A DNA stretch of 64,000 nt from a virus, in IMG/VR virus record IMGVR_UViG_3300025096_000004, positions 1-64,000 of that record, one strand, 5' to 3'. Each line of letters starts with the position of its first letter. Position 1 is the stretch's first letter. The notes under the pieces are model-generated. The model was not told where the DNA came from, ran no database searches, and was given only the letters and a program-made list of their open reading frames with translations. Of the stretch, positions 1-64,000 are shown in pieces. A program made the position numbers and the translations under genes.

Positions 1-1
1 C

Positions 2-1087
2 GATGCCCTTTATAAAGCGATAGTCGATTTTTTTGTCGATGTACTCTGGAAACCAAATAATTTTAGAGTTAGATATATACCAGCCGGGGAATCAACCCCT
101 CCCAGCGAGAGCGACTGGTATCAATCCTTTGACACAGGCGAAGACCTTAGAGCCCCGGAAAGTGAAAACGAAAAACACGCCGCCATGTATGGAGATGTCC
201 TAGCAGATGAGAAATATCTTTACAAGAGATATTTAGAGATTCTTGCGGACAACAATGTCACAGATGATCCGATTTTCTCAGATTGGTCAAAGGGCGGCAA
301 CCCGTATCGCGCACCGGCGCACCCTGATTTTGTCTACGCTATCAATAAATTTCGTTTCCGGGCTGTTTACAGAGATCCTACCGGCAACTCCGGCGGTTCA
401 ATGTCTGATAATGGTCGTATGACACTATTTCATTATGGACGGATTGACGGTGTTGATGACAACGAAGCCTTCTTGAGACTAAAGGAGAAATTTCGAAGCA
501 CATTGGATCATGAAATAGTTCACTACATAAATTCTGTTAGGTCGGGATTTGTCCGTACTCGTTCAGTCGGGGGAGAAAAACAATATGATACTGGCTCTCA
601 AGAGTATGTAGACTCCACAGAGGAAATGCAAGCAAGGCTGATTGAAGCGTTTAAAAGATTTGAACGTCTGCCTGATGTCCCCGAGCGGCGATGGACAACA
701 AAAGAAGAAGGCGGATGGTGGAAAACTTTTAAAAATTGGATTGGCATGGGCTACGATCCCTACGACCTTAGTAAAGATAAAGACAGAGATGGCCTCGCAG
801 ACCACCCCAGCCTCAAACGTAAAGGCAAAGAAAGATGGTATCTAACGCTTTACACAGGAAGTATTAGATGGTTTATCAAGCAGTGGATTGAAGTCTTTTA
901 TGCCGAGGGAATAGAAAGATATTATCTTGAAAATCACACCAAAGAGAACCAACAAAGACTACTTGGCAGGGTTTATCAATATGCCAAGGATTTGAAAGAC
1001 AGCAGGAATTATAAAAAATGGGTTGAACAAGAAGAGCGCATGAGAGCCTCAATTGACAAAGCCTTTAAGACTAACAAGGAGACATAA
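2..1087 (+). CDS. Zincin-like metallopeptidase-domain protein, 5' truncated by the window edge
   Basis: Frame is open from base 2 to the stop at 1087. HEIVH (HExxH) with a downstream EEMQARL third-ligand-like motif. Confidence 0.6.
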   Translation, partial: DALYKAIVDFFVDVLWKPNNFRVRYIPAGESTPPSESDWYQSFDTGEDLRAPESENEKHAAMYGDVLADEKYLYKRYLEILADNNVTDDPIFSDWSKGGNPYRAPAHPDFVYAINKFRFRAVYRDPTGNSGGSMSDNGRMTLFHYGRIDGVDDNEAFLRLKEKFRSTLDHEIVHYINSVRSGFVRTRSVGGEKQYDTGSQEYVDSTEEMQARLIEAFKRFERLPDVPERRWTTKEEGGWWKTFKNWIGMGYDPYDLSKDKDRDGLADHPSLKRKGKERWYLTLYTGSIRWFIKQWIEVFYAEGIERYYLENHTKENQQRLLGRVYQYAKDLKDSRNYKKWVEQEERMRASIDKAFKTNKET

Positions 1088-1089
1088 CA

Positions 1090-1254
1090 ATGACAGAGAT
1101 ATTAGCATCGAAAAACTTTAGTTTGTTTTGTGCTGTTTTAAACGGCGCGTTTGCACTTCAAGCGTTCCTTATTGGCAGTTGGTTATGGGGCGGATTCTGC
1201 TTGGCCTTCTGTGTATTATGTTCGAACAATTATCGAAATGCGGAGAAGCAGTGA
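1090..1254 (+). CDS. Small hydrophobic (about 2 TM) hypothetical protein, 54 aa
   Basis: Hand-translated. Below the ORF-track cutoff; its TGA overlaps the GTG of the next gene. Confidence 0.45.
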   Translation: MTEILASKNFSLFCAVLNGAFALQAFLIGSWLWGGFCLAFCVLCSNNYRNAEKQ

Positions 1255-1451
1255 GCCCCGGAGACAGAGTGAGAGATTTGATTCGTGGGAGACTCGGCAC
1301 CTCTAAAGGCCCCGTATTTCGTTATGGTGTGCATTGGGTTTTGGTCGAGTGGGACACCGGCCCTGACTCCATTATTCTGGAGCACTGTCTGGAACTATTC
1401 GACCAAAAGGAGAATGATTGGGACTGTACACCCTTCGGTGAACAAAGATAA
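1251..1451 (+). CDS. SH3-like mini-protein (MSPGDRV...)
   Basis: GGAG upstream of the GTG at 1251; xxGDxV start and WVLVEW strand resemble the cassette family. Confidence 0.5.
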   Translation: MSPGDRVRDLIRGRLGTSKGPVFRYGVHWVLVEWDTGPDSIILEHCLELFDQKENDWDCTPFGEQR

Positions 1452-1457
1452 ATAAAT

Positions 1458-1533
1458 GCAGGTGTAGCTCAGTTGGTAGAGCATCACGTTGCCAACGTGA
1501 ATGTCGTGGGTTCGAGCCCCATCACCTGCTCCA
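1458..1533 (+). tRNA. tRNA-Gly(GCC)
   Basis: GCAGGTG/CACCTGC acceptor stem, GCTC D-stem, TCACG-TTGCCAA-CGTGA anticodon arm, GTGGG-TTCGAGC-CCCAT T arm, encoded CCA; 76 nt. Confidence 0.97.
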
Positions 1534-1553
1534 TTTTAAAAAAGGAGGATTGA

Positions 1554-1814
1554 ATGAAAAAGATTATTCATGTCAACCAGCATAAAATTCGCAAGAATAC
1601 AAAACATGGAACTGACGAACCAGTTCTTACTGTTAAGACTTACAAAGAAAACAACTATGCCCACGAAGCTATAATGAAAACGAAAGATGGTGCCACAATC
1701 GGCAAAGTAATATATAGCCCTCACAAACCACTAAGCTGTGGAGCGAGGGTGTGGATTGAATTGGATACTGATGTTATTGATGTGGATCTAATTGTAAGAG
1801 GTGAAGATGTTTAA
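1554..1814 (+). CDS. Hypothetical phage protein
   Basis: GGAGG SD, clean 86-aa ORF. Confidence 0.7.
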   Translation: MKKIIHVNQHKIRKNTKHGTDEPVLTVKTYKENNYAHEAIMKTKDGATIGKVIYSPHKPLSCGARVWIELDTDVIDVDLIVRGEDV

Positions 1815-2694
1815 CTTATTATATTTATTGGCCTGTTCACCAGAAATCGGTCTGATTGGTTACAGAGACAAACAACAAGATAGCAGTGCGGTGCAAGATA
1901 CTACCACCACTACGGAACCTGCCGGAGAGCCCTCCCCCCCTGATACCTCCCTACCCCCAAGGGAGGGGGTGTCTGGATATATATATTGGAAGCTTCAACA
2001 GGTCGCTTGCCCTGCTTGCGTTGGTCAATCTCATGAAATCGCAATAGATTTTAAAGCTGAATTCCACCAACCGATTACAGATTCACATGTTGGTTGGATA
2101 CCTGAACCTTCAGAGTGTACTCAGAACTTATTTATAACCAATCCCTCAACCATACCTGAGAGTGTAGGTTCCAGCCTAACGCTACAGGGGAACATTCATT
2201 CGTTCACAGTGCCAATGACAGGCCAAGCCCAATATGAAACACAGCAGATATATGAGACACAATATGAGCGTGATACAATCTACAGCCTGTATGGTGATGG
2301 GGTCAATACCACATTCACTTCGTCTCATGGGTTTGATTATATTGAACCCTTTAATATGTTATATGTTGATCCGTCATATGCTTTTGACGCTGCAATAAGC
2401 CGCACTGGTATGACATTCTTTTGGGGTCCGAGTGGGACCAATCACAAGTTTATGATTACAGTTTCTGTTTATAGTCAAGATGGCTCTCAATTCCTTGGTT
2501 ATGTAACTTGTGTGGGCTCTGACGTTGGCTATATGACAATCTCAAGCCAGTATCTTTCTTCATATCCAGTTTGGTCGTTGGTCGCAATTCACCTTGCGAG
2601 ACACCAAGTTGATCTTATTGAGACGGATTTATTTAATTCTTATATTGAATCTCACATGGAGTGGGAAGTGGTAGGAACAGGGCACATTGAATAG
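1807..2694 (+). CDS. Putative lipoprotein
   Basis: MFNLLYLLAC lipobox-like start followed by a T/P-rich linker. Confidence 0.6.
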   Translation: MFNLLYLLACSPEIGLIGYRDKQQDSSAVQDTTTTTEPAGEPSPPDTSLPPREGVSGYIYWKLQQVACPACVGQSHEIAIDFKAEFHQPITDSHVGWIPEPSECTQNLFITNPSTIPESVGSSLTLQGNIHSFTVPMTGQAQYETQQIYETQYERDTIYSLYGDGVNTTFTSSHGFDYIEPFNMLYVDPSYAFDAAISRTGMTFFWGPSGTNHKFMITVSVYSQDGSQFLGYVTCVGSDVGYMTISSQYLSSYPVWSLVAIHLARHQVDLIETDLFNSYIESHMEWEVVGTGHIE

Positions 2695-2702
2695 GAGAAC
2701 CA

Positions 2703-3023
2703 ATGCCAAAAAAATCATTAGATAAAAAAAGCGACATCGGTGTCATGGATCGACAGAAGAATGAGATGGAGCCACCCAAGAAGTACAAAGTTGTCTTCCA
2801 CAATGATGACTACACTTCGTTTCAATTTGTTGAACAAGTGTTGATACAACTGTTTCACAAATCAGCCACAGCGGCCAGATCCATTGCCAAATCAATACAT
2901 CACTCTGGGAAGGGTATAGCTGGTGTCTATTCCAAGGAGATCGCTGAAACCAAAGCCCACCAAGTCAACCTTGCTGCCAGAGCACAGGGATTGCCCCTGC
3001 TGGCGGAGATTGAACCGGAATGA
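2703..3023 (+). CDS. clpS: ATP-dependent Clp protease adaptor ClpS
   Basis: PPKKYKVVFHNDDYTSFQFV, HHSGKGIAGVYSKEIAETK, PL..IEPE are typical ClpS motifs. Confidence 0.93.
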   Translation: MPKKSLDKKSDIGVMDRQKNEMEPPKKYKVVFHNDDYTSFQFVEQVLIQLFHKSATAARSIAKSIHHSGKGIAGVYSKEIAETKAHQVNLAARAQGLPLLAEIEPE

Positions 3024-3158
3024 ATCCTATTTTGAAGAAAATTTGTTTAGTTTGTGTATTCATAAATATATATCTTATGTTCTTCAATATCATGATTGAG
3101 GCCGAATGGTACGTTCCTTTCATGAACTTTCTATTCGCAGGGCTGTGTTGGTACTCAT

Positions 3159-3866
3159 ATGACAAGTCATGATAAAGATTACGTCCGACTAATAATATCG
3201 GATGTGCATCTTGGGAGTTACTATTCAAAAGAAGCCAAGCTGCTCTCCTTTCTCAAGACCGTTGAATTTGATGAATTGGTCTTAGCTGGGGATATTATTG
3301 ACTTCATCAAGATACCTCAGTTCACCGAGACAACAATAAAGATTTTTGATTATATATCAAAGCTGAATAAAAAAATAATATATGTTGTCGGCAATCACGA
3401 TATTGCATTTGAGAAGTTCATCGGCAAACAGTTTGCCCACATTGAGTTTGTCTCTCAGTATGAGTTTGAATATGGGAACAGATCATATAGGATTCAACAT
3501 GGCGATCAGTATGAAACTGGACTGATACACTGGAGATTTACAATGAAAGTGGTCTCTGTGTTTCACGATATGTTGGAGAGATTCTTTAAAAGAAACCTCG
3601 CAGCCCTTCTTGTAAAGATGTTTGTTAAGAAGAAGAAGATCAAGCGTATCTGGAATCTCATCCAGTGGAATGATGATGTTGATGTCTTCATCATGGGACA
3701 CACTCATATTCCTGAAGTGGTCATCTGGGTAGACCAGAGCGAGAATATAAGAACCTATGCCAACACGGGAGACTGGGTTGAGCACACGACATATATCATT
3801 CTTAAAGACGGAAACCTGCGATTGAAAAAGTATGAATTGTCCCAATCTGGCGACACACCACCTTAA
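3159..3866 (+). CDS. Calcineurin-like metallophosphoesterase (LpxH / UDP-2,3-diacylglucosamine hydrolase-like)
   Basis: ISDVHLG, LAGDIID, VVGNHD, HGD, GHTH, NTGDW motifs. Confidence 0.85.
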   Translation: MTSHDKDYVRLIISDVHLGSYYSKEAKLLSFLKTVEFDELVLAGDIIDFIKIPQFTETTIKIFDYISKLNKKIIYVVGNHDIAFEKFIGKQFAHIEFVSQYEFEYGNRSYRIQHGDQYETGLIHWRFTMKVVSVFHDMLERFFKRNLAALLVKMFVKKKKIKRIWNLIQWNDDVDVFIMGHTHIPEVVIWVDQSENIRTYANTGDWVEHTTYIILKDGNLRLKKYELSQSGDTPP

Positions 3867-3908
3867 TGAAATCTCGCTGCTATTTAATTGCAAACAAGGA
3901 AAGAAATT

Positions 3909-4862
3909 ATGTCTTTATCAATAGTATTTGGTGCTATTGGTTTTTTTTTGGCAGCATTTTCTGTCATTGGAAACGATAGCGCACAAACACTTGGAACTTT
4001 TATAAGCTCCAACAACAAAAAGGTTAAGTGGTATTGGATGTGGGCTTTTGCATCTGTCATTCTGACTGCTACCCTCCTATCGGGGTGGGTGCAAGGTGAC
4101 ATTGCATTTGGCCGCCTGAATAAGATTCCACTTCCCGATCAATTTCAGTGGTATCACGCTATGGCTCCAGCATTGTTACTGGGGCTTACTCGTTTTGGAA
4201 TACCCGTTTCGACGACACTCTTAACTTTAAGTGCCTTTTCGAGCGGCATTGTGTTGGAAAAGATAATCATGAAATCGGCCATGGGCTATGCGATAGCTGC
4301 TGTGGCTGCATATGCCATTTGGATGGTCATGTCGAGGTATCTAAATGAAAAGGAAAAGGTGAGCGAGAACAAGAGAAAGTTTTGGGCTATAGCTCAATGG
4401 TTTTCAACAGGTTTCTTATGGTATATGTGGTTGTCGCATGACATCGCCAACGTCTTTGTTTACCTACCAAGGGACGGCGTTTCGTTGCAGATGATGTTAG
4501 GTGTAATTGTTATTCTGGTTATTGGTTTGGCTCACCTGTTCTACAATCGAGGAGGAAAGATCCAAGAAATTGTCCTCTCCAAGAGTGGAACCCGCTTCAT
4601 CCGATCAGCTTGTCTCATTGATTTATTTTATGCAATGGTTCTCTGGTATTTTAAGATATACAATGATATTCCAATGAGTACCACATGGGTCTTTGTTGGC
4701 CTGTTGGCTGGTAGAGAGTTGGCAGTGTATCGAATATTCAATAAGGACAAAGAAGTTAAGGTCATCTTCCCAGTACTTGTTGATGACTTCTTAAAAATTA
4801 TGTTAGGTCTTGCACTTAGTGTGGCTGTAGTCACGGGTGTAATCTATTTTGATTCTTTGTGA
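3909..4862 (+). CDS. PiT/PHO4-like inorganic phosphate transporter homolog
   Basis: Multi-TM protein; GNDSAQTLGT (GANDxAN-like), PVSTT and second-repeat HDIAN / MSTTWVFVG motifs. Confidence 0.65.
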   Translation: MSLSIVFGAIGFFLAAFSVIGNDSAQTLGTFISSNNKKVKWYWMWAFASVILTATLLSGWVQGDIAFGRLNKIPLPDQFQWYHAMAPALLLGLTRFGIPVSTTLLTLSAFSSGIVLEKIIMKSAMGYAIAAVAAYAIWMVMSRYLNEKEKVSENKRKFWAIAQWFSTGFLWYMWLSHDIANVFVYLPRDGVSLQMMLGVIVILVIGLAHLFYNRGGKIQEIVLSKSGTRFIRSACLIDLFYAMVLWYFKIYNDIPMSTTWVFVGLLAGRELAVYRIFNKDKEVKVIFPVLVDDFLKIMLGLALSVAVVTGVIYFDSL

Positions 4863-4890
4863 ATAAGTTAAGCCCCGCGTCGTTATTTCG

Positions 4891-4919
4891 GGTCAAAGTG
4901 TTAAGCTTTGGCCTTTTTT
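4891..4919 (+). terminator. Rho-independent terminator
   Basis: GGTCAAAG-tgttaag-CTTTGGCC stem followed by T6, downstream of the transporter gene. Confidence 0.65.
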
Positions 4920-4959
4920 ACTTTCCTTTCTATAGTTATTAATAGGGGGGAGTTATGAA

Positions 4960-5679
4960 ATGTATTTTGGGGGATTACTTTTAAGTTTGTTGATAAGCTG
5001 TGACGTAAGGATCACAGAAGACCCGTTTTCAATAGACATTCAGTCGCAATCAGTCTGCCGCTACAATCCAAAGGGATTAAAGCAATCGATGAAATCTTCG
5101 GTGCAAATATCTTTTATGGTTGGTGGAGAGCAAGTTGGCAAAGCATCGGGCAACTATTTCAAACATCGTGGGAACACTTTTGTAATCACCGCAGCCCATG
5201 TGGCTGATGCCGCCGAACAATCTGATCTTGTGGTGAACGAAAGGATTGGTATTGGATATTCGGAGGTGGACATTGTCTACACCAACGAGATTCATGATCT
5301 GGCTATACTTAAACTCAAGAGTGACTTGGCCACTGTTGATCCTATAAAGTGGCGCAGGAAGGATCGGTGGGAGCTTGACATCGGTGAGCCTTTGTATTAC
5401 ACTGGTCATCCAATGGACTTGGATCATATTTCATTCAATGGTTCGGTTGCCAAGATTTATCAAGAAACAATTGTGATGCAGGGATTTGCCTATATGGGAT
5501 CATCCGGCTCCGCAGTATTTGACAAGAGAGGGAGAGTCGTTGGGGTCATCTCCGCAATAAAGTTTGACGTTCCGGGCGGCGCATTTCCACAGCTTCTTCC
5601 AAGCGTTGTAATGATTGGGGGCATAAGTGTGCTGCATGATGGAGAGCTTCACAGCCTCTTGGAGGCTGCTGGTGAATGA
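4960..5679 (+). CDS. Trypsin-like serine protease, probable lipoprotein
   Basis: TAAHV (His), HDLAIL (Asp), GSSGSA (Ser); LLISC lipobox. Confidence 0.85.
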   Translation: MYFGGLLLSLLISCDVRITEDPFSIDIQSQSVCRYNPKGLKQSMKSSVQISFMVGGEQVGKASGNYFKHRGNTFVITAAHVADAAEQSDLVVNERIGIGYSEVDIVYTNEIHDLAILKLKSDLATVDPIKWRRKDRWELDIGEPLYYTGHPMDLDHISFNGSVAKIYQETIVMQGFAYMGSSGSAVFDKRGRVVGVISAIKFDVPGGAFPQLLPSVVMIGGISVLHDGELHSLLEAAGE

Positions 5680-5912
5680 AGTGGAGATTTAAGATTGGCA
5701 CCCTTTTAGAAGACTCGGGAACCGTCGGTGTAGTCTCAGCCCACTTACCTTTGGGTTGTGAAACATTTGAAGGATTTGCAAAAATCAATTGGAGAAATAA
5801 CTATGAAATAGTATATGCAAATCAGACTACTTATATAATAGGGGCTTCCGCCCTCCACCGATTAGTTGACTCTGGTCAAATAAATTTATTAAAACTTCCT
5901 TATAAAACTTGA
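5676..5912 (+). CDS. Hypothetical SH3-like protein (FKIGTLL..GVV)
   Basis: ATGA overlap with the upstream gene; start resembles the cassette family. Confidence 0.55.
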   Translation: MKWRFKIGTLLEDSGTVGVVSAHLPLGCETFEGFAKINWRNNYEIVYANQTTYIIGASALHRLVDSGQINLLKLPYKT

Positions 5913-5937
5913 CAAGAGATAGAAAATTGGTTATATT
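5909..5937 (+). promoter_or_regulatory. sigma70-like promoter without palindromic box
   Basis: TTGACA-17-TATATT. Confidence 0.75.
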
Positions 5938-5957
5938 ATAGACACGCTGGAGAACAA

Positions 5958-6203
5958 ATGTTACTGGAAAAGGAAAAAGGAATTATAAAATCCATCGGCC
6001 CATTTGAGAGAGCCAAGACAAACTTAGAAAGGTTTGCGTGGAATTTTATGATTGTTTACACGGTGTATAACATTGTGAAAGCTTATGAATACATCGAACA
6101 GGGTGAAGAGGATAAGCTAAAACTCACCAAAATAACGGCTGATACCACCCTACAGGGGGTCTTTCACCTTATTTTGGAAAAGAACAATAATGTTTGGGAT
6201 TGA
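5958..6203 (+). CDS. Hypothetical protein
   Basis: GGAG SD directly after the promoter. Confidence 0.6.
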   Translation: MLLEKEKGIIKSIGPFERAKTNLERFAWNFMIVYTVYNIVKAYEYIEQGEEDKLKLTKITADTTLQGVFHLILEKNNNVWD

Positions 6204-6205
6204 CA

Positions 6206-6463
6206 ATGTTCGGAGAGTTACACCAATTCTTGTCGTTTGACAGCAGGAATGAAAGAAGAGAATATTGGCTTGGAAGGCTTGTGCAAGCAAAATCGCCCAT
6301 AAGGATCGATTTGTTTAACTTTTTGCCACAAGATATTCTTGGCTTAGTAATAGATTTGGAGGAATCAAATGGATCTAATTATGTATTGGTTGTTAGGTGG
6401 ACAAATGGTCTTACCTTTCCCTGTTATCAACACAGCATTTATTCACATGAAGAAGGAAAATAA
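6206..6463 (+). CDS. Hypothetical protein
   Basis: ORF in an operon; LGLVIDL..YVLVVRW strands are SH3-like. Confidence 0.55.
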   Translation: MFGELHQFLSFDSRNERREYWLGRLVQAKSPIRIDLFNFLPQDILGLVIDLEESNGSNYVLVVRWTNGLTFPCYQHSIYSHEEGK

Positions 6464-6464
6464 A

Positions 6465-6776
6465 ATGACAAAGTCTAAACACACAACAAAGGCCACTAAA
6501 AAAGAGATTAAAGGTGGTTTAATGACTCTGGCAACAGAAAACACCCCCAATAGGTTCAATGTCAAGTTTGATAGCGATGGCTCCGGCCCTTGTGCGGTGC
6601 TGATGGTCGAAAGAGACAAGGGGGAGGATTCCAATGGACGCTCCCCATTTAATAGCTGGACAATGATGCCAGCGAAATATATGGGCTGGCGAGTTGTTTT
6701 CTTGCATGTTCCACATGGATATATTGACACATTTTATGATGCCGATGGTAATTATAAAGTGACAGCAGACGCTTAA
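6465..6776 (+). CDS. Hypothetical protein
   Basis: AAGGA SD; stop lies just before the first boxed promoter. Confidence 0.6.
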   Translation: MTKSKHTTKATKKEIKGGLMTLATENTPNRFNVKFDSDGSGPCAVLMVERDKGEDSNGRSPFNSWTMMPAKYMGWRVVFLHVPHGYIDTFYDADGNYKVTADA

Positions 6777-6777
6777 C

Positions 6778-6820
6778 GGACATTTTCTGTCCTCGACAAT
6801 CTGGTTGAACAGGTTATATT
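6778..6820 (+). promoter_or_regulatory. Boxed promoter 1
   Basis: GGACA-ttttc-TGTCC, TCGACA-16-TATATT. Confidence 0.85.
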
Positions 6821-6840
6821 ATTAATACATTGGAGGTCAA

Positions 6841-7026
6841 ATGAAAAAAGAAAACAATGAAATTACTATCAAGATTAACGTGTCTGATGCCATGCTTTCA
6901 GCAATAGCGAATGTTTTGGTCATGACGAGTTCGCCCAAGCTACCACAAGCTCTTATGACACTGAAGTCTACTACTACCCTGCCCCCCTCACCCCCCTTGG
7001 GCTTCCGAGCAAAAGGGGGTAATTAG
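6841..7026 (+). CDS. Hypothetical protein
   Basis: GGAGG SD after the boxed promoter. Confidence 0.6.
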   Translation: MKKENNEITIKINVSDAMLSAIANVLVMTSSPKLPQALMTLKSTTTLPPSPPLGFRAKGGN

Positions 7027-7027
7027 C

Positions 7028-7822
7028 GTGTTTAAATACGCTCACGGAGGCGTGGTTAGGTGTTCATTCTGTGGCGTAAGGGGGCATAATATACGATCTT
7101 GTAAAGATGTTGTTATAGCAGCAACTGATGAGGACAATATATCTTATGACGCACAACAGGTTTATAAAGCCAAGTCCGAGTTGGCCAAGCGAACTGCTCC
7201 AAAGTCCAAACAGGTGAACCAAAGAGGTAAACCTCGTTGCGGTTTTTGCCGATCCACAAAGCACAATAGAAAGAATTGCCGAAGAATGAAAAAGTTCAGA
7301 AACAAGCTTTATAAAGCAAATACAAACTGGCGGAAACATTTTGCAAATAGGGCTAACATTCTTGGTGTGGGACAAGGGGCTTTAATAGAGGCATGTGGTG
7401 TGCCTGTAAATGTGTTGGCGAAGTTTAGTGTTTCACCCACCAAGGGAAGTCATATTGGAATCGTAAATGAATATGATTATGACAATTTAAATGTATTTTG
7501 CAATTACTCTGGTTCATATGATTATAGGTCATCGGCAGATGTAACTGCCAAACTAATAACCACCGGCGGTTTGGTAGATATAAGCATAGGGAAATATATT
7601 GGTGAGGATTTGTTTCGTGAAAACACCCTTTTCGCTCATTGGTGCAAGTTTAAAGTTATAAATCGAAAAGAAATACAGTTTTCAAAGAAGTGGCTGGGGG
7701 ATAAGAACATCCCGATGTTGGATTGGTTGCCCCAAACACACAGTTTTGAAGAGTTACAATCGCTTGGCATTGTTGCGTTTTTAGATTATTGGACAAAAAA
7801 TGTCCTCGACAATAATGAATAG
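7028..7822 (+). CDS. Double CCHC zinc-knuckle protein, paralog 1
   Basis: CSFCGVRGHNIRSC and CGFCRSTKHNRKNC (CX2CX4HX4C). Confidence 0.8.
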   Translation: MFKYAHGGVVRCSFCGVRGHNIRSCKDVVIAATDEDNISYDAQQVYKAKSELAKRTAPKSKQVNQRGKPRCGFCRSTKHNRKNCRRMKKFRNKLYKANTNWRKHFANRANILGVGQGALIEACGVPVNVLAKFSVSPTKGSHIGIVNEYDYDNLNVFCNYSGSYDYRSSADVTAKLITTGGLVDISIGKYIGEDLFRENTLFAHWCKFKVINRKEIQFSKKWLGDKNIPMLDWLPQTHSFEELQSLGIVAFLDYWTKNVLDNNE

Positions 7823-7833
7823 TGGGTTATATT
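7791..7833 (+). promoter_or_regulatory. Boxed promoter 2
   Basis: GGACA-aaaaa-TGTCC, TCGACA-16-TATATT. Confidence 0.85.
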
Positions 7834-7859
7834 AGTTATGTATTCAAACGGGAGGCAAA

Positions 7860-8039
7860 ATGAAATACAATATTATTAAACTTGAACAGCAACCTAAAGG
7901 CTCAGTTCATTGTGGAACTATTCGTTCCGAAGGGAAGGTGGCGACCTATTTAACAAGGTCATCAGCTTATGAAAAGGTGAGCAAACTGAAAACAACTTCG
8001 CCCAATTCGACATTTATTGTGTCGAAGCACTGGAGGTGA
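7860..8039 (+). CDS. Hypothetical protein, 59 aa
   Basis: Hand-translated; GGAGG SD after the boxed promoter. Confidence 0.55.
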   Translation: MKYNIIKLEQQPKGSVHCGTIRSEGKVATYLTRSSAYEKVSKLKTTSPNSTFIVSKHWR

Positions 8040-8042
8040 TTC

Positions 8043-8216
8043 GTGAAAATCGGAGACACCGTTAGGATAAGACCTTCTGGTGAGGTGGGGGTAATTACGG
8101 AAAGTGTAGACCGTGTTATAGGAACACATGTAGACAAATTGCCAAGGTGGGTTGTCCACCTTGCTATAACAATGAGAAATCATATATTTTTAGAGAAGGA
8201 TTTAGAAATAATTTAA
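8043..8216 (+). CDS. MKVGDL-family mini-protein (MKIGDTVR...LEII), 57 aa
   Basis: Hand-translated; GGAGGT SD, GTG start. Confidence 0.7.
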   Translation: MKIGDTVRIRPSGEVGVITESVDRVIGTHVDKLPRWVVHLAITMRNHIFLEKDLEII

Positions 8217-8338
8217 TACTCAGATGGAGGGGTATACAATGAGCAGAATAGTAAAACGGGCAGTCGCCCTGTCCAGAAAAAATAGCGAATGGTATGCAGC
8301 CAGCAGCCAACCAAAACCATTAACCAAAGAGGTGAAAA

Positions 8339-8665
8339 ATGAAAACAAAGAGATACAAAAGGGTCGTGTGTAAAGATGGGTTCTCAATGAGCGTTCAAGC
8401 TCATGATGGGGCTTATTGCGAACCAAGAATAGATAATGCAGCAAATTACACAGAGGTAGAAGTCGGCTATCCAACACAGATAGAAGAACTGCTCATGCCT
8501 TGGTGTGAAGACAAAGATAAGCCATGCAATACAGTCTATGGCTATGTCCCTGTCTTCACTGTTCACCTCGTTATAACAAAACATGGTGGTATGGTTGAGG
8601 GTGAGGTTCCAAACGGAGTGTTGCTTTATGATAAAGCCGGACAAAATCTGTCCTCGACAGGATGA
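8339..8665 (+). CDS. Hypothetical phage protein
   Basis: GAGGT SD; 108 aa; reads through boxed promoter 3. Confidence 0.7.
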   Translation: MKTKRYKRVVCKDGFSMSVQAHDGAYCEPRIDNAANYTEVEVGYPTQIEELLMPWCEDKDKPCNTVYGYVPVFTVHLVITKHGGMVEGEVPNGVLLYDKAGQNLSSTG

Positions 8666-8681
8666 CGGAACAGGTTATAAT
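8639..8681 (+). promoter_or_regulatory. Boxed promoter 3
   Basis: GGACA-aaatc-TGTCC, TCGACA-16-TATAAT. Confidence 0.85.
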
Positions 8682-8696
8682 GTAGGAGACTTAGTA

Positions 8697-8912
8697 ATGG
8701 TACACGGGGTTCACTTGGGTATCATTACTTTGTTTTATGCTCCCCGTGGATTGTGGGTAATAAGGCTTGCACATGACGGACAGGAACTTGCCCTATTTAG
8801 GGATGATTTTGAACCATTAAACTATATGGAGAACAATAATGGAAGAACAGATGACAATAATGGAAAAGTTAAGATATGTTCCCAAGGAGGGGGATGTGTT
8901 GATTTATCTTGA
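8697..8912 (+). CDS. Hypothetical SH3-like protein (start uncertain)
   Basis: GGAG upstream of ATG 8697; in-frame VGDLV lies just upstream, overlapping the -10. Confidence 0.45.
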   Translation: MVHGVHLGIITLFYAPRGLWVIRLAHDGQELALFRDDFEPLNYMENNNGRTDDNNGKVKICSQGGGCVDLS

Positions 8913-9084
8913 TGGGTCGCACTTGCAAATCAAAGAGATTAAGAAAACCCACGTTAAACTTGAAAAATCGGGAAGCGGTGAGGATCTTCCTTTGAAGCCC
9001 GTTGCTCACATTAGGTCAGATATGATTAAGAATGAGTGCTTCCTTTGCAGAAGAAAATTGGCGGCACCAAATGAAAACAGGTGA
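8839..9084 (+). CDS. Hypothetical protein ending NENR (cassette-type junction)
   Basis: 3' end overlaps the next cassette start by 14 nt. Confidence 0.55.
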   Translation: MEEQMTIMEKLRYVPKEGDVLIYLDGSHLQIKEIKKTHVKLEKSGSGEDLPLKPVAHIRSDMIKNECFLCRRKLAAPNENR

Positions 9085-9241
9085 TTTGGTAAAAGTACAA
9101 GGACACTGCGTTGAAGAGTATGCCCTGTTGGTAGAAATTGGGGAAAAAGATGGTTGCAATTGGGTGCGGGTTCGCTATTTTGATGGTGAAGAGGAAGTGC
9201 TTCATCCAACACAGGTGAAAAGAGTTAGTGAAAGCAGGTGA
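9071..9241 (+). CDS. MKVGDL-family mini-protein (MKTGDLVKVQGHC...)
   Basis: Conserved start and SESR end; close paralog of 10166-10357. Confidence 0.75.
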   Translation: MKTGDLVKVQGHCVEEYALLVEIGEKDGCNWVRVRYFDGEEEVLHPTQVKRVSESR

Positions 9242-9446
9242 TTTGATATGCTTTGCTTTCAAACCCCCTTTGCGGAGGGTTCCCCCAATGGCAATAGTTG
9301 TCCATGCCTACAAGAGTCATGATTACCTCGAAGGACACGTTGAGGTTGTTTGGATAACTGGTTCGATGGCTGGACAAAGAAAGTGTTACCCCCCTTCAAA
9401 CTTGGTAAAAGTAAAACCGGACATTTTTTGTCCTTTACAACTTTAA
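9228..9446 (+). CDS. MKVGDL-family mini-protein (MKAGDLICF...)
   Basis: GTG start in a 14-nt overlap junction. Confidence 0.7.
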   Translation: MKAGDLICFAFKPPLRRVPPMAIVVHAYKSHDYLEGHVEVVWITGSMAGQRKCYPPSNLVKVKPDIFCPLQL

Positions 9447-9462
9447 GCAAATATGCTATATT
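9419..9462 (+). promoter_or_regulatory. Boxed promoter 4 (variant)
   Basis: GGACA-ttttt-TGTCC, TTTACA-17-TATATT with TGn extension. Confidence 0.8.
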
Positions 9463-9491
9463 ATATATGAACCCCAGAACAAGGAGTTAAC

Positions 9492-9824
9492 ATGGATGTT
9501 TGGGTAGTTATAGATAGATACGATCACAGTGAACACATTGTTACAGTTCACCTGACCGAAAAGGGTGCAATGATTCACACTTATGGTATTTTGCTTGAGT
9601 CTTATGATGGTATTTGTGATTCTGTCTGGGATGATAGCGAGGACGACGACTTCAAAGAAGAGTACCCCGATGCTTATGAGTTTGTTAAGAAGTATTGTGG
9701 AAACATCGAAGAGGCCAAGCTTGCCGATTTGAGCAAGCATCAAGTTGATTTGACCTGTTTTATTGGAAATGCTACCGACTGGTCAACCGATGTATCAATT
9801 GAACAAACACGGCTGCAAGCATGA
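9492..9824 (+). CDS. Acidic hypothetical protein
   Basis: AGGAG SD after the boxed promoter. Confidence 0.65.
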   Translation: MDVWVVIDRYDHSEHIVTVHLTEKGAMIHTYGILLESYDGICDSVWDDSEDDDFKEEYPDAYEFVKKYCGNIEEAKLADLSKHQVDLTCFIGNATDWSTDVSIEQTRLQA

Positions 9825-9994
9825 AGGTCGGTGATTTAGTGAAACTGATACACAGCCTTTATGGTGGTTATGGCATCATTACCAATATAAGAGACTGGCC
9901 TAACAGTTCCTCCATCTGGTATACGGTTCACTGGCAAAACGGTGTAACACGGGAGACATACGAAGCTGATGAATTGGAGGCAGTATGCAAGTAG
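9821..9994 (+). CDS. MKVGDL-family mini-protein, 57 aa
   Basis: Hand-translated MKVGDLVKLI...GIITNI...YTVHW...LEAVCK. Confidence 0.75.
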   Translation: MKVGDLVKLIHSLYGGYGIITNIRDWPNSSSIWYTVHWQNGVTRETYEADELEAVCK

Positions 9995-10179
9995 GTGACT
10001 TAATCAAATGGACAGACTATAAAGGTGATACCCCCGTGGGGCATGTTGGCCTACTTATCAAAGACCTAAAGGACTATTGGTCAAACCCATCGGACTGGAA
10101 CGATTTCTACGTCCTTTGTGAAGGTCAGTATGTCTTTTGGACTTCATGGCAATGCGAGGTGTATAATGGAAGTAAATGA
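9985..10179 (+). CDS. MKVGDL-family mini-protein (MQVGDLIKW...)
   Basis: GGAGG SD inside the upstream cassette end. Confidence 0.75.
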   Translation: MQVGDLIKWTDYKGDTPVGHVGLLIKDLKDYWSNPSDWNDFYVLCEGQYVFWTSWQCEVYNGSK

Positions 10180-10357
10180 TTTAGTTAAGGTGCGAGGTCA
10201 CTGTGTTGAAGAGTACGCCCTCTTAATTGAAATAGAAGGAAAGAGCGGATGCAACTGGGTACGGGTGCGGTATTTTGACGGGGAGGAAGAGATACTTCAC
10301 CCAACCCAGATAACCCCAGTTAAGAAAACCGGACAAAATATGTCCTCGACAAGTTAA
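10166..10357 (+). CDS. MKVGDL-family mini-protein (MEVNDLVKVRGHC...)
   Basis: Paralog of 9071-9241; reads through boxed promoter 5. Confidence 0.75.
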   Translation: MEVNDLVKVRGHCVEEYALLIEIEGKSGCNWVRVRYFDGEEEILHPTQITPVKKTGQNMSSTS

Positions 10358-10373
10358 GGGAACAGGTTATATT
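10331..10373 (+). promoter_or_regulatory. Boxed promoter 5
   Basis: GGACA-aaata-TGTCC, TCGACA-16-TATATT. Confidence 0.85.
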
Positions 10374-10401
10374 ATAAGCATAACCCAAGCAGAGGTGACT
10401 T

Positions 10402-10605
10402 ATGAAAGTCGGTGATTTAATTGGTATCGGATGGAGCGGAGTGTGGAAACAGCCTTTTGTAGCAGTGATAAGAGAGGTACACTGTTTCCGAAAACACATG
10501 ACCAAAAAAGGCGAAATCAGTGGTTATACTGTTTTCATTCCAGCTACAGGAAAAGAAACATTCATAACCCCAAGAGATGTGAGGAGTCTAAATGAAGATA
10601 GGTGA
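10402..10605 (+). CDS. MKVGDL-family mini-protein
   Basis: MKVGDLIG...LNEDR. Confidence 0.75.
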   Translation: MKVGDLIGIGWSGVWKQPFVAVIREVHCFRKHMTKKGEISGYTVFIPATGKETFITPRDVRSLNEDR

Positions 10606-10759
10606 TTTAATAAAATACAAACATCGTTACATAGGGGAGCAATTTGTAGTTGTGGGTATCCGCAATTTCGGTAAAGCTGCCGCTGTGAAGTGCATATCAG
10701 CCAAAACCCTGAAAAAAACCAGATGGTCTTGTTCATCAACTGTTGAGGTACTCGCATGA
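10592..10759 (+). CDS. MKVGDL-family mini-protein, 55 aa
   Basis: Hand-translated MKIGDLIKY...VEVLA. Confidence 0.75.
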   Translation: MKIGDLIKYKHRYIGEQFVVVGIRNFGKAAAVKCISAKTLKKTRWSCSSTVEVLA

Positions 10760-10977
10760 AAAAGAATAAGTTCAAGATAGGTGATTTGATAACGATGTCT
10801 GCTGCTGGTCGCAATCTGTCGAGCAATTGGGCGTACAAAGGGGAAATGGGCATCATTGTCCAGATAATGTCAAATGTTGAGAACCCTTATCAAATACGAT
10901 GGATTCGATCAAAGTGGCGAAGAGCAGCTTGGTACAAGCAATATGAGCTAAAGTTTGTCAAACCGGACAAAAAATGA
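10756..10977 (+). CDS. MKVGDL-family mini-protein (MKKNKFKIGDLI...)
   Basis: ATGA overlap; GIIV and YQIRW strands. Confidence 0.7.
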   Translation: MKKNKFKIGDLITMSAAGRNLSSNWAYKGEMGIIVQIMSNVENPYQIRWIRSKWRRAAWYKQYELKFVKPDKK

Positions 10978-11007
10978 CCTCGACAAGTCGAGACAACAAG
11001 TTATATT
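10965..11007 (+). promoter_or_regulatory. Boxed promoter 6
   Basis: GGACA-aaaaa-TGACC, TCGACA-16-TATATT. Confidence 0.8.
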
Positions 11008-11037
11008 ATATATGAACCTCAAAAAAAGGAGATAAAA

Positions 11038-11853
11038 ATGCAATGTGGATATTGTTACAATTACGGACACAACAAAATGGGATGCCCTAAAGCAAAAGAA
11101 AGGGCTGCTACCATCCTACCCCAGTGGGAGCAGTGGCAGAAGATGGAGCATGACAACGACTATGTCAAAACCTCGACATATAAAGCTGCTCGTCACTTTG
11201 AATGGGAATACAAATATCGCGAAGCTCTTGATATACATCTTCAAAAGCAGAAGCGCAGCACAAAAGTTAAGGTTTGCAATTTCTGCGGTCAATCCGGCCA
11301 CAACAAAAGAACCTGCCAAGAGCTTAAAGACTTTAAGGGCGAAATAAAACAAGCAACCATCGCCTATAGAAAGACCGTCATCAATGCTATCTCCGAAACT
11401 GGACAGGGCATTGGCAGCATGTTTACGGGTGAATATTCACATTGGAATCGTCATAAGGGCGAATATGATGAGGGAAAGCAGGGCATCGCTTTGGTTACTG
11501 GTATCAAGTGGCACTTGATTAACTTGGTTGATGTTCGGGAGCATGGAGAAATCAGCCTCAATCGCAGTGTCAGTGAACCTATTTTTGAAGTTAGATGGAC
11601 TCATGGTTTCGTTGAGTCTCATGTTCCGTTTGTCAATTATAGTATTGACAACCAGTCAGTACTAAGTGTCAGTTGGAGAGGCTCAGATAAAAAACTACTT
11701 GCCCCCTCTAAAACTGTAACCCCACCCGACGGTTGGGCAACTTGCGATGATTCGCTTTCCCAACGTCATTTGTCCAAAGTTCTTTCTGGTCGCAAGTCTC
11801 AAAGAAAGAACCAGCTTGAGTACTTTCGAGGAAAAATGAACCAGTGGAAGTAA
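11038..11853 (+). CDS. Double CCHC zinc-knuckle protein, paralog 2
   Basis: CGYCYNYGHNKMGC and CNFCGQSGHNKRTC. Confidence 0.8.
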   Translation: MQCGYCYNYGHNKMGCPKAKERAATILPQWEQWQKMEHDNDYVKTSTYKAARHFEWEYKYREALDIHLQKQKRSTKVKVCNFCGQSGHNKRTCQELKDFKGEIKQATIAYRKTVINAISETGQGIGSMFTGEYSHWNRHKGEYDEGKQGIALVTGIKWHLINLVDVREHGEISLNRSVSEPIFEVRWTHGFVESHVPFVNYSIDNQSVLSVSWRGSDKKLLAPSKTVTPPDGWATCDDSLSQRHLSKVLSGRKSQRKNQLEYFRGKMNQWK

Positions 11854-11856
11854 ACC

Positions 11857-11899
11857 GGACAGAATCTGTCCTCGACAAGTTAAGAGAACAGGTTACATT
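11857..11899 (+). promoter_or_regulatory. Boxed promoter 7
   Basis: GGACA-gaatc-TGTCC, TCGACA-16-TACATT. Confidence 0.85.
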
Positions 11900-11928
11900 A
11901 TATACATCACTCAAGCAATGGAGGTCGG

Positions 11929-12234
11929 ATGAACGACCAAGCTATAACAAACCTAATTAAAGTCCTGCTCAACGGTTCGGACGCATCTTATCGACTCAAG
12001 CGACAAATTACCAACGCTCTTGACCCTGACAATGTGGCCATCTGGTGGCATGTTTCCGATGTTGAACATATCGCAGCAAAAGAAGAAGAAGCCTATGGTG
12101 AAGCTGTCGGCTCAATCTATGACCGCTCACAGTTCCACGACTTGCTGGAGGATGTCTGCGGAAACTCCGAGTATGGGGTGACTGTCGAGACAATTGAAGA
12201 TACCCTTAACTATTACAAACAGGAAGGTGCGTAA
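11929..12234 (+). CDS. Hypothetical protein
   Basis: GGAGGT SD. Confidence 0.65.
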   Translation: MNDQAITNLIKVLLNGSDASYRLKRQITNALDPDNVAIWWHVSDVEHIAAKEEEAYGEAVGSIYDRSQFHDLLEDVCGNSEYGVTVETIEDTLNYYKQEGA

Positions 12235-12578
12235 TGGGATACCGTTCAGACGTTATATTCTGGGTTCACAAGTCATTGGTCAGCAGATTGCTAACAATGA
12301 CCAACCAAGACAAAGAAGCTTTCAATGTCCTTTTCAAATGGGCAGACCTCGAAAAAGACAAAGAGGGTAACATGAAGTTTGACATAGGCCACATCAAATG
12401 GTATGATGCCTATGGAGGCGTTGCAGCCATCGAAGGCTTTATGTGTGACTTGGAAGCTGAAGACGAAGAGTGGGGCTTTGGCTTTCACAGACTTGGTGAA
12501 GAGTTTGGCGACCACGAACAACGTGGACAGTCCGAGCTTTGGGAAGTGTACCCAATGCAGAGTCTGTCATGCAATTGA
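12234..12578 (+). CDS. Hypothetical phage protein (MGYRSDV...)
   Basis: TAATG coupling with the upstream gene. Confidence 0.7.
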   Translation: MGYRSDVIFWVHKSLVSRLLTMTNQDKEAFNVLFKWADLEKDKEGNMKFDIGHIKWYDAYGGVAAIEGFMCDLEAEDEEWGFGFHRLGEEFGDHEQRGQSELWEVYPMQSLSCN

Positions 12579-12586
12579 TATTTTAT

Positions 12587-12728
12587 GGGGATGCCCTGCG
12601 CCAGCGCACACTGGCAATGGGGTTGAAACGGTGGTTCCAGTTGTGCGACTCGCACCGCCTCAGTTGATGGATCGACTGGCTGCACTCAAGGTGTGGTTGG
12701 AGCGTGGGTTCGACTCCCACCATCCCCT
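12587..12728 (+). ncRNA. tRNA-like structured RNA, 142 nt (unassigned)
   Basis: GGGGATG/CATCCCC acceptor-like stem plus GTGGG-TTCGACT-CCCAC T arm; several internal hairpins; no canonical D or anticodon arm; intergenic. Confidence 0.6.
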
Positions 12729-12739
12729 TTCACTTTTTC

Positions 12740-12782
12740 GGACATTTTCTGTCCTCGACAAGTCGAGACAATATGTTATATT
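12740..12782 (+). promoter_or_regulatory. Boxed promoter 8
   Basis: GGACA-ttttc-TGTCC, TCGACA-16-TATATT. Confidence 0.85.
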
Positions 12783-12811
12783 ATATATGAACCTCAAAGA
12801 AAGGAGCTAAC

Positions 12812-13192
12812 ATGGCTTATTTAAAACCAAACATGACAGTATTCATGGCCAACAACGGCCAGCCCATCTATTCAACAATTGAGAAGATTGCCTTCCGCAA
12901 GTATTGGGGAAAGAAGCGAGACAAGAAAACAGGACTGATGAAAAAAGCAAGAAAATCAATGCCTTATGCGATTTGTACTGTTAAAATGTCATCTGATACC
13001 GACATACCCACGGGGGCGCAATTCACAATCGCTGGCTATCAGCTTCGCAACGTGATTATGAAAGGTGAGAAAATCCTGACCTTCGACCAAAAGTATGTGG
13101 CAGACTTCGCCCAAGAGTACGGTAACAAGTGGGTCAGACGCATGATTATTGAAGAGTTCAAGCATGATGGTGATGACAATGAAAGTCGGTGA
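12812..13192 (+). CDS. Basic hypothetical protein ending NESR
   Basis: AGGAG SD; 3' end forms the junction into a cassette array. Confidence 0.7.
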   Translation: MAYLKPNMTVFMANNGQPIYSTIEKIAFRKYWGKKRDKKTGLMKKARKSMPYAICTVKMSSDTDIPTGAQFTIAGYQLRNVIMKGEKILTFDQKYVADFAQEYGNKWVRRMIIEEFKHDGDDNESR

Positions 13193-13364
13193 TTTGATAA
13201 AAGATAAGATGAGCGAACAAGTCGGCATCATTGTGGCCACCAAGATGGTAAATAATGGGTCTGCCCCCGCCGGTGAACTTGAGCCATATCACCGATGCTT
13301 GGTTGGCAAGGATTACATTTGGTTTTTTGAGATTTCATTGGAGGTCATCAATGAAAATCGGTGA
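13179..13364 (+). CDS. MKVGDL-family mini-protein
   Basis: MKVGDLIK...LEVINENR. Confidence 0.8.
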   Translation: MKVGDLIKDKMSEQVGIIVATKMVNNGSAPAGELEPYHRCLVGKDYIWFFEISLEVINENR

Positions 13365-13551
13365 TGCAGTAAGAATAACAACAGAGTTTGGGCAATACTG
13401 GCATTATACTGTGGAGATTTCTGGCATGGTCGGAATACTCCTTCGTCTCAATCGAGGGAATGACCAAGCTGAAGTTTATCTTTCCAATGGACAGACCTGT
13501 AAAATTAGTTGCCCCCATGCTTGGTTGGAGGTGTTAAATGAAAGTAGGTGA
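13351..13551 (+). CDS. MKVGDL-family mini-protein
   Basis: MKIGDAVR...LEVLNESR. Confidence 0.8.
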   Translation: MKIGDAVRITTEFGQYWHYTVEISGMVGILLRLNRGNDQAEVYLSNGQTCKISCPHAWLEVLNESR

Positions 13552-13714
13552 TTTGGTAAACGTAAGAGACTATGGAGTCGGTGTCATTGCTGATTTTACT
13601 TGGGAGTTTGTTCAGGATGTGCCGTATAAATGGGCTTCCATCTGGTTGATTGCTCAAGAACGCCTAATTTTTACTTCAATTACTTTAGTCGAGGTCATCA
13701 ATGAAAATCGGTGA
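13538..13714 (+). CDS. MKVGDL-family mini-protein, 58 aa
   Basis: Hand-translated MKVGDLVNVR...VEVINENR. Confidence 0.8.
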   Translation: MKVGDLVNVRDYGVGVIADFTWEFVQDVPYKWASIWLIAQERLIFTSITLVEVINENR

Positions 13715-13886
13715 TTTAATTATACGAAAATACGATGGTATGTTAGCCATAGTTATCAACACAGACAGGCTTCACACTGGCCTCGTCACGGTGCAGTACT
13801 ACGCAGTACCCAAAGAAGCTGAATACGGTGGCTGGCACTGTGATGACCTTGCGTCAAGCTGGAGGCTTCAAGATGAAAGTCGGTGA
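13701..13886 (+). CDS. MKVGDL-family mini-protein
   Basis: MKIGDLII...QDESR. Confidence 0.8.
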   Translation: MKIGDLIIRKYDGMLAIVINTDRLHTGLVTVQYYAVPKEAEYGGWHCDDLASSWRLQDESR

Positions 13887-14028
13887 TTTGGTAAGAGATA
13901 CGCAATTCAATGATGTCGGTGTCGTTGTTGAAATTGATGAAGGGGAGAACCTATATAAAATAATATTCCCCAACAGCATGGAATGGCTAACAGATGCTTA
14001 CATCGAGGTGATAAGTGAAAGTAGGTGA
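13873..14028 (+). CDS. MKVGDL-family mini-protein
   Basis: MKVGDLVRD...IEVISESR. Confidence 0.8.
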   Translation: MKVGDLVRDTQFNDVGVVVEIDEGENLYKIIFPNSMEWLTDAYIEVISESR

Positions 14029-14197
14029 CTTGGTCAAGTGGACAGCACCGCATCCCCACCCTGAAGACTGCATTATCGGTCTTGTCGAAGCGGTTTGCGA
14101 TAGATATATCTATGTGCGGTGGGCAGATGGCACACTCGATGAATATGAGGTTGAAGACTGGAAATCTAAACGTCTTGATTTGGAGGTGATAAGTTAA
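14015..14197 (+). CDS. MKVGDL-family mini-protein (array-terminal, EVIS-stop)
   Basis: GTG start; MKVGDLVKW...LEVIS. Confidence 0.8.
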   Translation: MKVGDLVKWTAPHPHPEDCIIGLVEAVCDRYIYVRWADGTLDEYEVEDWKSKRLDLEVIS

Positions 14198-14201
14198 GAC
14201 C

Positions 14202-14244
14202 GGACAGAATATGTCCTCGACAATTCAACCAAACAGGTTACATT
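14202..14244 (+). promoter_or_regulatory. Boxed promoter 9
   Basis: GGACA-gaata-TGTCC, TCGACA-16-TACATT. Confidence 0.85.
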
Positions 14245-14274
14245 ATATACATCACTCAGACAATGGAGGTCACA

Positions 14275-14496
14275 ATGAAAAAAGGTGACTTAATCAGAAA
14301 CAAAAACGATGGCGAGTTCGCCATAATCCTTTCAACCTATACCAAGTTCTTTCAGGACTCCAACTACTCCGGTGAGCATGACTATGGGGTGGCCGACACC
14401 GCTGTCCGTATCAAGTGGATTGAAGGAGGTCATGAGCATACCTTTCAGAGGTCAAAGATGCGTCGAAATTGGGAGGTTCTCAATGAAAGTCGGTGA
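14275..14496 (+). CDS. MKVGDL-family mini-protein
   Basis: MKKGDLIR...WEVLNESR. Confidence 0.8.
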   Translation: MKKGDLIRNKNDGEFAIILSTYTKFFQDSNYSGEHDYGVADTAVRIKWIEGGHEHTFQRSKMRRNWEVLNESR

Positions 14497-14656
14497 TTTA
14501 GTAAAGGTTAGGGGCATTAGCCAGAAGAGGTTGGGGCTTGTGGTTGAGATCCCACCCCATGATGACTATTGGGGAGATACTGCTGTTGTAGAATGGCTTT
14601 GTGGCTTTAGAGAAGAGCTAACCCAAGATAGAGTGGAGGTTGTATCATGCAAGTAG
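14483..14656 (+). CDS. MKVGDL-family mini-protein
   Basis: MKVGDLVKV...VEVVSCK. Confidence 0.8.
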   Translation: MKVGDLVKVRGISQKRLGLVVEIPPHDDYWGDTAVVEWLCGFREELTQDRVEVVSCK

Positions 14657-14859
14657 GCGATTTAGTTAAGTTCCGCTATATCTATAGCGGTTGTGACTTG
14701 AACGATAAAAAAGCCCTGTACTTGGGTGAAGCTTTCATCCATCGGAATGATGGTATCGTCGTTGAGAATCATAAGATTCTTGAGATTGGAGCCACAAAGC
14801 CAACAATCGTCGATTCTGGTTTGCTCAAGTACATGGAGGTTATCAATGAAAGTCGGTGA
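14647..14859 (+). CDS. MKVGDL-family mini-protein
   Basis: MQVGDLVKF...MEVINESR. Confidence 0.8.
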   Translation: MQVGDLVKFRYIYSGCDLNDKKALYLGEAFIHRNDGIVVENHKILEIGATKPTIVDSGLLKYMEVINESR

Positions 14860-14995
14860 TTTAGTTAAAGACCAGCACGGCAACACCGGAATCATTACAA
14901 AGGGATACTGGGGAAACCATAAACATTGGTGGGTTCATTGGACTCATGGCGGCTCAAATACAATCCACGAACGATGGTTGGAGGTGATAGCATGA
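14846..14995 (+). CDS. MKVGDL-family mini-protein
   Basis: MKVGDLVKD...LEVIA. Confidence 0.8.
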   Translation: MKVGDLVKDQHGNTGIITKGYWGNHKHWWVHWTHGGSNTIHERWLEVIA

Positions 14996-15156
14996 AAGTC
15001 GGTGATTTAGCAATGACCCACAGGGGCAACCTTTGCGTTGTGGTCGAGGTCGGCAAAAACATTTGGGGTCGAATCGACTGGTACAACATTGTTTTCAGTT
15101 CTTCTGGATACCTACGCACCGGATACCCTGCCCACTGGCTACGGAGGCACCGATGA
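14992..15156 (+). CDS. MKVGDL-family mini-protein
   Basis: MKVGDLAMT...WLRRHR. Confidence 0.75.
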   Translation: MKVGDLAMTHRGNLCVVVEVGKNIWGRIDWYNIVFSSSGYLRTGYPAHWLRRHR

Positions 15157-15359
15157 AAGTAGGTGATTTAGTAAGATTTACCGACAAAGGAACATATTCA
15201 AAATGGTTCTATTGCAGATATGCAAAGATTGAGAGTGTGAGCAAATGCAAAGCACATCTTCGTGTAAGATGGATTTTTCCTGTGAAATATTATGATAGAT
15301 GGACAACAATATCTGACTTTGGCGCAGATAAGTTTGAGGTCATCAATGAAGGTCGGTGA
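15153..15359 (+). CDS. MKVGDL-family mini-protein
   Basis: MKVGDLVRF...FEVINEGR. Confidence 0.8.
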   Translation: MKVGDLVRFTDKGTYSKWFYCRYAKIESVSKCKAHLRVRWIFPVKYYDRWTTISDFGADKFEVINEGR

Positions 15360-15513
15360 TTTGATAAGGTCAAAAATGAATAATGGACTTCTTGGCATCA
15401 TTAAGGAAGCCTATGACTCTCCGAAGGGATTGTGGATAATCCATTGGATGGACGGTGGAACCTTTCATTCAGGGTCTTTGGCTCATGAGAACAATTTTGA
15501 GGTAATAAGTTAA
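15346..15513 (+). CDS. MKVGDL-family mini-protein (array-terminal)
   Basis: MKVGDLIRS...FEVIS. Confidence 0.8.
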   Translation: MKVGDLIRSKMNNGLLGIIKEAYDSPKGLWIIHWMDGGTFHSGSLAHENNFEVIS

Positions 15514-15515
15514 GC

Positions 15516-15558
15516 GGACATTTTCTGTCCTCGACAATCTGACCAAACAGGTTAGATT
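15516..15558 (+). promoter_or_regulatory. Boxed promoter 10
   Basis: GGACA-ttttc-TGTCC, TCGACA-16-TAGATT. Confidence 0.85.
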
Positions 15559-15587
15559 ATAAGCATAACCCAAACCGTGGAGACACA

Positions 15588-16421
15588 ATGAACATATTTG
15601 AAAACAACGGAAGTGGCCGAAGCACATCAGCTTGCGGCTATTGCAGAACCACCGGACACGACATTAGGGACTGCCCACAGGTTCCCAAAGATTATGCCTA
15701 TTGGAAAGACTACAAAGTACCGCTTCAAGCTGGCAATCCCTGTCGCTGGTTCGCTGCTAATCAGCCCAAGTACTGGGGCGAGTGGTACACCAAGTGCATC
15801 AACGCCATGCACAGACAGCTTGAATATCAAAAGAAGAAGAACCAACCAAAAGTTAAGCGCACCTCTTATCCTCGTTCTTGCGGCTTCTGCGGTGAACTTG
15901 GACATACCCGTCGAAAGTGTCAGAAGATGAAGACCTTCTTGGTCGAAGCTTATCAAGCCAATGAGAACTGGCGACGAAAAGCCTATGAAGCTTTGGTCAA
16001 CAATCTTGGTATTTCTGTCGGTGCTGCTATAAAAGTTAAGAAAAGTGCTGGGTATCACTACGGTGCAGAGGCAACAGAGCATGTAGCCTTGGTGTCTTCG
16101 GTCAATTGGGATAAGTTAAACCTGTCCTGTGCCAATCAAACATGGGAAGACCAGTGGAGACAGCACCTCAGTGTGGAAGTCCTTCTCAACGGTCAAACCC
16201 TCACACTAAGGTTTGCAGACAGACTGCTTGAACCTGTTTTCCGTCACATTTCTGGCTATAGTGGTGTCACTTATCTTGATAAGGTCGCCCCTGCTCCAAA
16301 GCCCCTTGATGAGTCTTGGGTCACTGACTACAAAGAAGCTTTCGACTTCATCGCAAAGAAGCGCAGCTATGAAAGGCTTGAGCAAGCGGGTATCGTCGCT
16401 CTTGTCGAGAAGTGGAAATAA
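15588..16421 (+). CDS. Double CCHC zinc-knuckle protein, paralog 3
   Basis: CGYCRTTGHDIRDC and CGFCGELGHTRRKC. Confidence 0.8.
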   Translation: MNIFENNGSGRSTSACGYCRTTGHDIRDCPQVPKDYAYWKDYKVPLQAGNPCRWFAANQPKYWGEWYTKCINAMHRQLEYQKKKNQPKVKRTSYPRSCGFCGELGHTRRKCQKMKTFLVEAYQANENWRRKAYEALVNNLGISVGAAIKVKKSAGYHYGAEATEHVALVSSVNWDKLNLSCANQTWEDQWRQHLSVEVLLNGQTLTLRFADRLLEPVFRHISGYSGVTYLDKVAPAPKPLDESWVTDYKEAFDFIAKKRSYERLEQAGIVALVEKWK

Positions 16422-16423
16422 AC

Positions 16424-16466
16424 GGACATTTTCTGTCCTCGACAACTGTCGAGGATAGGTTATATT
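16424..16466 (+). promoter_or_regulatory. Boxed promoter 11
   Basis: GGACA-ttttc-TGTCC, TCGACA-16-TATATT. Confidence 0.85.
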
Positions 16467-16495
16467 ATATACATCACTCAAGAACAGGAACTTTT

Positions 16496-17257
16496 ATGAC
16501 AGCAAAACAACAACAACTTGCCCTCATCCAAAAAACCATCGAAGCTGCCGACAAGCTTGGCAACAAAAGGGATGTTTACACTCTGGGTTCTCTCCTGCGC
16601 TATCGACAAAAGCGAAAGCTGTCCCACCGTCAGGAAGACTTCTTAAAGAAGCTAATCCAGCGCAACGATGAGTCTGCATTGAAGGCACTGGCTGATAAAA
16701 ATGCAGAGTGGGAGCGTGAATGGCGAAGCAACGATGAATTGAGGGCAAAGGCCGAGGTCATTGCAAATTATTATTTGACCACGACCTACTATAATGTACC
16801 TGCTCGAAAGGTCATTCAATGGCGCAAGATTGAAAGCTTTACAGCCCACTCAGAAGAAGAGAAGAGCGAGTTGTATGCAGACTGTCTCCCTCCGAAGCGT
16901 CAGGTTTTGAGAATGGTTAACAACAAGTATGCTGAGAACGTATGGCAAAGCCACAATGCCGAGCCTAAATGGAAGGTCGGTGACATGGTAGCTATCCGCA
17001 AGTCTTATAAAGGAACCCTTAACCTTGGAAACAAAATCGCCACAAGCCATTGGCATGGCAAACAAGGTTTCCCGATGTTCGATGAATTGAGCTATTTGAT
17101 TGTAGCAGTGGATTCAAAGCCAATCAGTGAGTCTCTCAAGTACGACAAGAGCCGAGGTGGTTGCAGATATTACAAACTGCTACCCGTAGGCTACCCTACC
17201 CCCGTGGATGTCATGGAGTGTAACCTAAAGAAGCTTCTCAAAAAACAGGTGAGCTAA
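16496..17257 (+). CDS. Hypothetical protein with C-terminal SH3-like segment (WKVGDMVA)
   Basis: Start placed downstream of the boxed promoter; TAATG coupling to the next cassette. Confidence 0.65.
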   Translation: MTAKQQQLALIQKTIEAADKLGNKRDVYTLGSLLRYRQKRKLSHRQEDFLKKLIQRNDESALKALADKNAEWEREWRSNDELRAKAEVIANYYLTTTYYNVPARKVIQWRKIESFTAHSEEEKSELYADCLPPKRQVLRMVNNKYAENVWQSHNAEPKWKVGDMVAIRKSYKGTLNLGNKIATSHWHGKQGFPMFDELSYLIVAVDSKPISESLKYDKSRGGCRYYKLLPVGYPTPVDVMECNLKKLLKKQVS

Positions 17258-17451
17258 TGAAAGTCGGTAATTTAGTTACATGGTCGGAACCCTCCCCGTA
17301 CCCCGAACAATGTCAGCTTGGTGTGATTATAACAATCGAAGCTTGTACGATTTGTCCAGAAGACCAGTACGTCCAGATTCAATGGGCAGATGAGGAGAAA
17401 GGCAGCAGCAGGTCATGGGAACAAGTCCAAGACATAAAGGTGATAGCATGA
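17257..17451 (+). CDS. MKVGDL-family mini-protein
   Basis: MKVGNLVTW...IKVIA. Confidence 0.8.
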   Translation: MKVGNLVTWSEPSPYPEQCQLGVIITIEACTICPEDQYVQIQWADEEKGSSRSWEQVQDIKVIA

Positions 17452-17657
17452 AAGTCGGTGATTTAGTTAAATACAAGACAACTGGTGACATGGGCTTGAT
17501 TATTCGGATGGAGACAAAGCCAGCTTTGCCAACCGATAGAGAATGGGTTTATGTGGCATGGATAGGCCAAGAAGGTCAAGCCACTCGATGGCGATGGGGT
17601 CGAGAACTCTCAGGGTATCCCAAAGCAGACTTGGAGGTCATCAATGAAGGTCGGTGA
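17448..17657 (+). CDS. MKVGDL-family mini-protein
   Basis: MKVGDLVKY...LEVINEGR. Confidence 0.8.
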   Translation: MKVGDLVKYKTTGDMGLIIRMETKPALPTDREWVYVAWIGQEGQATRWRWGRELSGYPKADLEVINEGR

Positions 17658-17823
17658 CTTGGTTAAAATCGAAACTTATCGCAACAGTGGCGACATTGAA
17701 GCAATTGGAATACTTTTGAAATACGATCTCGTCCGAGCGCGAGCCACTGTTCATGTTACTGATGGAACCCAGCAAAATGTTCCAGTCGGTCTGATTTCGA
17801 GGTATCGTAATGAAAGTCGGTGA
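17644..17823 (+). CDS. MKVGDL-family mini-protein, 59 aa
   Basis: Hand-translated MKVGDLVKIE...RNESR. Confidence 0.75.
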   Translation: MKVGDLVKIETYRNSGDIEAIGILLKYDLVRARATVHVTDGTQQNVPVGLISRYRNESR

Positions 17824-17989
17824 TTTGGTATCAGCCCCGAAGAGTCAATTTGATGACTTTGACATGAAGCAGTTCTTTGGTTTGGTTGTCTGGACGGATG
17901 GCTACAAGGTCACTCTTCTTGTCGATGGGCTGGAAGAAACATGGACAACCTTTGACCTCAAAGCGATAGGCGCAAAGGTCATAAGTTAA
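17810..17989 (+). CDS. MKVGDL-family mini-protein, 59 aa (array-terminal)
   Basis: Hand-translated MKVGDLVSAP...AKVIS. Confidence 0.75.
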   Translation: MKVGDLVSAPKSQFDDFDMKQFFGLVVWTDGYKVTLLVDGLEETWTTFDLKAIGAKVIS

Positions 17990-17992
17990 ACC

Positions 17993-18035
17993 GGACAATT
18001 TCTGTCCTCGACAATCTGGCTGAACAGGTTATATT
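17993..18035 (+). promoter_or_regulatory. Boxed promoter 12
   Basis: GGACA-atttc-TGTCC, TCGACA-16-TATATT. Confidence 0.85.
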
Positions 18036-18059
18036 ATATACATCACAAGGAAAGCTAAC

Positions 18060-18242
18060 ATGAAAAAGCAATCATCTAAAGCCCAAATACTCAAGCAACT
18101 GGCCGCAGCCAGAGGCATCGAGCGCAAGCGACACTTTGAAGCTGGCGGGTCTTTGGTCGATTGGCGTGGAGGCACTCGAACAGTGACAAAAAACAAAAAG
18201 AAGTCAGCTTCAAAACTGGCTTGCCGAGGGCGATTCCGCTAA
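18060..18242 (+). CDS. Small basic hypothetical protein
   Basis: K/R-rich 60-aa ORF between two boxed promoters. Confidence 0.6.
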   Translation: MKKQSSKAQILKQLAAARGIERKRHFEAGGSLVDWRGGTRTVTKNKKKSASKLACRGRFR

Positions 18243-18245
18243 ACC

Positions 18246-18288
18246 GGACAGAAATTGTCCTCGACAACTCGCCAAAACTAATTATATT
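18246..18288 (+). promoter_or_regulatory. Boxed promoter 13
   Basis: GGACA-gaaat-TGTCC, TCGACA-16-TATATT. Confidence 0.85.
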
Positions 18289-18337
18289 ATATACATCAAA
18301 CAAAAACTTTCTTTAACCCCCCAATCTGGAGTCCATC

Positions 18338-19396
18338 ATGGCAGTAGATTTTAAAACATTCCTCTCAGTCGTTCCTCACATCGTCGCAGCACGATTCCCA
18401 ATCCTTACCCGAGGCCGCCACGGTATCGGGAAATCCACTGTGGTTTATCAGCTTGCAGACAGCATGGGTCTTCCAGTTGTCGAGCGTCGAGCTTCACAGA
18501 TGACCGAAGGTGACCTCTTGGGTCTGCCGAAGGTCGAAGGTAATATCACAAAGTGGCTTGCTCCAGAGTGGCTCCATGAAGCTTGTAATAAGCCTGTAGT
18601 CCTCTTCCTCGATGAAGTTGACCGAGCGACGATGGAAGTCCGACAGGGCATCTTTGAGCTTTGCGATTCTCGTAAAATCGCTGGCTATGAGCTTCATCCA
18701 GATACCATCATCTTTGCTGCCGTCAACGGTGGACAGCATGGAGCGCAGTACCAAGTCGGTGAAATGGATCCAGCGGAGCTTGACCGTTACACTGTCTTTG
18801 ACCTTGAGCCTTCAATTGAAGATTGGCTGATTTGGGCTAAAGACAACGTAGTTCAAGAGATTTGGGACTTCATCAACCATAATCATGGTCACTTGGAGCA
18901 CAACGATGACTATGAACCTAACAAGGTTTATCCTTCTCGTCGCTCTTGGGAACGTCTTTCTAAGACCTTGACCTCGATGGGGAAGGACATCGAATCCTCT
19001 CCGGTTCTCTATCAGCTTGCCTGTGCTTTCATCGGCTTTGAAGGTGCTGTAGCTTTCAATGACTTCATGAAGAACTATGAACGTCAAGTCACTATCGAGA
19101 ACATCCTTGATGAAGGTAAGCTTGAATTGACCAAAGATTGGAAAATCAATGACCATAACTCTCTTATCGAGAAGTTCAAGGCCAAAGAGGTTTTCAATGA
19201 GAAGCTCGATGACAATCGTTTGCAGAACCTTGCAAACTACTTTGTCACCCTTCCTTCTGAGATTGCCATGACCCTTTGGCAAGTAATGGGAACCACCGAG
19301 TTCGCCACCTACAACGTGGCAAAGCTCCACAACCTCACTGCTTCTTGTGGAACCGTTGTTCAAGACTTCATCGTCGAAATCTTGACCGCAAAATAA
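18338..19396 (+). CDS. MoxR-like AAA+ ATPase
   Basis: Walker A GRHGIGKS, Walker B LFLDEVDRA, sensor AAVN, DPAELDR, PSRRSW. Confidence 0.85.
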   Translation: MAVDFKTFLSVVPHIVAARFPILTRGRHGIGKSTVVYQLADSMGLPVVERRASQMTEGDLLGLPKVEGNITKWLAPEWLHEACNKPVVLFLDEVDRATMEVRQGIFELCDSRKIAGYELHPDTIIFAAVNGGQHGAQYQVGEMDPAELDRYTVFDLEPSIEDWLIWAKDNVVQEIWDFINHNHGHLEHNDDYEPNKVYPSRRSWERLSKTLTSMGKDIESSPVLYQLACAFIGFEGAVAFNDFMKNYERQVTIENILDEGKLELTKDWKINDHNSLIEKFKAKEVFNEKLDDNRLQNLANYFVTLPSEIAMTLWQVMGTTEFATYNVAKLHNLTASCGTVVQDFIVEILTAK

Positions 19397-19401
19397 GAAA
19401 C

Positions 19402-19444
19402 GGACAAAAACTGTCCTCGACAATAGTCGAGGACATGTTATATT
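19402..19444 (+). promoter_or_regulatory. Boxed promoter 14
   Basis: GGACA-aaaac-TGTCC, TCGACA-16-TATATT. Confidence 0.85.
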
Positions 19445-19474
19445 ATATATGAACCCAATCAATGGAGGTCTTTC

Positions 19475-20650
19475 ATGGCTTTTGATTTAGATAAACACAC
19501 TTGGCGACTCCTTCAGAATGAGCCTTTCTTTGCCGCTCTCTCTCGTCGCATCCACAAGACACCGACAACAGCTATTCCAACCGCTGGTGTTAAGTTAAAC
19601 CCTGAGACTGCACAGTTTGAAATGATTTACAATCCTGAGTTCTTTGAGAAGCTGGAAGATAATCATAAGCTTGGAGTCTTGATGCACGAATACTATCACA
19701 TCATCTTTGAGCATGTCACTGGTCGCTTGCCACCGGAAGGCATGAACATGATGTGGAATATTGCGACTGACCTTGCAATCAATTCACACCTCAAAGGCAT
19801 GTTACCCGAAGGGTGCTGTATGCCCGAACAAGACCGTTTTGAAGAGTATCCTTCTGGCAAGTCTGCTGAGTGGTACTATTCAAAGCTACTCAAAGAGCAA
19901 GATGAAGAAGACCAAGACGGCAAAGGCGAAGGTGAAGGGTCAGGCAAAGGCGACCTTTCAGACCAGCAATTCGACAGTCATGAAGGATGGGGCGAAGCTG
20001 ATGAAGATACAAAGCAGATGGCTAAAGAGCGATTGCGTCAAGCAGTCGAAGACTCAGCCAAAGAAGCGCAGAATAAAGGCTCTTGGGGTACAATGTCATC
20101 CGGTATGCGAAAGAAGATTATGGATATGATTACTCCGAAGGTCGATTGGCGCAAGGTTCTTCGATATTTCATCAAAACCTCGCAACGTGCCAACAAGCGC
20201 AGCACAGTTCGACGCATCAACAAGCGTTTTCCTTACATCCACGCTGGAAAGAAGGTACAACGTCAGGCGAAGATAGCTATCTCCATCGACCAGTCAGGCT
20301 CAGTCTCTGACAAGATGCTTGCTGCGTTCTTTGCCGAGCTTAACACTTTGGCGAAGCTTGCCGAGTTCACTGTCATTCCCTTCGATACCGAAGTAGCCGA
20401 AGATAAGGTCTATGTCTGGAAAAAGAACCAGAACAAGCCTTGGGAACGTGTCCTTTGCGGTGGAACCTGTTTCGATGCTCCGACAAAGTATGTCAACAAG
20501 GGAAGCTTTGATGGTCATATCGTCTTAACCGACATGTGCGCTCCAAAGCCTGTTTCTTCCAAGTGCCAGCGCATGTGGATGACAGACAACGAAAACGCTC
20601 GAAATCCGTACTTTACAACCAATGAACGGGTTATAGCCATAGAAGCCTAA
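19475..20650 (+). CDS. Putative metallopeptidase plus vWA-like domain protein (DUF2201-type)
   Basis: HEYYH, WNIATDLAIN, VDWR.VLR, IDQSGS MIDAS, GGGT-like CGGTCF. Confidence 0.85.
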   Translation: MAFDLDKHTWRLLQNEPFFAALSRRIHKTPTTAIPTAGVKLNPETAQFEMIYNPEFFEKLEDNHKLGVLMHEYYHIIFEHVTGRLPPEGMNMMWNIATDLAINSHLKGMLPEGCCMPEQDRFEEYPSGKSAEWYYSKLLKEQDEEDQDGKGEGEGSGKGDLSDQQFDSHEGWGEADEDTKQMAKERLRQAVEDSAKEAQNKGSWGTMSSGMRKKIMDMITPKVDWRKVLRYFIKTSQRANKRSTVRRINKRFPYIHAGKKVQRQAKIAISIDQSGSVSDKMLAAFFAELNTLAKLAEFTVIPFDTEVAEDKVYVWKKNQNKPWERVLCGGTCFDAPTKYVNKGSFDGHIVLTDMCAPKPVSSKCQRMWMTDNENARNPYFTTNERVIAIEA

Positions 20651-20764
20651 ACAATGGCCTATTCAGGCATCTAAGGCGGCTCTGACAGGCTCAGAGGGGT
20701 AGGATGGTGGGAGTTCTTAGATGCCTCACAAACCAATCAATTACAACCAAACAATGGAGACTCT

Positions 20765-21058
20765 ATGTCAAAAAAAATGAAAAACCAACAAGTAATCAAG
20801 GCTTTCTTCAATGGCCGAAAAGCTTGTTCTCACACTTGGAACCTTTCCACAGATGGAGCCAAGCTTTATTCCTATAACCTTGAGATAGCAAGGCGAGACA
20901 CCGAAGGGGGTTATGTAGTCTTTGACTATACAGCACCTGCCGACGGATTTGCTTCACAGACAACCTCTCAGCACGTTGGCATGACCAAGAGAGCAGCACC
21001 ATCCAGACTCACAACCATCATGAGGCCAGATGCCGCAAAGGTCGCAGGTTTAATATAA
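20765..21058 (+). CDS. Hypothetical protein
   Basis: GGAG SD; 97 aa. Confidence 0.65.
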   Translation: MSKKMKNQQVIKAFFNGRKACSHTWNLSTDGAKLYSYNLEIARRDTEGGYVVFDYTAPADGFASQTTSQHVGMTKRAAPSRLTTIMRPDAAKVAGLI

Positions 21059-21060
21059 AC

Positions 21061-21103
21061 GGACATTTTCTGTCCTCGACAATAGTCGAGGATAGGTTAT
21101 ATT
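21061..21103 (+). promoter_or_regulatory. Boxed promoter 15
   Basis: GGACA-ttttc-TGTCC, TCGACA-16-TATATT. Confidence 0.85.
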
Positions 21104-21174
21104 ATATATGTTAAACCCTTTCAGCGGATTCAATTTATGATTCTTTCACTTCTCACATATCTGGAGACACTATT

Positions 21175-21405
21175 ATGCAAAATCTTATTCTTACTCGCCT
21201 CGTTGACGGCTCCAAAGCCGTTATCACCCATTGGGATCACTTTTATGTTAATCGCTCTACTGGTTCCACAATCGACAGGGCTTTTACAATCAAATACCTC
21301 GATGGAGACTATGAAGGTCAAAGCCACTGTTGGTCAATCCACAGTCTTCACACGCTATTCCACATCGTCGGAAAGAACGAGGTCAGCAATGACAAAATCT
21401 CCTAA
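21175..21405 (+). CDS. Hypothetical protein
   Basis: GGAG SD upstream of ATG 21175. Confidence 0.6.
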   Translation: MQNLILTRLVDGSKAVITHWDHFYVNRSTGSTIDRAFTIKYLDGDYEGQSHCWSIHSLHTLFHIVGKNEVSNDKIS

Positions 21406-21733
21406 GTGTGCATATAAACAAGGCGACCTTGTGAACAAGGCAGGGCAAATGGGCATCGTCACCAACACCGACGATACTTTTTACACCTTTCAGTTGCTTG
21501 GCAGTCAACCCATTACTCATACCACGATGAACATCACAGTTAGACACTATCTCAAACTGGTCAAGGCTCAAGAACAGATTACAACTGGCAGGGGCGTTTC
21601 AAGTGACTTCGTTGTAAGGAACCTAACCTTAGAAGAAGAGCTTCTTGAAGGCGACCCACAACCGCTAATCACAGGCAAAGTCAACCGACATGCCGAGAAC
21701 ACTTTAAATAAGTTAAGTCAAGGAGAAGTATAA
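21389..21733 (+). CDS. Hypothetical SH3-like protein (YKQGDLV..MGIV)
   Basis: GAGG SD before ATG 21389; the ORF-track N-terminal extension overlaps another gene. Confidence 0.6.
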   Translation: MTKSPKCAYKQGDLVNKAGQMGIVTNTDDTFYTFQLLGSQPITHTTMNITVRHYLKLVKAQEQITTGRGVSSDFVVRNLTLEEELLEGDPQPLITGKVNRHAENTLNKLSQGEV

Positions 21734-21954
21734 TGAACAGGTTCAATAGAAGCAGAAGAAAGCAAGTCGAAACCTATGAAGTGGGAGCTTTAGTAGAGTA
21801 TCGTTGTGACCCATCTGGAATGGAACCCTTTGACCTGCTGGCTATAGTCTTAGAGTATATGCCCAAAGAGGGCTATTACCTTATTAGGTTCATGGATGAT
21901 GGCTCTACTCTACATTGTGTCCATTCAGAGATATGCCGACCGGAGGCAGTATGA
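21733..21954 (+). CDS. Hypothetical SH3-like protein (YEVGALVEY)
   Basis: AGGAG SD; ATGA junction to the next cassette. Confidence 0.6.
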   Translation: MNRFNRSRRKQVETYEVGALVEYRCDPSGMEPFDLLAIVLEYMPKEGYYLIRFMDDGSTLHCVHSEICRPEAV

Positions 21955-22151
21955 AGATAGGAAGCTTGGTAAGGTTCAACCCACCGCTTGGAGCATCCGA
22001 ATTGGGTGAACTGTTCATGGTTATTGGGAAGCGTCCAGCAATTTCGCTGAAGAGCGGAGGCGCATGTCCGGAAGCTGTGAAGTGTGTATCGGTTAAGACC
22101 GGAAAGAAAACCCCGTTCGTTCGCACCACTCGCCTCAGTGTGTACGCATGA
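21951..22151 (+). CDS. MKVGDL-family mini-protein
   Basis: MKIGSLVRF...; shares AVKC(I/V)S.KT with 10592-10759. Confidence 0.75.
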   Translation: MKIGSLVRFNPPLGASELGELFMVIGKRPAISLKSGGACPEAVKCVSVKTGKKTPFVRTTRLSVYA

Positions 22152-22315
22152 AGGTGGGTGATTTGGTTAGGCCGTGGAAAGCACAACGAGCAATCGGTCT
22201 TGTGGTCGAGGTCATAAATAAAAAAGAAGTAAAGGTTCAATGGATAGGAAAGAAGAATCAATTGATGTATGCCTATCAGAAACATAAGTTAGAGGTGATT
22301 AATGAAAGTAGGTGA
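22148..22315 (+). CDS. MKVGDL-family mini-protein, 55 aa
   Basis: Hand-translated MKVGDLVRPW...LEVINESR. Confidence 0.8.
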   Translation: MKVGDLVRPWKAQRAIGLVVEVINKKEVKVQWIGKKNQLMYAYQKHKLEVINESR

Positions 22316-22490
22316 CTTGGTAAGGTATGTAAGGGGAGAAGCAGCCAAAGGTTTCGATATGAATGTGATTGGTCTGGTTATCAATGTAGGGAATGACCCA
22401 CTAAGAAACAATAGACCATCTGCTCGTATCCACTGGTTGAATGACTCATGGTCTGTGGAAGCACAGAAGATATTGGAGGTGCTTGCATGA
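22302..22490 (+). CDS. MKVGDL-family mini-protein
   Basis: MKVGDLVRY...LEVLA. Confidence 0.8.
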   Translation: MKVGDLVRYVRGEAAKGFDMNVIGLVINVGNDPLRNNRPSARIHWLNDSWSVEAQKILEVLA

Positions 22491-22660
22491 AAGTAGGTGA
22501 CCTTCTTCGGAGCAAAGACACTGGTCTTATTTGCATAATAAAGAGGATAGAAAAGCCCAAGGAAAGAGGCGGTGTAACTTTATTCTTTTTAGACTGTCAG
22601 TCAATTGTCTGTGGCTATTGGAGTAGGGAAGTGATAACTGATTTTTATCATTTGACCTGA
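22487..22660 (+). CDS. MKVGDL-family mini-protein
   Basis: MKVGDLLRS... Confidence 0.7.
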   Translation: MKVGDLLRSKDTGLICIIKRIEKPKERGGVTLFFLDCQSIVCGYWSREVITDFYHLT

Positions 22661-23357
22661 TACTACCCTACCCCCGTGGGCTGCGCTTTCAGTTATATTT
22701 TTTTGCCTACTACCCCGATACCCCCCTACCCCCGACTGAATCTGCTGACATGTCAATGGGTATTCATGCGGATTGTAGGAGCAAGCCCCCGAAGGGGCTG
22801 CAAGGTTTTTGGAGAAAAGGAGAGAGATGGCTAAGATTTGTGGGATTCAAAGGGTTTATGTTGAATATCGTTGACTTAAATCGACCAAGTGCAAATCTTA
22901 TGCCAATCTCTCAAAAGCGCAGGGCTTCCCTTGTAAATAGCCCATTTGTTATTAAACTCCCACAAATCTCACAAAATATGCCACGGTTTTCAACACTGAG
23001 AAGATACCTCTCATACGCACGAATATCCGCACGATGCACACAGGCTCACACATATACCACACGCATCACACACATAACCCACACGAAACACGCATGTATT
23101 CACTCACGCATAATGCACGTTGCACCTCGCATATCACGCACATACACGTTACGCATAACAAACCTTGTGACACAAAGTTATGCCACTTGGCTCAAAGCTC
23201 TTGACACAGGTGTTACGGCCTCTAAGGGAAAGCTTCATTAACCCCTTGATTTTCCTACGCTTTTTGAATCATCAAAAGTCTTGACGGAACCCAGTGTTAT
23301 GCAGCGAATAAGTTAAACCTTCAGGTAATTTCGAGGGTTTCTCTTGACGCGTCAAAA

Positions 23358-23465
23358 ACTTGACATAACTATGGAACGGTAAAATACTTGACATAACTAT
23401 GGAAAATTATGGAAACCCAAATACTTGACATAACTATAGGATGGGAAAATACTTGACATAACTAT
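23358..23465. repeat. Four direct copies of ACTTGACATAACTAT (iteron-like)
   Basis: Copies at 23358, 23386, 23423 and 23451; start-to-start spacing 28, 37 and 28 bp. Confidence 0.9.
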
Positions 23466-23530
23466 AGGATGAAGCTGGCTTCACCGCTCAGAGTGCTTCC
23501 AGCGGAGGGCATAAGAAAAAACTTCAAAAC

Positions 23531-23574
23531 GGACATATTTTGACCGTGACATTTTGCTCTTGCCGTGATACATT
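23531..23574 (+). promoter_or_regulatory. Boxed promoter 16 (variant)
   Basis: GGACA-tattt-TGACC, GTGACA-17-TACATT. Confidence 0.7.
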
Positions 23575-23624
23575 ATAGTATGAAAAGAAAAAACTTTTCA
23601 TGTTTTGAAAATAATGGAGAACAT

Positions 23625-24119
23625 ATGTCAATCAAAACTTTGGATACTCAACAATTAATCAATCTCTGCGGACTTGACCTTTCAGGTAAAGGTGGAAAGG
23701 AAAACGAGATTGCGAAGGCTCTTGGACATGAACGTAATCATCAACCTCTTGTGGACGCTAAGTGTCCTAAATCTGGTGTACTCTATGAGTACAAAAAGCA
23801 ATCTGGCACTCAATGGTTTGACCTGCATAAGCTGGCCAACCTCACCAAAGAACAGGCTCAGGTCGCTGTCCTCTTCGTGGTTCACAAAGGTGGCAAGTTC
23901 ATCGGCCTGTATCAGACAACCTATCAAGGAGTCAAGAACTCCATCGGTCTTAAACCAGCGGATTGGGCATGGGCTAAGAAAGCTCCAGCCGGAGCACAGG
24001 TTAAGTATGCTCTCAAATTGGCTCAAATCAAGAAGTTCACTTGTTTGACCTACAGTTCGGAACGGTTCATTGATGACCAGACAGGCCGAGTATCTTGGGA
24101 GAACTCAGCTAAAAAATAA
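23625..24119 (+). CDS. Hypothetical protein, possible PD-(D/E)XK nuclease
   Basis: GGAG SD; E..IA, LVDAK...YEYKKQ pattern. Confidence 0.5.
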   Translation: MSIKTLDTQQLINLCGLDLSGKGGKENEIAKALGHERNHQPLVDAKCPKSGVLYEYKKQSGTQWFDLHKLANLTKEQAQVAVLFVVHKGGKFIGLYQTTYQGVKNSIGLKPADWAWAKKAPAGAQVKYALKLAQIKKFTCLTYSSERFIDDQTGRVSWENSAKK

Positions 24120-24128
24120 TTTCATTTC

Positions 24129-24182
24129 GGACATATTCTGTCCGCTTGTCACTTGACAAACCCCTCAAAAATATGGTATAAT
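24129..24182 (+). promoter_or_regulatory. Boxed promoter 17 (box 9 bp upstream of -35)
   Basis: GGACA-tattc-TGTCC-9-TTGACA-18-TATAAT. Confidence 0.8.
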
Positions 24183-24569
24183 ATAGTATACCCTGAAGAC
24201 ATGGAGTTAAAATGTCAAATCAACCAGAAACCCCCTTCCAATCTTTTATCGCAGCTTGCGGCTTTGTCCTCTTTGTCGCTGCTCTGCTTGTTGTCACGAT
24301 ATGAGGAATCGGCTCAAGCAATTAGCCTTCGGCTTTTCGATGGCTTCACTCATTTACACTTATCTTATTATCAATTCATTCCGTCGAGGTAAACATGGAA
24401 AATACAACTCTAACAAAAGCACAGCGCATGGTCGAAAACATGATGATTTCATGGGCTATTCAAGATGCCATCAACCAGAAGGCAATTCACCCAACTCCGG
24501 AGCAACAGAAGGCAATCGAATTAATGATTGCAACACTCGCGGAACACTTCCAACCTGCGGAGGCATAAG

Positions 24570-24833
24570 ATGAGCTTGTATCAACTTACAAAAGAAGCCC
24601 GAGAAGAGGCAACCCGAACAGCTTGCACTCATTTCGTTGTTGTCATTCGGGAGCCTCTCAAAAACGGTGGCTTTGAATACGACTATGACATCTTTCAACA
24701 GGTCGATTATGAAGACCCAGACGTTACAGTCGTTAGGGAATGTCGGCCAGACTTTAAAAAGCATCAAGAAATGCACGGACTCAATGACCATCTTTTTAAA
24801 AAAGGTGTTCGCAACTTTGTTAAAACCCGATAG
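24570..24833 (+). CDS. Hypothetical protein
   Basis: GGAGG SD. Confidence 0.55.
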   Translation: MSLYQLTKEAREEATRTACTHFVVVIREPLKNGGFEYDYDIFQQVDYEDPDVTVVRECRPDFKKHQEMHGLNDHLFKKGVRNFVKTR

Positions 24834-24929
24834 GAGACTCTATGTCACGAAGAACAAAACTTACCCTCGCCTTGACTGCCGACATCATATGTTGGTCAAC
24901 CTTAATTTATTTCCTTTTATTTTAATAAC

Positions 24930-24982
24930 GGACACAATCTGTCCGGTTTGGGTTTGACAAGACCCTCAAAAAATGTTATATT
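24930..24982 (+). promoter_or_regulatory. Boxed promoter 18 (box 9 bp upstream of -35)
   Basis: GGACA-caatc-TGTCC-9-TTGACA-17-TATATT. Confidence 0.8.
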
Positions 24983-25037
24983 ATAGTATGAAAAGAAATA
25001 CTTTTCATGTTTTTTCACTTCCCCCTTTGGAGCTTAT

Positions 25038-25418
25038 ATGTTTTCTCACCTTCCCCCTCTCGACTTTCTTAACCTTGAACGTCATTCCGAGAACATCGAG
25101 GATTATGCAGACCAGCATAACCCTGCGTATCTCGTTGACCTGTCCATCCGCATGAATGAGCAAGCTGACCGCTTGGCTAAGATGTTCACCGAGATTCAGG
25201 AGTCCCCTGACCATCAACCCATCGAGTACAAGGACATCATGCACTGGAAAGCTCGATACACTTATCTGAAGAATGTCGGTCAAGCTAAAGCGGCTCAAGC
25301 CCTTGCGAAAGCTGAAGCACTCAAGGAAGCTAAGGAAGCTGACAGTGACGAAGAGTTCATGGAAGGTTACAAAGAGTTCCTTGCCACCGAGTTCGATGGC
25401 GAGGTGTTTAATGATTAA
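25038..25418 (+). CDS. Hypothetical protein
   Basis: GGAG SD; 126 aa. Confidence 0.65.
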   Translation: MFSHLPPLDFLNLERHSENIEDYADQHNPAYLVDLSIRMNEQADRLAKMFTEIQESPDHQPIEYKDIMHWKARYTYLKNVGQAKAAQALAKAEALKEAKEADSDEEFMEGYKEFLATEFDGEVFND

Positions 25419-25637
25419 ATACCCTCCTTCCTATTTATTACCAACCCCCTCAATTGGAGACGCTATGTCAACCATCACTGAACACACTAACCATTATCTT
25501 GTAACCCGACCCGATGGAACAACCATCAAGTGTCATAACCTTGCGACTGCCAGATGGTACGTTCGTAATCCAGAAGCCAAGTAACCCTTGGCTCTACACC
25601 TCTACCCTCATACACCCCTGCCCTCCTTGGAGAATAC

Positions 25638-25973
25638 ATGTCACTGTCATCTTATCGCTCTGAAGCTTCTTACGCTCACTCTCACCGCAAGTTCGGTGGT
25701 TGCTCTACAAAGCAGGTGAAGCTTTTGCGAAAGGCTACCAACGATTATCATCGTGCGCTGCGTCGAAACAAACGTAACATCATTGCTGCTGACATTGCAG
25801 CCGAGGCGCGTGAATACTACGGACATGTGGGGAGGACTTACCACGATGGGGGATGGGATTGGTTCAATGACGATGTAGGTGTCTGGTCTGTGGCCGAAGG
25901 ACGTTACATTCTGTTGCGCCATGACATTGACCACGAACGCATTGAGTTATTGTGTCAACAGTTTGAAGGTTGA
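25638..25973 (+). CDS. Hypothetical protein
   Basis: GGAG SD; 111 aa. Confidence 0.6.
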   Translation: MSLSSYRSEASYAHSHRKFGGCSTKQVKLLRKATNDYHRALRRNKRNIIAADIAAEAREYYGHVGRTYHDGGWDWFNDDVGVWSVAEGRYILLRHDIDHERIELLCQQFEG

Positions 25974-26177
25974 GGCTTTTTGTTTCGTTTTGTTACGAAA
26001 TGAAACATGTTGTTTTGACGGGGGGTGCTCCCCCCTCCCCCCTACTGGTCGAGGGAAAAAAGGTCTTCGAATAAGTACTTAGAAACTGGCTTTTCGGCGA
26101 CCTTAGTATATGGTACATTTGCAATCGCCCCAAAAAATCACAAATCCAAAAATTCGGCGGCAAAAATTTTACAGTTT

Positions 26178-26750
26178 TCATGCCAATCCCGTTCGTAATG
26201 CCCGTTCCAAATCAAATTCACCCCTATGAATGGACTCGTAATTGAGTCCAATTTGCATTTGTGTGCCATGCCATAGACGTTCACCTTCAGCATTGAGCCT
26301 CATATTCATCATGGATTTGCATCCATTGCCGTCATAGCTCTCAATTTCGTGAATCTCATCCGACCATGCCATAAGGTACGTGGCGCCCTCAAAGGGCTCC
26401 CCCTTGAAATCTGTTCGAAGCCCATAGCAAAAAATTGTTATACCATGCCCATCAACGAGCTTTGTCAATTGAAGCACCTGCTTTTTTGTCAAAAATTGCG
26501 CCTCATCAATGAAAATATAATCGGATGCGCAGTTGCTGTTGTCACAGAAATCCGTATCCGTCGCAAATAGCTCCGCTTCCGCAGAGATACCCACCCGTGA
26601 AGCAATCTTCCCAGCGCCAAACCTGTCGTCAAGGGCAAAGGTGTGCCTCTTCACCTTAAATCCCTTACTTTCCAGATTGTGGCTCTTTTGGAGCAGTTGT
26701 GCAGATTTCCCGGCGTTCATCGCCGAATAGTAAAATGTTAATTTGGCCAT
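26178..26750 (-). CDS. tdk: Thymidine kinase
   Basis: YSAMNAGKS P-loop, IDEAQFL, YGLRTDF..PFEG; GGAGG SD before MAKL. Confidence 0.95.
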   Translation of the reverse strand: MAKLTFYYSAMNAGKSAQLLQKSHNLESKGFKVKRHTFALDDRFGAGKIASRVGISAEAELFATDTDFCDNSNCASDYIFIDEAQFLTKKQVLQLTKLVDGHGITIFCYGLRTDFKGEPFEGATYLMAWSDEIHEIESYDGNGCKSMMNMRLNAEGERLWHGTQMQIGLNYESIHRGEFDLERALRTGLA

Positions 26751-26768
26751 TGACCCTCCGTTTGATAT

Positions 26769-26797
26769 ATTATAACCCATTTTGGGCATTTTGTCAA
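26769..26797 (-). promoter_or_regulatory. sigma70-like promoter for tdk
   Basis: Minus-strand TTGACA-17-TATAAT. Confidence 0.8.
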
Positions 26798-26846
26798 GAC
26801 AATAGATGTTAAAAAACTAATTATCATAGAAAATGGAGGATTATTG

Positions 26847-27182
26847 ATGAAATATTTGCTATTATTGACATTAATGGGGTGTGGCAAGGCCAATCTTATT
26901 AAAAAAGCTCGAAGTCAATTTGCAAATGATGTAAATTGCATTCTTGTTCTTAGAGAACAAGTTGAAAAAACCGGATGCAAAGCATTGCAAGTTGAATACA
27001 GAAAAAAATCGACACTTATTCGATGCAAAAGGCCGGACGAAGAGCGAGGACCGTTTTGGGATAATTATGTTTTTAAAATTTCATCAGCAAAACAGAGAAT
27101 CGGTCAAGAATTTCTTCCAGAAATTGAAAAACATACCATTTGCATTGATAAAAATATTCGAATTGAGGCATATGCTCCATGA
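26847..27182 (+). CDS. Putative lipoprotein
   Basis: MKYLLLLTLMGC lipobox-like start. Confidence 0.6.
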   Translation: MKYLLLLTLMGCGKANLIKKARSQFANDVNCILVLREQVEKTGCKALQVEYRKKSTLIRCKRPDEERGPFWDNYVFKISSAKQRIGQEFLPEIEKHTICIDKNIRIEAYAP

Positions 27183-27697
27183 AATTGACAACACAACAAT
27201 TGAAACGAATCATAAAGGAAGAATTGGATGTCGTGCTTGACGAAGCCCTACCAGCAAAAGAAGAGTGGGTCGCTATTATGAATGATTGCATCAAATCCGG
27301 CAAAGATCACTATGATTGCATCGACTTGGCGACACAAGTATTCGGCAGAAGTTGGGATGATGAAACCATTAAAAAACATTTAGATTATGAATACGGAAAC
27401 AAACATCCAGAAAAATTGCGCCCGAAAAAAAGTGAAACAGATGAAATAAATGCTTGGATTGCTCAATCAGCGGAGGACGCTTACCAAAAACGAAACGCTG
27501 CCGCGATAGAGGCGGAAAAATGGGAAAAGCTTTACACTTCTTTCGATTGGAGCCAAGTAGGCCACATGTCAAACATATGGGTTGCAGATCGCTATGAGAA
27601 GGTTTTTGGAAAAGCACCAGATAGCAACCAACACGCCAAAAGAATCAAAAGAAAAATTATAAAGTGGATGAACGTACATGAGGCACAGAAATCATGA
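27179..27697 (+). CDS. Hypothetical protein with MKLTxxQLKRIIKEE leader
   Basis: Shared N-terminal motif. Confidence 0.7.
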   Translation: MKLTTQQLKRIIKEELDVVLDEALPAKEEWVAIMNDCIKSGKDHYDCIDLATQVFGRSWDDETIKKHLDYEYGNKHPEKLRPKKSETDEINAWIAQSAEDAYQKRNAAAIEAEKWEKLYTSFDWSQVGHMSNIWVADRYEKVFGKAPDSNQHAKRIKRKIIKWMNVHEAQKS

Positions 27698-28035
27698 AGT
27701 TTCCATTCGTATTAGAAAACAGCGTAATTCCCAAGCTTCTGTCAATCTTCATATCCATTGAGGCAATCACCCTCTGGCCGTTCATCATATCAAGAAAGAA
27801 GCTCAATTCCACAATGTTCAACCATGAAATGATACATATCAAGCAACAACAGGAACTGCTTGTCGTTGGATTCTATTTGCTATATGTTTTCTACTGGCTA
27901 AGGGGATTTTGGCTTTATCGGGACAGTGAAATAGCCTATCTTGCCATTCCGTTTGAACAAGAGGCGTACAGTCACGAATTCAATCAAGATTATTTGGAAA
28001 ACCGCAAGATCTTTTCTTGGTGGAAGTATAGATAA
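27694..28035 (+). CDS. Small zincin-like membrane-associated protein
   Basis: NHEMIHIKQQ (HExxH) and FEQEAY. Confidence 0.65.
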   Translation: MKFPFVLENSVIPKLLSIFISIEAITLWPFIISRKKLNSTMFNHEMIHIKQQQELLVVGFYLLYVFYWLRGFWLYRDSEIAYLAIPFEQEAYSHEFNQDYLENRKIFSWWKYR

Positions 28036-28069
28036 TTAATAAGGCGCGAATCGCCGGGAGAACAATTAA

Positions 28070-28360
28070 ATGTCTGAAGCAGAAAAAGATTTATATATGA
28101 GAATTGGCAGATTAGAAGACGGCATTGCCGACCTCAAAGTTGAAAGTGCCAAAACCTATAAGGACCTAATTGGCCACCACGAGATGGACAAAGTAAATTC
28201 GGCCTATATGAAGAAAGCTCTTGAGCAGCTTAAGGAAGCAACGAAGGATCCTCTTGCCGGGAAGGGCACATTTGCTCGATGGCTTGCGGCGGTACTAACC
28301 CCGCAAACAATAGCCATTGTAGCTGCCATCGTAGCTGCCGTGGTTGGCGCAAAACTATGA
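28070..28360 (+). CDS. Coiled-coil protein with C-terminal TM helix
   Basis: Hydrophobic tail IAIVAAIVAAVVG. Confidence 0.6.
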   Translation: MSEAEKDLYMRIGRLEDGIADLKVESAKTYKDLIGHHEMDKVNSAYMKKALEQLKEATKDPLAGKGTFARWLAAVLTPQTIAIVAAIVAAVVGAKL

Positions 28361-29142
28361 AATTGACGTTAGAGCAATTAGAACAAATGGTGCTAGACGA
28401 AATGTACAAGAAGTACAATCGCAAAGCTCCATTGGGAAAATATGTATTTCCAAAATATCTAACTCACGATTTACAAGATGAATTCCCCGATGCAGAGAGA
28501 GAAAGAGATACCCCGTTAGAAAAAATAATATCAAAAGCATTGAGAGTGCATGTCGCCCGAAACAGGGCATTGCCGAACAATGTCATAAAAAAATTGAAAA
28601 ACCTTATGTACGCCGGGCATTATCCAGAAATATTTAAATTTCGTAACGAAGGTCTGGTATATAGGGGAATGAATCTTTCAAAAGAATTTATACAGCATCA
28701 TTTCGGCTCATTACCCAAAAAACCAGTGTGGTATAAGCAACCTATTGACTGGTGGAATACGCGAGCAGAAAAAGTGTTAAGCAGAAAAATGCCGTATTCA
28801 TTTTCGACAAAAACTCGTTACAAAAAGAAAAAATGGCACAGCGGAAAACAGTGGGGAAGAGGGGCGGATTCTAAAGCATCATCATGGACAGACGACCTGC
28901 AATCCGCGAAGGGCTTTGCTGGTGATAATAAAGACGGCTTTGCCGTTATTCTCGTTGCCGATGCAAGCAAAAATCGCGATGTTTTTATTGATCTTGATCC
29001 GTTGTATAAATTATTCGAACCGTTTGAAGGCTTTGACCATGAAAATGAACTCATCGCCACGGATGATGTTAGGGTTCATTCAATAATATGGAACTACCTC
29101 TGGGCTGGGGAAGAAGCCCCTGATCAAAACTGGCTGCCTTAA
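28357..29142 (+). CDS. Putative ADP-ribosyltransferase (R-S-E clade)
   Basis: LVYRGMNL, ASSWTDD..SAKGFA and HENELI motifs; MKLT.EQLEQM leader. Confidence 0.65.
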   Translation: MKLTLEQLEQMVLDEMYKKYNRKAPLGKYVFPKYLTHDLQDEFPDAERERDTPLEKIISKALRVHVARNRALPNNVIKKLKNLMYAGHYPEIFKFRNEGLVYRGMNLSKEFIQHHFGSLPKKPVWYKQPIDWWNTRAEKVLSRKMPYSFSTKTRYKKKKWHSGKQWGRGADSKASSWTDDLQSAKGFAGDNKDGFAVILVADASKNRDVFIDLDPLYKLFEPFEGFDHENELIATDDVRVHSIIWNYLWAGEEAPDQNWLP

Positions 29143-29170
29143 AGTCGATTAACAAAACTGGAACTAAAAG

Positions 29171-29851
29171 ATGAAATTATCAAAAGAGCAACTTAGAAGG
29201 ATTATCAAAGAAGAGTATCGCAAACTGCTCAATGAAGATTGGATGGAAGATGTTCATAAAATCGGCGAGCTTTGGAATGCCGGCAAGGGTGATGAGAAAA
29301 ACGTAAGAATGGTTTTGCAACTTCTTCCATCCATTGGGGAAGCTCTGGCCCAATTGGACCCCGCTTGGAAACCCCTAATCGATGCATACCCTGACAACAT
29401 TGTTGTTGACTATACAACAAATTTGTCCAAACGATGGATTCGCGTCTTTTACGAATCAAAAGAAACTGCCGATGTTGTATTGATATTTTTTCGAAATTAT
29501 ATTACGGGTTCCAAATGGCGGAGTTCCGGCATGCCAAGCAAATGGGAAGGTGGAAATTGGATTCAACACAATTTGCCGCGAGAAAAGAATAAGCTGGGAC
29601 CAAGCGAAATACCAAATGCACCAACAATAGAAATCTTGGCCATGATGCTTGATGTGGGTGATGTAGGCCGGGGCGTCGGCATAAAAGAATTGCAGAACAG
29701 GGGCTATGTTGGAGACATCCCGCCACGAACAATGGCATTTCACGAAGACCCGCATTATTACCAGATGCAGTCTGATGGGTCCGTCAAGAAGATCAACGGA
29801 CACTTTGAATTGGACAATGCCACGCTTATGCGATTACAACAGGAATTGTAA
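29171..29851 (+). CDS. Hypothetical protein with MKLSKEQLRRIIKEE leader
   Basis: Shared N-terminal motif. Confidence 0.7.
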   Translation: MKLSKEQLRRIIKEEYRKLLNEDWMEDVHKIGELWNAGKGDEKNVRMVLQLLPSIGEALAQLDPAWKPLIDAYPDNIVVDYTTNLSKRWIRVFYESKETADVVLIFFRNYITGSKWRSSGMPSKWEGGNWIQHNLPREKNKLGPSEIPNAPTIEILAMMLDVGDVGRGVGIKELQNRGYVGDIPPRTMAFHEDPHYYQMQSDGSVKKINGHFELDNATLMRLQQEL

Positions 29852-30244
29852 ATGGATCTTATATCAACGCACATATGCAAAGGCAAAAATATCGGCGTTC
29901 ATGGCAATCTCTTTGGCGGGATCATGCTATCTTGGCTAGATGAAGCAGGTGGTGCATATGCTTGCCAATGCTGCGATACGCCGAGGATGGTTACCGTTCG
30001 AATGGGGGAAACCCTTTTTAAGAAACCTGTTCGTCCGGGACATCTGCTTAAGATTTATGGTGAGGTCGTCCGTGTCGGGACCACATCCATAACAATAAAC
30101 CTAGAAGCAAGGCGTCATAGCGTGTATAATGGCACTCAAGTTCTTGCCTGCACCAGTAGCCTTGTCTTCGTTCGCGTCGATGGGGATGGAACAGCTATAC
30201 CCCTTAGTGATAAAGTTAAGAAGAAATACGCAAAAAAAGACTAA
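29852..30244 (+). CDS. Acyl-CoA thioesterase (hotdog fold, YciA-like)
   Basis: HGNLFGG.MLSWLDEAG, VG.TSI, FVRVD.DG. Confidence 0.88.
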   Translation: MDLISTHICKGKNIGVHGNLFGGIMLSWLDEAGGAYACQCCDTPRMVTVRMGETLFKKPVRPGHLLKIYGEVVRVGTTSITINLEARRHSVYNGTQVLACTSSLVFVRVDGDGTAIPLSDKVKKKYAKKD

Positions 30245-30358
30245 TTAATGTAAGCATGAGAAAAAAGCATGTATAACACAGATAAAGATTGGATTTTGAT
30301 AATTGCCGTTATGATATTTGTTATCATTGGCTACGCAATGTGCATGGGAGCCTAAACG

Positions 30359-32569
30359 ATGAAAATAAGAATAAGAAAAAAGAAAGTACCATTTCTCAAT
30401 GAAGCATTAACTGGACTGCACTTGCCGGATATTATTAATACGAAGATCATGGAAGAGGTTACAATCAACGCCAAAGCTCAAGAAGTCTACGGCAAGATCA
30501 TTCGAGATACATTATTTCGATGGCGTGGACGATGGTTTCAAAATAAAATGTTCCATATCATGATGGCGAGAAGAACCATGGCTGGAGACAGCGAGTACAT
30601 TCTTGATGGTGTAAACGAATCAATTTTTAATCAATTTATCAAAAACAATATAGAGAAGGCAGGGCTAACTGCGAAAGAAGATGAACATGGAATGAATTGG
30701 GAAAAATGGATTTCAAGATTAAATCCCGACAATCCCGATATTCAAATTGGCGCTGATGCTGATTGGGCAATTATGGTTGGTGATACGGAAGCTTCTTTTC
30801 CGGAAGGGTGGGAAGATGAAATGAGTCCCACGCGAGCTAGGTTATATAGAAGGCGCGTAGAGCGGGACGTTAAGCGTTTTGAAGGATACGTGCCAAATGG
30901 GCGAAAGGCTCTCCATGCTGCTCAAAAAGAATATGTTCAATTTAGAAACGAACTCAAAGACGTTGCGGCTGGGCTATTTGAAAAGTTAAAGGTTCAAGGT
31001 GGCAACCGAAGATTTGTCCAAGTAAATCGAGATTTATGGGTAGATATTCGGAGAGCCCTTAAGAGCACCCGAAAGAAATTTAAGAAATGGGGGTTCCAAC
31101 AAATTTATGAAGATGAGATTGTTCCGGCTGTCGATTCATTATATTTGATGATTTGGAAATATGCGGCTGAGAAAGAAGACATGGTGAAGATTGCGGCTTA
31201 TTTGAATAGATCTCCGAGAAATCATGCTGGGGTTGAGAAAGCCATGAATAAGGCCATTGATAATGGCGATGATATTCTTACTCATGTTGTTAAATTTTTG
31301 GCGACAGGTGAAATGGAGAAATCTTTAAAAACCTCTTGCGAAGATGTTGCCGCTGAGAAGGGAAGCGATAACATGTTTTGGACCGATGGGACGCCATGTG
31401 TTATCAAGAAATATGATGATGGGCACTTTTGGTTTAATCGAGCATCAAGAAATTGTGAGGCGTTTGGGACTGAAGGGAGAAATTGTGGTAGTGGAGCATA
31501 TCTGCTGATCGATCTTCAAAAGATGGGAGATACGAGGACATGGCACATTGGGCTGGATTATGATCCGAATAGTAATATACTGCACCAAGTGCTTAGCAAA
31601 GGAAATGTGTTTCCTGTGGAGAAGTATTGGCCTTATATTAAGGATTTTGTGGAAAAATTTGGCGTCAAAGACATCGAGGTCGATGCCTTTACTCATTCAC
31701 AAGATTCAAGTCCGTCGCAAATTGCTAAATTCATGACCTTTGTGATGGGAGAGGACCATGAGCGAGGCAAAGAAGATGAAGCATTAAAAGAAATCATATC
31801 AAAGATAGACAATGGTGAATATAATTTCGGTATTGTCGATTCAATGGCTGAAAGATTTAGAAAAGTTGGAAAGGTTGAAGTATGGGGAGCTTTAAGGGAT
31901 AGCGAGGGCATCCATTTTGATGTTGCTTTCGATTCCAAATGGCAGTCCGACTTTCCGATAAAACCCAAAGAGTGGAGAGAGAAGTATGCACATGACCGAG
32001 GTTTTTTAGAAAGAACCATGTCTGAGAAAGCAACAAATTTAATTGAAGAATGGTGGAACCAGCACCATCACCGGTTCTTCTTTAATATGTATTCTCACTT
32101 GGGACCGCTAGCTATCGGGGTGAAACCAACATTGGCGTTCAGCATGAAGATCGATATGCACGAAAAGTTCTGGCGGGAAGAGTTCCCCGAACGGGCCAGT
32201 GATACCGGGTTTATAAGAGGCACAGAACTAGAGATGGCACACAAGGCTTTTACCAATAACGGCGGCATGATGAATGGAATCTATTATCCAATTAAAAATG
32301 AGGATAATATGAATAGATACATTCAAAAGATGAGGTCCTCTATATTTCCAAGACAGGAAAGAAGAAAATTTTTAAGCCACTTTGATGAGGAGATGGAAAA
32401 AGAGTGGGCGGATGCTTTAAAAGAAGTTGAAAGACAGGCTGCTGTACTTAGAGGCGATACTGACTTGGCCGAGGTTTGGAAGAAAAATGCAAATATTAAA
32501 CCCAAGAAAAAGATCAATGTCCATGAAGCAGCAGCCAAAAACAATTGGTATAGGAAGAGACAGAAATGA
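30359..32569 (+). CDS. Large protein with PcfJ-like domain, paralog A
   Basis: KKYDDGHFW..EGRNCGS..LIDL..HI...LHQVLSKGN..P; MKIRIRKK..LNE leader. Confidence 0.6.
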   Translation: MKIRIRKKKVPFLNEALTGLHLPDIINTKIMEEVTINAKAQEVYGKIIRDTLFRWRGRWFQNKMFHIMMARRTMAGDSEYILDGVNESIFNQFIKNNIEKAGLTAKEDEHGMNWEKWISRLNPDNPDIQIGADADWAIMVGDTEASFPEGWEDEMSPTRARLYRRRVERDVKRFEGYVPNGRKALHAAQKEYVQFRNELKDVAAGLFEKLKVQGGNRRFVQVNRDLWVDIRRALKSTRKKFKKWGFQQIYEDEIVPAVDSLYLMIWKYAAEKEDMVKIAAYLNRSPRNHAGVEKAMNKAIDNGDDILTHVVKFLATGEMEKSLKTSCEDVAAEKGSDNMFWTDGTPCVIKKYDDGHFWFNRASRNCEAFGTEGRNCGSGAYLLIDLQKMGDTRTWHIGLDYDPNSNILHQVLSKGNVFPVEKYWPYIKDFVEKFGVKDIEVDAFTHSQDSSPSQIAKFMTFVMGEDHERGKEDEALKEIISKIDNGEYNFGIVDSMAERFRKVGKVEVWGALRDSEGIHFDVAFDSKWQSDFPIKPKEWREKYAHDRGFLERTMSEKATNLIEEWWNQHHHRFFFNMYSHLGPLAIGVKPTLAFSMKIDMHEKFWREEFPERASDTGFIRGTELEMAHKAFTNNGGMMNGIYYPIKNEDNMNRYIQKMRSSIFPRQERRKFLSHFDEEMEKEWADALKEVERQAAVLRGDTDLAEVWKKNANIKPKKKINVHEAAAKNNWYRKRQK

Positions 32570-33255
32570 AACTTATAATGGAGACATGGCGAAGGTATTT
32601 AACAGAATCCCAAGTGACAAAGCTTAGGATTTTTGACTTTGATGAGACCATTGCCTTTACAAAGTCTTCCGTTCGAGTAATAACCCCAAGGGGAAAGAAA
32701 ATTGAATTTCCTTCTCAATTAGAATATGATAAGTGGATCAGCAAGATGGGACAAGAACTTGACATTCAAGACTTCGATCCAGTAGGTGCGATGGTCAGGA
32801 TGGGCTTTAAATTCGATTATAGTGATTTTGATAAAGTTATCGATCCGGAAGAAAATAATAGGGTTGTCAAGATTTTAGGACGTGTTGTTGGAGCGAACCG
32901 ACTTGATCCGCAGAGAGAAGTTTATATTATGACTGCTCGAGGTCCAGAAGCTAAGAAACCAATAATGGATTATCTTATGACTTTAAAGAGAGAAGATGGG
33001 TCTCCAAGGTTTGAAAAAAGTGACTTCACCGGCATACTCACTTTGACAGGGCAATCCAAACAACGAGCGATTGAAAAGCTTATTCTCAAACACTCAACAG
33101 ACGGGCAAACCTCAATTAGACAAATTTCATTTTTTGATGATTCTCAAAAGAACCTCGATGATGTCATGCAATTGAGAAACAAATATCCAGATATTGACAT
33201 TGCAATAGAAAAGGTCGAGCATGGAGATATTACAAGTTTGGAGGAAGAGATATGA
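32566..33255 (+). CDS. HAD-superfamily phosphatase-like protein
   Basis: IFDFDETI, MTARG, FFDDS..NL; MKLIMETWRRYLTE leader. Confidence 0.7.
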   Translation: MKLIMETWRRYLTESQVTKLRIFDFDETIAFTKSSVRVITPRGKKIEFPSQLEYDKWISKMGQELDIQDFDPVGAMVRMGFKFDYSDFDKVIDPEENNRVVKILGRVVGANRLDPQREVYIMTARGPEAKKPIMDYLMTLKREDGSPRFEKSDFTGILTLTGQSKQRAIEKLILKHSTDGQTSIRQISFFDDSQKNLDDVMQLRNKYPDIDIAIEKVEHGDITSLEEEI

Positions 33256-33542
33256 AACTCATAATGGAAAATTGGAGAAAATACATTAAAGAAGGTGAAC
33301 TTATCCAAGGTCCATGGGTTTCGGCCAAAGATCAAGCAGTTGAAGAATTTATAAAATTATTCCCTCCGGCGATGGCACCAGATGAAGTGGAGGCAGAGGA
33401 GTTCATATTTGCGCTTCAAAGTAAAGAGGTCGAGTCTGCTCTAAAGGCCATTGGTTATCGACCGGAGACCTTTGGTATGGACCATCTTGGAAATATCTAC
33501 ATTTGGGTTGACAGGTGGTTTAACAAAAAGAGTATGCTATAA
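33252..33542 (+). CDS. Hypothetical protein with MKLIMENWRKYIKE leader
   Basis: Shared N-terminal motif. Confidence 0.7.
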   Translation: MKLIMENWRKYIKEGELIQGPWVSAKDQAVEEFIKLFPPAMAPDEVEAEEFIFALQSKEVESALKAIGYRPETFGMDHLGNIYIWVDRWFNKKSML

Positions 33543-33785
33543 AGAATCAAGTTTGTAAACCTTTATGCGATCTACAGGTATAAGATATAGCGTAACACCC
33601 TTGGCAAACCATAAATCCACAACATCAATTCCGTCTTTTGAGTCATCTTGGTAAATATCCGATATAACTATCCCAAAGGTGCCAAATATATCAGTAACTC
33701 TTTCCAATATTTCAAGATATTTTTTCGTTTCAAGCTCATTTGGTTGCGAAAATACAACCATTGATCCTTTTTTTATTTGTTCCAA
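33537..33785 (-). CDS. Hypothetical SH3-like protein
   Basis: IKKGSMV..GIVI; GGGG SD; fills the gap between two + genes. Confidence 0.55.
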   Translation of the reverse strand: MEQIKKGSMVVFSQPNELETKKYLEILERVTDIFGTFGIVISDIYQDDSKDGIDVVDLWFAKGVTLYLIPVDRIKVYKLDSL

Positions 33786-33836
33786 TCATTTATCCCCCCA
33801 ATGTAACTAATTACAACAAGTTTGGAGTTTTTTTAA

Positions 33837-36110
33837 ATGATAAAAATAAAGATTAGGAAGAATCCTGTGTTGCAAGAAGCGATGAAACTTGAAGGCATGG
33901 GTTTGCCAGCAATTTTAATCACTTCGATCAAAGAAGATCTCACTAAAAGAGAAGATCAAGTCCGCCTCGCATTAATGCTCAAAGATGAACCAATAAGTTT
34001 GCGGGCAGCAATGAAGGCCTCCAAGCTATTTGATTGGAATGGGCACAACCCATGGGTGGGTAATTTTTATAAACAAATGGAAAAGAAATATCTCAATCAT
34101 GATATAGGCATGAAAGAGTTTAAAGGCTTTTACGATAAATATTCCAATTATTTTGTCAATCACAAAGCTGTTGCAATGAGTGGCGAATATTATTGGAAAA
34201 GCAAATTGCAAAACCCCGATCGGCCAAGCCCTTTTTGGGTCAGAAATGGTGTTGACTCGACAAGACCTTTAAAACTTAAAGATTTGAAAGGAATGAGAAA
34301 ATCTGTTGCCAAGTTTATTAAAAAAAATGATGAATTGTCAACTGAACATTATACCAAAAAATTCAATGATGAAATGGATGGAACTATTCTTGAATTCTAT
34401 AATGATAAAATTAGAGGAAGTGGGTCTGGATCAAAACTAATCGCCTTTTTGAAAGAACATCCAGACAACCAACAATCGCTTGCAGGTATGGGTTTAAAGG
34501 AAGCGGTGGAGTTTGCTGAAGGTTATTTTAATGAAAAAGAAGATCCTGACAACATTATTAAAGATTACGGTAATGGATTTTTCTGGTACAACATAGGAGA
34601 AGATAGTTGTAGTGTCGAAGCGGCTCGCATGGGTCATTGCGGCTCAGCGGATAGAGGGATTTTATTTTCCCTTCGGTCTAAGGGTCGGAAGCAAAAAATT
34701 TCCGATTCCCATATTACTATCTCGTTTGATGGAGGAGAGGTATTTCAAATCAAAGGAAAACAAAATTGTACACCTGATGAGAAGTATGGCAAGTATATTA
34801 TTGATTTTTTAAAATTTATGGAAGTAGAGGTTATTCATGAGTCAGGACAACATTCAAGTTGTGATTTTGGGCCATTTCTTGAATGGCTCCAAGAGAAGTA
34901 TCCCGAAGCAGAATATCCGGGAAATATGGAAGAAGAACTCATGCAAACCATCAATGCAATAAACAATGGTAATTACAACACAGAATATGTTGAGTTTTAT
35001 TCAGATTGGGTAGATGACCCTCATATAGGGAGGCCTCAAATTTATATTGATGCAGAAGCTTTCTTTCGTGTGGAACTGCCTTTTTTAAATGATTTGGATT
35101 GGGAATTTGTGGCAGATATTTATAACGATGAAGAGGAAAAGTTAAAAGAACTCATTGTTGAGGCGTGTGACTTTGAAGATTATGATGTATATTCTGATGC
35201 TATTGATATTCACCTCCGAGAGGGCGAGTTTTCCGATGAGGGGCTCATGTTGGATGTTAGACTTCGTCTTTCTCCAGATAATAACAATTACGCTGAAAGT
35301 CAGGAAGAGGCGGAAGGAAATATAAGAAACATCTATTATGGTTATGAAGGGGACAACATTGAAGACCATCAAAAGAAAATACAAACGGTTTTCATGCGAG
35401 AGTATGACGATGTTATTAACCCCGCCGGGCGGGAAGAATTCCAAGGTGTTTTGGAAAGAATCGAAGAATTAAAGCAACAATATAAATTTTTTGATGTATA
35501 CGTTGACGATGAGTCCGAAGAGATCTCAATGGAAGCAAAGATCCCGCTGCCAATTAGATTTAAATTTATTCAGAATGCGGGACGATACAGCAGAGATCAA
35601 ATTGGAAGAGCTATCAATACTTATTGGCAAGAGTTGGAAACCATATTCCCGACCAAAACAATTGCAAAAGATATAGAAAAAGCAATGGATGATAGACATG
35701 ACAAGATAAAGGCTGCTGCCGAAAAACAGGTTCAAATACCCTTTCCGGGATTTGAAGTTGAAAAACCTCACCAAGGGAAACTTAAAAAGCCATTTTCTTT
35801 TGAAATGGGAATTAAGAGACCAAGCACGGCTGCGCTGAGTGGTGCAATCAAAGGGGCAGAGTGGCTTGTTCCAAAGTTGGCAATGGGCATGATGATAAGT
35901 TGGCTAGATAATAAAGACACGATTTTATATGTTATGGAATATATCGACTTCCTTGAGGATGAGATAGAAAATATAATAAATGGTCTTCCTTTGGACAGAA
36001 TGCAGAGAGAAGTTAACGCGGCTCATAAAGAAGCAGTGAGTTCTCTTCCCAACTACACACAACTCTCCGAGAACAGAAAAAGAAGAAGAAAAATTAAAAT
36101 AATTAAATAA
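33837..36110 (+). CDS. Large protein with PcfJ-like domain, paralog B
   Basis: EAARMGHCGS..LFSLR..HITI..VFQIKGKQNC.P; MIKIKIRK..LQE leader. Confidence 0.65.
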   Translation: MIKIKIRKNPVLQEAMKLEGMGLPAILITSIKEDLTKREDQVRLALMLKDEPISLRAAMKASKLFDWNGHNPWVGNFYKQMEKKYLNHDIGMKEFKGFYDKYSNYFVNHKAVAMSGEYYWKSKLQNPDRPSPFWVRNGVDSTRPLKLKDLKGMRKSVAKFIKKNDELSTEHYTKKFNDEMDGTILEFYNDKIRGSGSGSKLIAFLKEHPDNQQSLAGMGLKEAVEFAEGYFNEKEDPDNIIKDYGNGFFWYNIGEDSCSVEAARMGHCGSADRGILFSLRSKGRKQKISDSHITISFDGGEVFQIKGKQNCTPDEKYGKYIIDFLKFMEVEVIHESGQHSSCDFGPFLEWLQEKYPEAEYPGNMEEELMQTINAINNGNYNTEYVEFYSDWVDDPHIGRPQIYIDAEAFFRVELPFLNDLDWEFVADIYNDEEEKLKELIVEACDFEDYDVYSDAIDIHLREGEFSDEGLMLDVRLRLSPDNNNYAESQEEAEGNIRNIYYGYEGDNIEDHQKKIQTVFMREYDDVINPAGREEFQGVLERIEELKQQYKFFDVYVDDESEEISMEAKIPLPIRFKFIQNAGRYSRDQIGRAINTYWQELETIFPTKTIAKDIEKAMDDRHDKIKAAAEKQVQIPFPGFEVEKPHQGKLKKPFSFEMGIKRPSTAALSGAIKGAEWLVPKLAMGMMISWLDNKDTILYVMEYIDFLEDEIENIINGLPLDRMQREVNAAHKEAVSSLPNYTQLSENRKRRRKIKIIK

Positions 36111-36151
36111 CAATTATTTTACCCATAGTTACTAATAGGGGGGGCTATGAG

Positions 36152-37150
36152 GTGTTTTATTTAATTTTCTTTTTATTGTCTTGTGTTAATGACCATATGA
36201 TTGCCTATAAGGTCGTTGAAACGGAGACTGAGACCGTTCATGCGCAGGACATTTACGTCTATATTGAGGGTGACACGATTGAAGACACGGCGTTTGATGG
36301 TGCGCCAATATGGGTTGACTCATTTACACAACCATCGTCGGTCAACGGTGTTGACATTCTATGGGTTATTGATCCTTCGGGTTCTATGAATTCCCACCAA
36401 AGCAGACTGTTGGCTGGGATTGATGTGATGATGCAAGCCTTGCCGCCAAATGGATGGAGGTTGGCAATCATTCCGGCAGACTATAGGTTTGCAGAACAAG
36501 AGCAACAGTTCCCGTTGGTTCCGGGCGACACATATCAAATGGCAGAGAATATGTACATCCAATCCAAGAAGGGAGCCTTCGAAGCTGGGTTTGATGCTGT
36601 CTACGGTTATACAATGAACAATTCTTATTCATCAACATGGATGAGACATGATGCTGCGTTATTAATAGTTTTTGTCTCCGACGAACCGGAACAAAGCAAT
36701 GTGTATCTGCCGGCGACCACTGATTTCATAATGTGGGCATCAGCTTATAGAGAGAATGTCTTTGTGGCCTCGATTGTTAATATCGATCCACCGGAGACAC
36801 TCTGTAACCACTCCGGAATAAACACTGGTACGAAATATATCGATGCTGCTAATCATTTTAATGGTCAAGTTGTTGATATCTGTTCTGTAGATTGGACTGC
36901 TGGTGTTAATGATGCATCAAACCAAGTAGAGCCCTATGAAGAGTGGCCGTTGACACACGAGCCAGCAGACCCTGCACATATATATGTATTTCATGATGGA
37001 GTTCCAGTACCGGACAGTGACGGGGTTGATGTTTATTGGCATTATGATCAGTCATCAAACTCCATAATTTTTGATAAAGTACCAAGTTCTCAGGTTTTGG
37101 TTGAAATTGCTTATTATTATGAAGAAGAGGATCAAGATACAGGAAGTTAA
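36152..37150 (+). CDS. vWA-domain lipoprotein
   Basis: FFLLSC lipobox; VDILWVIDPSGSM and LIVFVSDEPEQS. Confidence 0.75.
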   Translation: MFYLIFFLLSCVNDHMIAYKVVETETETVHAQDIYVYIEGDTIEDTAFDGAPIWVDSFTQPSSVNGVDILWVIDPSGSMNSHQSRLLAGIDVMMQALPPNGWRLAIIPADYRFAEQEQQFPLVPGDTYQMAENMYIQSKKGAFEAGFDAVYGYTMNNSYSSTWMRHDAALLIVFVSDEPEQSNVYLPATTDFIMWASAYRENVFVASIVNIDPPETLCNHSGINTGTKYIDAANHFNGQVVDICSVDWTAGVNDASNQVEPYEEWPLTHEPADPAHIYVFHDGVPVPDSDGVDVYWHYDQSSNSIIFDKVPSSQVLVEIAYYYEEEDQDTGS

Positions 37151-37172
37151 CTATTTATAGTTGAGGATCTGT

Positions 37173-38642
37173 ATGAAGGTTAAAATCAAAAGAAAGATGG
37201 ACGAGCTTTTTGCTCTTCCGGGTAAGCCCGGCAAACGAGTTGAAGAAGATGAAGAGTTCCCAGAATTAGTCCACAAGAAGGCCAACGAATGGGCTAGCGA
37301 GCCCGGAATGACACGCAAACAAGCTTATGGCAAGGCCATAGGTATGTATAAAAGCGGTGATCTTAAAGAAGTCTTTCCTCATGGTGGGTTGCCATATGGC
37401 GCAGCGAGAAAACAAAATGGTGAAAAAGAACATGCAGGTCATGTCGAGAGATCGTGTCATCAAGGGCTTCGAAATGTAATGAATGAAGAAGACAATCCCC
37501 ACATTCAGGCAATCCAAGATATAGGTTTTAGCAATATAGAATATATTAGTAAAGGGCTATATGGGTCGGTTTACCGAGGAACTTGGGATAATCACGATGG
37601 CGTTGAACATGCAATCAAAGTCCTCCCTGCAAACGGAGATGGGAGACACGAAGCCAAAGTTTATAGAACTATTTCCGATATGAGGTCAAAAGTAAAGTCA
37701 ATTGCCAAACATTTTCCGAGAGTAGACATGGTTCGGATGGATCAAAAGAGAAATTTAATCTTAATCGTCATGGAGCTTCTTGAAAATGATCCAAATGCTA
37801 AAGGAGTTATTCAAGATATATTTGGAGGAACAGAAGTTGCAGTCTGGAGGCCAGATCTGGCTCTTCAAGATCTAGATATACACAAGAATATCGGACACAG
37901 AGCGGACATGATGATAACAGATCCGAAGACCAAAGAGTTCGTTGTAAACAAATTGATACAAACTGTGCCGGCTGGTAAAGGATATGTCAAAGATGCCTTA
38001 ATGAGGGCTAATTTTCGAGGAATGAAATTTCCAAAATTAAAATGGCAAAATGCGATAGGAAAAATGAAACAGAACGCTCAAGTTTTTGATTTAGTTGATG
38101 TTATTTGGGATGATATGAAGACCCGAGATTTGGGACCATCGAAGGAAAGTTCCGGGAAAACATCAATTGCATTTTTAGCTTATTTTCTCAATGCTGCTGT
38201 TGAAGCATGGGAAAAAGATTTTGATGTTGAAAAAATGGGTTATGATGCACTATTTGATGAACTTTATCTTTCTTTAGAAGATTTTATACATATGTATCGT
38301 TCTTGGACACCAATTGGTATATCGCCAGACGGCTCCACCGACATGATGAAGGGTGCGCCTCCAGAGATAAAAGGAGCGGGATACCCCGGAACAGAAAGTC
38401 TTTTAAAGGCCATTAAGGCTGTTCGGGCAACAACGGGTCTTGGAGCATACGATATGCATGACGACAATGTCTTGGTCCGGCCGGGGACAAAAGATTTGGT
38501 TATAGTTGATGTCGGACTGTTCAGAGAGAAGTCCGCAAGAATAAAAAGCCCAGATAAACAGGTGACAGCACTTGGCGAGGTCAACAAAAAAGACTTTTTG
38601 AGAGTTATTATACAAGAAATACAAAAATTTAACTTGACATAA
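37173..38642 (+). CDS. Protein-kinase-like protein
   Basis: KGLYGSVY, HAIKV, E of helix C, IVMELL, DMHDDNVL, IVDVGL. Confidence 0.75.
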   Translation: MKVKIKRKMDELFALPGKPGKRVEEDEEFPELVHKKANEWASEPGMTRKQAYGKAIGMYKSGDLKEVFPHGGLPYGAARKQNGEKEHAGHVERSCHQGLRNVMNEEDNPHIQAIQDIGFSNIEYISKGLYGSVYRGTWDNHDGVEHAIKVLPANGDGRHEAKVYRTISDMRSKVKSIAKHFPRVDMVRMDQKRNLILIVMELLENDPNAKGVIQDIFGGTEVAVWRPDLALQDLDIHKNIGHRADMMITDPKTKEFVVNKLIQTVPAGKGYVKDALMRANFRGMKFPKLKWQNAIGKMKQNAQVFDLVDVIWDDMKTRDLGPSKESSGKTSIAFLAYFLNAAVEAWEKDFDVEKMGYDALFDELYLSLEDFIHMYRSWTPIGISPDGSTDMMKGAPPEIKGAGYPGTESLLKAIKAVRATTGLGAYDMHDDNVLVRPGTKDLVIVDVGLFREKSARIKSPDKQVTALGEVNKKDFLRVIIQEIQKFNLT

Positions 38643-38662
38643 CAATCGCAATATGTTATATT
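38634..38662 (+). promoter_or_regulatory. sigma70-like promoter without box
   Basis: TTGACA-17-TATATT. Confidence 0.75.
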
Positions 38663-38681
38663 ATTATAGGATTATCTTAAA

Positions 38682-39386
38682 ATGAAGCAGTTAATGGAAA
38701 ATTGGAGACAATATCTCGAAGAAGATCAACTTGAAGAAAAACTATCCCTCAAAAAAGGTAAAATGGGTTGGTGGAAGTACTCAGAACTTGTTGCGGAGGC
38801 CTATATGACTGCTCCAGCATATGATTCTGCTGTTGAACCCCTTTATGAGAAGCTTGGATTGTGGCTTGAAGGTACTTTTGGTCGAATTTCAAGTCAACTT
38901 GAGATCAAATTTGTCCCAGAACACCCCTACACCTCCGCCAAAGAGATGAGACAACGCGTAAATAAAGAAAAAATCATGTATGTTTCGACTTCAGACGCAG
39001 AACATCCGGTGTGGACAGGCGAAAAAGGCCTAATTTGGAACACCATGTTTCGTGCTTGGCACGATTGGGAAGGCCACATAGCCAAAGGAAGAGGTTTCAG
39101 GCTCCAAGGGGAAATAGCAGCTTACAATGCACACGCAAAAACAGTACCAAGAGCGTGTATTCCCATACTCTTTACCGAAGTGGTGGGCCAAATCTGTTGT
39201 TTTTATCAATCAGGTAAGCAAAATTGCGAACAAAAAGCTATAATTATGCCAGAATTCGATTATATTAACGTTGGAAATCTAACTTCGGAGGGCGAATCAA
39301 GGTTTGGAATGAGATTAAACTCACAAACGAAGCTTCTGGAGCCAATCAATGATTCGATTGGCGCGGAAATCGATAAAAATGAGTAA
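38682..39386 (+). CDS. Hypothetical protein with FRAWHD..GH..GE motif
   Basis: MKQLMENWRQYLEE leader; His/Asp/Glu cluster. Confidence 0.65.
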   Translation: MKQLMENWRQYLEEDQLEEKLSLKKGKMGWWKYSELVAEAYMTAPAYDSAVEPLYEKLGLWLEGTFGRISSQLEIKFVPEHPYTSAKEMRQRVNKEKIMYVSTSDAEHPVWTGEKGLIWNTMFRAWHDWEGHIAKGRGFRLQGEIAAYNAHAKTVPRACIPILFTEVVGQICCFYQSGKQNCEQKAIIMPEFDYINVGNLTSEGESRFGMRLNSQTKLLEPINDSIGAEIDKNE

Positions 39387-40581
39387 TACCGTAACATTTG
39401 ACTTTGATAATACCATTGTAATGTCCTACATGGACATTGAAAGTGATGATTTAAAGTATAAATTCCAAGGTTACAACAAAGAAATGATAAAAATTCTTAT
39501 GTCTCACATCCAAAAAGGAGATGATGTACACATTGTCACGTCAAGACATGAAGAAAAAGAAGGAATGTTCCCCGAAGATACAGTTCAAAAACATCTTGAA
39601 GGCCTAAATTTGGCAAGATTCTTCTGGCCTGATAAGGTTCATTATACAAATGGCAAATATAAGACCGAAATATTAAATAAATTGGGTTCAACTTTGCACT
39701 ATGACGACGATATGGAGGAACATATCAACAATCATGGTGGCATTTCAGTCAAAAACCCACTTGATTTCTATCCAGACTCCCATATTGTGGGTAAAGCGGT
39801 CATTTTTGACATGAATGATCGGCTTTTATTGCTCAAAAGGGGCGATACAGGCAAAAAATGGGACCTTCCCGGAGGACACATCAAAGAAATTGAGGCTCAA
39901 AGGGGTGAGCAAGGCTTTTTAGATGGCCTTGAGAGGGAAGTCGCCGAAGAAACAGGCATTATTTTGCCATTTGCGGACAAAATTGGTGACCAAGCATTCG
40001 AATTTAAGGGCAATAAGTCACATGTACACGTATACATGGTCAAAATGAAGCAATCTCAACCCAATATTAACCTTGATATGCAGGATTTTCGCGAAAATGA
40101 GGAGTTTCGGTGGGTTTCGATGGACGAAATCGATCATTATCTGTCAAATTCGACCCAAGTGCTCCAAAAAGCCATTGAATTCGCCAAAAACAGGGGTTTA
40201 TTAACCGAAAAAGAGGCTTGGTACCTCCGAAGACGTCGGAAAGACGTTAAAAATCGCAAAAAACTCATTGGAATGGGCGGAAACAAACACACAGGCGGCG
40301 GAAAAGGACACAAAAGGCCCAAAATGGGGTCTCCAAAGAGCGCTCCTGCTGCTGTTGGGGTCCTAGAAGAGGAAAATGAGACAAAAATGAAGAAAATTAA
40401 GGTAAGAATCAAGCCAAAACAATCGAATATAGAGGAAAAAAGACGGAAAAGACGGAAAAAACACAAAAAAACATCTAAAAGACGTCGAAATAAGGGGTCA
40501 AATTGGCCCTATATTGGCAGTTATATCCATGATTTTGGTGATTCTGGTGGCGATGCGGGTGATGGCGGCGGTGGAGAATAG
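39379..40581 (+). CDS. HAD-like phosphatase plus Nudix hydrolase fusion with basic tail
   Basis: FDFDNTI, VTSR, YDDD; Nudix box-like PGG....E......LEREVAEETG. Confidence 0.75.
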   Translation: MSNTVTFDFDNTIVMSYMDIESDDLKYKFQGYNKEMIKILMSHIQKGDDVHIVTSRHEEKEGMFPEDTVQKHLEGLNLARFFWPDKVHYTNGKYKTEILNKLGSTLHYDDDMEEHINNHGGISVKNPLDFYPDSHIVGKAVIFDMNDRLLLLKRGDTGKKWDLPGGHIKEIEAQRGEQGFLDGLEREVAEETGIILPFADKIGDQAFEFKGNKSHVHVYMVKMKQSQPNINLDMQDFRENEEFRWVSMDEIDHYLSNSTQVLQKAIEFAKNRGLLTEKEAWYLRRRRKDVKNRKKLIGMGGNKHTGGGKGHKRPKMGSPKSAPAAVGVLEEENETKMKKIKVRIKPKQSNIEEKRRKRRKKHKKTSKRRRNKGSNWPYIGSYIHDFGDSGGDAGDGGGGE

Positions 40582-40623
40582 TGTTTTATTAGCGCTAGTT
40601 ATAACACATGGAGTATCTAGCGT

Positions 40624-40902
40624 ATGGATTTCGTTAAATTAGCACAAAAAATAGCAAATTTATTAAAAAAAGGCGAAAAAAATAACCTTGATGCCGTGAT
40701 GATCGAAGGAGAGGGGGCAGGATATTACTATAACCTTTCAACAATGCAGTTTTGCCTAATACAAAGAAAATCTGAAATGTATTTTTTGCCGCTGGAGCCC
40801 GATGAGATGGGAAATTTTTATATTTTCTTGCCCTATACTTTTTCTCAAGGGGCTATAATATTAGTACCGATCGAAGAGGTTGATTTTATAGGGTCGAATT
40901 GA
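40624..40902 (+). CDS. Hypothetical protein
   Basis: Clean 92-aa ORF. Confidence 0.55.
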   Translation: MDFVKLAQKIANLLKKGEKNNLDAVMIEGEGAGYYYNLSTMQFCLIQRKSEMYFLPLEPDEMGNFYIFLPYTFSQGAIILVPIEEVDFIGSN

Positions 40903-41048
40903 GGACATATGAACGAAAATTTATTGATAAATTTAGCCAGTCAAGTTATTTTTTTACTAATGTGGCTCTTATTATACATTATTTTAGATTTTGAGACCAC
41001 CGTTGTTTTGATATTACTATTTATTTTAACCAGAATGAGGAAATAAAA

Positions 41049-41357
41049 ATGAAAATTGATAAAAAAAGACTTGTTCAGATAATTGAAGAAGAAATGGATA
41101 TGATGAACAAACACCATCATCGAGGCGAACATATGACAGATCCCGATAAAGAGGGTAAAATGGCTATGTCACAGCTTAAAAATATAGCTGAGTATGCCAT
41201 GGAACTACATCAAATGCTTGAGCCATATGGTGATAACCTTCAGCTTGAGTCTTGGGTACAGTCAAAAATCACTTTAGCAAATGATTATATGTCAAAAGTT
41301 AAACACTTTCTTGAAAACGAATTAAATGTTGGACCTTCTATCGGAGGAGAAAAATAA
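41049..41357 (+). CDS. Hypothetical protein with MKIDKKRLVQIIEEE leader
   Basis: Shared leader; LESWVQSKIT.A.DY motif. Confidence 0.7.
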   Translation: MKIDKKRLVQIIEEEMDMMNKHHHRGEHMTDPDKEGKMAMSQLKNIAEYAMELHQMLEPYGDNLQLESWVQSKITLANDYMSKVKHFLENELNVGPSIGGEK

Positions 41358-41358
41358 A

Positions 41359-41697
41359 TTGTTTACTGTTGATCATATAGCTATTAGGGTTTCAGATTTA
41401 GATCGAGCCCAAGAGTGGTATGAAGAAAATTTAGGAGCAGTACTTCAATTTAAAGACCGTTTTTACCGAAGAATGTCCCTAAATAACACAACTTTAGCAC
41501 TCATAGATGAAAACCGGTACCCAAGTAACCATATAGGCGTATTGGTCGAGAACATTGCGAATTTGCCAGATGTTGGGACAAGGGTTGAACATCGAGATGG
41601 AACTATCGGAGTCTATGTGGAAGACCCATTCGGAAACGTGGTTGAATATATATGGTATTCGTCCGGGGCCATTCAAAAATTTACAAAGGAAAATTAA
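41359..41697 (+). CDS. VOC / glyoxalase-family protein
   Basis: DHIAIRVSDLDRA..WY...LG, HIGVLV, YVEDPFGNVVE; probable TTG start. Confidence 0.8.
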   Translation: MFTVDHIAIRVSDLDRAQEWYEENLGAVLQFKDRFYRRMSLNNTTLALIDENRYPSNHIGVLVENIANLPDVGTRVEHRDGTIGVYVEDPFGNVVEYIWYSSGAIQKFTKEN

Positions 41698-41698
41698 A

Positions 41699-41980
41699 AT
41701 GAAATATAAAGAAATATATGGAGATGTTAGTGATGGCGCGTTGAATATGATTGATAGAAATATGAGAAAAGTTAATGATAATTATTGGAAATTAGGGAAA
41801 GGACATTTTCCAAGAACGATGAAGGCATCATATGTCAATATTATGATGATTTGCCCCGACACCGGGGATAAAAAGAAACATATTATGGGACCTTACTCTA
41901 AAAAAATAGCAGAATCTATCATGACTGATTATCTTAAGCAGGGACAGTGCTGTTGGGTTGAAGAAGATTATATCCGATAA
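41699..41980 (+). CDS. Hypothetical protein
   Basis: ORF in an operon. Confidence 0.5.
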   Translation: MKYKEIYGDVSDGALNMIDRNMRKVNDNYWKLGKGHFPRTMKASYVNIMMICPDTGDKKKHIMGPYSKKIAESIMTDYLKQGQCCWVEEDYIR

Positions 41981-42215
41981 GCCATTTGGTGCCAGCGCAT
42001 TAAAAAAAGTTAGTATTGGTGACTTGGTAGAATGGGCTTCGCTTGAAGTAGACGAAAACAATAAATGGTTTGAAAAAAAGTCTCAAGGAATACTAACTGA
42101 TATAACTATCGAATATATTGGCGGAAGAAATGTTTATTTTGGTACAGTTGTACCAGTAAAAAATCAAATTAGTTGTAATGTCTTTCTATACTTGTTAGAG
42201 AAAGTAACTATTTAA
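41958..42215 (+). CDS. Hypothetical SH3-like protein (SIGDLVEW)
   Basis: IGDLV and GIL strands. Confidence 0.5.
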   Translation: MKKIISDKPFGASALKKVSIGDLVEWASLEVDENNKWFEKKSQGILTDITIEYIGGRNVYFGTVVPVKNQISCNVFLYLLEKVTI

Positions 42216-42219
42216 TAGT

Positions 42220-43005
42220 ATGAAATATATTATTAATGCTAAAGATTATTCCAATGAAGTAAAGGGTTTAACAAATTTTGCTCGAAAAAGATTCGGCTTT
42301 TCTCAACAACCCAAGATCTTATTTGATGATGATGTCCCGAATAGTCACAAAACCTTGGGAAAAACAGGGCATTATGATCCGGGCAGCATGCAGATACATA
42401 TATATGCCACTGGGCGACACATTAAAGATATTTTAAGATCTTTGGCACACGAACTGGTTCACCATATGCAAAATGAAAATGGTGAACTTTCCCATGATGG
42501 GTATATGGGACAAGGATATGCACAAAAAAACCCTCACATGAGGGAAATGGAAAAACAAGCATATGAAATGGGTAACCTCTGTTTTAGAGATTGGGAAGAT
42601 AGCTTAAAACAAAAACACCCAACTATTTATAATGAAAGGAGAAATCATCAAATGTCACTAAAAGATTGGAAAAATAAAGAGTTAAACGAAAACCTCAATG
42701 AAAAATGGGGATTTAAAATGAAACTCAATGAAATGGGGATGCACCCCGGAGCCCAACAGGGAAGTATAGAACGAATGAATAGTATCTATGGTGCTGAACC
42801 ACCTCTGGCTCCGGAAGAATACATAGATCCAGAAGAATGTGAAGCCGTCGATCCAGTTTCTGGGGAATGTCTTGACCCTCCAGAAGAATCACCCTGTGCA
42901 ATGGCACAGCAGGAAAATCCATCCCCAATGGGATCGGAAATGCCAAGAGACGTACCATTTCAAGAGTCTCTCAATAGGAAAATCCGAGTTAAAATTAAAA
43001 AATGA
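42220..43005 (+). CDS. Zincin-like metallopeptidase-domain protein
   Basis: LAHELVHHMQ and EMEKQAY. Confidence 0.7.
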   Translation: MKYIINAKDYSNEVKGLTNFARKRFGFSQQPKILFDDDVPNSHKTLGKTGHYDPGSMQIHIYATGRHIKDILRSLAHELVHHMQNENGELSHDGYMGQGYAQKNPHMREMEKQAYEMGNLCFRDWEDSLKQKHPTIYNERRNHQMSLKDWKNKELNENLNEKWGFKMKLNEMGMHPGAQQGSIERMNSIYGAEPPLAPEEYIDPEECEAVDPVSGECLDPPEESPCAMAQQENPSPMGSEMPRDVPFQESLNRKIRVKIKK

Positions 43006-44051
43006 AATTTGAAAAATTAAATCAATTTATTATTGAAGCAGTTCAAAATTACAATGAGGACGAAGTCATTGAAATTAAATCCTTTAAGGATCTTATGGAA
43101 GTCTCTGGTGTAAGTGGGCTTGCTGGATATGCAGGAATTCCATTTGGTAAAAAAAATGAAATCGAAGAGTTTAACAAAAAAGAAGAATTAAGACAACGTC
43201 TTAAAGGAAAAAAAATATCTGAAGGAGCAAATAACATGATTAAGAGAGAAAATATCCTCATTGAAAGAAGAATTCGACAGTATATCAGAACCAAAATTAA
43301 AAACCTAATGCATGAACAAAAAAAGGCGGAGATGCAAGAAGAAATGCAATTACGCCATGTTATTCGTCATTTGATCAAAGAAGGTGATATCTCTGATATT
43401 CATCCTCACCGATCTACTGGTATTAATATCTTGGAAGACCTTCTTAAAAAAATGATTCCAACTCTTCGGACTGATTTCAAACGATTAACAACAGATAAAT
43501 CTCAAAGGGATTCTTTCCGGGCTCATTTGGTTAAAGCTATCAAAGACTCACTTATGCCAATGATGGTAAATGATAAATATCGACCTGAAGACGAAGAACC
43601 TGCTGCTCCGGTGGCTGAACCGGGCGCACTATTAAGTGAACCTCCTGCTGATGTAGGTGCAGGTGAAGACGAAGAGGTTTTGGCCAATTTAGAAGAAATG
43701 GTGATGGCTGAACTTGGGGATCTGACGGAAATAGATATTGAAGTGCAGGACGGCGATGAAGAAAAAAAGGTTCCTGTCGAAGATGACGATACTCCTTCAG
43801 ATGAAGAAGCCTTTGGGACGGGCCTCGAAGGCTTGGATGAAACGGGGAGGAATATGGCTTTTACCTGTTTTAAAAAGGTTAGTCAATACATCCTTGATGC
43901 CTACGATTCGTTGGCCAATCCCAAAGACAAAGAAATCTTCATCGATTATTTGGTCACCAATGTTAAATTGTATTTTGATAAGTTCGAAGACGAGCTTGCA
44001 AAATCTGTTGATGAACCAACAACAAGTCAATATGATGATGCCATTGCTTGA
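43002..44051 (+). CDS. Acidic hypothetical protein (possible head/prohead-associated)
   Basis: E-rich with many I/L-x-E sites. Confidence 0.65.
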   Translation: MKFEKLNQFIIEAVQNYNEDEVIEIKSFKDLMEVSGVSGLAGYAGIPFGKKNEIEEFNKKEELRQRLKGKKISEGANNMIKRENILIERRIRQYIRTKIKNLMHEQKKAEMQEEMQLRHVIRHLIKEGDISDIHPHRSTGINILEDLLKKMIPTLRTDFKRLTTDKSQRDSFRAHLVKAIKDSLMPMMVNDKYRPEDEEPAAPVAEPGALLSEPPADVGAGEDEEVLANLEEMVMAELGDLTEIDIEVQDGDEEKKVPVEDDDTPSDEEAFGTGLEGLDETGRNMAFTCFKKVSQYILDAYDSLANPKDKEIFIDYLVTNVKLYFDKFEDELAKSVDEPTTSQYDDAIA

Positions 44052-44058
44052 TATATAT

Positions 44059-44087
44059 AATATAACTTGCTTTTGTAATCTTGTCAA
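44059..44087 (-). promoter_or_regulatory. Minus-strand sigma70-like promoter (antisense)
   Basis: TTGACA-17-TATATT reading leftward into ORF 43002-44051. Confidence 0.6.
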
Positions 44088-44104
44088 GGATAAAATGTAA
44101 AAAA

Positions 44105-44470
44105 ATGGCTTGGAAAAAGAAACTTAGCTCATATCAAGGGAAGAACAAGGATTATTCATTCAGAAATAAATTAAAAAAAGATAAAAAACTGAATGATACA
44201 TTTGAATCTATATTAAGTTCTTTAACATTAGAAGAGATTATATCTTTAAAGTTAGAATTATCTTCTTCTTATATTAATAATAGATTATATAATATACCTA
44301 TATATAATAGTTTAATATATATAGTAAAAGAAGCATGTCTGAAATATGCACTCTCCGCATGTCGAACTAAGGGAGATGCTGCTCGGATGCTTGGATTGTC
44401 GAAGGCTAATTTTCAGACAGAATTGAAGAAATTCGGAATCAGACAAAAAAAACTTGAAGAAAGTACTTGA
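44105..44470 (+). CDS. Fis-type helix-turn-helix protein
   Basis: KEACLKYALSACRTKGDAARMLGLSKANFQTELKKFGI matches the Fis-family (HTH_8) pattern. Confidence 0.7.
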   Translation: MAWKKKLSSYQGKNKDYSFRNKLKKDKKLNDTFESILSSLTLEEIISLKLELSSSYINNRLYNIPIYNSLIYIVKEACLKYALSACRTKGDAARMLGLSKANFQTELKKFGIRQKKLEEST

Positions 44471-44495
44471 CAACTTCTCAGTTATAGGTTATATT
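44467..44495 (+). promoter_or_regulatory. sigma70-like promoter without box
   Basis: TTGACA-17-TATATT. Confidence 0.75.
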
Positions 44496-44512
44496 ATATA
44501 TACTGGATTACT

Positions 44513-44791
44513 ATGGGAGGTAAGATGACAGTAACTGTAGATGATATTATAAAGAAATATAAAAACAAGAAAGGTGATATAGAGTCTGAAACGATACTAA
44601 TTGATAATAATTACGAGCGGAAAGCCAATGGAACAGTATCTGTTTGGGGATGCACAGCAGATATTGCGAATATAGCGGCAAGATGTAGAGACCAAATTGT
44701 CTCCATCCGCGATGATGCTGATGGTTGTTCTCTAGAAATCAATAGAAAGGCATTCAGAGGCGTTTTATACGCCTTTCGGAATGTAAAATGA
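44513..44791 (+). CDS. Hypothetical protein
   Basis: ORF after the promoter. Confidence 0.55.
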   Translation: MGGKMTVTVDDIIKKYKNKKGDIESETILIDNNYERKANGTVSVWGCTADIANIAARCRDQIVSIRDDADGCSLEINRKAFRGVLYAFRNVK

Positions 44792-45666
44792 GTTATGGCA
44801 AAAGAATAACTTGGCTTAATGATATAAAAAAATCTCAGCAGACTTCTGAGTGGGAGTTACCCCACCCAAAAAATATTATTTTGTTTGATATGGATGGGAC
44901 GTTGACTGCTCCAAGACAATCTTTTGATATGAATCTTTTGCAGCCTCTCCGAAAACTTTCTGAGATTGCTGATATTGGGATAGTATCAGGATCAGACTTC
45001 GATTATATTAAAGAACAATTGCATTATCTGCTTTTTAAATCAGAAATAAGATTTAAACTGCATTTATTGCCTTGCAATGGTACAAAATACTATGCACCAC
45101 CTACTTTTTCAACAGATCAATATATTTTGTCTCACAAAGTTAATATGAAAGAAGAAATAGGATCGCTGTCTTTTCATCAAATGATGAAAATTCTAACATC
45201 ATTGCAGAGTCATATAGCAGAGTTGGGAATCCCACTATCAGGAAATTTTATTCAATATAGGGGTTCCATGATTAATTGGTGTCCTATAGGTAGGAACGCT
45301 TCTCTTGAAGAAAGAGAACAATTTGTCAAGCGCGATCTTGAGTCAAATATTCGGAAAGACTATTTGCGGAGATTAAAGAGAAAACTCTCTCTTTCTAATA
45401 TGGATAAAAAAATAACTTGTACTTTGGGAGGAGAAACAAGTTTTGATATTTATCCAAATGGGTGGGATAAAACCTATGCCCTGCAACACTTTGAACATCA
45501 AGATGTTTGGTTTGTCGGTGATCGATGTGAAGATGGCGGAAACGATCAAGCTTTATATGAAGTTTTGATCAACAAGGGTCGATCCTATAAAACAAAAGGG
45601 CCAAAAAATACTAGAGAAATTATTGATGTAATAGGTCAACATTTATTAAACTTGGAAGATGAATGA
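44788..45666 (+). CDS. Phosphomannomutase, eukaryotic-type (HAD-IIB)
   Basis: LFDMDGTLTAPR, VSGSD, MINWCPIGR.AS.EER, GGETSFDIYPNGWDKTYAL, FVGD....GGND. Confidence 0.9.
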   Translation: MSYGKRITWLNDIKKSQQTSEWELPHPKNIILFDMDGTLTAPRQSFDMNLLQPLRKLSEIADIGIVSGSDFDYIKEQLHYLLFKSEIRFKLHLLPCNGTKYYAPPTFSTDQYILSHKVNMKEEIGSLSFHQMMKILTSLQSHIAELGIPLSGNFIQYRGSMINWCPIGRNASLEEREQFVKRDLESNIRKDYLRRLKRKLSLSNMDKKITCTLGGETSFDIYPNGWDKTYALQHFEHQDVWFVGDRCEDGGNDQALYEVLINKGRSYKTKGPKNTREIIDVIGQHLLNLEDE

Positions 45667-46019
45667 AATCGGATGATAATAATTATTTTTTGAACATGAT
45701 TGTGAGAATATTGGAAGATGGTATATATTTGGGTGAAATTTCATCTTCAAAGGAATACTTAGATGATATAGCTAATTTTTTTAATCAAGATGGAAATCTA
45801 TATTGTAAGTTTGACTATAAAACTTTGGTTATTGAAGATTCAATGTGTAATCCAATTTTAAATTTGGTGATTAGAAGCAATACTTTATATATCTTACCTT
45901 CAATAGAAGATAATTTCTTTTCTTGTTTTGTTAAGATCATCTCTTATGTCTCCACCCCAAAGAGAAAGAAGAAAAATGTCAAAAAAGAAATCGACGAAAA
46001 AGAATTTGAATGGATTTAA
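45663..46019 (+). CDS. Hypothetical protein
   Basis: ATGA overlap. Confidence 0.5.
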   Translation: MKSDDNNYFLNMIVRILEDGIYLGEISSSKEYLDDIANFFNQDGNLYCKFDYKTLVIEDSMCNPILNLVIRSNTLYILPSIEDNFFSCFVKIISYVSTPKRKKKNVKKEIDEKEFEWI

Positions 46020-46044
46020 GAATCTCAAACGTGGGAGAAAAATA

Positions 46045-46371
46045 ATGAAAATATTTTATTTAAAAAGGGTTGAAGATGAATCTGGCGTGTCCGGAACAGG
46101 CCGCATTGCTCAAGGGTTTATTTTTGATAATGGAAAAGTTGCCCTGACTTGGCTTTCAGAACACCCTTCTGTTACGGTTTACGATAGTATAGGCGAGGTC
46201 CGCGCTATTCACGGCCACGGTGGCAAAACAGAAGTTATTATGGAACCTGACTATAAAAGGGCATATAACGAAGTGAAGAGCTTTGTTGACAACTTTAAAC
46301 TGGAGGATGTTATGAAAGATAAACTCCCTGTTGAAGGTTCCGCCGCCAAACTATTAAAGGAGAAAGAATGA
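46045..46371 (+). CDS. Conserved-looking hypothetical protein (DESGVSGTG)
   Basis: GGGAG SD. Confidence 0.65.
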   Translation: MKIFYLKRVEDESGVSGTGRIAQGFIFDNGKVALTWLSEHPSVTVYDSIGEVRAIHGHGGKTEVIMEPDYKRAYNEVKSFVDNFKLEDVMKDKLPVEGSAAKLLKEKE

Positions 46372-46799
46372 ATAAAAAAATGATAGCAATAAGTGGGGGA
46401 TTTGACCCCATTCATGTTGGTCACATCCGCATGATAGAAGAGGCATCAAAGCACGGGTCTGTTCTTGTTATCCTTAATTCTGATGATTGGCTTCAAAGAA
46501 AGAAGGGTTATGTGTTTATGGCGTGGAAAGAACGAGCATACATAATGGGAAATATCAAGGGTGTTTCTGTAGTAACAAATGTAGATGATTCCGATGATAC
46601 AGTGTGTCAAGCTCTCCGTCGACACAAGCCAGATGCATTTGCAAATGGCGGAGATCGCAAATCCAATAACACACCAGAAATGCAACTATGTAGCGACCTT
46701 GATATAGAATTGTTATGGAATATTGGCGGTGAAAAGGTTCAATCTTCTTCCGAGTTGGTTACCAACAGTCAAAACCAAAAAGGAGCAAAGCATGTCTGA
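46368..46799 (+). CDS. Cytidylyltransferase-like nucleotidyltransferase
   Basis: SGGFDPIHVGH (HxGH), ANGGDR, QSSS. Confidence 0.88.
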   Translation: MNKKMIAISGGFDPIHVGHIRMIEEASKHGSVLVILNSDDWLQRKKGYVFMAWKERAYIMGNIKGVSVVTNVDDSDDTVCQALRRHKPDAFANGGDRKSNNTPEMQLCSDLDIELLWNIGGEKVQSSSELVTNSQNQKGAKHV

Positions 46800-47046
46800 A
46801 AAATATAATCCCGGCGGAGCGGATAGGTTGTTGGATCGAGTGGAAAAAGACAAAACTGGTAAAATAAAAAAACTAGTTCTAATGTTGATGGATTCTGTGA
46901 AACGATTATCTATGGAGGGTATTCCGATTGATGAAATTGCCGCGACGACTACAATGGCATGGTACATCGGTCAAAACCCAGAAATGGAAAATATTGTACA
47001 AGCGTTCGCAAATTTGGACCAATCTGATGAAAATAATTATAATTGA
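46792..47046 (+). CDS. Hypothetical protein
   Basis: AGGAG SD. Confidence 0.55.
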   Translation: MSEKYNPGGADRLLDRVEKDKTGKIKKLVLMLMDSVKRLSMEGIPIDEIAATTTMAWYIGQNPEMENIVQAFANLDQSDENNYN

Positions 47047-47050
47047 ACAC

Positions 47051-47077
47051 AAAGGAGGGAGAAATCTCTCCTTTTTT
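47051..47077 (+). terminator. Rho-independent terminator
   Basis: GGAGGGA-GAAA-TCTCTCC followed by T6. Confidence 0.8.
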
Positions 47078-47109
47078 GCTATTTAGAGTATGATATAAGA
47101 GGAATTTAG

Positions 47110-47721
47110 ATGTCCACTGCCATGAGATTGATAATGGAAGGTTGGCGAGAGTTTTCTATTTTGGAATCAATTCTTGCTGAAGATAAAAAAGCAACACAAA
47201 TGAACATTGACCAGCTTGCTGATGTTCAAGCAAAATATGCAAAAAATCCAGAAATCCAAAAGAAAATATATATCGCCTTAACTTCAGACCCAGAGGTGCA
47301 AAAGCTCGCAGCTTTTCTCGTAAAATCTATCGAATCCGGAGTTGAAAGTTCTGAAGAGATTTCTGGCGATGCTGCTACAGATCTCGAATCAGCCGGACTC
47401 CAAGAGGGATTGGGAGATTTTGTTCAAGCAATCACTGATGCGATGGTCCTCGCCGGCGCTGGAGAAATGGAAGCTGCTTTGCGCTCTGTTGGTTTAGGTA
47501 TGATTGCGGATGCAAATCCAAAAATTATTGGAGCAGCAGTGCTGGCCATCACCGCCGGGGCGTCGTTAACCGGCGCCATAGACCCTCTTGATGCAGTTAA
47601 ATTGGCAGGTATCGGTGGCAAAATTGCAGTTGGCGGCATTGACAGCGCAACACCAGAAGATTTTGCTGATATTGCCACTTCAGCCTCCGGCCTCGAGGGT
47701 GGCAAGAAAGCAGAACAATAA
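47110..47721 (+). CDS. Ala/Gly-rich protein with MRLIMEGWREF leader
   Basis: Shared leader; hydrophobic A/G-rich C-terminal half. Confidence 0.7.
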   Translation: MSTAMRLIMEGWREFSILESILAEDKKATQMNIDQLADVQAKYAKNPEIQKKIYIALTSDPEVQKLAAFLVKSIESGVESSEEISGDAATDLESAGLQEGLGDFVQAITDAMVLAGAGEMEAALRSVGLGMIADANPKIIGAAVLAITAGASLTGAIDPLDAVKLAGIGGKIAVGGIDSATPEDFADIATSASGLEGGKKAEQ

Positions 47722-47738
47722 CCTTTGGAGTGTAAAAA

Positions 47739-50700
47739 GTGAATATAGCTAAACAACTAATTGAAAGTGCCGTAAATGAACTTATGGAAGAATATAATCT
47801 AGATGAAGGACCACTTGCCGACCGAACCAAGGCCGCCGCATCAGAAAAATATCCAGATGCCGCAGACAAAGATCTAGAAGATGCGGGCATTGAATCAGAA
47901 AAAGAGGAGGCCGCACCCGAAAAAGAAGATCCAAATATAAAAATTCTTAAAGAGTTGATTCAAATATTGTCTCAAAAAGACCCATCCGTCATTGCCACAG
48001 AACTCAAAACCGATGCAAAAAAAGAACAATTCGACAAAATCCAAAATGCCATCGAAGCTCTCGGGGGTCTTGAAAAAATAATGTCTGATCCCAACCTTGA
48101 GGCCAAGCCAAAAAAATTGTTGCAGCAATTCGCCCAAGCATTGGCTCAAGCCCCAGACCAAGAGACTTCCAAAGAGGTAGAGAGGTGGTTTGCCAACAAT
48201 GATCCCGATGGTGCATTTTTAAAACTACTAGACGATAAGGAAAAAGAAGCATTTTCAACCTTATTTTCAATCTTGCTCAAAGGTAAGGTTATATCTGAAG
48301 ACAGCTTCATAGACACAATTGATAACAGCCCAATTGACCGGATGAAATTTCTTGTGGCATTAAGGGATGTCGGCGGTCCTGCCGCCGAGATTATTAAAAA
48401 TGCTTTAATAAAGCCAGAAACCGCCAAGGCGTTCATCGCAATGATGAAATATAGCAAAGGTGAGGCAACCCCTGCCGAAAAACCAGAAGATGCTGCTGAA
48501 ATAGAAGAGTTGAGTGATGAAGTTAAAAAGATTGTTGAGGAACTCAATGCGGCCAAAATCGCATTACAACCTCAACAAATTAAAGTAATCCAATCAATAT
48601 ACAACACAATAAAAGAATACGCTTCGACATTACAAGAAGTAGGAGACCTTCCTCAAGTCAGAGACCCGGGTGATCTCCCACAGGTTAAAAAAGAACCATC
48701 CGGTGAGATGGCAAAAGATGTTTTATTGGGTTTTATTTTCAATATTATCCAAGATGAGGACAAATCAGTTGAATTGTTTAAAAAAATTCAACCAGATATC
48801 CGACAAGAGTTTAAAAAGATCCTATCCAACTCCGCCGCACAGGATATTCTGAAAAAAGGATTTGAGGGCATCTCATCAAAACAGCCACAAGATCCAGAGA
48901 AGAAAAAATCACCCGCATCTCTGGGCGCCACAAAACCAGAAAATATTGATGCAGTCGAGGGGCTTGTTGAAGCTCTCGACGAGTTCATGGGCCAACCCCC
49001 CGGAAGCGAACCAAATTTTTCTTTTCCAGAATCTAACCTGTTAAAGGATCAGGGTGTCATGCTTATGGGGTTGTTTTCTAAAATTCGCATTCTTTTGGGC
49101 ATGCCAACAATTGAAGCTCACAAGGCTTTGTTGGCGATTAATAGAAGAAACACAGGACCAGATCAGGAATCTCCCGGAAAACCGGCACCAGAGCAAGATA
49201 CTTCAAAGCCCGAATCTTCGCCTCCTGCTCCCAAGAGAGATGATATTTATGAAGCGAAGGAATTGGCACCCAACGAGGTAGAACCCAAAAACTTGGTTAT
49301 TCTTCGGGATTACATTAAGGAAGCAATAACAACGGTTCAAATTTATCTTGAAACTGCCAAAGAAGGCAAAAAAGGTTCAGAAGAATTGTATAGTAAATAT
49401 GGAAATGTTCTTGGACAAGACGCTTGGGATCCAAAAAAGGTTCTATATCAGATTAATTTGAAAAATATTATAAATCTATGTAATGCTTTTATTACACATC
49501 TTGATACGATTATGAAGAAAGCAGATGTCGAAGAAGAACCTCTTCAAGAGGCCCAAGCTGTTCCCTTTGCTCAAATTGTAAAAGAGGTCGAATCTGTATT
49601 CAATTTTGTTGTAGAACAGGGCACCCAATTGAAAAAGATGATTGCTGACCATGCTGTTGAGACCAAAGGAGATGAAAAGCCCGCCGCTAAGCGCGATGCA
49701 CTCTATGAAGCCGAAGAAGACAAGAATATAGCCGATCCGGCAGTGAGAGCGTCCCAAGCCGCATCCTTGGCATCCTTCGACGTTCAACTTGTTGAACCTC
49801 AAGTCGATGCAATTCGTAAAACAGGCCAAGCAATCCATGATCAACTTGATTCAATAAAACAGCATTTTCCATTGGTCAATCCTTTTGATTCAGATCTATA
49901 TGGAACCAAGGGTTTCGAAGATGCTATCAATAAATTAAAAAGTCTTTTGAAGGATATCGTAAATATTTCGGGACAAATTAGCAGTGCCCAAAGTTTCGCC
50001 GAGGTCACCCCAGCCGCGAAGAAAGTTTTATATGACACTCTTGAACGGATTGTTAAAAATATCAAAGATACCTTCACCGGTGGGTTTGATAAACGCCCAG
50101 CGGTCAATAATGAAACAGACTCCAAAGATTTTGAAGACAAGGCACCCCAAATTGGTGGAGATGAGGCAGAAACTGAAGACCCCGGAGAAGAGGGGACTGA
50201 AGATGATGAGTTATCACAATATCTCACTCAAGAAGAAAAATTTTATAAAAGAATACTGGGCATAAGAGACCAATTTAGAAAAGACGGCCTAAAGGGTATG
50301 GATATCGAGGAAGCCGCAATCAAAGATCCGATAAAATACCTCGGAGATTTAAGAATAAAGATTGAAGAATATGAGGCCAAACTAAAAGAAGATGATATAA
50401 AAGCGGATAAATTTACTTTTCGACAAGCAATGAAGGTCTATGAGCAGTATCTTGAAAGATATATTACTGTTTATGAACAATTTAAAGAAGGTAACCTTGA
50501 GGTTTCATTTGCCCAAACTCCAGAAGAAATAGCCGGTGTTTGGTTGAATGAAAAACAACTAGAATTTCTTAAGGGTGTGATGGAAGAATATGCCAACTTT
50601 CACGAAGCGGTTACTCAGTTCAATTTATCCGTCAAAGGCGGGAAACCAAGCGCCCAAACCGTTGGTAGAATTATGGATGTCCTTCAGGTCGCCGGTGGCA

Positions 50701-52271
50701 AAGCTGGAAAAGTAACAACACTACCTGCTGTCGTCACTTCTGCCGAAAAGGAGAATAGAACGACAAAAGCAACACAAGAAAGACAAAAAGAACGTGCGCT
50801 AAAGTCTAAGAAAAATATAGCCTCGCTATTTGTTTCAGGTGGTGTATCGGCACTAAAGAGAATTATAACTCCAGCCAATATTTTTGCCGCCGCCGCAGGC
50901 GTGGCTGGCGGCATCAAAGCCGCCAAAGCCCTTGGAGCTTTCGAAGAGGCTCAAGAGGAACCAACCGACCCAGATGTCGCTGACGACCTCCTAGACGATC
51001 CAGAGATGGAAAAGGCCGCAGAAGACTATGAAGCCCTTGAGGGCATAGGCAAAGAGTTTGCTGATAAGATGCAAGAGTTTGATATGAATTATCAACTTGG
51101 GGAGCACTTTAAAGAAAATATAGTCTCTTATTCAAAGGAGATTAAAAGTAAATTGGGAGTCATACAAACACATGCAAAGTTAATTCGCAGACAAGCTAGA
51201 GAACTTGCCAGTTTTATATCTGAAAATTCTGATCAAATTAGAAATAGTTTAATAAAGGTTGCCAAGATCAAACTACCCGGATTCAATCCAGAAAATGTCG
51301 CCGACATGCAAGACGAACCAAAAGGCCTCCCCGGTGAGACTGCAATTGAGGTAAAATATAAGAGGGTTTTGGATAAATATGACGGACCCCAGCGTGTTGC
51401 TTTGGAGACACTATTAAATAAATTACAAGAACTCGGCGAAGAAATGTTACAAGAGCACAAATGGCTTGCTGAAATGATTGAGCGCGAGTTGGACCTTATA
51501 CAAGAAGTATCATCATTTCCACCAAGACCAACAACTGGCCCCCACTCGGCTTCTCAAGATATTAAACAGCGTTCCGCCGAAACCGGCAAAACGTCTGATA
51601 AAGGTCGTCAAACGACAATGCGTACCAAATCCGGAGAAGAATTTGAAGAATTGCCAATGACAGATGTCGGTCCCGGCGGCAAAAAGGCGCCCCCAAGGGC
51701 CAAAACTCTAGAAGAGCTTGTCACCGCTGTTTTAGGAAAAGGAAATTTTGATAAATTGAAACAAGGCAAGCACAAACTTACAGATCAACAAATAAGCATG
51801 CTTACTGATATGTTCAACAAAGACGATAAACTGACGAAGGAGATTTTAAAAATATCAAAAAAATCGGCCCGGCGTTACCCCGATGATCGGGTCGACCGGT
51901 CGGAAGAGCGCTTCGAAGCCGCGAAAGCCATAGCGAAAGCATCAGAGATTATGAGCGTAGACAGTTTGGTTAAGAGCACCGGCTGGGAGCAGAAGTGGGC
52001 CAGACAAACTCTTGACCGCTTAGAAGATGAAGGCATCGTTGGTCCTTACAATAAAGAAAAAGGAGGCTTCCCTGTAATAAAAACCAGCAAAGATGAACCT
52101 GAAGAAGAATTTATTCAAGGTGAAGAGCCTTCCGCTGCCGACCTTGCCGCCGCAGGCCCGAATAAGCCAGTTCGTGTTGCTTCACCACGCAGGAAGATTC
52201 CTACTTCTGAGGCTCTGATGGAAAAGCTAATACCAATAATCAAAGATATGATGCGAGGCTCAAATGGCTAA
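47739..52271 (+). CDS. 1510-aa acidic protein with C-terminal FtsK-gamma-like winged helix
   Basis: Long ORF; RFEAAKAI...MSVDSL...WARQTLDRLEDEGIVGP near the C-terminus. Confidence 0.7.
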   Translation: MNIAKQLIESAVNELMEEYNLDEGPLADRTKAAASEKYPDAADKDLEDAGIESEKEEAAPEKEDPNIKILKELIQILSQKDPSVIATELKTDAKKEQFDKIQNAIEALGGLEKIMSDPNLEAKPKKLLQQFAQALAQAPDQETSKEVERWFANNDPDGAFLKLLDDKEKEAFSTLFSILLKGKVISEDSFIDTIDNSPIDRMKFLVALRDVGGPAAEIIKNALIKPETAKAFIAMMKYSKGEATPAEKPEDAAEIEELSDEVKKIVEELNAAKIALQPQQIKVIQSIYNTIKEYASTLQEVGDLPQVRDPGDLPQVKKEPSGEMAKDVLLGFIFNIIQDEDKSVELFKKIQPDIRQEFKKILSNSAAQDILKKGFEGISSKQPQDPEKKKSPASLGATKPENIDAVEGLVEALDEFMGQPPGSEPNFSFPESNLLKDQGVMLMGLFSKIRILLGMPTIEAHKALLAINRRNTGPDQESPGKPAPEQDTSKPESSPPAPKRDDIYEAKELAPNEVEPKNLVILRDYIKEAITTVQIYLETAKEGKKGSEELYSKYGNVLGQDAWDPKKVLYQINLKNIINLCNAFITHLDTIMKKADVEEEPLQEAQAVPFAQIVKEVESVFNFVVEQGTQLKKMIADHAVETKGDEKPAAKRDALYEAEEDKNIADPAVRASQAASLASFDVQLVEPQVDAIRKTGQAIHDQLDSIKQHFPLVNPFDSDLYGTKGFEDAINKLKSLLKDIVNISGQISSAQSFAEVTPAAKKVLYDTLERIVKNIKDTFTGGFDKRPAVNNETDSKDFEDKAPQIGGDEAETEDPGEEGTEDDELSQYLTQEEKFYKRILGIRDQFRKDGLKGMDIEEAAIKDPIKYLGDLRIKIEEYEAKLKEDDIKADKFTFRQAMKVYEQYLERYITVYEQFKEGNLEVSFAQTPEEIAGVWLNEKQLEFLKGVMEEYANFHEAVTQFNLSVKGGKPSAQTVGRIMDVLQVAGGKAGKVTTLPAVVTSAEKENRTTKATQERQKERALKSKKNIASLFVSGGVSALKRIITPANIFAAAAGVAGGIKAAKALGAFEEAQEEPTDPDVADDLLDDPEMEKAAEDYEALEGIGKEFADKMQEFDMNYQLGEHFKENIVSYSKEIKSKLGVIQTHAKLIRRQARELASFISENSDQIRNSLIKVAKIKLPGFNPENVADMQDEPKGLPGETAIEVKYKRVLDKYDGPQRVALETLLNKLQELGEEMLQEHKWLAEMIERELDLIQEVSSFPPRPTTGPHSASQDIKQRSAETGKTSDKGRQTTMRTKSGEEFEELPMTDVGPGGKKAPPRAKTLEELVTAVLGKGNFDKLKQGKHKLTDQQISMLTDMFNKDDKLTKEILKISKKSARRYPDDRVDRSEERFEAAKAIAKASEIMSVDSLVKSTGWEQKWARQTLDRLEDEGIVGPYNKEKGGFPVIKTSKDEPEEEFIQGEEPSAADLAAAGPNKPVRVASPRRKIPTSEALMEKLIPIIKDMMRGSNG

Positions 52272-53613
52272 AAAAAACTATGTGATTGACACATCCGTGT
52301 GTCTAACTGATGCCGATTGTATTTTGAGGTTTGGATATAATGACGTATTCATCCCCCTAAAGGTTCTTGAAGAAATCGACAAACATAAAAAACGACAAGA
52401 TTCTGTTGGATTCAATGCTCGAAAGATAATTAAACATTTTGATGCATTTCGATCAAGAGGTTCTTTGGATAAAGGCATTCGTATTGGAAAAGGTAAAGGA
52501 GTAATTAAGGTTTGTCAACCATCAAAATTGCTTCCAAAGTCTCTTGATACAAGAGTGGCGGATCATATTATACTATCATCTGCTCTTGCAATTCAACAAG
52601 AATGGGAAAAACGAAAAACCATTGTTGTATCCAGAGATATTAATATGCGGGTCATTGCCAATTCTATTGGACTTGAGTCGGAGGATTATAAAACAGAACA
52701 GGTCATCGACGATGCAGACAAACTTTATTCAGGTTTTGAACAATTGGTTGTGGATGGTGAATTAATTGATCAATTCTACGCCGGCGAAGGTATCGTTATA
52801 TCTAAAGATTTGGCAATGTCTCAAAAGTGCAAGCTTTATCCAAATCAGTTTTTGATGTTGATATCTTCATCAAACCCAAAGAAGACCGCCTTGGCAAGAT
52901 TCAAGGATTATTCCAACCCTATCGAGCCGACCAAGAAGTGGAACGGCAATTTGTCTTGGGGAATCACTCCAAGAAATAAGGAACAATCGTTCGCATACGA
53001 TTTACTATTTGATCCCAAGGTTCCGCTTGTGACTTTAATTGGAAAAGCCGGATCTGGAAAAACCTTGATGGCGATCGCCGCCGCAATGGAATTATCTCTT
53101 GACACGAAAAGAGCACTTGATTTGTCTAAAGCCCAATATAAAAAGATTGTTGTGTCTCGACCAGTCCAGCCACTTGGAAAGGACATTGGGTTTCTTCCCG
53201 GTTCAATGCACGAGAAGATGATGCCATGGCTTATGCCCATTCAAGATAATATGCAATCCATTCTTGGCGATGATCGAGCAAAACTCAAAGAATATCTTGA
53301 AACTGGACAGATTGAGATTGAAGCCTTAACTTATATTCGTGGACGATCAATTTCAAACGCCTTTATCATTATTGATGAAGCTCAAAACCTGACAGCGCAT
53401 GAGGTTAAGACCATCATCACTCGAGTTGGAGAAAACACAAAAATTGTTTTAACTGGTGACATTGAACAAATTGATAATATTTATACTAATGAGACCTCCA
53501 ATGGATTAGCATATGCGGTAGAAAGATTCAAAAATAGCCCACTTTCTGGACACATCACGTTCAAGAAGGGTGAGAGGTCACAAATAGCTACATTAGCTTC
53601 AAAGATTCTATAA
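52264..53613 (+). CDS. phoH: PhoH2-type PIN domain plus PhoH ATPase
   Basis: YVIDTSV (PIN); GKAGSGKT, IGFLPG, YIRGRS, IIDEAQN, LTGD..QID. Confidence 0.92.
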   Translation: MAKKNYVIDTSVCLTDADCILRFGYNDVFIPLKVLEEIDKHKKRQDSVGFNARKIIKHFDAFRSRGSLDKGIRIGKGKGVIKVCQPSKLLPKSLDTRVADHIILSSALAIQQEWEKRKTIVVSRDINMRVIANSIGLESEDYKTEQVIDDADKLYSGFEQLVVDGELIDQFYAGEGIVISKDLAMSQKCKLYPNQFLMLISSSNPKKTALARFKDYSNPIEPTKKWNGNLSWGITPRNKEQSFAYDLLFDPKVPLVTLIGKAGSGKTLMAIAAAMELSLDTKRALDLSKAQYKKIVVSRPVQPLGKDIGFLPGSMHEKMMPWLMPIQDNMQSILGDDRAKLKEYLETGQIEIEALTYIRGRSISNAFIIIDEAQNLTAHEVKTIITRVGENTKIVLTGDIEQIDNIYTNETSNGLAYAVERFKNSPLSGHITFKKGERSQIATLASKIL

Positions 53614-53625
53614 TAGGGGAATGTT

Positions 53626-54303
53626 ATGACTATTCTGATGATGTTTTGGGTGTTCTTTACATCCGCACTGGCAGAGGCACCGGATCATGCGATCGTTGTC
53701 GAAGAAAAGAGATCTGACTATCAAGTTATCCAAATCTACGTTGATATTACGGAGGTTCATGCACCTGATGGATCAAGGGGTACCTCAATTCCGTTGAACC
53801 TCATGGTTTCATCCGAGGCCCAAAAAACCTCAATGCTCAATCACCGATTGCAATACCTCGCCGCCCATAATATTTGGAGTGGTGAGATCAATGTCTATGA
53901 TTGGAGAAATGTTCAATATCTTCCAACTTTTAATAAATGTGATTATTCTGATGCTGTCCGCTGTGGAATGCAGAATAGCCACTGGACTCTTCGAACAATT
54001 GTATCCGTCGGAGAGAAGTTCTCTCTTTTACAAATAACGCTTTATGATGAGAAGGGCAAGATCATTGGCAATTCAAGTCAAACCGCATGGGGCAGAATTC
54101 GATGGAAGCCTCAATGGAAGATAACAAAGGTTAAACAAAATACAATGTATGGCCCCTCGACAACTGAAGTATTCGAACAGTGGCCACCAAAGATGGAGGA
54201 GATTCCACCTTTAATAACACCCTATATGGTGGGCCAATCTGTATTTAGTTTCTATGGCGCCGCCGCCAAAACAGCTTGTAGATTAAATTTTTGCAGAAAG
54301 TGA
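53626..54303 (+). CDS. Secreted hypothetical protein
   Basis: Signal-peptide-like start ending ALA-EA. Confidence 0.6.
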   Translation: MTILMMFWVFFTSALAEAPDHAIVVEEKRSDYQVIQIYVDITEVHAPDGSRGTSIPLNLMVSSEAQKTSMLNHRLQYLAAHNIWSGEINVYDWRNVQYLPTFNKCDYSDAVRCGMQNSHWTLRTIVSVGEKFSLLQITLYDEKGKIIGNSSQTAWGRIRWKPQWKITKVKQNTMYGPSTTEVFEQWPPKMEEIPPLITPYMVGQSVFSFYGAAAKTACRLNFCRK

Positions 54304-54313
54304 AAAAAAATAC

Positions 54314-54342
54314 TTGACAACCTCATCATGCCATGTTATATT
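54314..54342 (+). promoter_or_regulatory. sigma70-like promoter without box
   Basis: TTGACA-17-TATATT. Confidence 0.75.
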
Positions 54343-54361
54343 ATATACATAAGGACAAAAT

Positions 54362-55033
54362 ATGACTTGGATACATGAAACCGCTCAAGTGGGAAAACAA
54401 ATGAACAATTTTTATTCCTTTAGTGGGACTGATTTATATATCATGCACCCCTTGCCTGAGCATATTTCAATCGAAACTGTGCTTGAATCTGTTGCTTCAA
54501 GGGTTCCAATACATCTTCAAAAAGGCGTTGATGTAATTTATGTTGGATACTTTCAAAATATGGTTGATCGTGAAGTAAATGCGTTATTTGAAGATGGCGC
54601 AATATATGTTAGTAACGAACAAGATGATGAAGAAGACATGATCGATGATATTGTGCATGAAATTGCACATTCAGTCGAAAAAGAATATCCGGATTTAATA
54701 TTTGAAGATGGAAGATTATTTAAAGAGTTTATTGGAAAAAGAAAAAGACTTAACAGTATGTTAGAATCCGAAGGTTTCGACGTTGATCCAATCTTCCGAA
54801 CGAGACCAGAATTTAATCAAAAAATAGATGATTTTCTGTACAAAGAAGTGGGTTATGATTTACTAAACGCTTTGATTATAGGTTTATTTCCGGGACCCTA
54901 TTCAACAACATCATTAAGGGAATACTTTGCTGTTGGCTTTGAGGAGTTTTTTATCGGAGATCGACAACATTTAAAAGAAATATGTCCAATTTTGTATACC
55001 AAGTTGGAATCACTAGCATCCTTGGGGGGATAA
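54362..55033 (+). CDS. Zincin-like metallopeptidase-domain protein
   Basis: IVHEIAHS and S.REYFA..FE. Confidence 0.7.
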   Translation: MTWIHETAQVGKQMNNFYSFSGTDLYIMHPLPEHISIETVLESVASRVPIHLQKGVDVIYVGYFQNMVDREVNALFEDGAIYVSNEQDDEEDMIDDIVHEIAHSVEKEYPDLIFEDGRLFKEFIGKRKRLNSMLESEGFDVDPIFRTRPEFNQKIDDFLYKEVGYDLLNALIIGLFPGPYSTTSLREYFAVGFEEFFIGDRQHLKEICPILYTKLESLASLGG

Positions 55034-55812
55034 TGAAAAAACATATATCGTATTCAGAACTAAAAATTTGGTCTGAATGTGCGTTTAAGCACAAACTTGT
55101 CTATATAGACAAAATAAAAAAATTCATTGGTAATGAATTTACTGCCTTTGGCAAAGCTATTCACGCTGTATGTGAGCTTACTGCTAAGGGTGAGTTGCCA
55201 GATGATGAACAAGAGCAATTCTTTGATTATGAATTCTTGCGGGAACTGAAGGCACTCAAGGGCGAGGTCGAGTTTCGACCAAATCTGGTGGAGGAAATGA
55301 GAAGACAGGCTAAACAAATCACCCCCCAAATATTCCCTGCTTTAGCCAAAACATTCGGCAATTATGAAGTCTTCTCTGTTGAAGAACAACTGTTCGAGGG
55401 TATATCTGAGTTTGAACCTGAAGAGATAAAGCTTAAAGGGTTTATAGACTTAGTTATTAAAACCGAAGATGGCAAATACCACGTCATCGATTGGAAATCT
55501 TGTTCATGGGGTTGGAATGCAGAGAAAAGATCGAACAAATTGATAACATATCAATTAACCTTGTATAAAAAATATTTTTGTATAAAACACAAGGTTGACC
55601 CCAAATTAGTCGAAACTCACTTCGCCCTTCTTAAACGCACTGCAAAGAAAGATAACGTAGAGATCTTTAGAGTTTCTTCTGGTCCTCGCAAGACCGATAA
55701 TGCAACTAAATTATTGACCAATGCTCTTCATAATTTACATTCAGGCTTTCCTGTTAAAAATCGAAGTAGTTGTGAAAAATGTGAATTTTATAAAACCACC
55801 CACTGCCCATAA
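55033..55812 (+). CDS. PD-(D/E)XK exonuclease (RecB/Cas4-like)
   Basis: SYSEL....EC, KGFIDL, IDWKS, YQL.LY, C-terminal CxxC..C. Confidence 0.85.
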   Translation: MKKHISYSELKIWSECAFKHKLVYIDKIKKFIGNEFTAFGKAIHAVCELTAKGELPDDEQEQFFDYEFLRELKALKGEVEFRPNLVEEMRRQAKQITPQIFPALAKTFGNYEVFSVEEQLFEGISEFEPEEIKLKGFIDLVIKTEDGKYHVIDWKSCSWGWNAEKRSNKLITYQLTLYKKYFCIKHKVDPKLVETHFALLKRTAKKDNVEIFRVSSGPRKTDNATKLLTNALHNLHSGFPVKNRSSCEKCEFYKTTHCP

Positions 55813-55825
55813 AGAGGAATTAAAA

Positions 55826-56824
55826 ATGACAGTATTAGCAGAATACATTTGGATTGATGGAACCGATCCAACTCCACTTCTAAGAAGTAAGACAAAAATT
55901 TTAGATAGTGATGAAGATCCCCCGCTCTGGGGGTTTGATGGATCATCAACAAAACAGGCCAATGGAACCAATAGCGACTGTGTTTTAAAGCCAGTTTTGG
56001 TCACCCCCGATCCCATTCGCGGAGCAAACAGTGTTCTTGTTTTATGCGAGGTTTATAACACAGACGGCACACCGCATGTTTCGAACAAAAGACACGCATG
56101 TACCCAAGCTGAAGAGCAATATAAAGATCATGAGTGCTGGTATGGGTTAGAACAAGAATATACTCTTTTAAAGCCCGATGGACGCCCTATTGGTTTCCCA
56201 ACAGATACAAGTAAATTTCCAGAACCACAGGGAGATTACTATTGTGGTGCAGGAACCGGCCGAGCGTTTGGTAGAGAAATAGCAGAAGTTCATTTATTTA
56301 AATGTCTTCAAGCTGGTCTTAAAATTAGCGGTATCAATGCTGAAGTTTGCCCGGGACAATGGGAATTTCAAGTTGGCCCCTGTGGAACAGTAGAGGCTGG
56401 AGATCATCTTTGGCTTGCGCGTTATCTTTTGGAAAGAACAGTTGAGAATTATGGAGTGATGGTTTCGCTTGATCCAAAACCTGTTGAGGGAGATTGGAAT
56501 GGCGCTGGTTGTCATACTAATTTTAGCACCAAGGAAATGAGAGGTTCATATGATGCCTGTATAACAGCAGCAGAACGCCTCGGAGAGAACATTCAAGAAC
56601 ATATTGAAAATTATGGCCACGGCATTGAACGCAGACTTACTGGAAAACATGAAACCTGCTCGTATAAAGAATTCAAATGGGGTGTTTCAGACAGAACAGC
56701 GTCTATTCGAATCCCTTGGCAAGTGGCCAATGGTGAAACTGGCTATATTGAGGATCGAAGACCGAATGCAAATTGTGACCCATATGTTGTTACAAGACTT
56801 ATCATAAATACAGTGTGCAGTTGA
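55826..56824 (+). CDS. glnII: Glutamine synthetase type II
   Basis: AEYIWIDG, WGFDGSST.QA, GINAEV.PGQWEFQVGP, DWNGAGCHTNFST, RLTGKHET, EDRRP.ANCDPY. Confidence 0.95.
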   Translation: MTVLAEYIWIDGTDPTPLLRSKTKILDSDEDPPLWGFDGSSTKQANGTNSDCVLKPVLVTPDPIRGANSVLVLCEVYNTDGTPHVSNKRHACTQAEEQYKDHECWYGLEQEYTLLKPDGRPIGFPTDTSKFPEPQGDYYCGAGTGRAFGREIAEVHLFKCLQAGLKISGINAEVCPGQWEFQVGPCGTVEAGDHLWLARYLLERTVENYGVMVSLDPKPVEGDWNGAGCHTNFSTKEMRGSYDACITAAERLGENIQEHIENYGHGIERRLTGKHETCSYKEFKWGVSDRTASIRIPWQVANGETGYIEDRRPNANCDPYVVTRLIINTVCS

Positions 56825-57126
56825 TGTCAAAGGATTTAGAAATAGATTGGTCTGAAGCAACAAGATCATATATCAAAACAAGCTTTATTGAGACCCCACC
56901 AGTCCACCCAGATTATACTGTCAAGATGAACCCTAGATTAAAAAAGGGAGATTTGGTAGAAACACATGATTTAAAAATAGGGCTGGTGCTGGGTATCGAA
57001 GAGAGTGATTTAAATATTCAAATATACATCAATGGTGCCGATAATAAATATTATAAAATTATGGTTGGCCAAGAAGAAAAAGTATATGTTGGATATTCTT
57101 TAAAAAAAATTGAAAAAAAAACTTGA
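56824..57126 (+). CDS. Hypothetical SH3-like protein (KKGDLVE..IGLV)
   Basis: Cassette-like domain with an N-terminal extension. Confidence 0.5.
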   Translation: MSKDLEIDWSEATRSYIKTSFIETPPVHPDYTVKMNPRLKKGDLVETHDLKIGLVLGIEESDLNIQIYINGADNKYYKIMVGQEEKVYVGYSLKKIEKKT

Positions 57127-57151
57127 CACATTTGTTAAGGTGTGTTATAAT
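57123..57151 (+). promoter_or_regulatory. sigma70-like promoter for the sugar cluster
   Basis: TTGACA-17-TATAAT. Confidence 0.8.
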
Positions 57152-57165
57152 AATATTATATAATA

Positions 57166-58428
57166 ATGGAGTTTAAATTGTCTAAGAAAATTAGAGTCCT
57201 AACATTGGGAGATCATCCACTTTCTCCTTCTGGAGTCGGGACGCAAACAAAATATATTTGTCAAGGTCTATTGGACACTGGCAATTTTTCTATTTTGAGT
57301 CTTGGTGGAGCAGTCAAGCACAAAGACTACCGTCAGGTTCAAGTCGAACCTTATGACAATGATTGGAGAATTATTCCGATTGATGGTTATGGAACGCCGG
57401 AGATGATTCGTTCTGTAATTAGAACAGAAAGTATCGACATGGTATGGATTATGACAGATCCTCGTTTCTGGGATTGGCTTTGGATGATGGAAAATGAAAT
57501 ACGACCGCTGTGTCCGTTGATTTATTATCATGTGTGGGACAACTTTCCCGCACCGATGTTTAATAGAGATTTTTATTTGTCAAACGATCATATAGTTACA
57601 ATCTCAAAAGTAACAGATGCGATTGTCAAAGAGGTTGCACCAGAGGTACCTAGAACATACTTGCCTCACGCCGTCGACCAAACCATATTTAAACCATATT
57701 CAGATGATGAACTGGTCAAAGTAAAACATCAACTTTGGGCACAACAAGATCACGACCCAGATGTTTTTACTGTATTTTGGAACAATCGAAATGCCCGACG
57801 AAAACAATCTGGAACTTTAATATATTGGTTTAAATATTTTTTAGATAAGGTTGGTCATGATAAAGCTCGATTACTTATGCATACGGACCCTAGAGATCCC
57901 CATGGACAAGATTTGCCACTTCTCATCGAGAGCCTCGGGTTGAATAATAAACAGGTGATGCTTTCTACGGAGAAACTTCCACCTGAACATTTAGCTGCAA
58001 TTTATAATGCAGCCGATTGCACAATAAATATTTCTGACGCCGAGGGTTTTGGCCTCTCTACTTTGGAATCTTTGTCCTGCGGCACACCTATCATTGTTAA
58101 TTTGACAGGGGGACTTCAAGAACAAGTAACAAATGGTACAGATTGGTTTGGTTTTGGCATACCCCCCATTTCTAAGGCCCTGATTGGTAGTCAAAATGTT
58201 CCTTATATTTATGAAGATCGTATTAGCAAGGATCAATTTGTAGAGACCTTATTTAAAATGTATTCAATGACTTCTCAATCTAGACGAAAAATGGGCATGG
58301 AAGGTCGATTGCACGTAGAGGCGAATTATAATTTTAATAATTATAAGAAACAATGGGCGGAGTTGATGATGAAGATCTTCGAAGAAGGTAACAGCTATAA
58401 TAATATTATGTTTAAGGAGGTAGCGTGA
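57166..58428 (+). CDS. Glycosyltransferase, GT-B (GT4-like)
   Basis: SGVGTQ start; EGFGLSTLESLSCGTP (Ex7E). Confidence 0.88.
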   Translation: MEFKLSKKIRVLTLGDHPLSPSGVGTQTKYICQGLLDTGNFSILSLGGAVKHKDYRQVQVEPYDNDWRIIPIDGYGTPEMIRSVIRTESIDMVWIMTDPRFWDWLWMMENEIRPLCPLIYYHVWDNFPAPMFNRDFYLSNDHIVTISKVTDAIVKEVAPEVPRTYLPHAVDQTIFKPYSDDELVKVKHQLWAQQDHDPDVFTVFWNNRNARRKQSGTLIYWFKYFLDKVGHDKARLLMHTDPRDPHGQDLPLLIESLGLNNKQVMLSTEKLPPEHLAAIYNAADCTINISDAEGFGLSTLESLSCGTPIIVNLTGGLQEQVTNGTDWFGFGIPPISKALIGSQNVPYIYEDRISKDQFVETLFKMYSMTSQSRRKMGMEGRLHVEANYNFNNYKKQWAELMMKIFEEGNSYNNIMFKEVA

Positions 58429-59651
58429 AAAAGAGAATTTTAGTCAGAGGTCCTGTTTTGTCTCAATCTGGTTATGGAGAACAAGCCCGGTTTGCTCTTC
58501 GAGCCTTAAGGTCACAAGAGGATAAATATGATATACATATCCAACCAATCAGGTGGGGTCAAACAGGCTGGATTTGGGAAGATACCGAAGAACGCCGCTG
58601 GATGGACGAAATGATTACTAAGGGCGCAAATTATATGCGCCAAAAGGGACAGTATGATATTTCATTACAGATTACTATTCCAAATGAGTGGGACCAAACC
58701 GCGCCTCTTAATATTGGATACACTGCTGGTATTGAGTCCGACCGCGTTGCTCCACAATGGCTCTTTAAAGCGAATCAAATGGACAAAGTGGTTGTGGTAT
58801 CTAATCATTCAAAAACTGTATTTGAAAAAACTCAAGTTGAGGGGAAGGATCCCTCTACTGGCCAAACAATGAAATATGAACTGACAACCCCAATTGATGC
58901 TGTTGGTTATGCTGTAACTGATTATCCAACAGAGAATATTAAAGAATTTAGCCCCACCACTGATTTCAACTTTTTGTGTATTTCACAATGGGGCCCAAGA
59001 AAGAATTTTGAAAACACTATTAGATGGTGGGTTGAGGAATTTCATGATCAAAATATTGGCTTGATTCTTAAAACTTCGATTGCAAGCAATAGTACTATTG
59101 ATAAAACTAAAACAGAAGAATTGTTGACCTCGATTTTATCTAAATATAAAAGTCGAAAATGTAAAGTTTATATGCTTCATGGGGATTTATCTGCCGGCCA
59201 AATGCGCTGGCTATATAGCCACGAAAAAGTAAAATGTTTGATAAATTTGGCACACGGCGAAGGCTTTGGACTTCCAATGTTTGAGGCTTCTCAAAATGGT
59301 TTGCCCGTTATGACCATTGGCTGGTCTGGACAAATGGACTATTTGACTCAAGATAACAAAGAATACTTTATTAAAATTGATCATAAATTGGAGCCAATAG
59401 GGACCAATGCTGTTTGGGATGGTGTATTGCAAGCAGATTCAAAGTGGGCATATGCCGAACAGGGTTCTTTTAAGATGAATCTCCGAAAGGTCCGGAAAAA
59501 TTGGAAAAAATTCAAAAAACAAGCAACAAAACTACAATCATTAATTAAAGAAAGATATACTCAAGAAATTATGTATAAACAGTTTTGTGATTCAATAGAA
59601 AATATAAAACTTCATACTCACCCTATGTTTGGAGAACTAGAGACAGAATGA
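58425..59651 (+). CDS. Glycosyltransferase, GT-B (GT4-like)
   Basis: SQSGYG; GEGFGLPMFEA...GLPV. Confidence 0.88.
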   Translation: MKKRILVRGPVLSQSGYGEQARFALRALRSQEDKYDIHIQPIRWGQTGWIWEDTEERRWMDEMITKGANYMRQKGQYDISLQITIPNEWDQTAPLNIGYTAGIESDRVAPQWLFKANQMDKVVVVSNHSKTVFEKTQVEGKDPSTGQTMKYELTTPIDAVGYAVTDYPTENIKEFSPTTDFNFLCISQWGPRKNFENTIRWWVEEFHDQNIGLILKTSIASNSTIDKTKTEELLTSILSKYKSRKCKVYMLHGDLSAGQMRWLYSHEKVKCLINLAHGEGFGLPMFEASQNGLPVMTIGWSGQMDYLTQDNKEYFIKIDHKLEPIGTNAVWDGVLQADSKWAYAEQGSFKMNLRKVRKNWKKFKKQATKLQSLIKERYTQEIMYKQFCDSIENIKLHTHPMFGELETE

Positions 59652-60628
59652 GAACAGCTTTTATAACTGGGGTTAATGGACAAGATGGTTCCTATTTATC
59701 TGAATATCTATTACAAAAAGGGTATAGGGTTGTTGGTTTAATAAGAAGAACAAGCACATCAGAGAGAGAAAAATATAAAAATCTTGAAAATATCTTGGAT
59801 AATAAAAATTTCATTTTGGAGACCGGAGATTTAACGGATATAACTTCAATAATAAGAATTATAAAAAAACATAAGCCCCACGAATTATATAATTTGGCGG
59901 CACAATCCCATGTTGGGGAGTCTTTTAATAGCCCCGTAATGACAATGAATGTTAATGCTCTAGGCACAATAAATATTTTAGAAGCCATTAGGATTTGTGA
60001 CAAAAATATTAAATTATATCAGGCTTCAACTTCGGAAATGTTTGGAGACTTGAGCGCAATCCAGAATGAAAATACCACATTTAACCCTGTTTCTCCATAC
60101 GCATGCTCTAAGGTGTGTGCCCACAACATGGTAGTTAACTATAGAAAGGCATATAATTTGTTTGCAAGTTGTGGTATATTATTTAATCATGAATCTCCAA
60201 GACGAGGTGAAGATTTTGTCACCAGAAAAATAACCAAAGCCGCCGCCCGAATTAAATTAGGTAAACAAAGCAAGATTTACCTAGGGAATATAAAAACTTA
60301 TAGGGATTGGGGATATGCTGGTGATTATGTCGAGGCTATGTGGAAAATATTAAATCACACTAAGCCTGATGATTTTGTTATAGCAAGTAGTAATAGTATC
60401 ACCGTTGAAGATTTTTTGAAAATTGTTTTTAATATAGCAGATTTAGATTATAAAGACTTTCTTGTCATAGACAAGTCTTTGTTTCGACCACATGATGTTC
60501 CGTATTTGAAAGGCGATGCGACAAAAGCAAAAGAAGTATTGGATTGGAAACCCAAAACCACCCTAGAGGAACTTGCCAAGATGATGTATGAAAATGATTT
60601 TGTATTGGAGAGCAAAGATGTCAAATAG
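59648..60628 (+). CDS. gmd: GDP-mannose 4,6-dehydratase
   Basis: ITGVNGQDGSYL, NLAAQSHV, YQASTSEMFG, SPYA.SK, FNHESPRRG..FVTRKI, RDWGYA.DYV. Confidence 0.96.
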   Translation: MRTAFITGVNGQDGSYLSEYLLQKGYRVVGLIRRTSTSEREKYKNLENILDNKNFILETGDLTDITSIIRIIKKHKPHELYNLAAQSHVGESFNSPVMTMNVNALGTINILEAIRICDKNIKLYQASTSEMFGDLSAIQNENTTFNPVSPYACSKVCAHNMVVNYRKAYNLFASCGILFNHESPRRGEDFVTRKITKAAARIKLGKQSKIYLGNIKTYRDWGYAGDYVEAMWKILNHTKPDDFVIASSNSITVEDFLKIVFNIADLDYKDFLVIDKSLFRPHDVPYLKGDATKAKEVLDWKPKTTLEELAKMMYENDFVLESKDVK

Positions 60629-61523
60629 TGTGACTGTAGTATGTTTTGGGGCGTATGGAGATATCTTAAATTCAACCCCAATAGCAAAGCATTACAAAAT
60701 GGAAGGAAAAGATGTTACTTGGGTGACCAAAAGAAAATATTCATCTTGTATAGACAATAATCCATATATTGATCAAATTTTTTATTTTAAAAAAGATATA
60801 GAAAATCAATTTGATTATGTATATATGACTTTTAGCTGCATGGAGCATCCTTTATTCAATACCCCATCATCAATGTCTATATCTAAGATATTGCCAAATT
60901 CAAAAGTGATCTTTTCCGCTCCTTATGCATCACCATATGCAGATGGCAGCCCAAGAAGCACTTTACTTAATATAATAAAAGACGAATGTAGTGGAATAAA
61001 AGAGTGGAATTGTGATTTTATTCCTATTGTTCGCTTGGCTTCCACCGAAGAAAAAGAAGCCATTAAATTTTACAGCAAGCTACAGGGCAATAAGAAAATT
61101 TTAATAGAATACGAATTTCACTCCGCTCAATCAATGTGGGACAAAGAATATCTTATTGAGACGTGTAAATATTTAAACAATAAAGATGTGGATATAATTT
61201 TAACTGGCAAGAACGAATTACCCTACTTAGAAGAATTAAAAACCCAATTTGATATCAATTTTTATCATTATCATGGCAGTTTTATGTCTAATGCTAAATT
61301 ATATAATCTAGTTGATATGTTTATAGGAGTCTCTTCAGGGATTACTTGTTTGACATCGTCTGATTATTGCGATACAAACAAAGAAAGAATTGAAGTAATC
61401 AAGGGTCCACATTGGGGCACTGCGGATTGGAAACACAATCAAGAAAACAAGACAATATGCTATAATTTTGATGAATATTGTAGAGCCCTTGATAAAACTA
61501 AGGAAGTTTTAAAAAGTGCTTAA
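60618..61523 (+). CDS. Putative glycosyltransferase (GT9-like)
   Basis: GAYGDILNSTP start; FIGVSSG near the C-terminus. Confidence 0.6.
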   Translation: MSNSVTVVCFGAYGDILNSTPIAKHYKMEGKDVTWVTKRKYSSCIDNNPYIDQIFYFKKDIENQFDYVYMTFSCMEHPLFNTPSSMSISKILPNSKVIFSAPYASPYADGSPRSTLLNIIKDECSGIKEWNCDFIPIVRLASTEEKEAIKFYSKLQGNKKILIEYEFHSAQSMWDKEYLIETCKYLNNKDVDIILTGKNELPYLEELKTQFDINFYHYHGSFMSNAKLYNLVDMFIGVSSGITCLTSSDYCDTNKERIEVIKGPHWGTADWKHNQENKTICYNFDEYCRALDKTKEVLKSA

Positions 61524-62193
61524 TATTATTTATTTGAGCAATGAGGGGGATTTTGGAAAAAAAGGATTACAGTTATTGGAAGAAATAACCAATTTAGAGG
61601 TAAAAGGTAAATTTTTTGGGACAGAGATGACAAAGGGTGATATACCAGATAACACTGATTTAATAATTTCTTTTTGTTATCCCAAGCTTATCAAAAAAGA
61701 AGTTTTTGAAGTCGCACGTTTTGGGTGTATAAATTTCCATCCTGCCCCCCTTCCGGAATATAAGGGCTTCGCCGTGTATAATTTTGCAATACTAAATGGC
61801 GAAAAAGAGTGGGGTGTTTCTGCACATTTCATTGATCAAAAATTTGATACTGGAGATATTATAAAAGTTAATAGGTTTAAAATTGGTAAAGAAACAGCCC
61901 ATTCGTTGAGAAAAAAAAGCAGAGATAGGTTGCTTATTTTACTCAAAGAAGTAGCCAATGAATTTGCTTTGAGTGGTAAACTAACATCAATCAAGCAAGA
62001 CAAAAATAAAGGAAAATATTATTCGAAAAAGATGATGAATGAAAACAGAGTGATAACCCCATCCGATGATGCTATCACGATAGAGAGGAAAATTAGAGCA
62101 TTCTGGTGCCCCCCTTATGCCGGCGCCGCTATAAAATTAAATAATATTGAGTATACTTTAATAAATAAAGAGATATTAAAAACAATAGAATAG
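61516..62193 (+). CDS. Formyltransferase (sugar N-formyltransferase / Fmt-like)
   Basis: INFHPAPLPEYKG, GVSAHFI...FDTGDII. Confidence 0.88.
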   Translation: MLNIIYLSNEGDFGKKGLQLLEEITNLEVKGKFFGTEMTKGDIPDNTDLIISFCYPKLIKKEVFEVARFGCINFHPAPLPEYKGFAVYNFAILNGEKEWGVSAHFIDQKFDTGDIIKVNRFKIGKETAHSLRKKSRDRLLILLKEVANEFALSGKLTSIKQDKNKGKYYSKKMMNENRVITPSDDAITIERKIRAFWCPPYAGAAIKLNNIEYTLINKEILKTIE

Positions 62194-62201
62194 GAGAAAA
62201 A

Positions 62202-62510
62202 ATGGCCGATACACTTGGAGGTTTAATAGATAAACTCATCACTATCGATATGAAAATGTGGAACAATCAAGAGTTTCTCTATGAAGTGAGGCGCCTTTCC
62301 TTTGATGAGTTTCAAAAAAAATACACTGAAACAGAGAAGAAAAGAATAGATTTGTTTAGTTCAGTTAAAAAATGTTGCGACTTAAATATGCAAAGGAATC
62401 AACTGATTGATGAAATCGATGAAAAAATAATAGACATTGTCAAGACAGCCCTTTCGGGCAAAAATATAGATGATGGAAAATTTATTCAAAGAAAACATAA
62501 AACATATTAA
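62202..62510 (+). CDS. Hypothetical helical protein (DUF4254-like)
   Basis: LIDKL.TID.KMW..Q...R..LIDEID pattern. Confidence 0.55.
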   Translation: MADTLGGLIDKLITIDMKMWNNQEFLYEVRRLSFDEFQKKYTETEKKRIDLFSSVKKCCDLNMQRNQLIDEIDEKIIDIVKTALSGKNIDDGKFIQRKHKTY

Positions 62511-62533
62511 TCGAAGTCCTTAAGAGATACCAT

Positions 62534-63640
62534 ATGATAAGAATTTATGAACCATATTTAACAGAGTCAACTAAGAAGTACGCCCATGATGCAATAGAGT
62601 CTGGGTGGATTTCTTCTCAAGGCTCCTATATTGCTGTGGCTAGAGAAAGTTTGGCATCACTTATGGGAGTGAAACATTGTGTTCTTTTATCAAATGGAAC
62701 AACTGCAACCCATTGCTTGTCTAAAGGATTAAATTTTAAATATCCAAAAATAAAGAATTTAATTGTACCAAACAACGTCTATGTAGCAGCATGGAATTCT
62801 TTTTTACACGATGGTCAATATGAAGACATTACTGCGATCGATGCTTGCGAAGATACGTGGAATTACAATTTGGACAAATTATATAAAACTCTTGAAGAAG
62901 TAGATTTTGATACAACAGCGCTCTTGTGTGTTCACAATTTGGGAAACATTATAAATATACCGAAAATCAAAAGAGATTTTCCATCTTTGGTTATCGTTGA
63001 GGATAACTGTGAAGGGTTTTTGGGAAAATATGAGAATTCTTACTCTGGTACTCAATCTTTCTGCGCTTCAGTTTCTTTTTATGCTAACAAGAACATTACT
63101 TCGGGAGAAGGCGGCGCCTTTTTCACCAATTGTGATGAGACATATCATTATATTTCGTCATTTATAAATCAAGGAAACACAAAGGAGAAGTTTATTCATG
63201 ATAAGTTGTCGCAAAACTATAGAATGACAAATATCCAAGCCGCTCTTTTATTGGGACAAATTGAAGATTTGGAGTTGATTCGAGAAAAAAAGAATGTTAT
63301 TTTTGAAAAGTATAAACAAAAATTACCAAATATTGATAATGTAACAATCCAATCAAGAGAGGCTAATACAGACCCCGCCGATTGGATGATGGGCGTAAGA
63401 GTTACAAATGGCAAAACCTATAGCACCATTGAGTCGGAATTAAAATCAATGGGCGTCGAAACCCGTCCTATGTTTTATTGTTATAATAGACACAAACATC
63501 TTAAAAAGATTATAAAATCAGAAACAAACAAAGTAGCCGAACACCTTAGCTTATGTGGCTTTATGATACCAAGCCACCCCTTGTTGTCTGAATATGAGAC
63601 AGATTTTATAATAGATAGTATTGCAAAAATATCAAAATAA
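62534..63640 (+). CDS. DegT/DnrJ/EryC1/StrS aminotransferase (perosamine synthase-like)
   Basis: WISSQG.YI, SNGTTA.H, EDNCE, SFYANKNITSGEGG, NYRMTNIQAA. Confidence 0.9.
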   Translation: MIRIYEPYLTESTKKYAHDAIESGWISSQGSYIAVARESLASLMGVKHCVLLSNGTTATHCLSKGLNFKYPKIKNLIVPNNVYVAAWNSFLHDGQYEDITAIDACEDTWNYNLDKLYKTLEEVDFDTTALLCVHNLGNIINIPKIKRDFPSLVIVEDNCEGFLGKYENSYSGTQSFCASVSFYANKNITSGEGGAFFTNCDETYHYISSFINQGNTKEKFIHDKLSQNYRMTNIQAALLLGQIEDLELIREKKNVIFEKYKQKLPNIDNVTIQSREANTDPADWMMGVRVTNGKTYSTIESELKSMGVETRPMFYCYNRHKHLKKIIKSETNKVAEHLSLCGFMIPSHPLLSEYETDFIIDSIAKISK

Positions 63641-63652
63641 AGGAGAAAACAG

Positions 63653-63868
63653 ATGAAATTAAGCGATCAAGCAATGGGGGCTATTATGATGGCCTTGCAG
63701 AAATCTCTAATGGAGCAGAGTGACATTGTTCCGTTGCTGAAGGAGATGAACTTTGTTGAGATGGACAATGGAGAATTGTTGGTTGAAAATCCGCCAACAG
63801 TTAAAGCTCCTAACACAGGTGTTAAAATTGTTGAAGAGGACAAAACAGTTTTAAACTATGGGAATTGA
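63653..63868 (+). CDS. Hypothetical protein
   Basis: AGGAG SD. Confidence 0.6.
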   Translation: MKLSDQAMGAIMMALQKSLMEQSDIVPLLKEMNFVEMDNGELLVENPPTVKAPNTGVKIVEEDKTVLNYGN

Positions 63869-63872
63869 ATGG

Positions 63873-64000
63873 ATGCCAAGATATGTTTACAAGTGTAAAG
63901 ATTGCGAAGCCAGCTTCATGACTGTGCATGGTATTATGGAGGATCAAGATCATTGCGAGGTTTGTTTTAATTTTGGTTCAGTCTTTCGAATCCCCCAGAT
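63873..64000 (+). CDS. FmdB-like zinc-ribbon protein, 3' truncated
   Basis: MPRYVYKCKDC...HCEVC. Confidence 0.75.
   Translation, partial: MPRYVYKCKDCEASFMTVHGIMEDQDHCEVCFNFGSVFRIPQ

Follow-up and report, generated by a model that had tools for sequence, protein, structure and literature searches.

A palindromic box heads the early promoter cassettes of a marine T4-like phage and is a candidate operator of a dimeric protein

Introduction

PeSL (promoter-early stem-loop) cassettes have been described in the T4-type myoviruses RB49/phi1, PST/T4 and nt-1/KVP40 (Arbiol et al. 2010, PMC2839356; Comeau et al. 2014, PMC4122927). They lie in a hyperplastic region of small ORFans and form units of one to several genes, each headed by a repeated (about 50-70 bp) inverted repeat plus sigma-70 early promoter plus SD, with arms of lineage-specific sequence, and related phages differ by shuffled units. 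In PeSLs the stem-loop is taken to terminate or attenuate transcription, and mini-circles arise when units recombine with one another. T4 also provides, in its MotA/AsiA-dependent middle promoters, a precedent for an upstream box that can replace the canonical -35 at a sigma-70 -10. To our knowledge, MotA and AsiA are mostly absent from T4-like phages beyond the enterobacterial group, and the timing and co-ordination of their accessory early genes are poorly known.

Several activators occupy characteristic positions upstream of bacterial promoters. For example, CRP and FNR act as class II and class I activators from sites at -41.5 and -61.5, lambda cI acts at PRM, Mu Mor and C use sites at -43.5, and Fis has an activator site at -41 of proP P2. 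A different kind of palindrome is the IscR type 1 (Rrf2) consensus, which carries GACT-N5-AGTC arms within a 25-bp dyad. For Fis, Hancock et al. (2016, PMC4784862) describe a 15-bp core that begins with G at -7 and ends with C at +7, avoids G at -8, carries a Y-R step at +/-3-4 and is A/T-rich in the middle. Here we compare these systems with a 15-bp palindrome, GGACA-N5-TGWCC, that recurs in a 64,000-nucleotide window (positions 1 to 64,000 of IMG/VR record IMGVR_UViG_3300025096_000004) of a 191,495-bp phage genome.

Results

The phage is uncultured, marine and T4-like, and its TerL is 47% identical to that of a T4-like Flavobacterium phage. The window contains 19 GGACA-N5-TGWCC sites (35 strand matches), as against 0.14 expected from shuffles (maximum 2). 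A motif scan of the whole genome, which an earlier sequence-only reading had called for, placed every exact site within 6778-24944; when either W in both half-sites or a single mismatch was allowed, the only other near-matches genome-wide were at 23753, 79248 and 111752. All 18 boxes listed in the sequence-only reading are present where it put them, and its count overlooked a 19th copy (GGACAACCTTTGACC, 17943..17957, plus strand), which lies inside a coding sequence, has no promoter and sits 50 bp before the box at 17993. The other 18 sites each head a sigma-70-type promoter, and these 18 units fall within an 18-kb block of small plus-strand genes.

All of the units read on the plus strand. 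As had been claimed, 14 boxes abut the hexamer TCGACA, which a 16-bp spacer separates from TA(T/C/G)A(T/A)T (class A, in which the box abuts the -35). The -10 is TATATT in the units at 6778..6820, 7791..7833, 10331..10373, 12740..12782 and 17993..18035, in the unit at 10965..11007, whose box has the variant half-site TGACC and which drives a CCHC zinc-knuckle paralogue, and in the unit at 18246..18288, which precedes an AAA ATPase gene. The same -10 is found in three units with a stem-loop in the spacer, namely 16424..16466 (12-bp stem-loop, 16432-16459), 19402..19444 (10-bp stem-loop, 19412-19435), which precedes a DUF2201/VWA gene, and 21061..21103 (12-bp stem-loop, 21069-21096). The remaining -10 hexamers of this set are TATAAT (8639..8681), TACATT (11857..11899 and 14202..14244) and TAGATT (15516..15558). 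Two further boxes abut hexamers other than TCGACA: 9419..9462 is a class A TTTACA-17-TATATT unit, and 23531..23574 combines a TGACC-variant box with GTGACA-17-TACATT. In the two class B units the box stands 9 bp before a perfect TTGACA, as previously noted, with TTGACA-18-TATAAT at 24129..24182 (box centre about -53) and TTGACA-17-TATATT at 24930..24982 (box centre about -52). The box-free promoters that had been set beside them are likewise as described: TTGACA-17-TATATT or TATAAT on the plus strand at 5909, 38634, 44467, 54314 and 57123, and a perfect TTGACA-17-TATAAT on the minus strand at 26769.

To place the box in a wider context we turned to related phages, where it was found at 62 loci in about 45 IMG/VR viral contigs and is similarly confined; for example, one relative (G001) carries 17 sites in about 16 kb and another (G002) 15 sites in 14 kb. 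In 239 abutting units (34 contigs), strong conservation of the upstream sequence is limited to the 10 arm bases, and which hexamer follows the box depends on lineage (TCGACA, TTTACA, TTGACT, TGGACT or TACCCA). The composite of box and promoter is phage-specific: 596 Gb of bacterial and archaeal genomes yielded only 86 scattered single matches, where about 70 would be expected by chance on our rough estimate, and the composite was not found as a repeated motif in 185,579 species genomes.

The layout is that of the PeSL promoter cassettes of T4-type phages, with units exchanged between relatives, an architecture that the sequence-only reading had not recognised. Sigma-70-like early promoters, with the same headed units of one to several genes and lineage-specific arms, stand between the genes of a region of this T4-like phage that is hyperplastic and rich in ORFans, and among related phages the genes beside the units have been gained, lost or moved. 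Among five of the box-bearing phages (G000, G001, G002, G006 and G007), homologous first genes lie 54-121 bp after a box although unit order is scrambled, and homologues of the AAA ATPase gene in relatives lie 82-121 bp after one. Some units resemble RB49 in carrying a strong stem-loop within the -35/-10 spacer; real 10-12-bp spacer stem-loops, followed by a T-rich tail, were seen in three to five of them, including those at 16424, 19402 and 21061. These likenesses to published PeSLs (PMC2839356, PMC4122927), the recurrence of a box before homologous first genes and the spacer stem-loops would all fit a box that is itself a PeSL stem-loop without a dedicated regulator, which would act as a hairpin of RNA or DNA to attenuate or stabilise the transcripts upstream and would owe its uniformity mainly to cassette-recombination homology. 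Contigs from other samples that join the box of one unit to the -10 region of another point weakly in the same direction and are suggestive only.

We nevertheless consider this hairpin explanation decidedly unlikely. The palindrome has 5-bp arms only, of fixed sequence, and the intact box folds at only about -6 kcal/mol, with a 5-bp stem and no U tract, while variants reach just -0.6 to -2. In 18% of units an uncompensated half-site change leaves a mid-stem mismatch; at arm position 3, A/T changes are single in 43 cases and double in 8. The 5-bp centre is 93% A/T in the 239 abutting units, which a hairpin would not lead one to expect, nor would it lead one to expect the quantised distances of 0, 9-10 or 20 bp that separate box and -35 in the box-bearing relatives. 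Concerted evolution would account for identity within a genome but not for the invariance of 10 bases over about 45 diverged contigs, in which the box stays constant clade-wide while the promoter hexamer drifts. By these differences from PeSLs the box behaves like a protein operator rather than a terminator hairpin. Its conservation beside a drifting -35, its helical phasing, its A/T centre and its uncompensated half-sites together point to a candidate operator of a dimeric protein. The earlier proposal of one dimeric factor and one regulon agrees with the evidence, since a two-fold symmetric box is invariant across the clade while its flanks drift, and the same proposal accommodates the half-sites, the centre and the phasing. 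Most likely, the box is where a dimeric protein docks on the DNA, and this protein would control the whole early-cassette block.

The distance from box end to -10 takes few values, 22/23 bp (218 cases), 31-33 bp (39) and 43 bp (8), with almost none between, so that the box centre falls near -42, -52 or -63 and on one helical face. If transcription starts some 7 nt beyond the -10, an abutting box would span -49/-50 to -35/-36. The class II geometry attributed to these promoters is arithmetically correct (box -49 to -35, centre -42) given this predicted start, on which the putative dimer site lies near -41.5 and abuts the -35 as class II sites do. The only RNA run containing the region gave a few contigs, and these show no ends. 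Like class II and class I activator sites, the box is a dyad near -42 abutting a sub-consensus -35, with alternative positions whole helical turns upstream; it differs in that its sequence is unrelated to CRP, FNR, Mor and C sites, that the position near -52 is unusual for CRP, and that many of the abutting promoters depart from consensus at a single base.

Exact TTGACA is found in 10 of 241 abutting units as compared to 33 of 48 units with the box further upstream, and the spacer is 16 bp in 70% of abutting units. The degraded -35 of the sequence-only reading therefore stands as a clade-wide tendency. Its description of the promoters as deliberately weak is overstated, because the weakness is mild (153 of the 241 abutting hexamers match the -35 consensus at 5 of 6 positions) and lineage-specific, some relatives having a box that abuts TTGACT or TTGACA with a 17-bp spacer. 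Among units with three or fewer -35 matches, most have no TGn extended -10.

These patterns bear on whether the bound protein would activate or repress. A repressor, as a phage-made dimer that keeps alpha-CTD or sigma region 4 away and so silences the early cassette promoters once the first minutes have passed, is in our estimation rather doubtful. Such a role would suit a box that abuts or just precedes otherwise near-consensus sigma-70 promoters, and the box-free early promoters of the same genome bear an A-tract at the exact place of the box, so that an occupied box would displace UP-element contacts; tandem boxes in one relative (G009) and the existence of clade-specific putative DNA-binding proteins are also in keeping with it. 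Yet the boxes at -52 and -63 are clear of the core promoter elements and still strictly phased, which simple occlusion does not need. Moreover, perfect TTGACA is avoided only beside an abutting box and is usual beside a distal one, as an activator predicts and a repressor does not, and at the level of sequence this contrast favours activation over repression, short of proof.

As for the protein that reads the box, the T4 middle-promoter system was considered and rejected. In T4 a monomer reads the MotA box, an asymmetric TGCTT element at -30. The present box differs in both sequence and position, and its promoters are confined to one ORFan block instead of extending across replication genes. 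Six-frame searches at E<=0.1 gave no match to MotA_activ or AsiA in this phage, but the control genomes gave none either, so that this negative does not establish absence. The IscR type 1 operator shares GAC-N7-GTC with the box and was also set aside: by eye, and against the consensus as generally known, the inner arm position of the box is A/T where IscR has T/A, and the outer one is G/C where IscR has Y/R.

In contrast, all intact boxes show every published Fis core feature, with CA/TG steps at +/-3-4 and five central A/T base pairs, and of the flanking positions, -8 is C in most cases and +8 is T. The fit is incomplete in that -6/-5 and +5/+6 are invariant in the box and degenerate for Fis, E. 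coli Fis having no requirement for G-6/A-5. Two candidate readers, both unproven, are a host Fis-type protein and a Fis-like protein of 129 amino acids that the phage itself encodes (44081..44470, plus strand), which may read the box or modulate its reading. Its AlphaFold model (pLDDT 77) has a Fis-like four-helix fold, and in a Foldseek search Fis chains took 14 of the first 15 ranks, with target-normalised TM mostly 0.53-0.65, probability 0.9-1.0 and E 0.07-0.3 at the best ranks. Similarly, its best PDB profile match is Fis (E 0.022), and it matches Pfam HTH_8 at 13.2 bits (E 0.02), below the curated cut-off of 22. The protein was found only in box-bearing phages, and its family is represented in metagenomes by >1,200 sequence clusters. 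Against a reading role stands its recognition helix, in which the equivalents of Asn84 and Arg85 are variable and often Glu, though the box is invariant. No protein of the phage was found to present a conserved surface for reading DNA, and common HTH families were not found in the phage.

A conserved global regulator of the host might instead read the boxes, either Fis or a protein of the Rrf2/IscR kind, for which the arms would be GAC-N7-GTC; the roughly 18 high-affinity sites would then serve the phage as a sensor or sponge for host state. The Fis core features fit, and a box that stays invariant while phage proteins diverge to 35-75% identity is more easily explained by a slowly evolving host reader. 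However, a host regulon is not what the species genomes show, where the composite is no repeated motif, and neither the invariant G-6/A-5 nor the A at the inner arm is accounted for by Fis and by IscR, respectively; we regard this possibility as very unlikely.

Discussion

We tentatively favour, at a probability of roughly 0.45, that the 15-bp palindrome is the operator of a dimeric protein which acts at the hypervariable early-cassette promoters in concert with the sigma-70 RNA polymerase of the host. The dimer would bind on one helical face, abutting the -35 or one or two turns upstream, and would aid polymerase through class-II- or class-I-like contact or through Fis-like bending of the upstream DNA, such that about 18 promoters fire together as one block. 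Such help would explain why the -35 hexamers beside the box are free to drift from TTGACA. Comparison with relatives shows that the unit of operator and promoter is also a portable repeated boundary for cassette exchange, as in PeSLs. Counting against this operator reading, the near-consensus abutting promoters of many relatives should fire unaided. Because it touches the -35/UP zone, such an operator might just as well serve to keep polymerase off, and in G002 the TACCCA hexamers, which are unlike a -35, are accompanied by TGn extended -10 boxes.

A broader proposal is that, in a large clade of ocean T4-like phages without MotA and AsiA, a Fis-type dimer on the operator at -42, -52 or -63 licenses sub-optimal sigma-70 promoters, the dimer being the phage's own, hitherto unrecognised Fis-like family, alone or acting on host Fis, and the same unit serving as the recombination linker that plugs new cassettes into the regulon; as a whole we judge this unlikely. 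What the data do provide is a single, highly specific and testable cis-element that, in dozens of abundant marine phages, marks an entire block of accessory genes and is placed as for direct work with RNA polymerase. Should its reader protein be found, a new regulatory circuit would be established for ocean phages, the immediate control of newly acquired ORFan cassettes would be explained, and a sequence tag would be at hand for locating in metagenomes such hyperplastic regions, which probably serve host takeover or anti-defence. As a minor observation, the stem-loop at 16432-16459 in the unit at 16424 reuses the promoter-proximal half-site of its box.

Box-bearing promoters in the early region

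The early-gene cassettes of this phage are headed by sigma-70-type promoters that carry a 15-bp palindromic box, GGACA-N5-TGWCC. A motif scan found 19 boxes in the window, as 35 strand matches, where shuffled sequences gave 0.14 on expectation and 2 at most; across the whole genome of 191,495 bp, exact sites lie exclusively within 6778-24944, and outside this interval there are one 2-W variant and two sites with one mismatch. The sequence-only reading had placed 18 boxes (6778, 7791, 8639, 9419, 10331, 10965, 11857, 12740, 14202, 15516, 16424, 17993, 18246, 19402, 21061, 23531, 24129 and 24930), all correctly; a 19th, at 17943, falls within a coding sequence and has no promoter. As also described there, 14 boxes adjoin TCGACA, with a 16-bp spacer between it and a -10 that reads TAnAWT in register, and those at 24129 and 24930 stand 9 bp ahead of a perfect TTGACA. 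The box at 9419 adjoins TTTACA and that at 23531 adjoins GTGACA, each with a 17-bp spacer. Each unit of box and promoter starts a few bases past the stop codon of the preceding gene, and a strong SD and between one and eight small plus-strand genes come after it.

The promoters listed earlier as box-free (5909, 26769, 38634, 44467, 54314 and 57123) are real TTGACA promoters with a 17-bp spacer, the one at 26769 lying on the minus strand. About 20 such promoters occur genome-wide, with an A-tract, whose last bases are AAC or TAC, immediately ahead of TTGACA. In the units it is the box that is preceded by 'aaaac', as if the box were a 15-bp insertion separating an UP-like tract from the -35. Units 23531 and 24930 have a conserved inverted repeat, ATGAAAAG...CTTTTCAT, immediately past their -10 (23579-23602 and 24987-25010), in the predicted 5' leader, and related leaders occur in the related phage genome G002 past its units of the 24129/24930 type (class B). 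Just one RNA run (6% of words) holds the region; it yielded a small number of 151-nt contigs, from both strands and with no ends.

Conservation across the phage clade

The genome has a CheckV completeness of 100%, and the sequencing runs that hold the phage DNA are marine metagenomes. Its TerL shares 47% identity with the TerL of a T4-like Flavobacterium phage, 44% with that of a Microcystis phage and 32% with those of cyanomyoviruses; megablast against 50,697 GenBank phages returned no close DNA relative, and tblastn with a 1510-aa phage protein returned no match. Bases 1-200 and 191296-191495 share a stretch that is largely alike as judged by eye, which suggests a circularly permuted assembly with tandem paralogous genes across its ends. 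At 2703-3023, just 5' of the cassette region and beside a metallophosphoesterase, lies the gene for a ClpS-like adaptor (Pfam ClpS, E 3e-26).

Relatives were collected via a DUF2201 protein, and with them the arrangement first noticed in one genome extends to a clade. Two relatives (73-76% identical), G001 and G002, hold 17 boxes in about 16 kb and 15 boxes in 14 kb, respectively, with none elsewhere in either. Both keep the box, its 22/23-bp distance to the -10 and the -10 itself, while the hexamer after the box is TGGACT or TGGATA in G001 and TACCCA, which is not -35-like, in G002. The pattern box-N22/23-TAYATTA was found at 62 loci in about 45 viral contigs. Across 239 units with a box abutting the -35, from 34 contigs with at least two units each, the ten bases of the two arms form the one upstream block that is strongly conserved. 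The box centre (five bases) is 93% A/T and the base after the box is a T; the hexamer beyond that differs between lineages (TCGACA, TTTACA, TTGACT, TTGACA, TTGATT, TGGACT or TACCCA). More distant relatives without the box have an A-tract and TTGACA, or three direct copies of TTGACA. For example, in L011 (IMGVR_UViG_3300017753_000273; 1230-1296) each cassette promoter has a -35 and two further TTGACA copies upstream, a different solution at the position that the box takes elsewhere.

Searching 596 Gb of bacterial and archaeal genomes for the same composite gave 86 isolated single matches in unrelated taxa, close to the roughly estimated number of about 70 expected by chance, which makes the box-promoter composite a feature specific to the phage clade. 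These scattered matches gave no pointer to the host. That the box acts as a sensor or sponge for a host factor is improbable, about as much so as a purely hairpin or recombinational role. Searching the literature for the motif gave no relevant result.

Spacing between box and promoter

The distance from the end of the box to the -10 is 22 or 23 bp in 218 cases, 31-33 bp in 39 and 43 bp in 8, with about a dozen cases at other values between 15 and 61 bp; the corresponding gaps between box and -35 are 0, 9-10 and 20 bp. Assuming a transcription start about 7 nt past the predicted -10, the boxes would be centred at about -42/-43, -52/-53 and -63, all on one helical face. A perfect TTGACA is present in 10 of 241 abutting units, in 25 of the 40 with a gap of one helical turn and in all 8 with a gap of two turns. 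The spacer is 16 bp in 70% of the 241 abutting units, and poor hexamers do not come with a TGn extended -10 as a rule, the TACCCA lineage being the exception to this pattern. An apparent class with the box inside the spacer (distance 2) proved an artefact, as TACAAT sits within TTTACAAT.

A dimer bound to the box would cooperate with RNA polymerase from a constant side of the helix, and a putative dimer operator with an activating role is the mechanism best supported by this promoter architecture, with a probability of roughly 0.45. Such an operator might instead act by repression, which we hold to be distinctly less probable since both the helical phasing and the eroded -35 beside the box favour activation. 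The sequence-only reading had proposed one dimeric factor, with a degraded -35 and a short spacer making transcription activator-dependent, and had allowed for a repressor; the dimer-type site, the phasing and the scarcity of TTGACA beside the box all agree with the proposal, and activation itself stands as the likelier alternative to repression.

Hairpin or protein site

Folded as RNA, the intact box reaches about -6 kcal/mol and variant boxes -0.6 to -2 kcal/mol, and no U tract follows. Variation is nearly all A/T at arm position 3, with one arm altered in 43 units and both arms in 8, and pairing of the arms is therefore not maintained. The uncompensated changes, the A/T-only centre, the invariance across diverged genomes and the promoter phasing fit a dimeric protein and not a structural hairpin; the putative dimer would read two major grooves across a narrowed minor groove. 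An RNA hairpin or terminator was accordingly rejected as the main function of the box, and a purely hairpin or recombinational role is improbable given the weak fold, the missing U tract and the uncompensated arms. In three to five units there is a genuine stem-loop of 10-12 bp in the spacer, which reuses the proximal box arm and is followed by a T-rich tail, an arrangement identical to that of the promoter-early stem-loops (PeSLs) of phage RB49.

Relationship to PeSL cassettes

PeSL units occur in hyperplastic regions of T4-type phages, where their stems are lineage-specific and the units flank ORFans and mediate shuffling (Arbiol et al. 2010, PMC2839356; Comeau et al. 2014, PMC4122927). The layout of the box units is of that kind, and the box system is a new variant of it, not a new category. 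Homologous first genes in G001, G002 and two further relatives (G006 and G007) lie 54-121 bp behind a box, with the order of units scrambled. In contigs from other samples a unit's box can be fused to the -10 region of a different unit (9435>18278, 21076>18273 and 15536>23564 are examples), which is weak evidence because these are low-stringency metagenome alignments. The related genome G009 (IMGVR_UViG_3300030330_004956; 133-142 kb and 143.9-145.4 kb) keeps many of the same cassettes, without boxes, under a different promoter, TTGAATAAA-N13/14-TCGTATAAT. It has only six boxes, of which 144769/144786 and 145414/145429 are tandem pairs. Cassette promoters thus do not require the box, which is an addition to them.

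Candidate box-binding proteins

Pfam and PHROGs searches of about 60 clade-specific proteins found no HTH, and a six-frame scan of the genome found no HTH_3, Sigma70_r4, RHH_1, Bac_DNA_binding (HU), HTH_17, AsiA or MotA_activ. With HTH_8 the scan gave one match, below threshold, in a 129-aa gene at 44081-44470. Fis is the best PDB profile match of its product (E 0.022), and Fis chains make up most of the top structural matches to its model (pLDDT 77; target-normalised TM mostly 0.53-0.65, probability 0.9-1.0). The Fis core site has G-7/C+7, a Y-R step at +/-3-4, an A/T centre and no G at -8 (PMC4784862); the box has every one of these features, but its invariant G-6/A-5 is not explained by Fis. 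The gene is present in 7 of 7 nearly complete box-bearing genomes and several box-bearing fragments, and missing in 4 of 4 complete genomes without a box cluster. The N-terminal basic segment and helical core are conserved, the equivalents of Asn84/Arg85 and the entire recognition helix are variable and often acidic, and a homodimer prediction stayed below its mark (0.34 against 0.42). Since about 30 other genes are equally clade-specific and the recognition helix varies, we regard the Fis-like protein as a lead and not an assignment. The family forms 1,201 clusters in metagenomes. The share of GGTCA half-sites grades smoothly from 0 to 60% between contigs, with no switch that could be matched to protein variants.

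A second candidate DNA binder is a clade-specific 108-aa protein encoded outside the window, at 182700-183026 of the phage genome (L065:18700-19026). By eye its N-terminus resembles a ribbon-helix-helix, with beta strand KKIVFDD, a helix, G-L-S-Q and a second helix, and its protein-atlas neighbours include RHH-clan clusters (RHH_1, RHH_3 and NikA-like; 0.89-0.91); PDB gave no sequence match. A 96-aa protein with a weak Mnt match was set aside as a membrane-anchored coiled coil. A 234-aa protein (38682-39386) with a capsid-leader-like N-terminus (MKxLxENWRxYLxE) was set aside because it resembles an enzyme and not a regulator. It has invariant His, Asp and Glu, lies downstream of a perfect TTGACA promoter with a 17-bp spacer, and is plentiful in metagenome data, Tara Oceans included.

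The gene found most often with box clusters encodes a 78-aa protein (5676-5912) of Tudor/SH3-like fold, with weak structural matches to RNA polymerase-binding Tudor domains (UvrD C-terminus, CarD/CdnL). A CCHC family, often the first gene after a box, is found in 18 box-bearing contigs; its three copies here (264-277 aa; 7028-7822, 11038-11853 and 15588-16421) each have two retroviral-type zinc knuckles (C-x2-C-x4-H-x4-C). Zinc knuckles, which usually bind single-stranded nucleic acid, are unusual for phage proteins. Arrays of mini-proteins also accompany box clusters, and the gene of a 239-aa trypsin-like serine protease overlaps that of the 78-aa protein (4960-5912 together), the pair standing at the upstream end of the box cluster in 22-24 related contigs.
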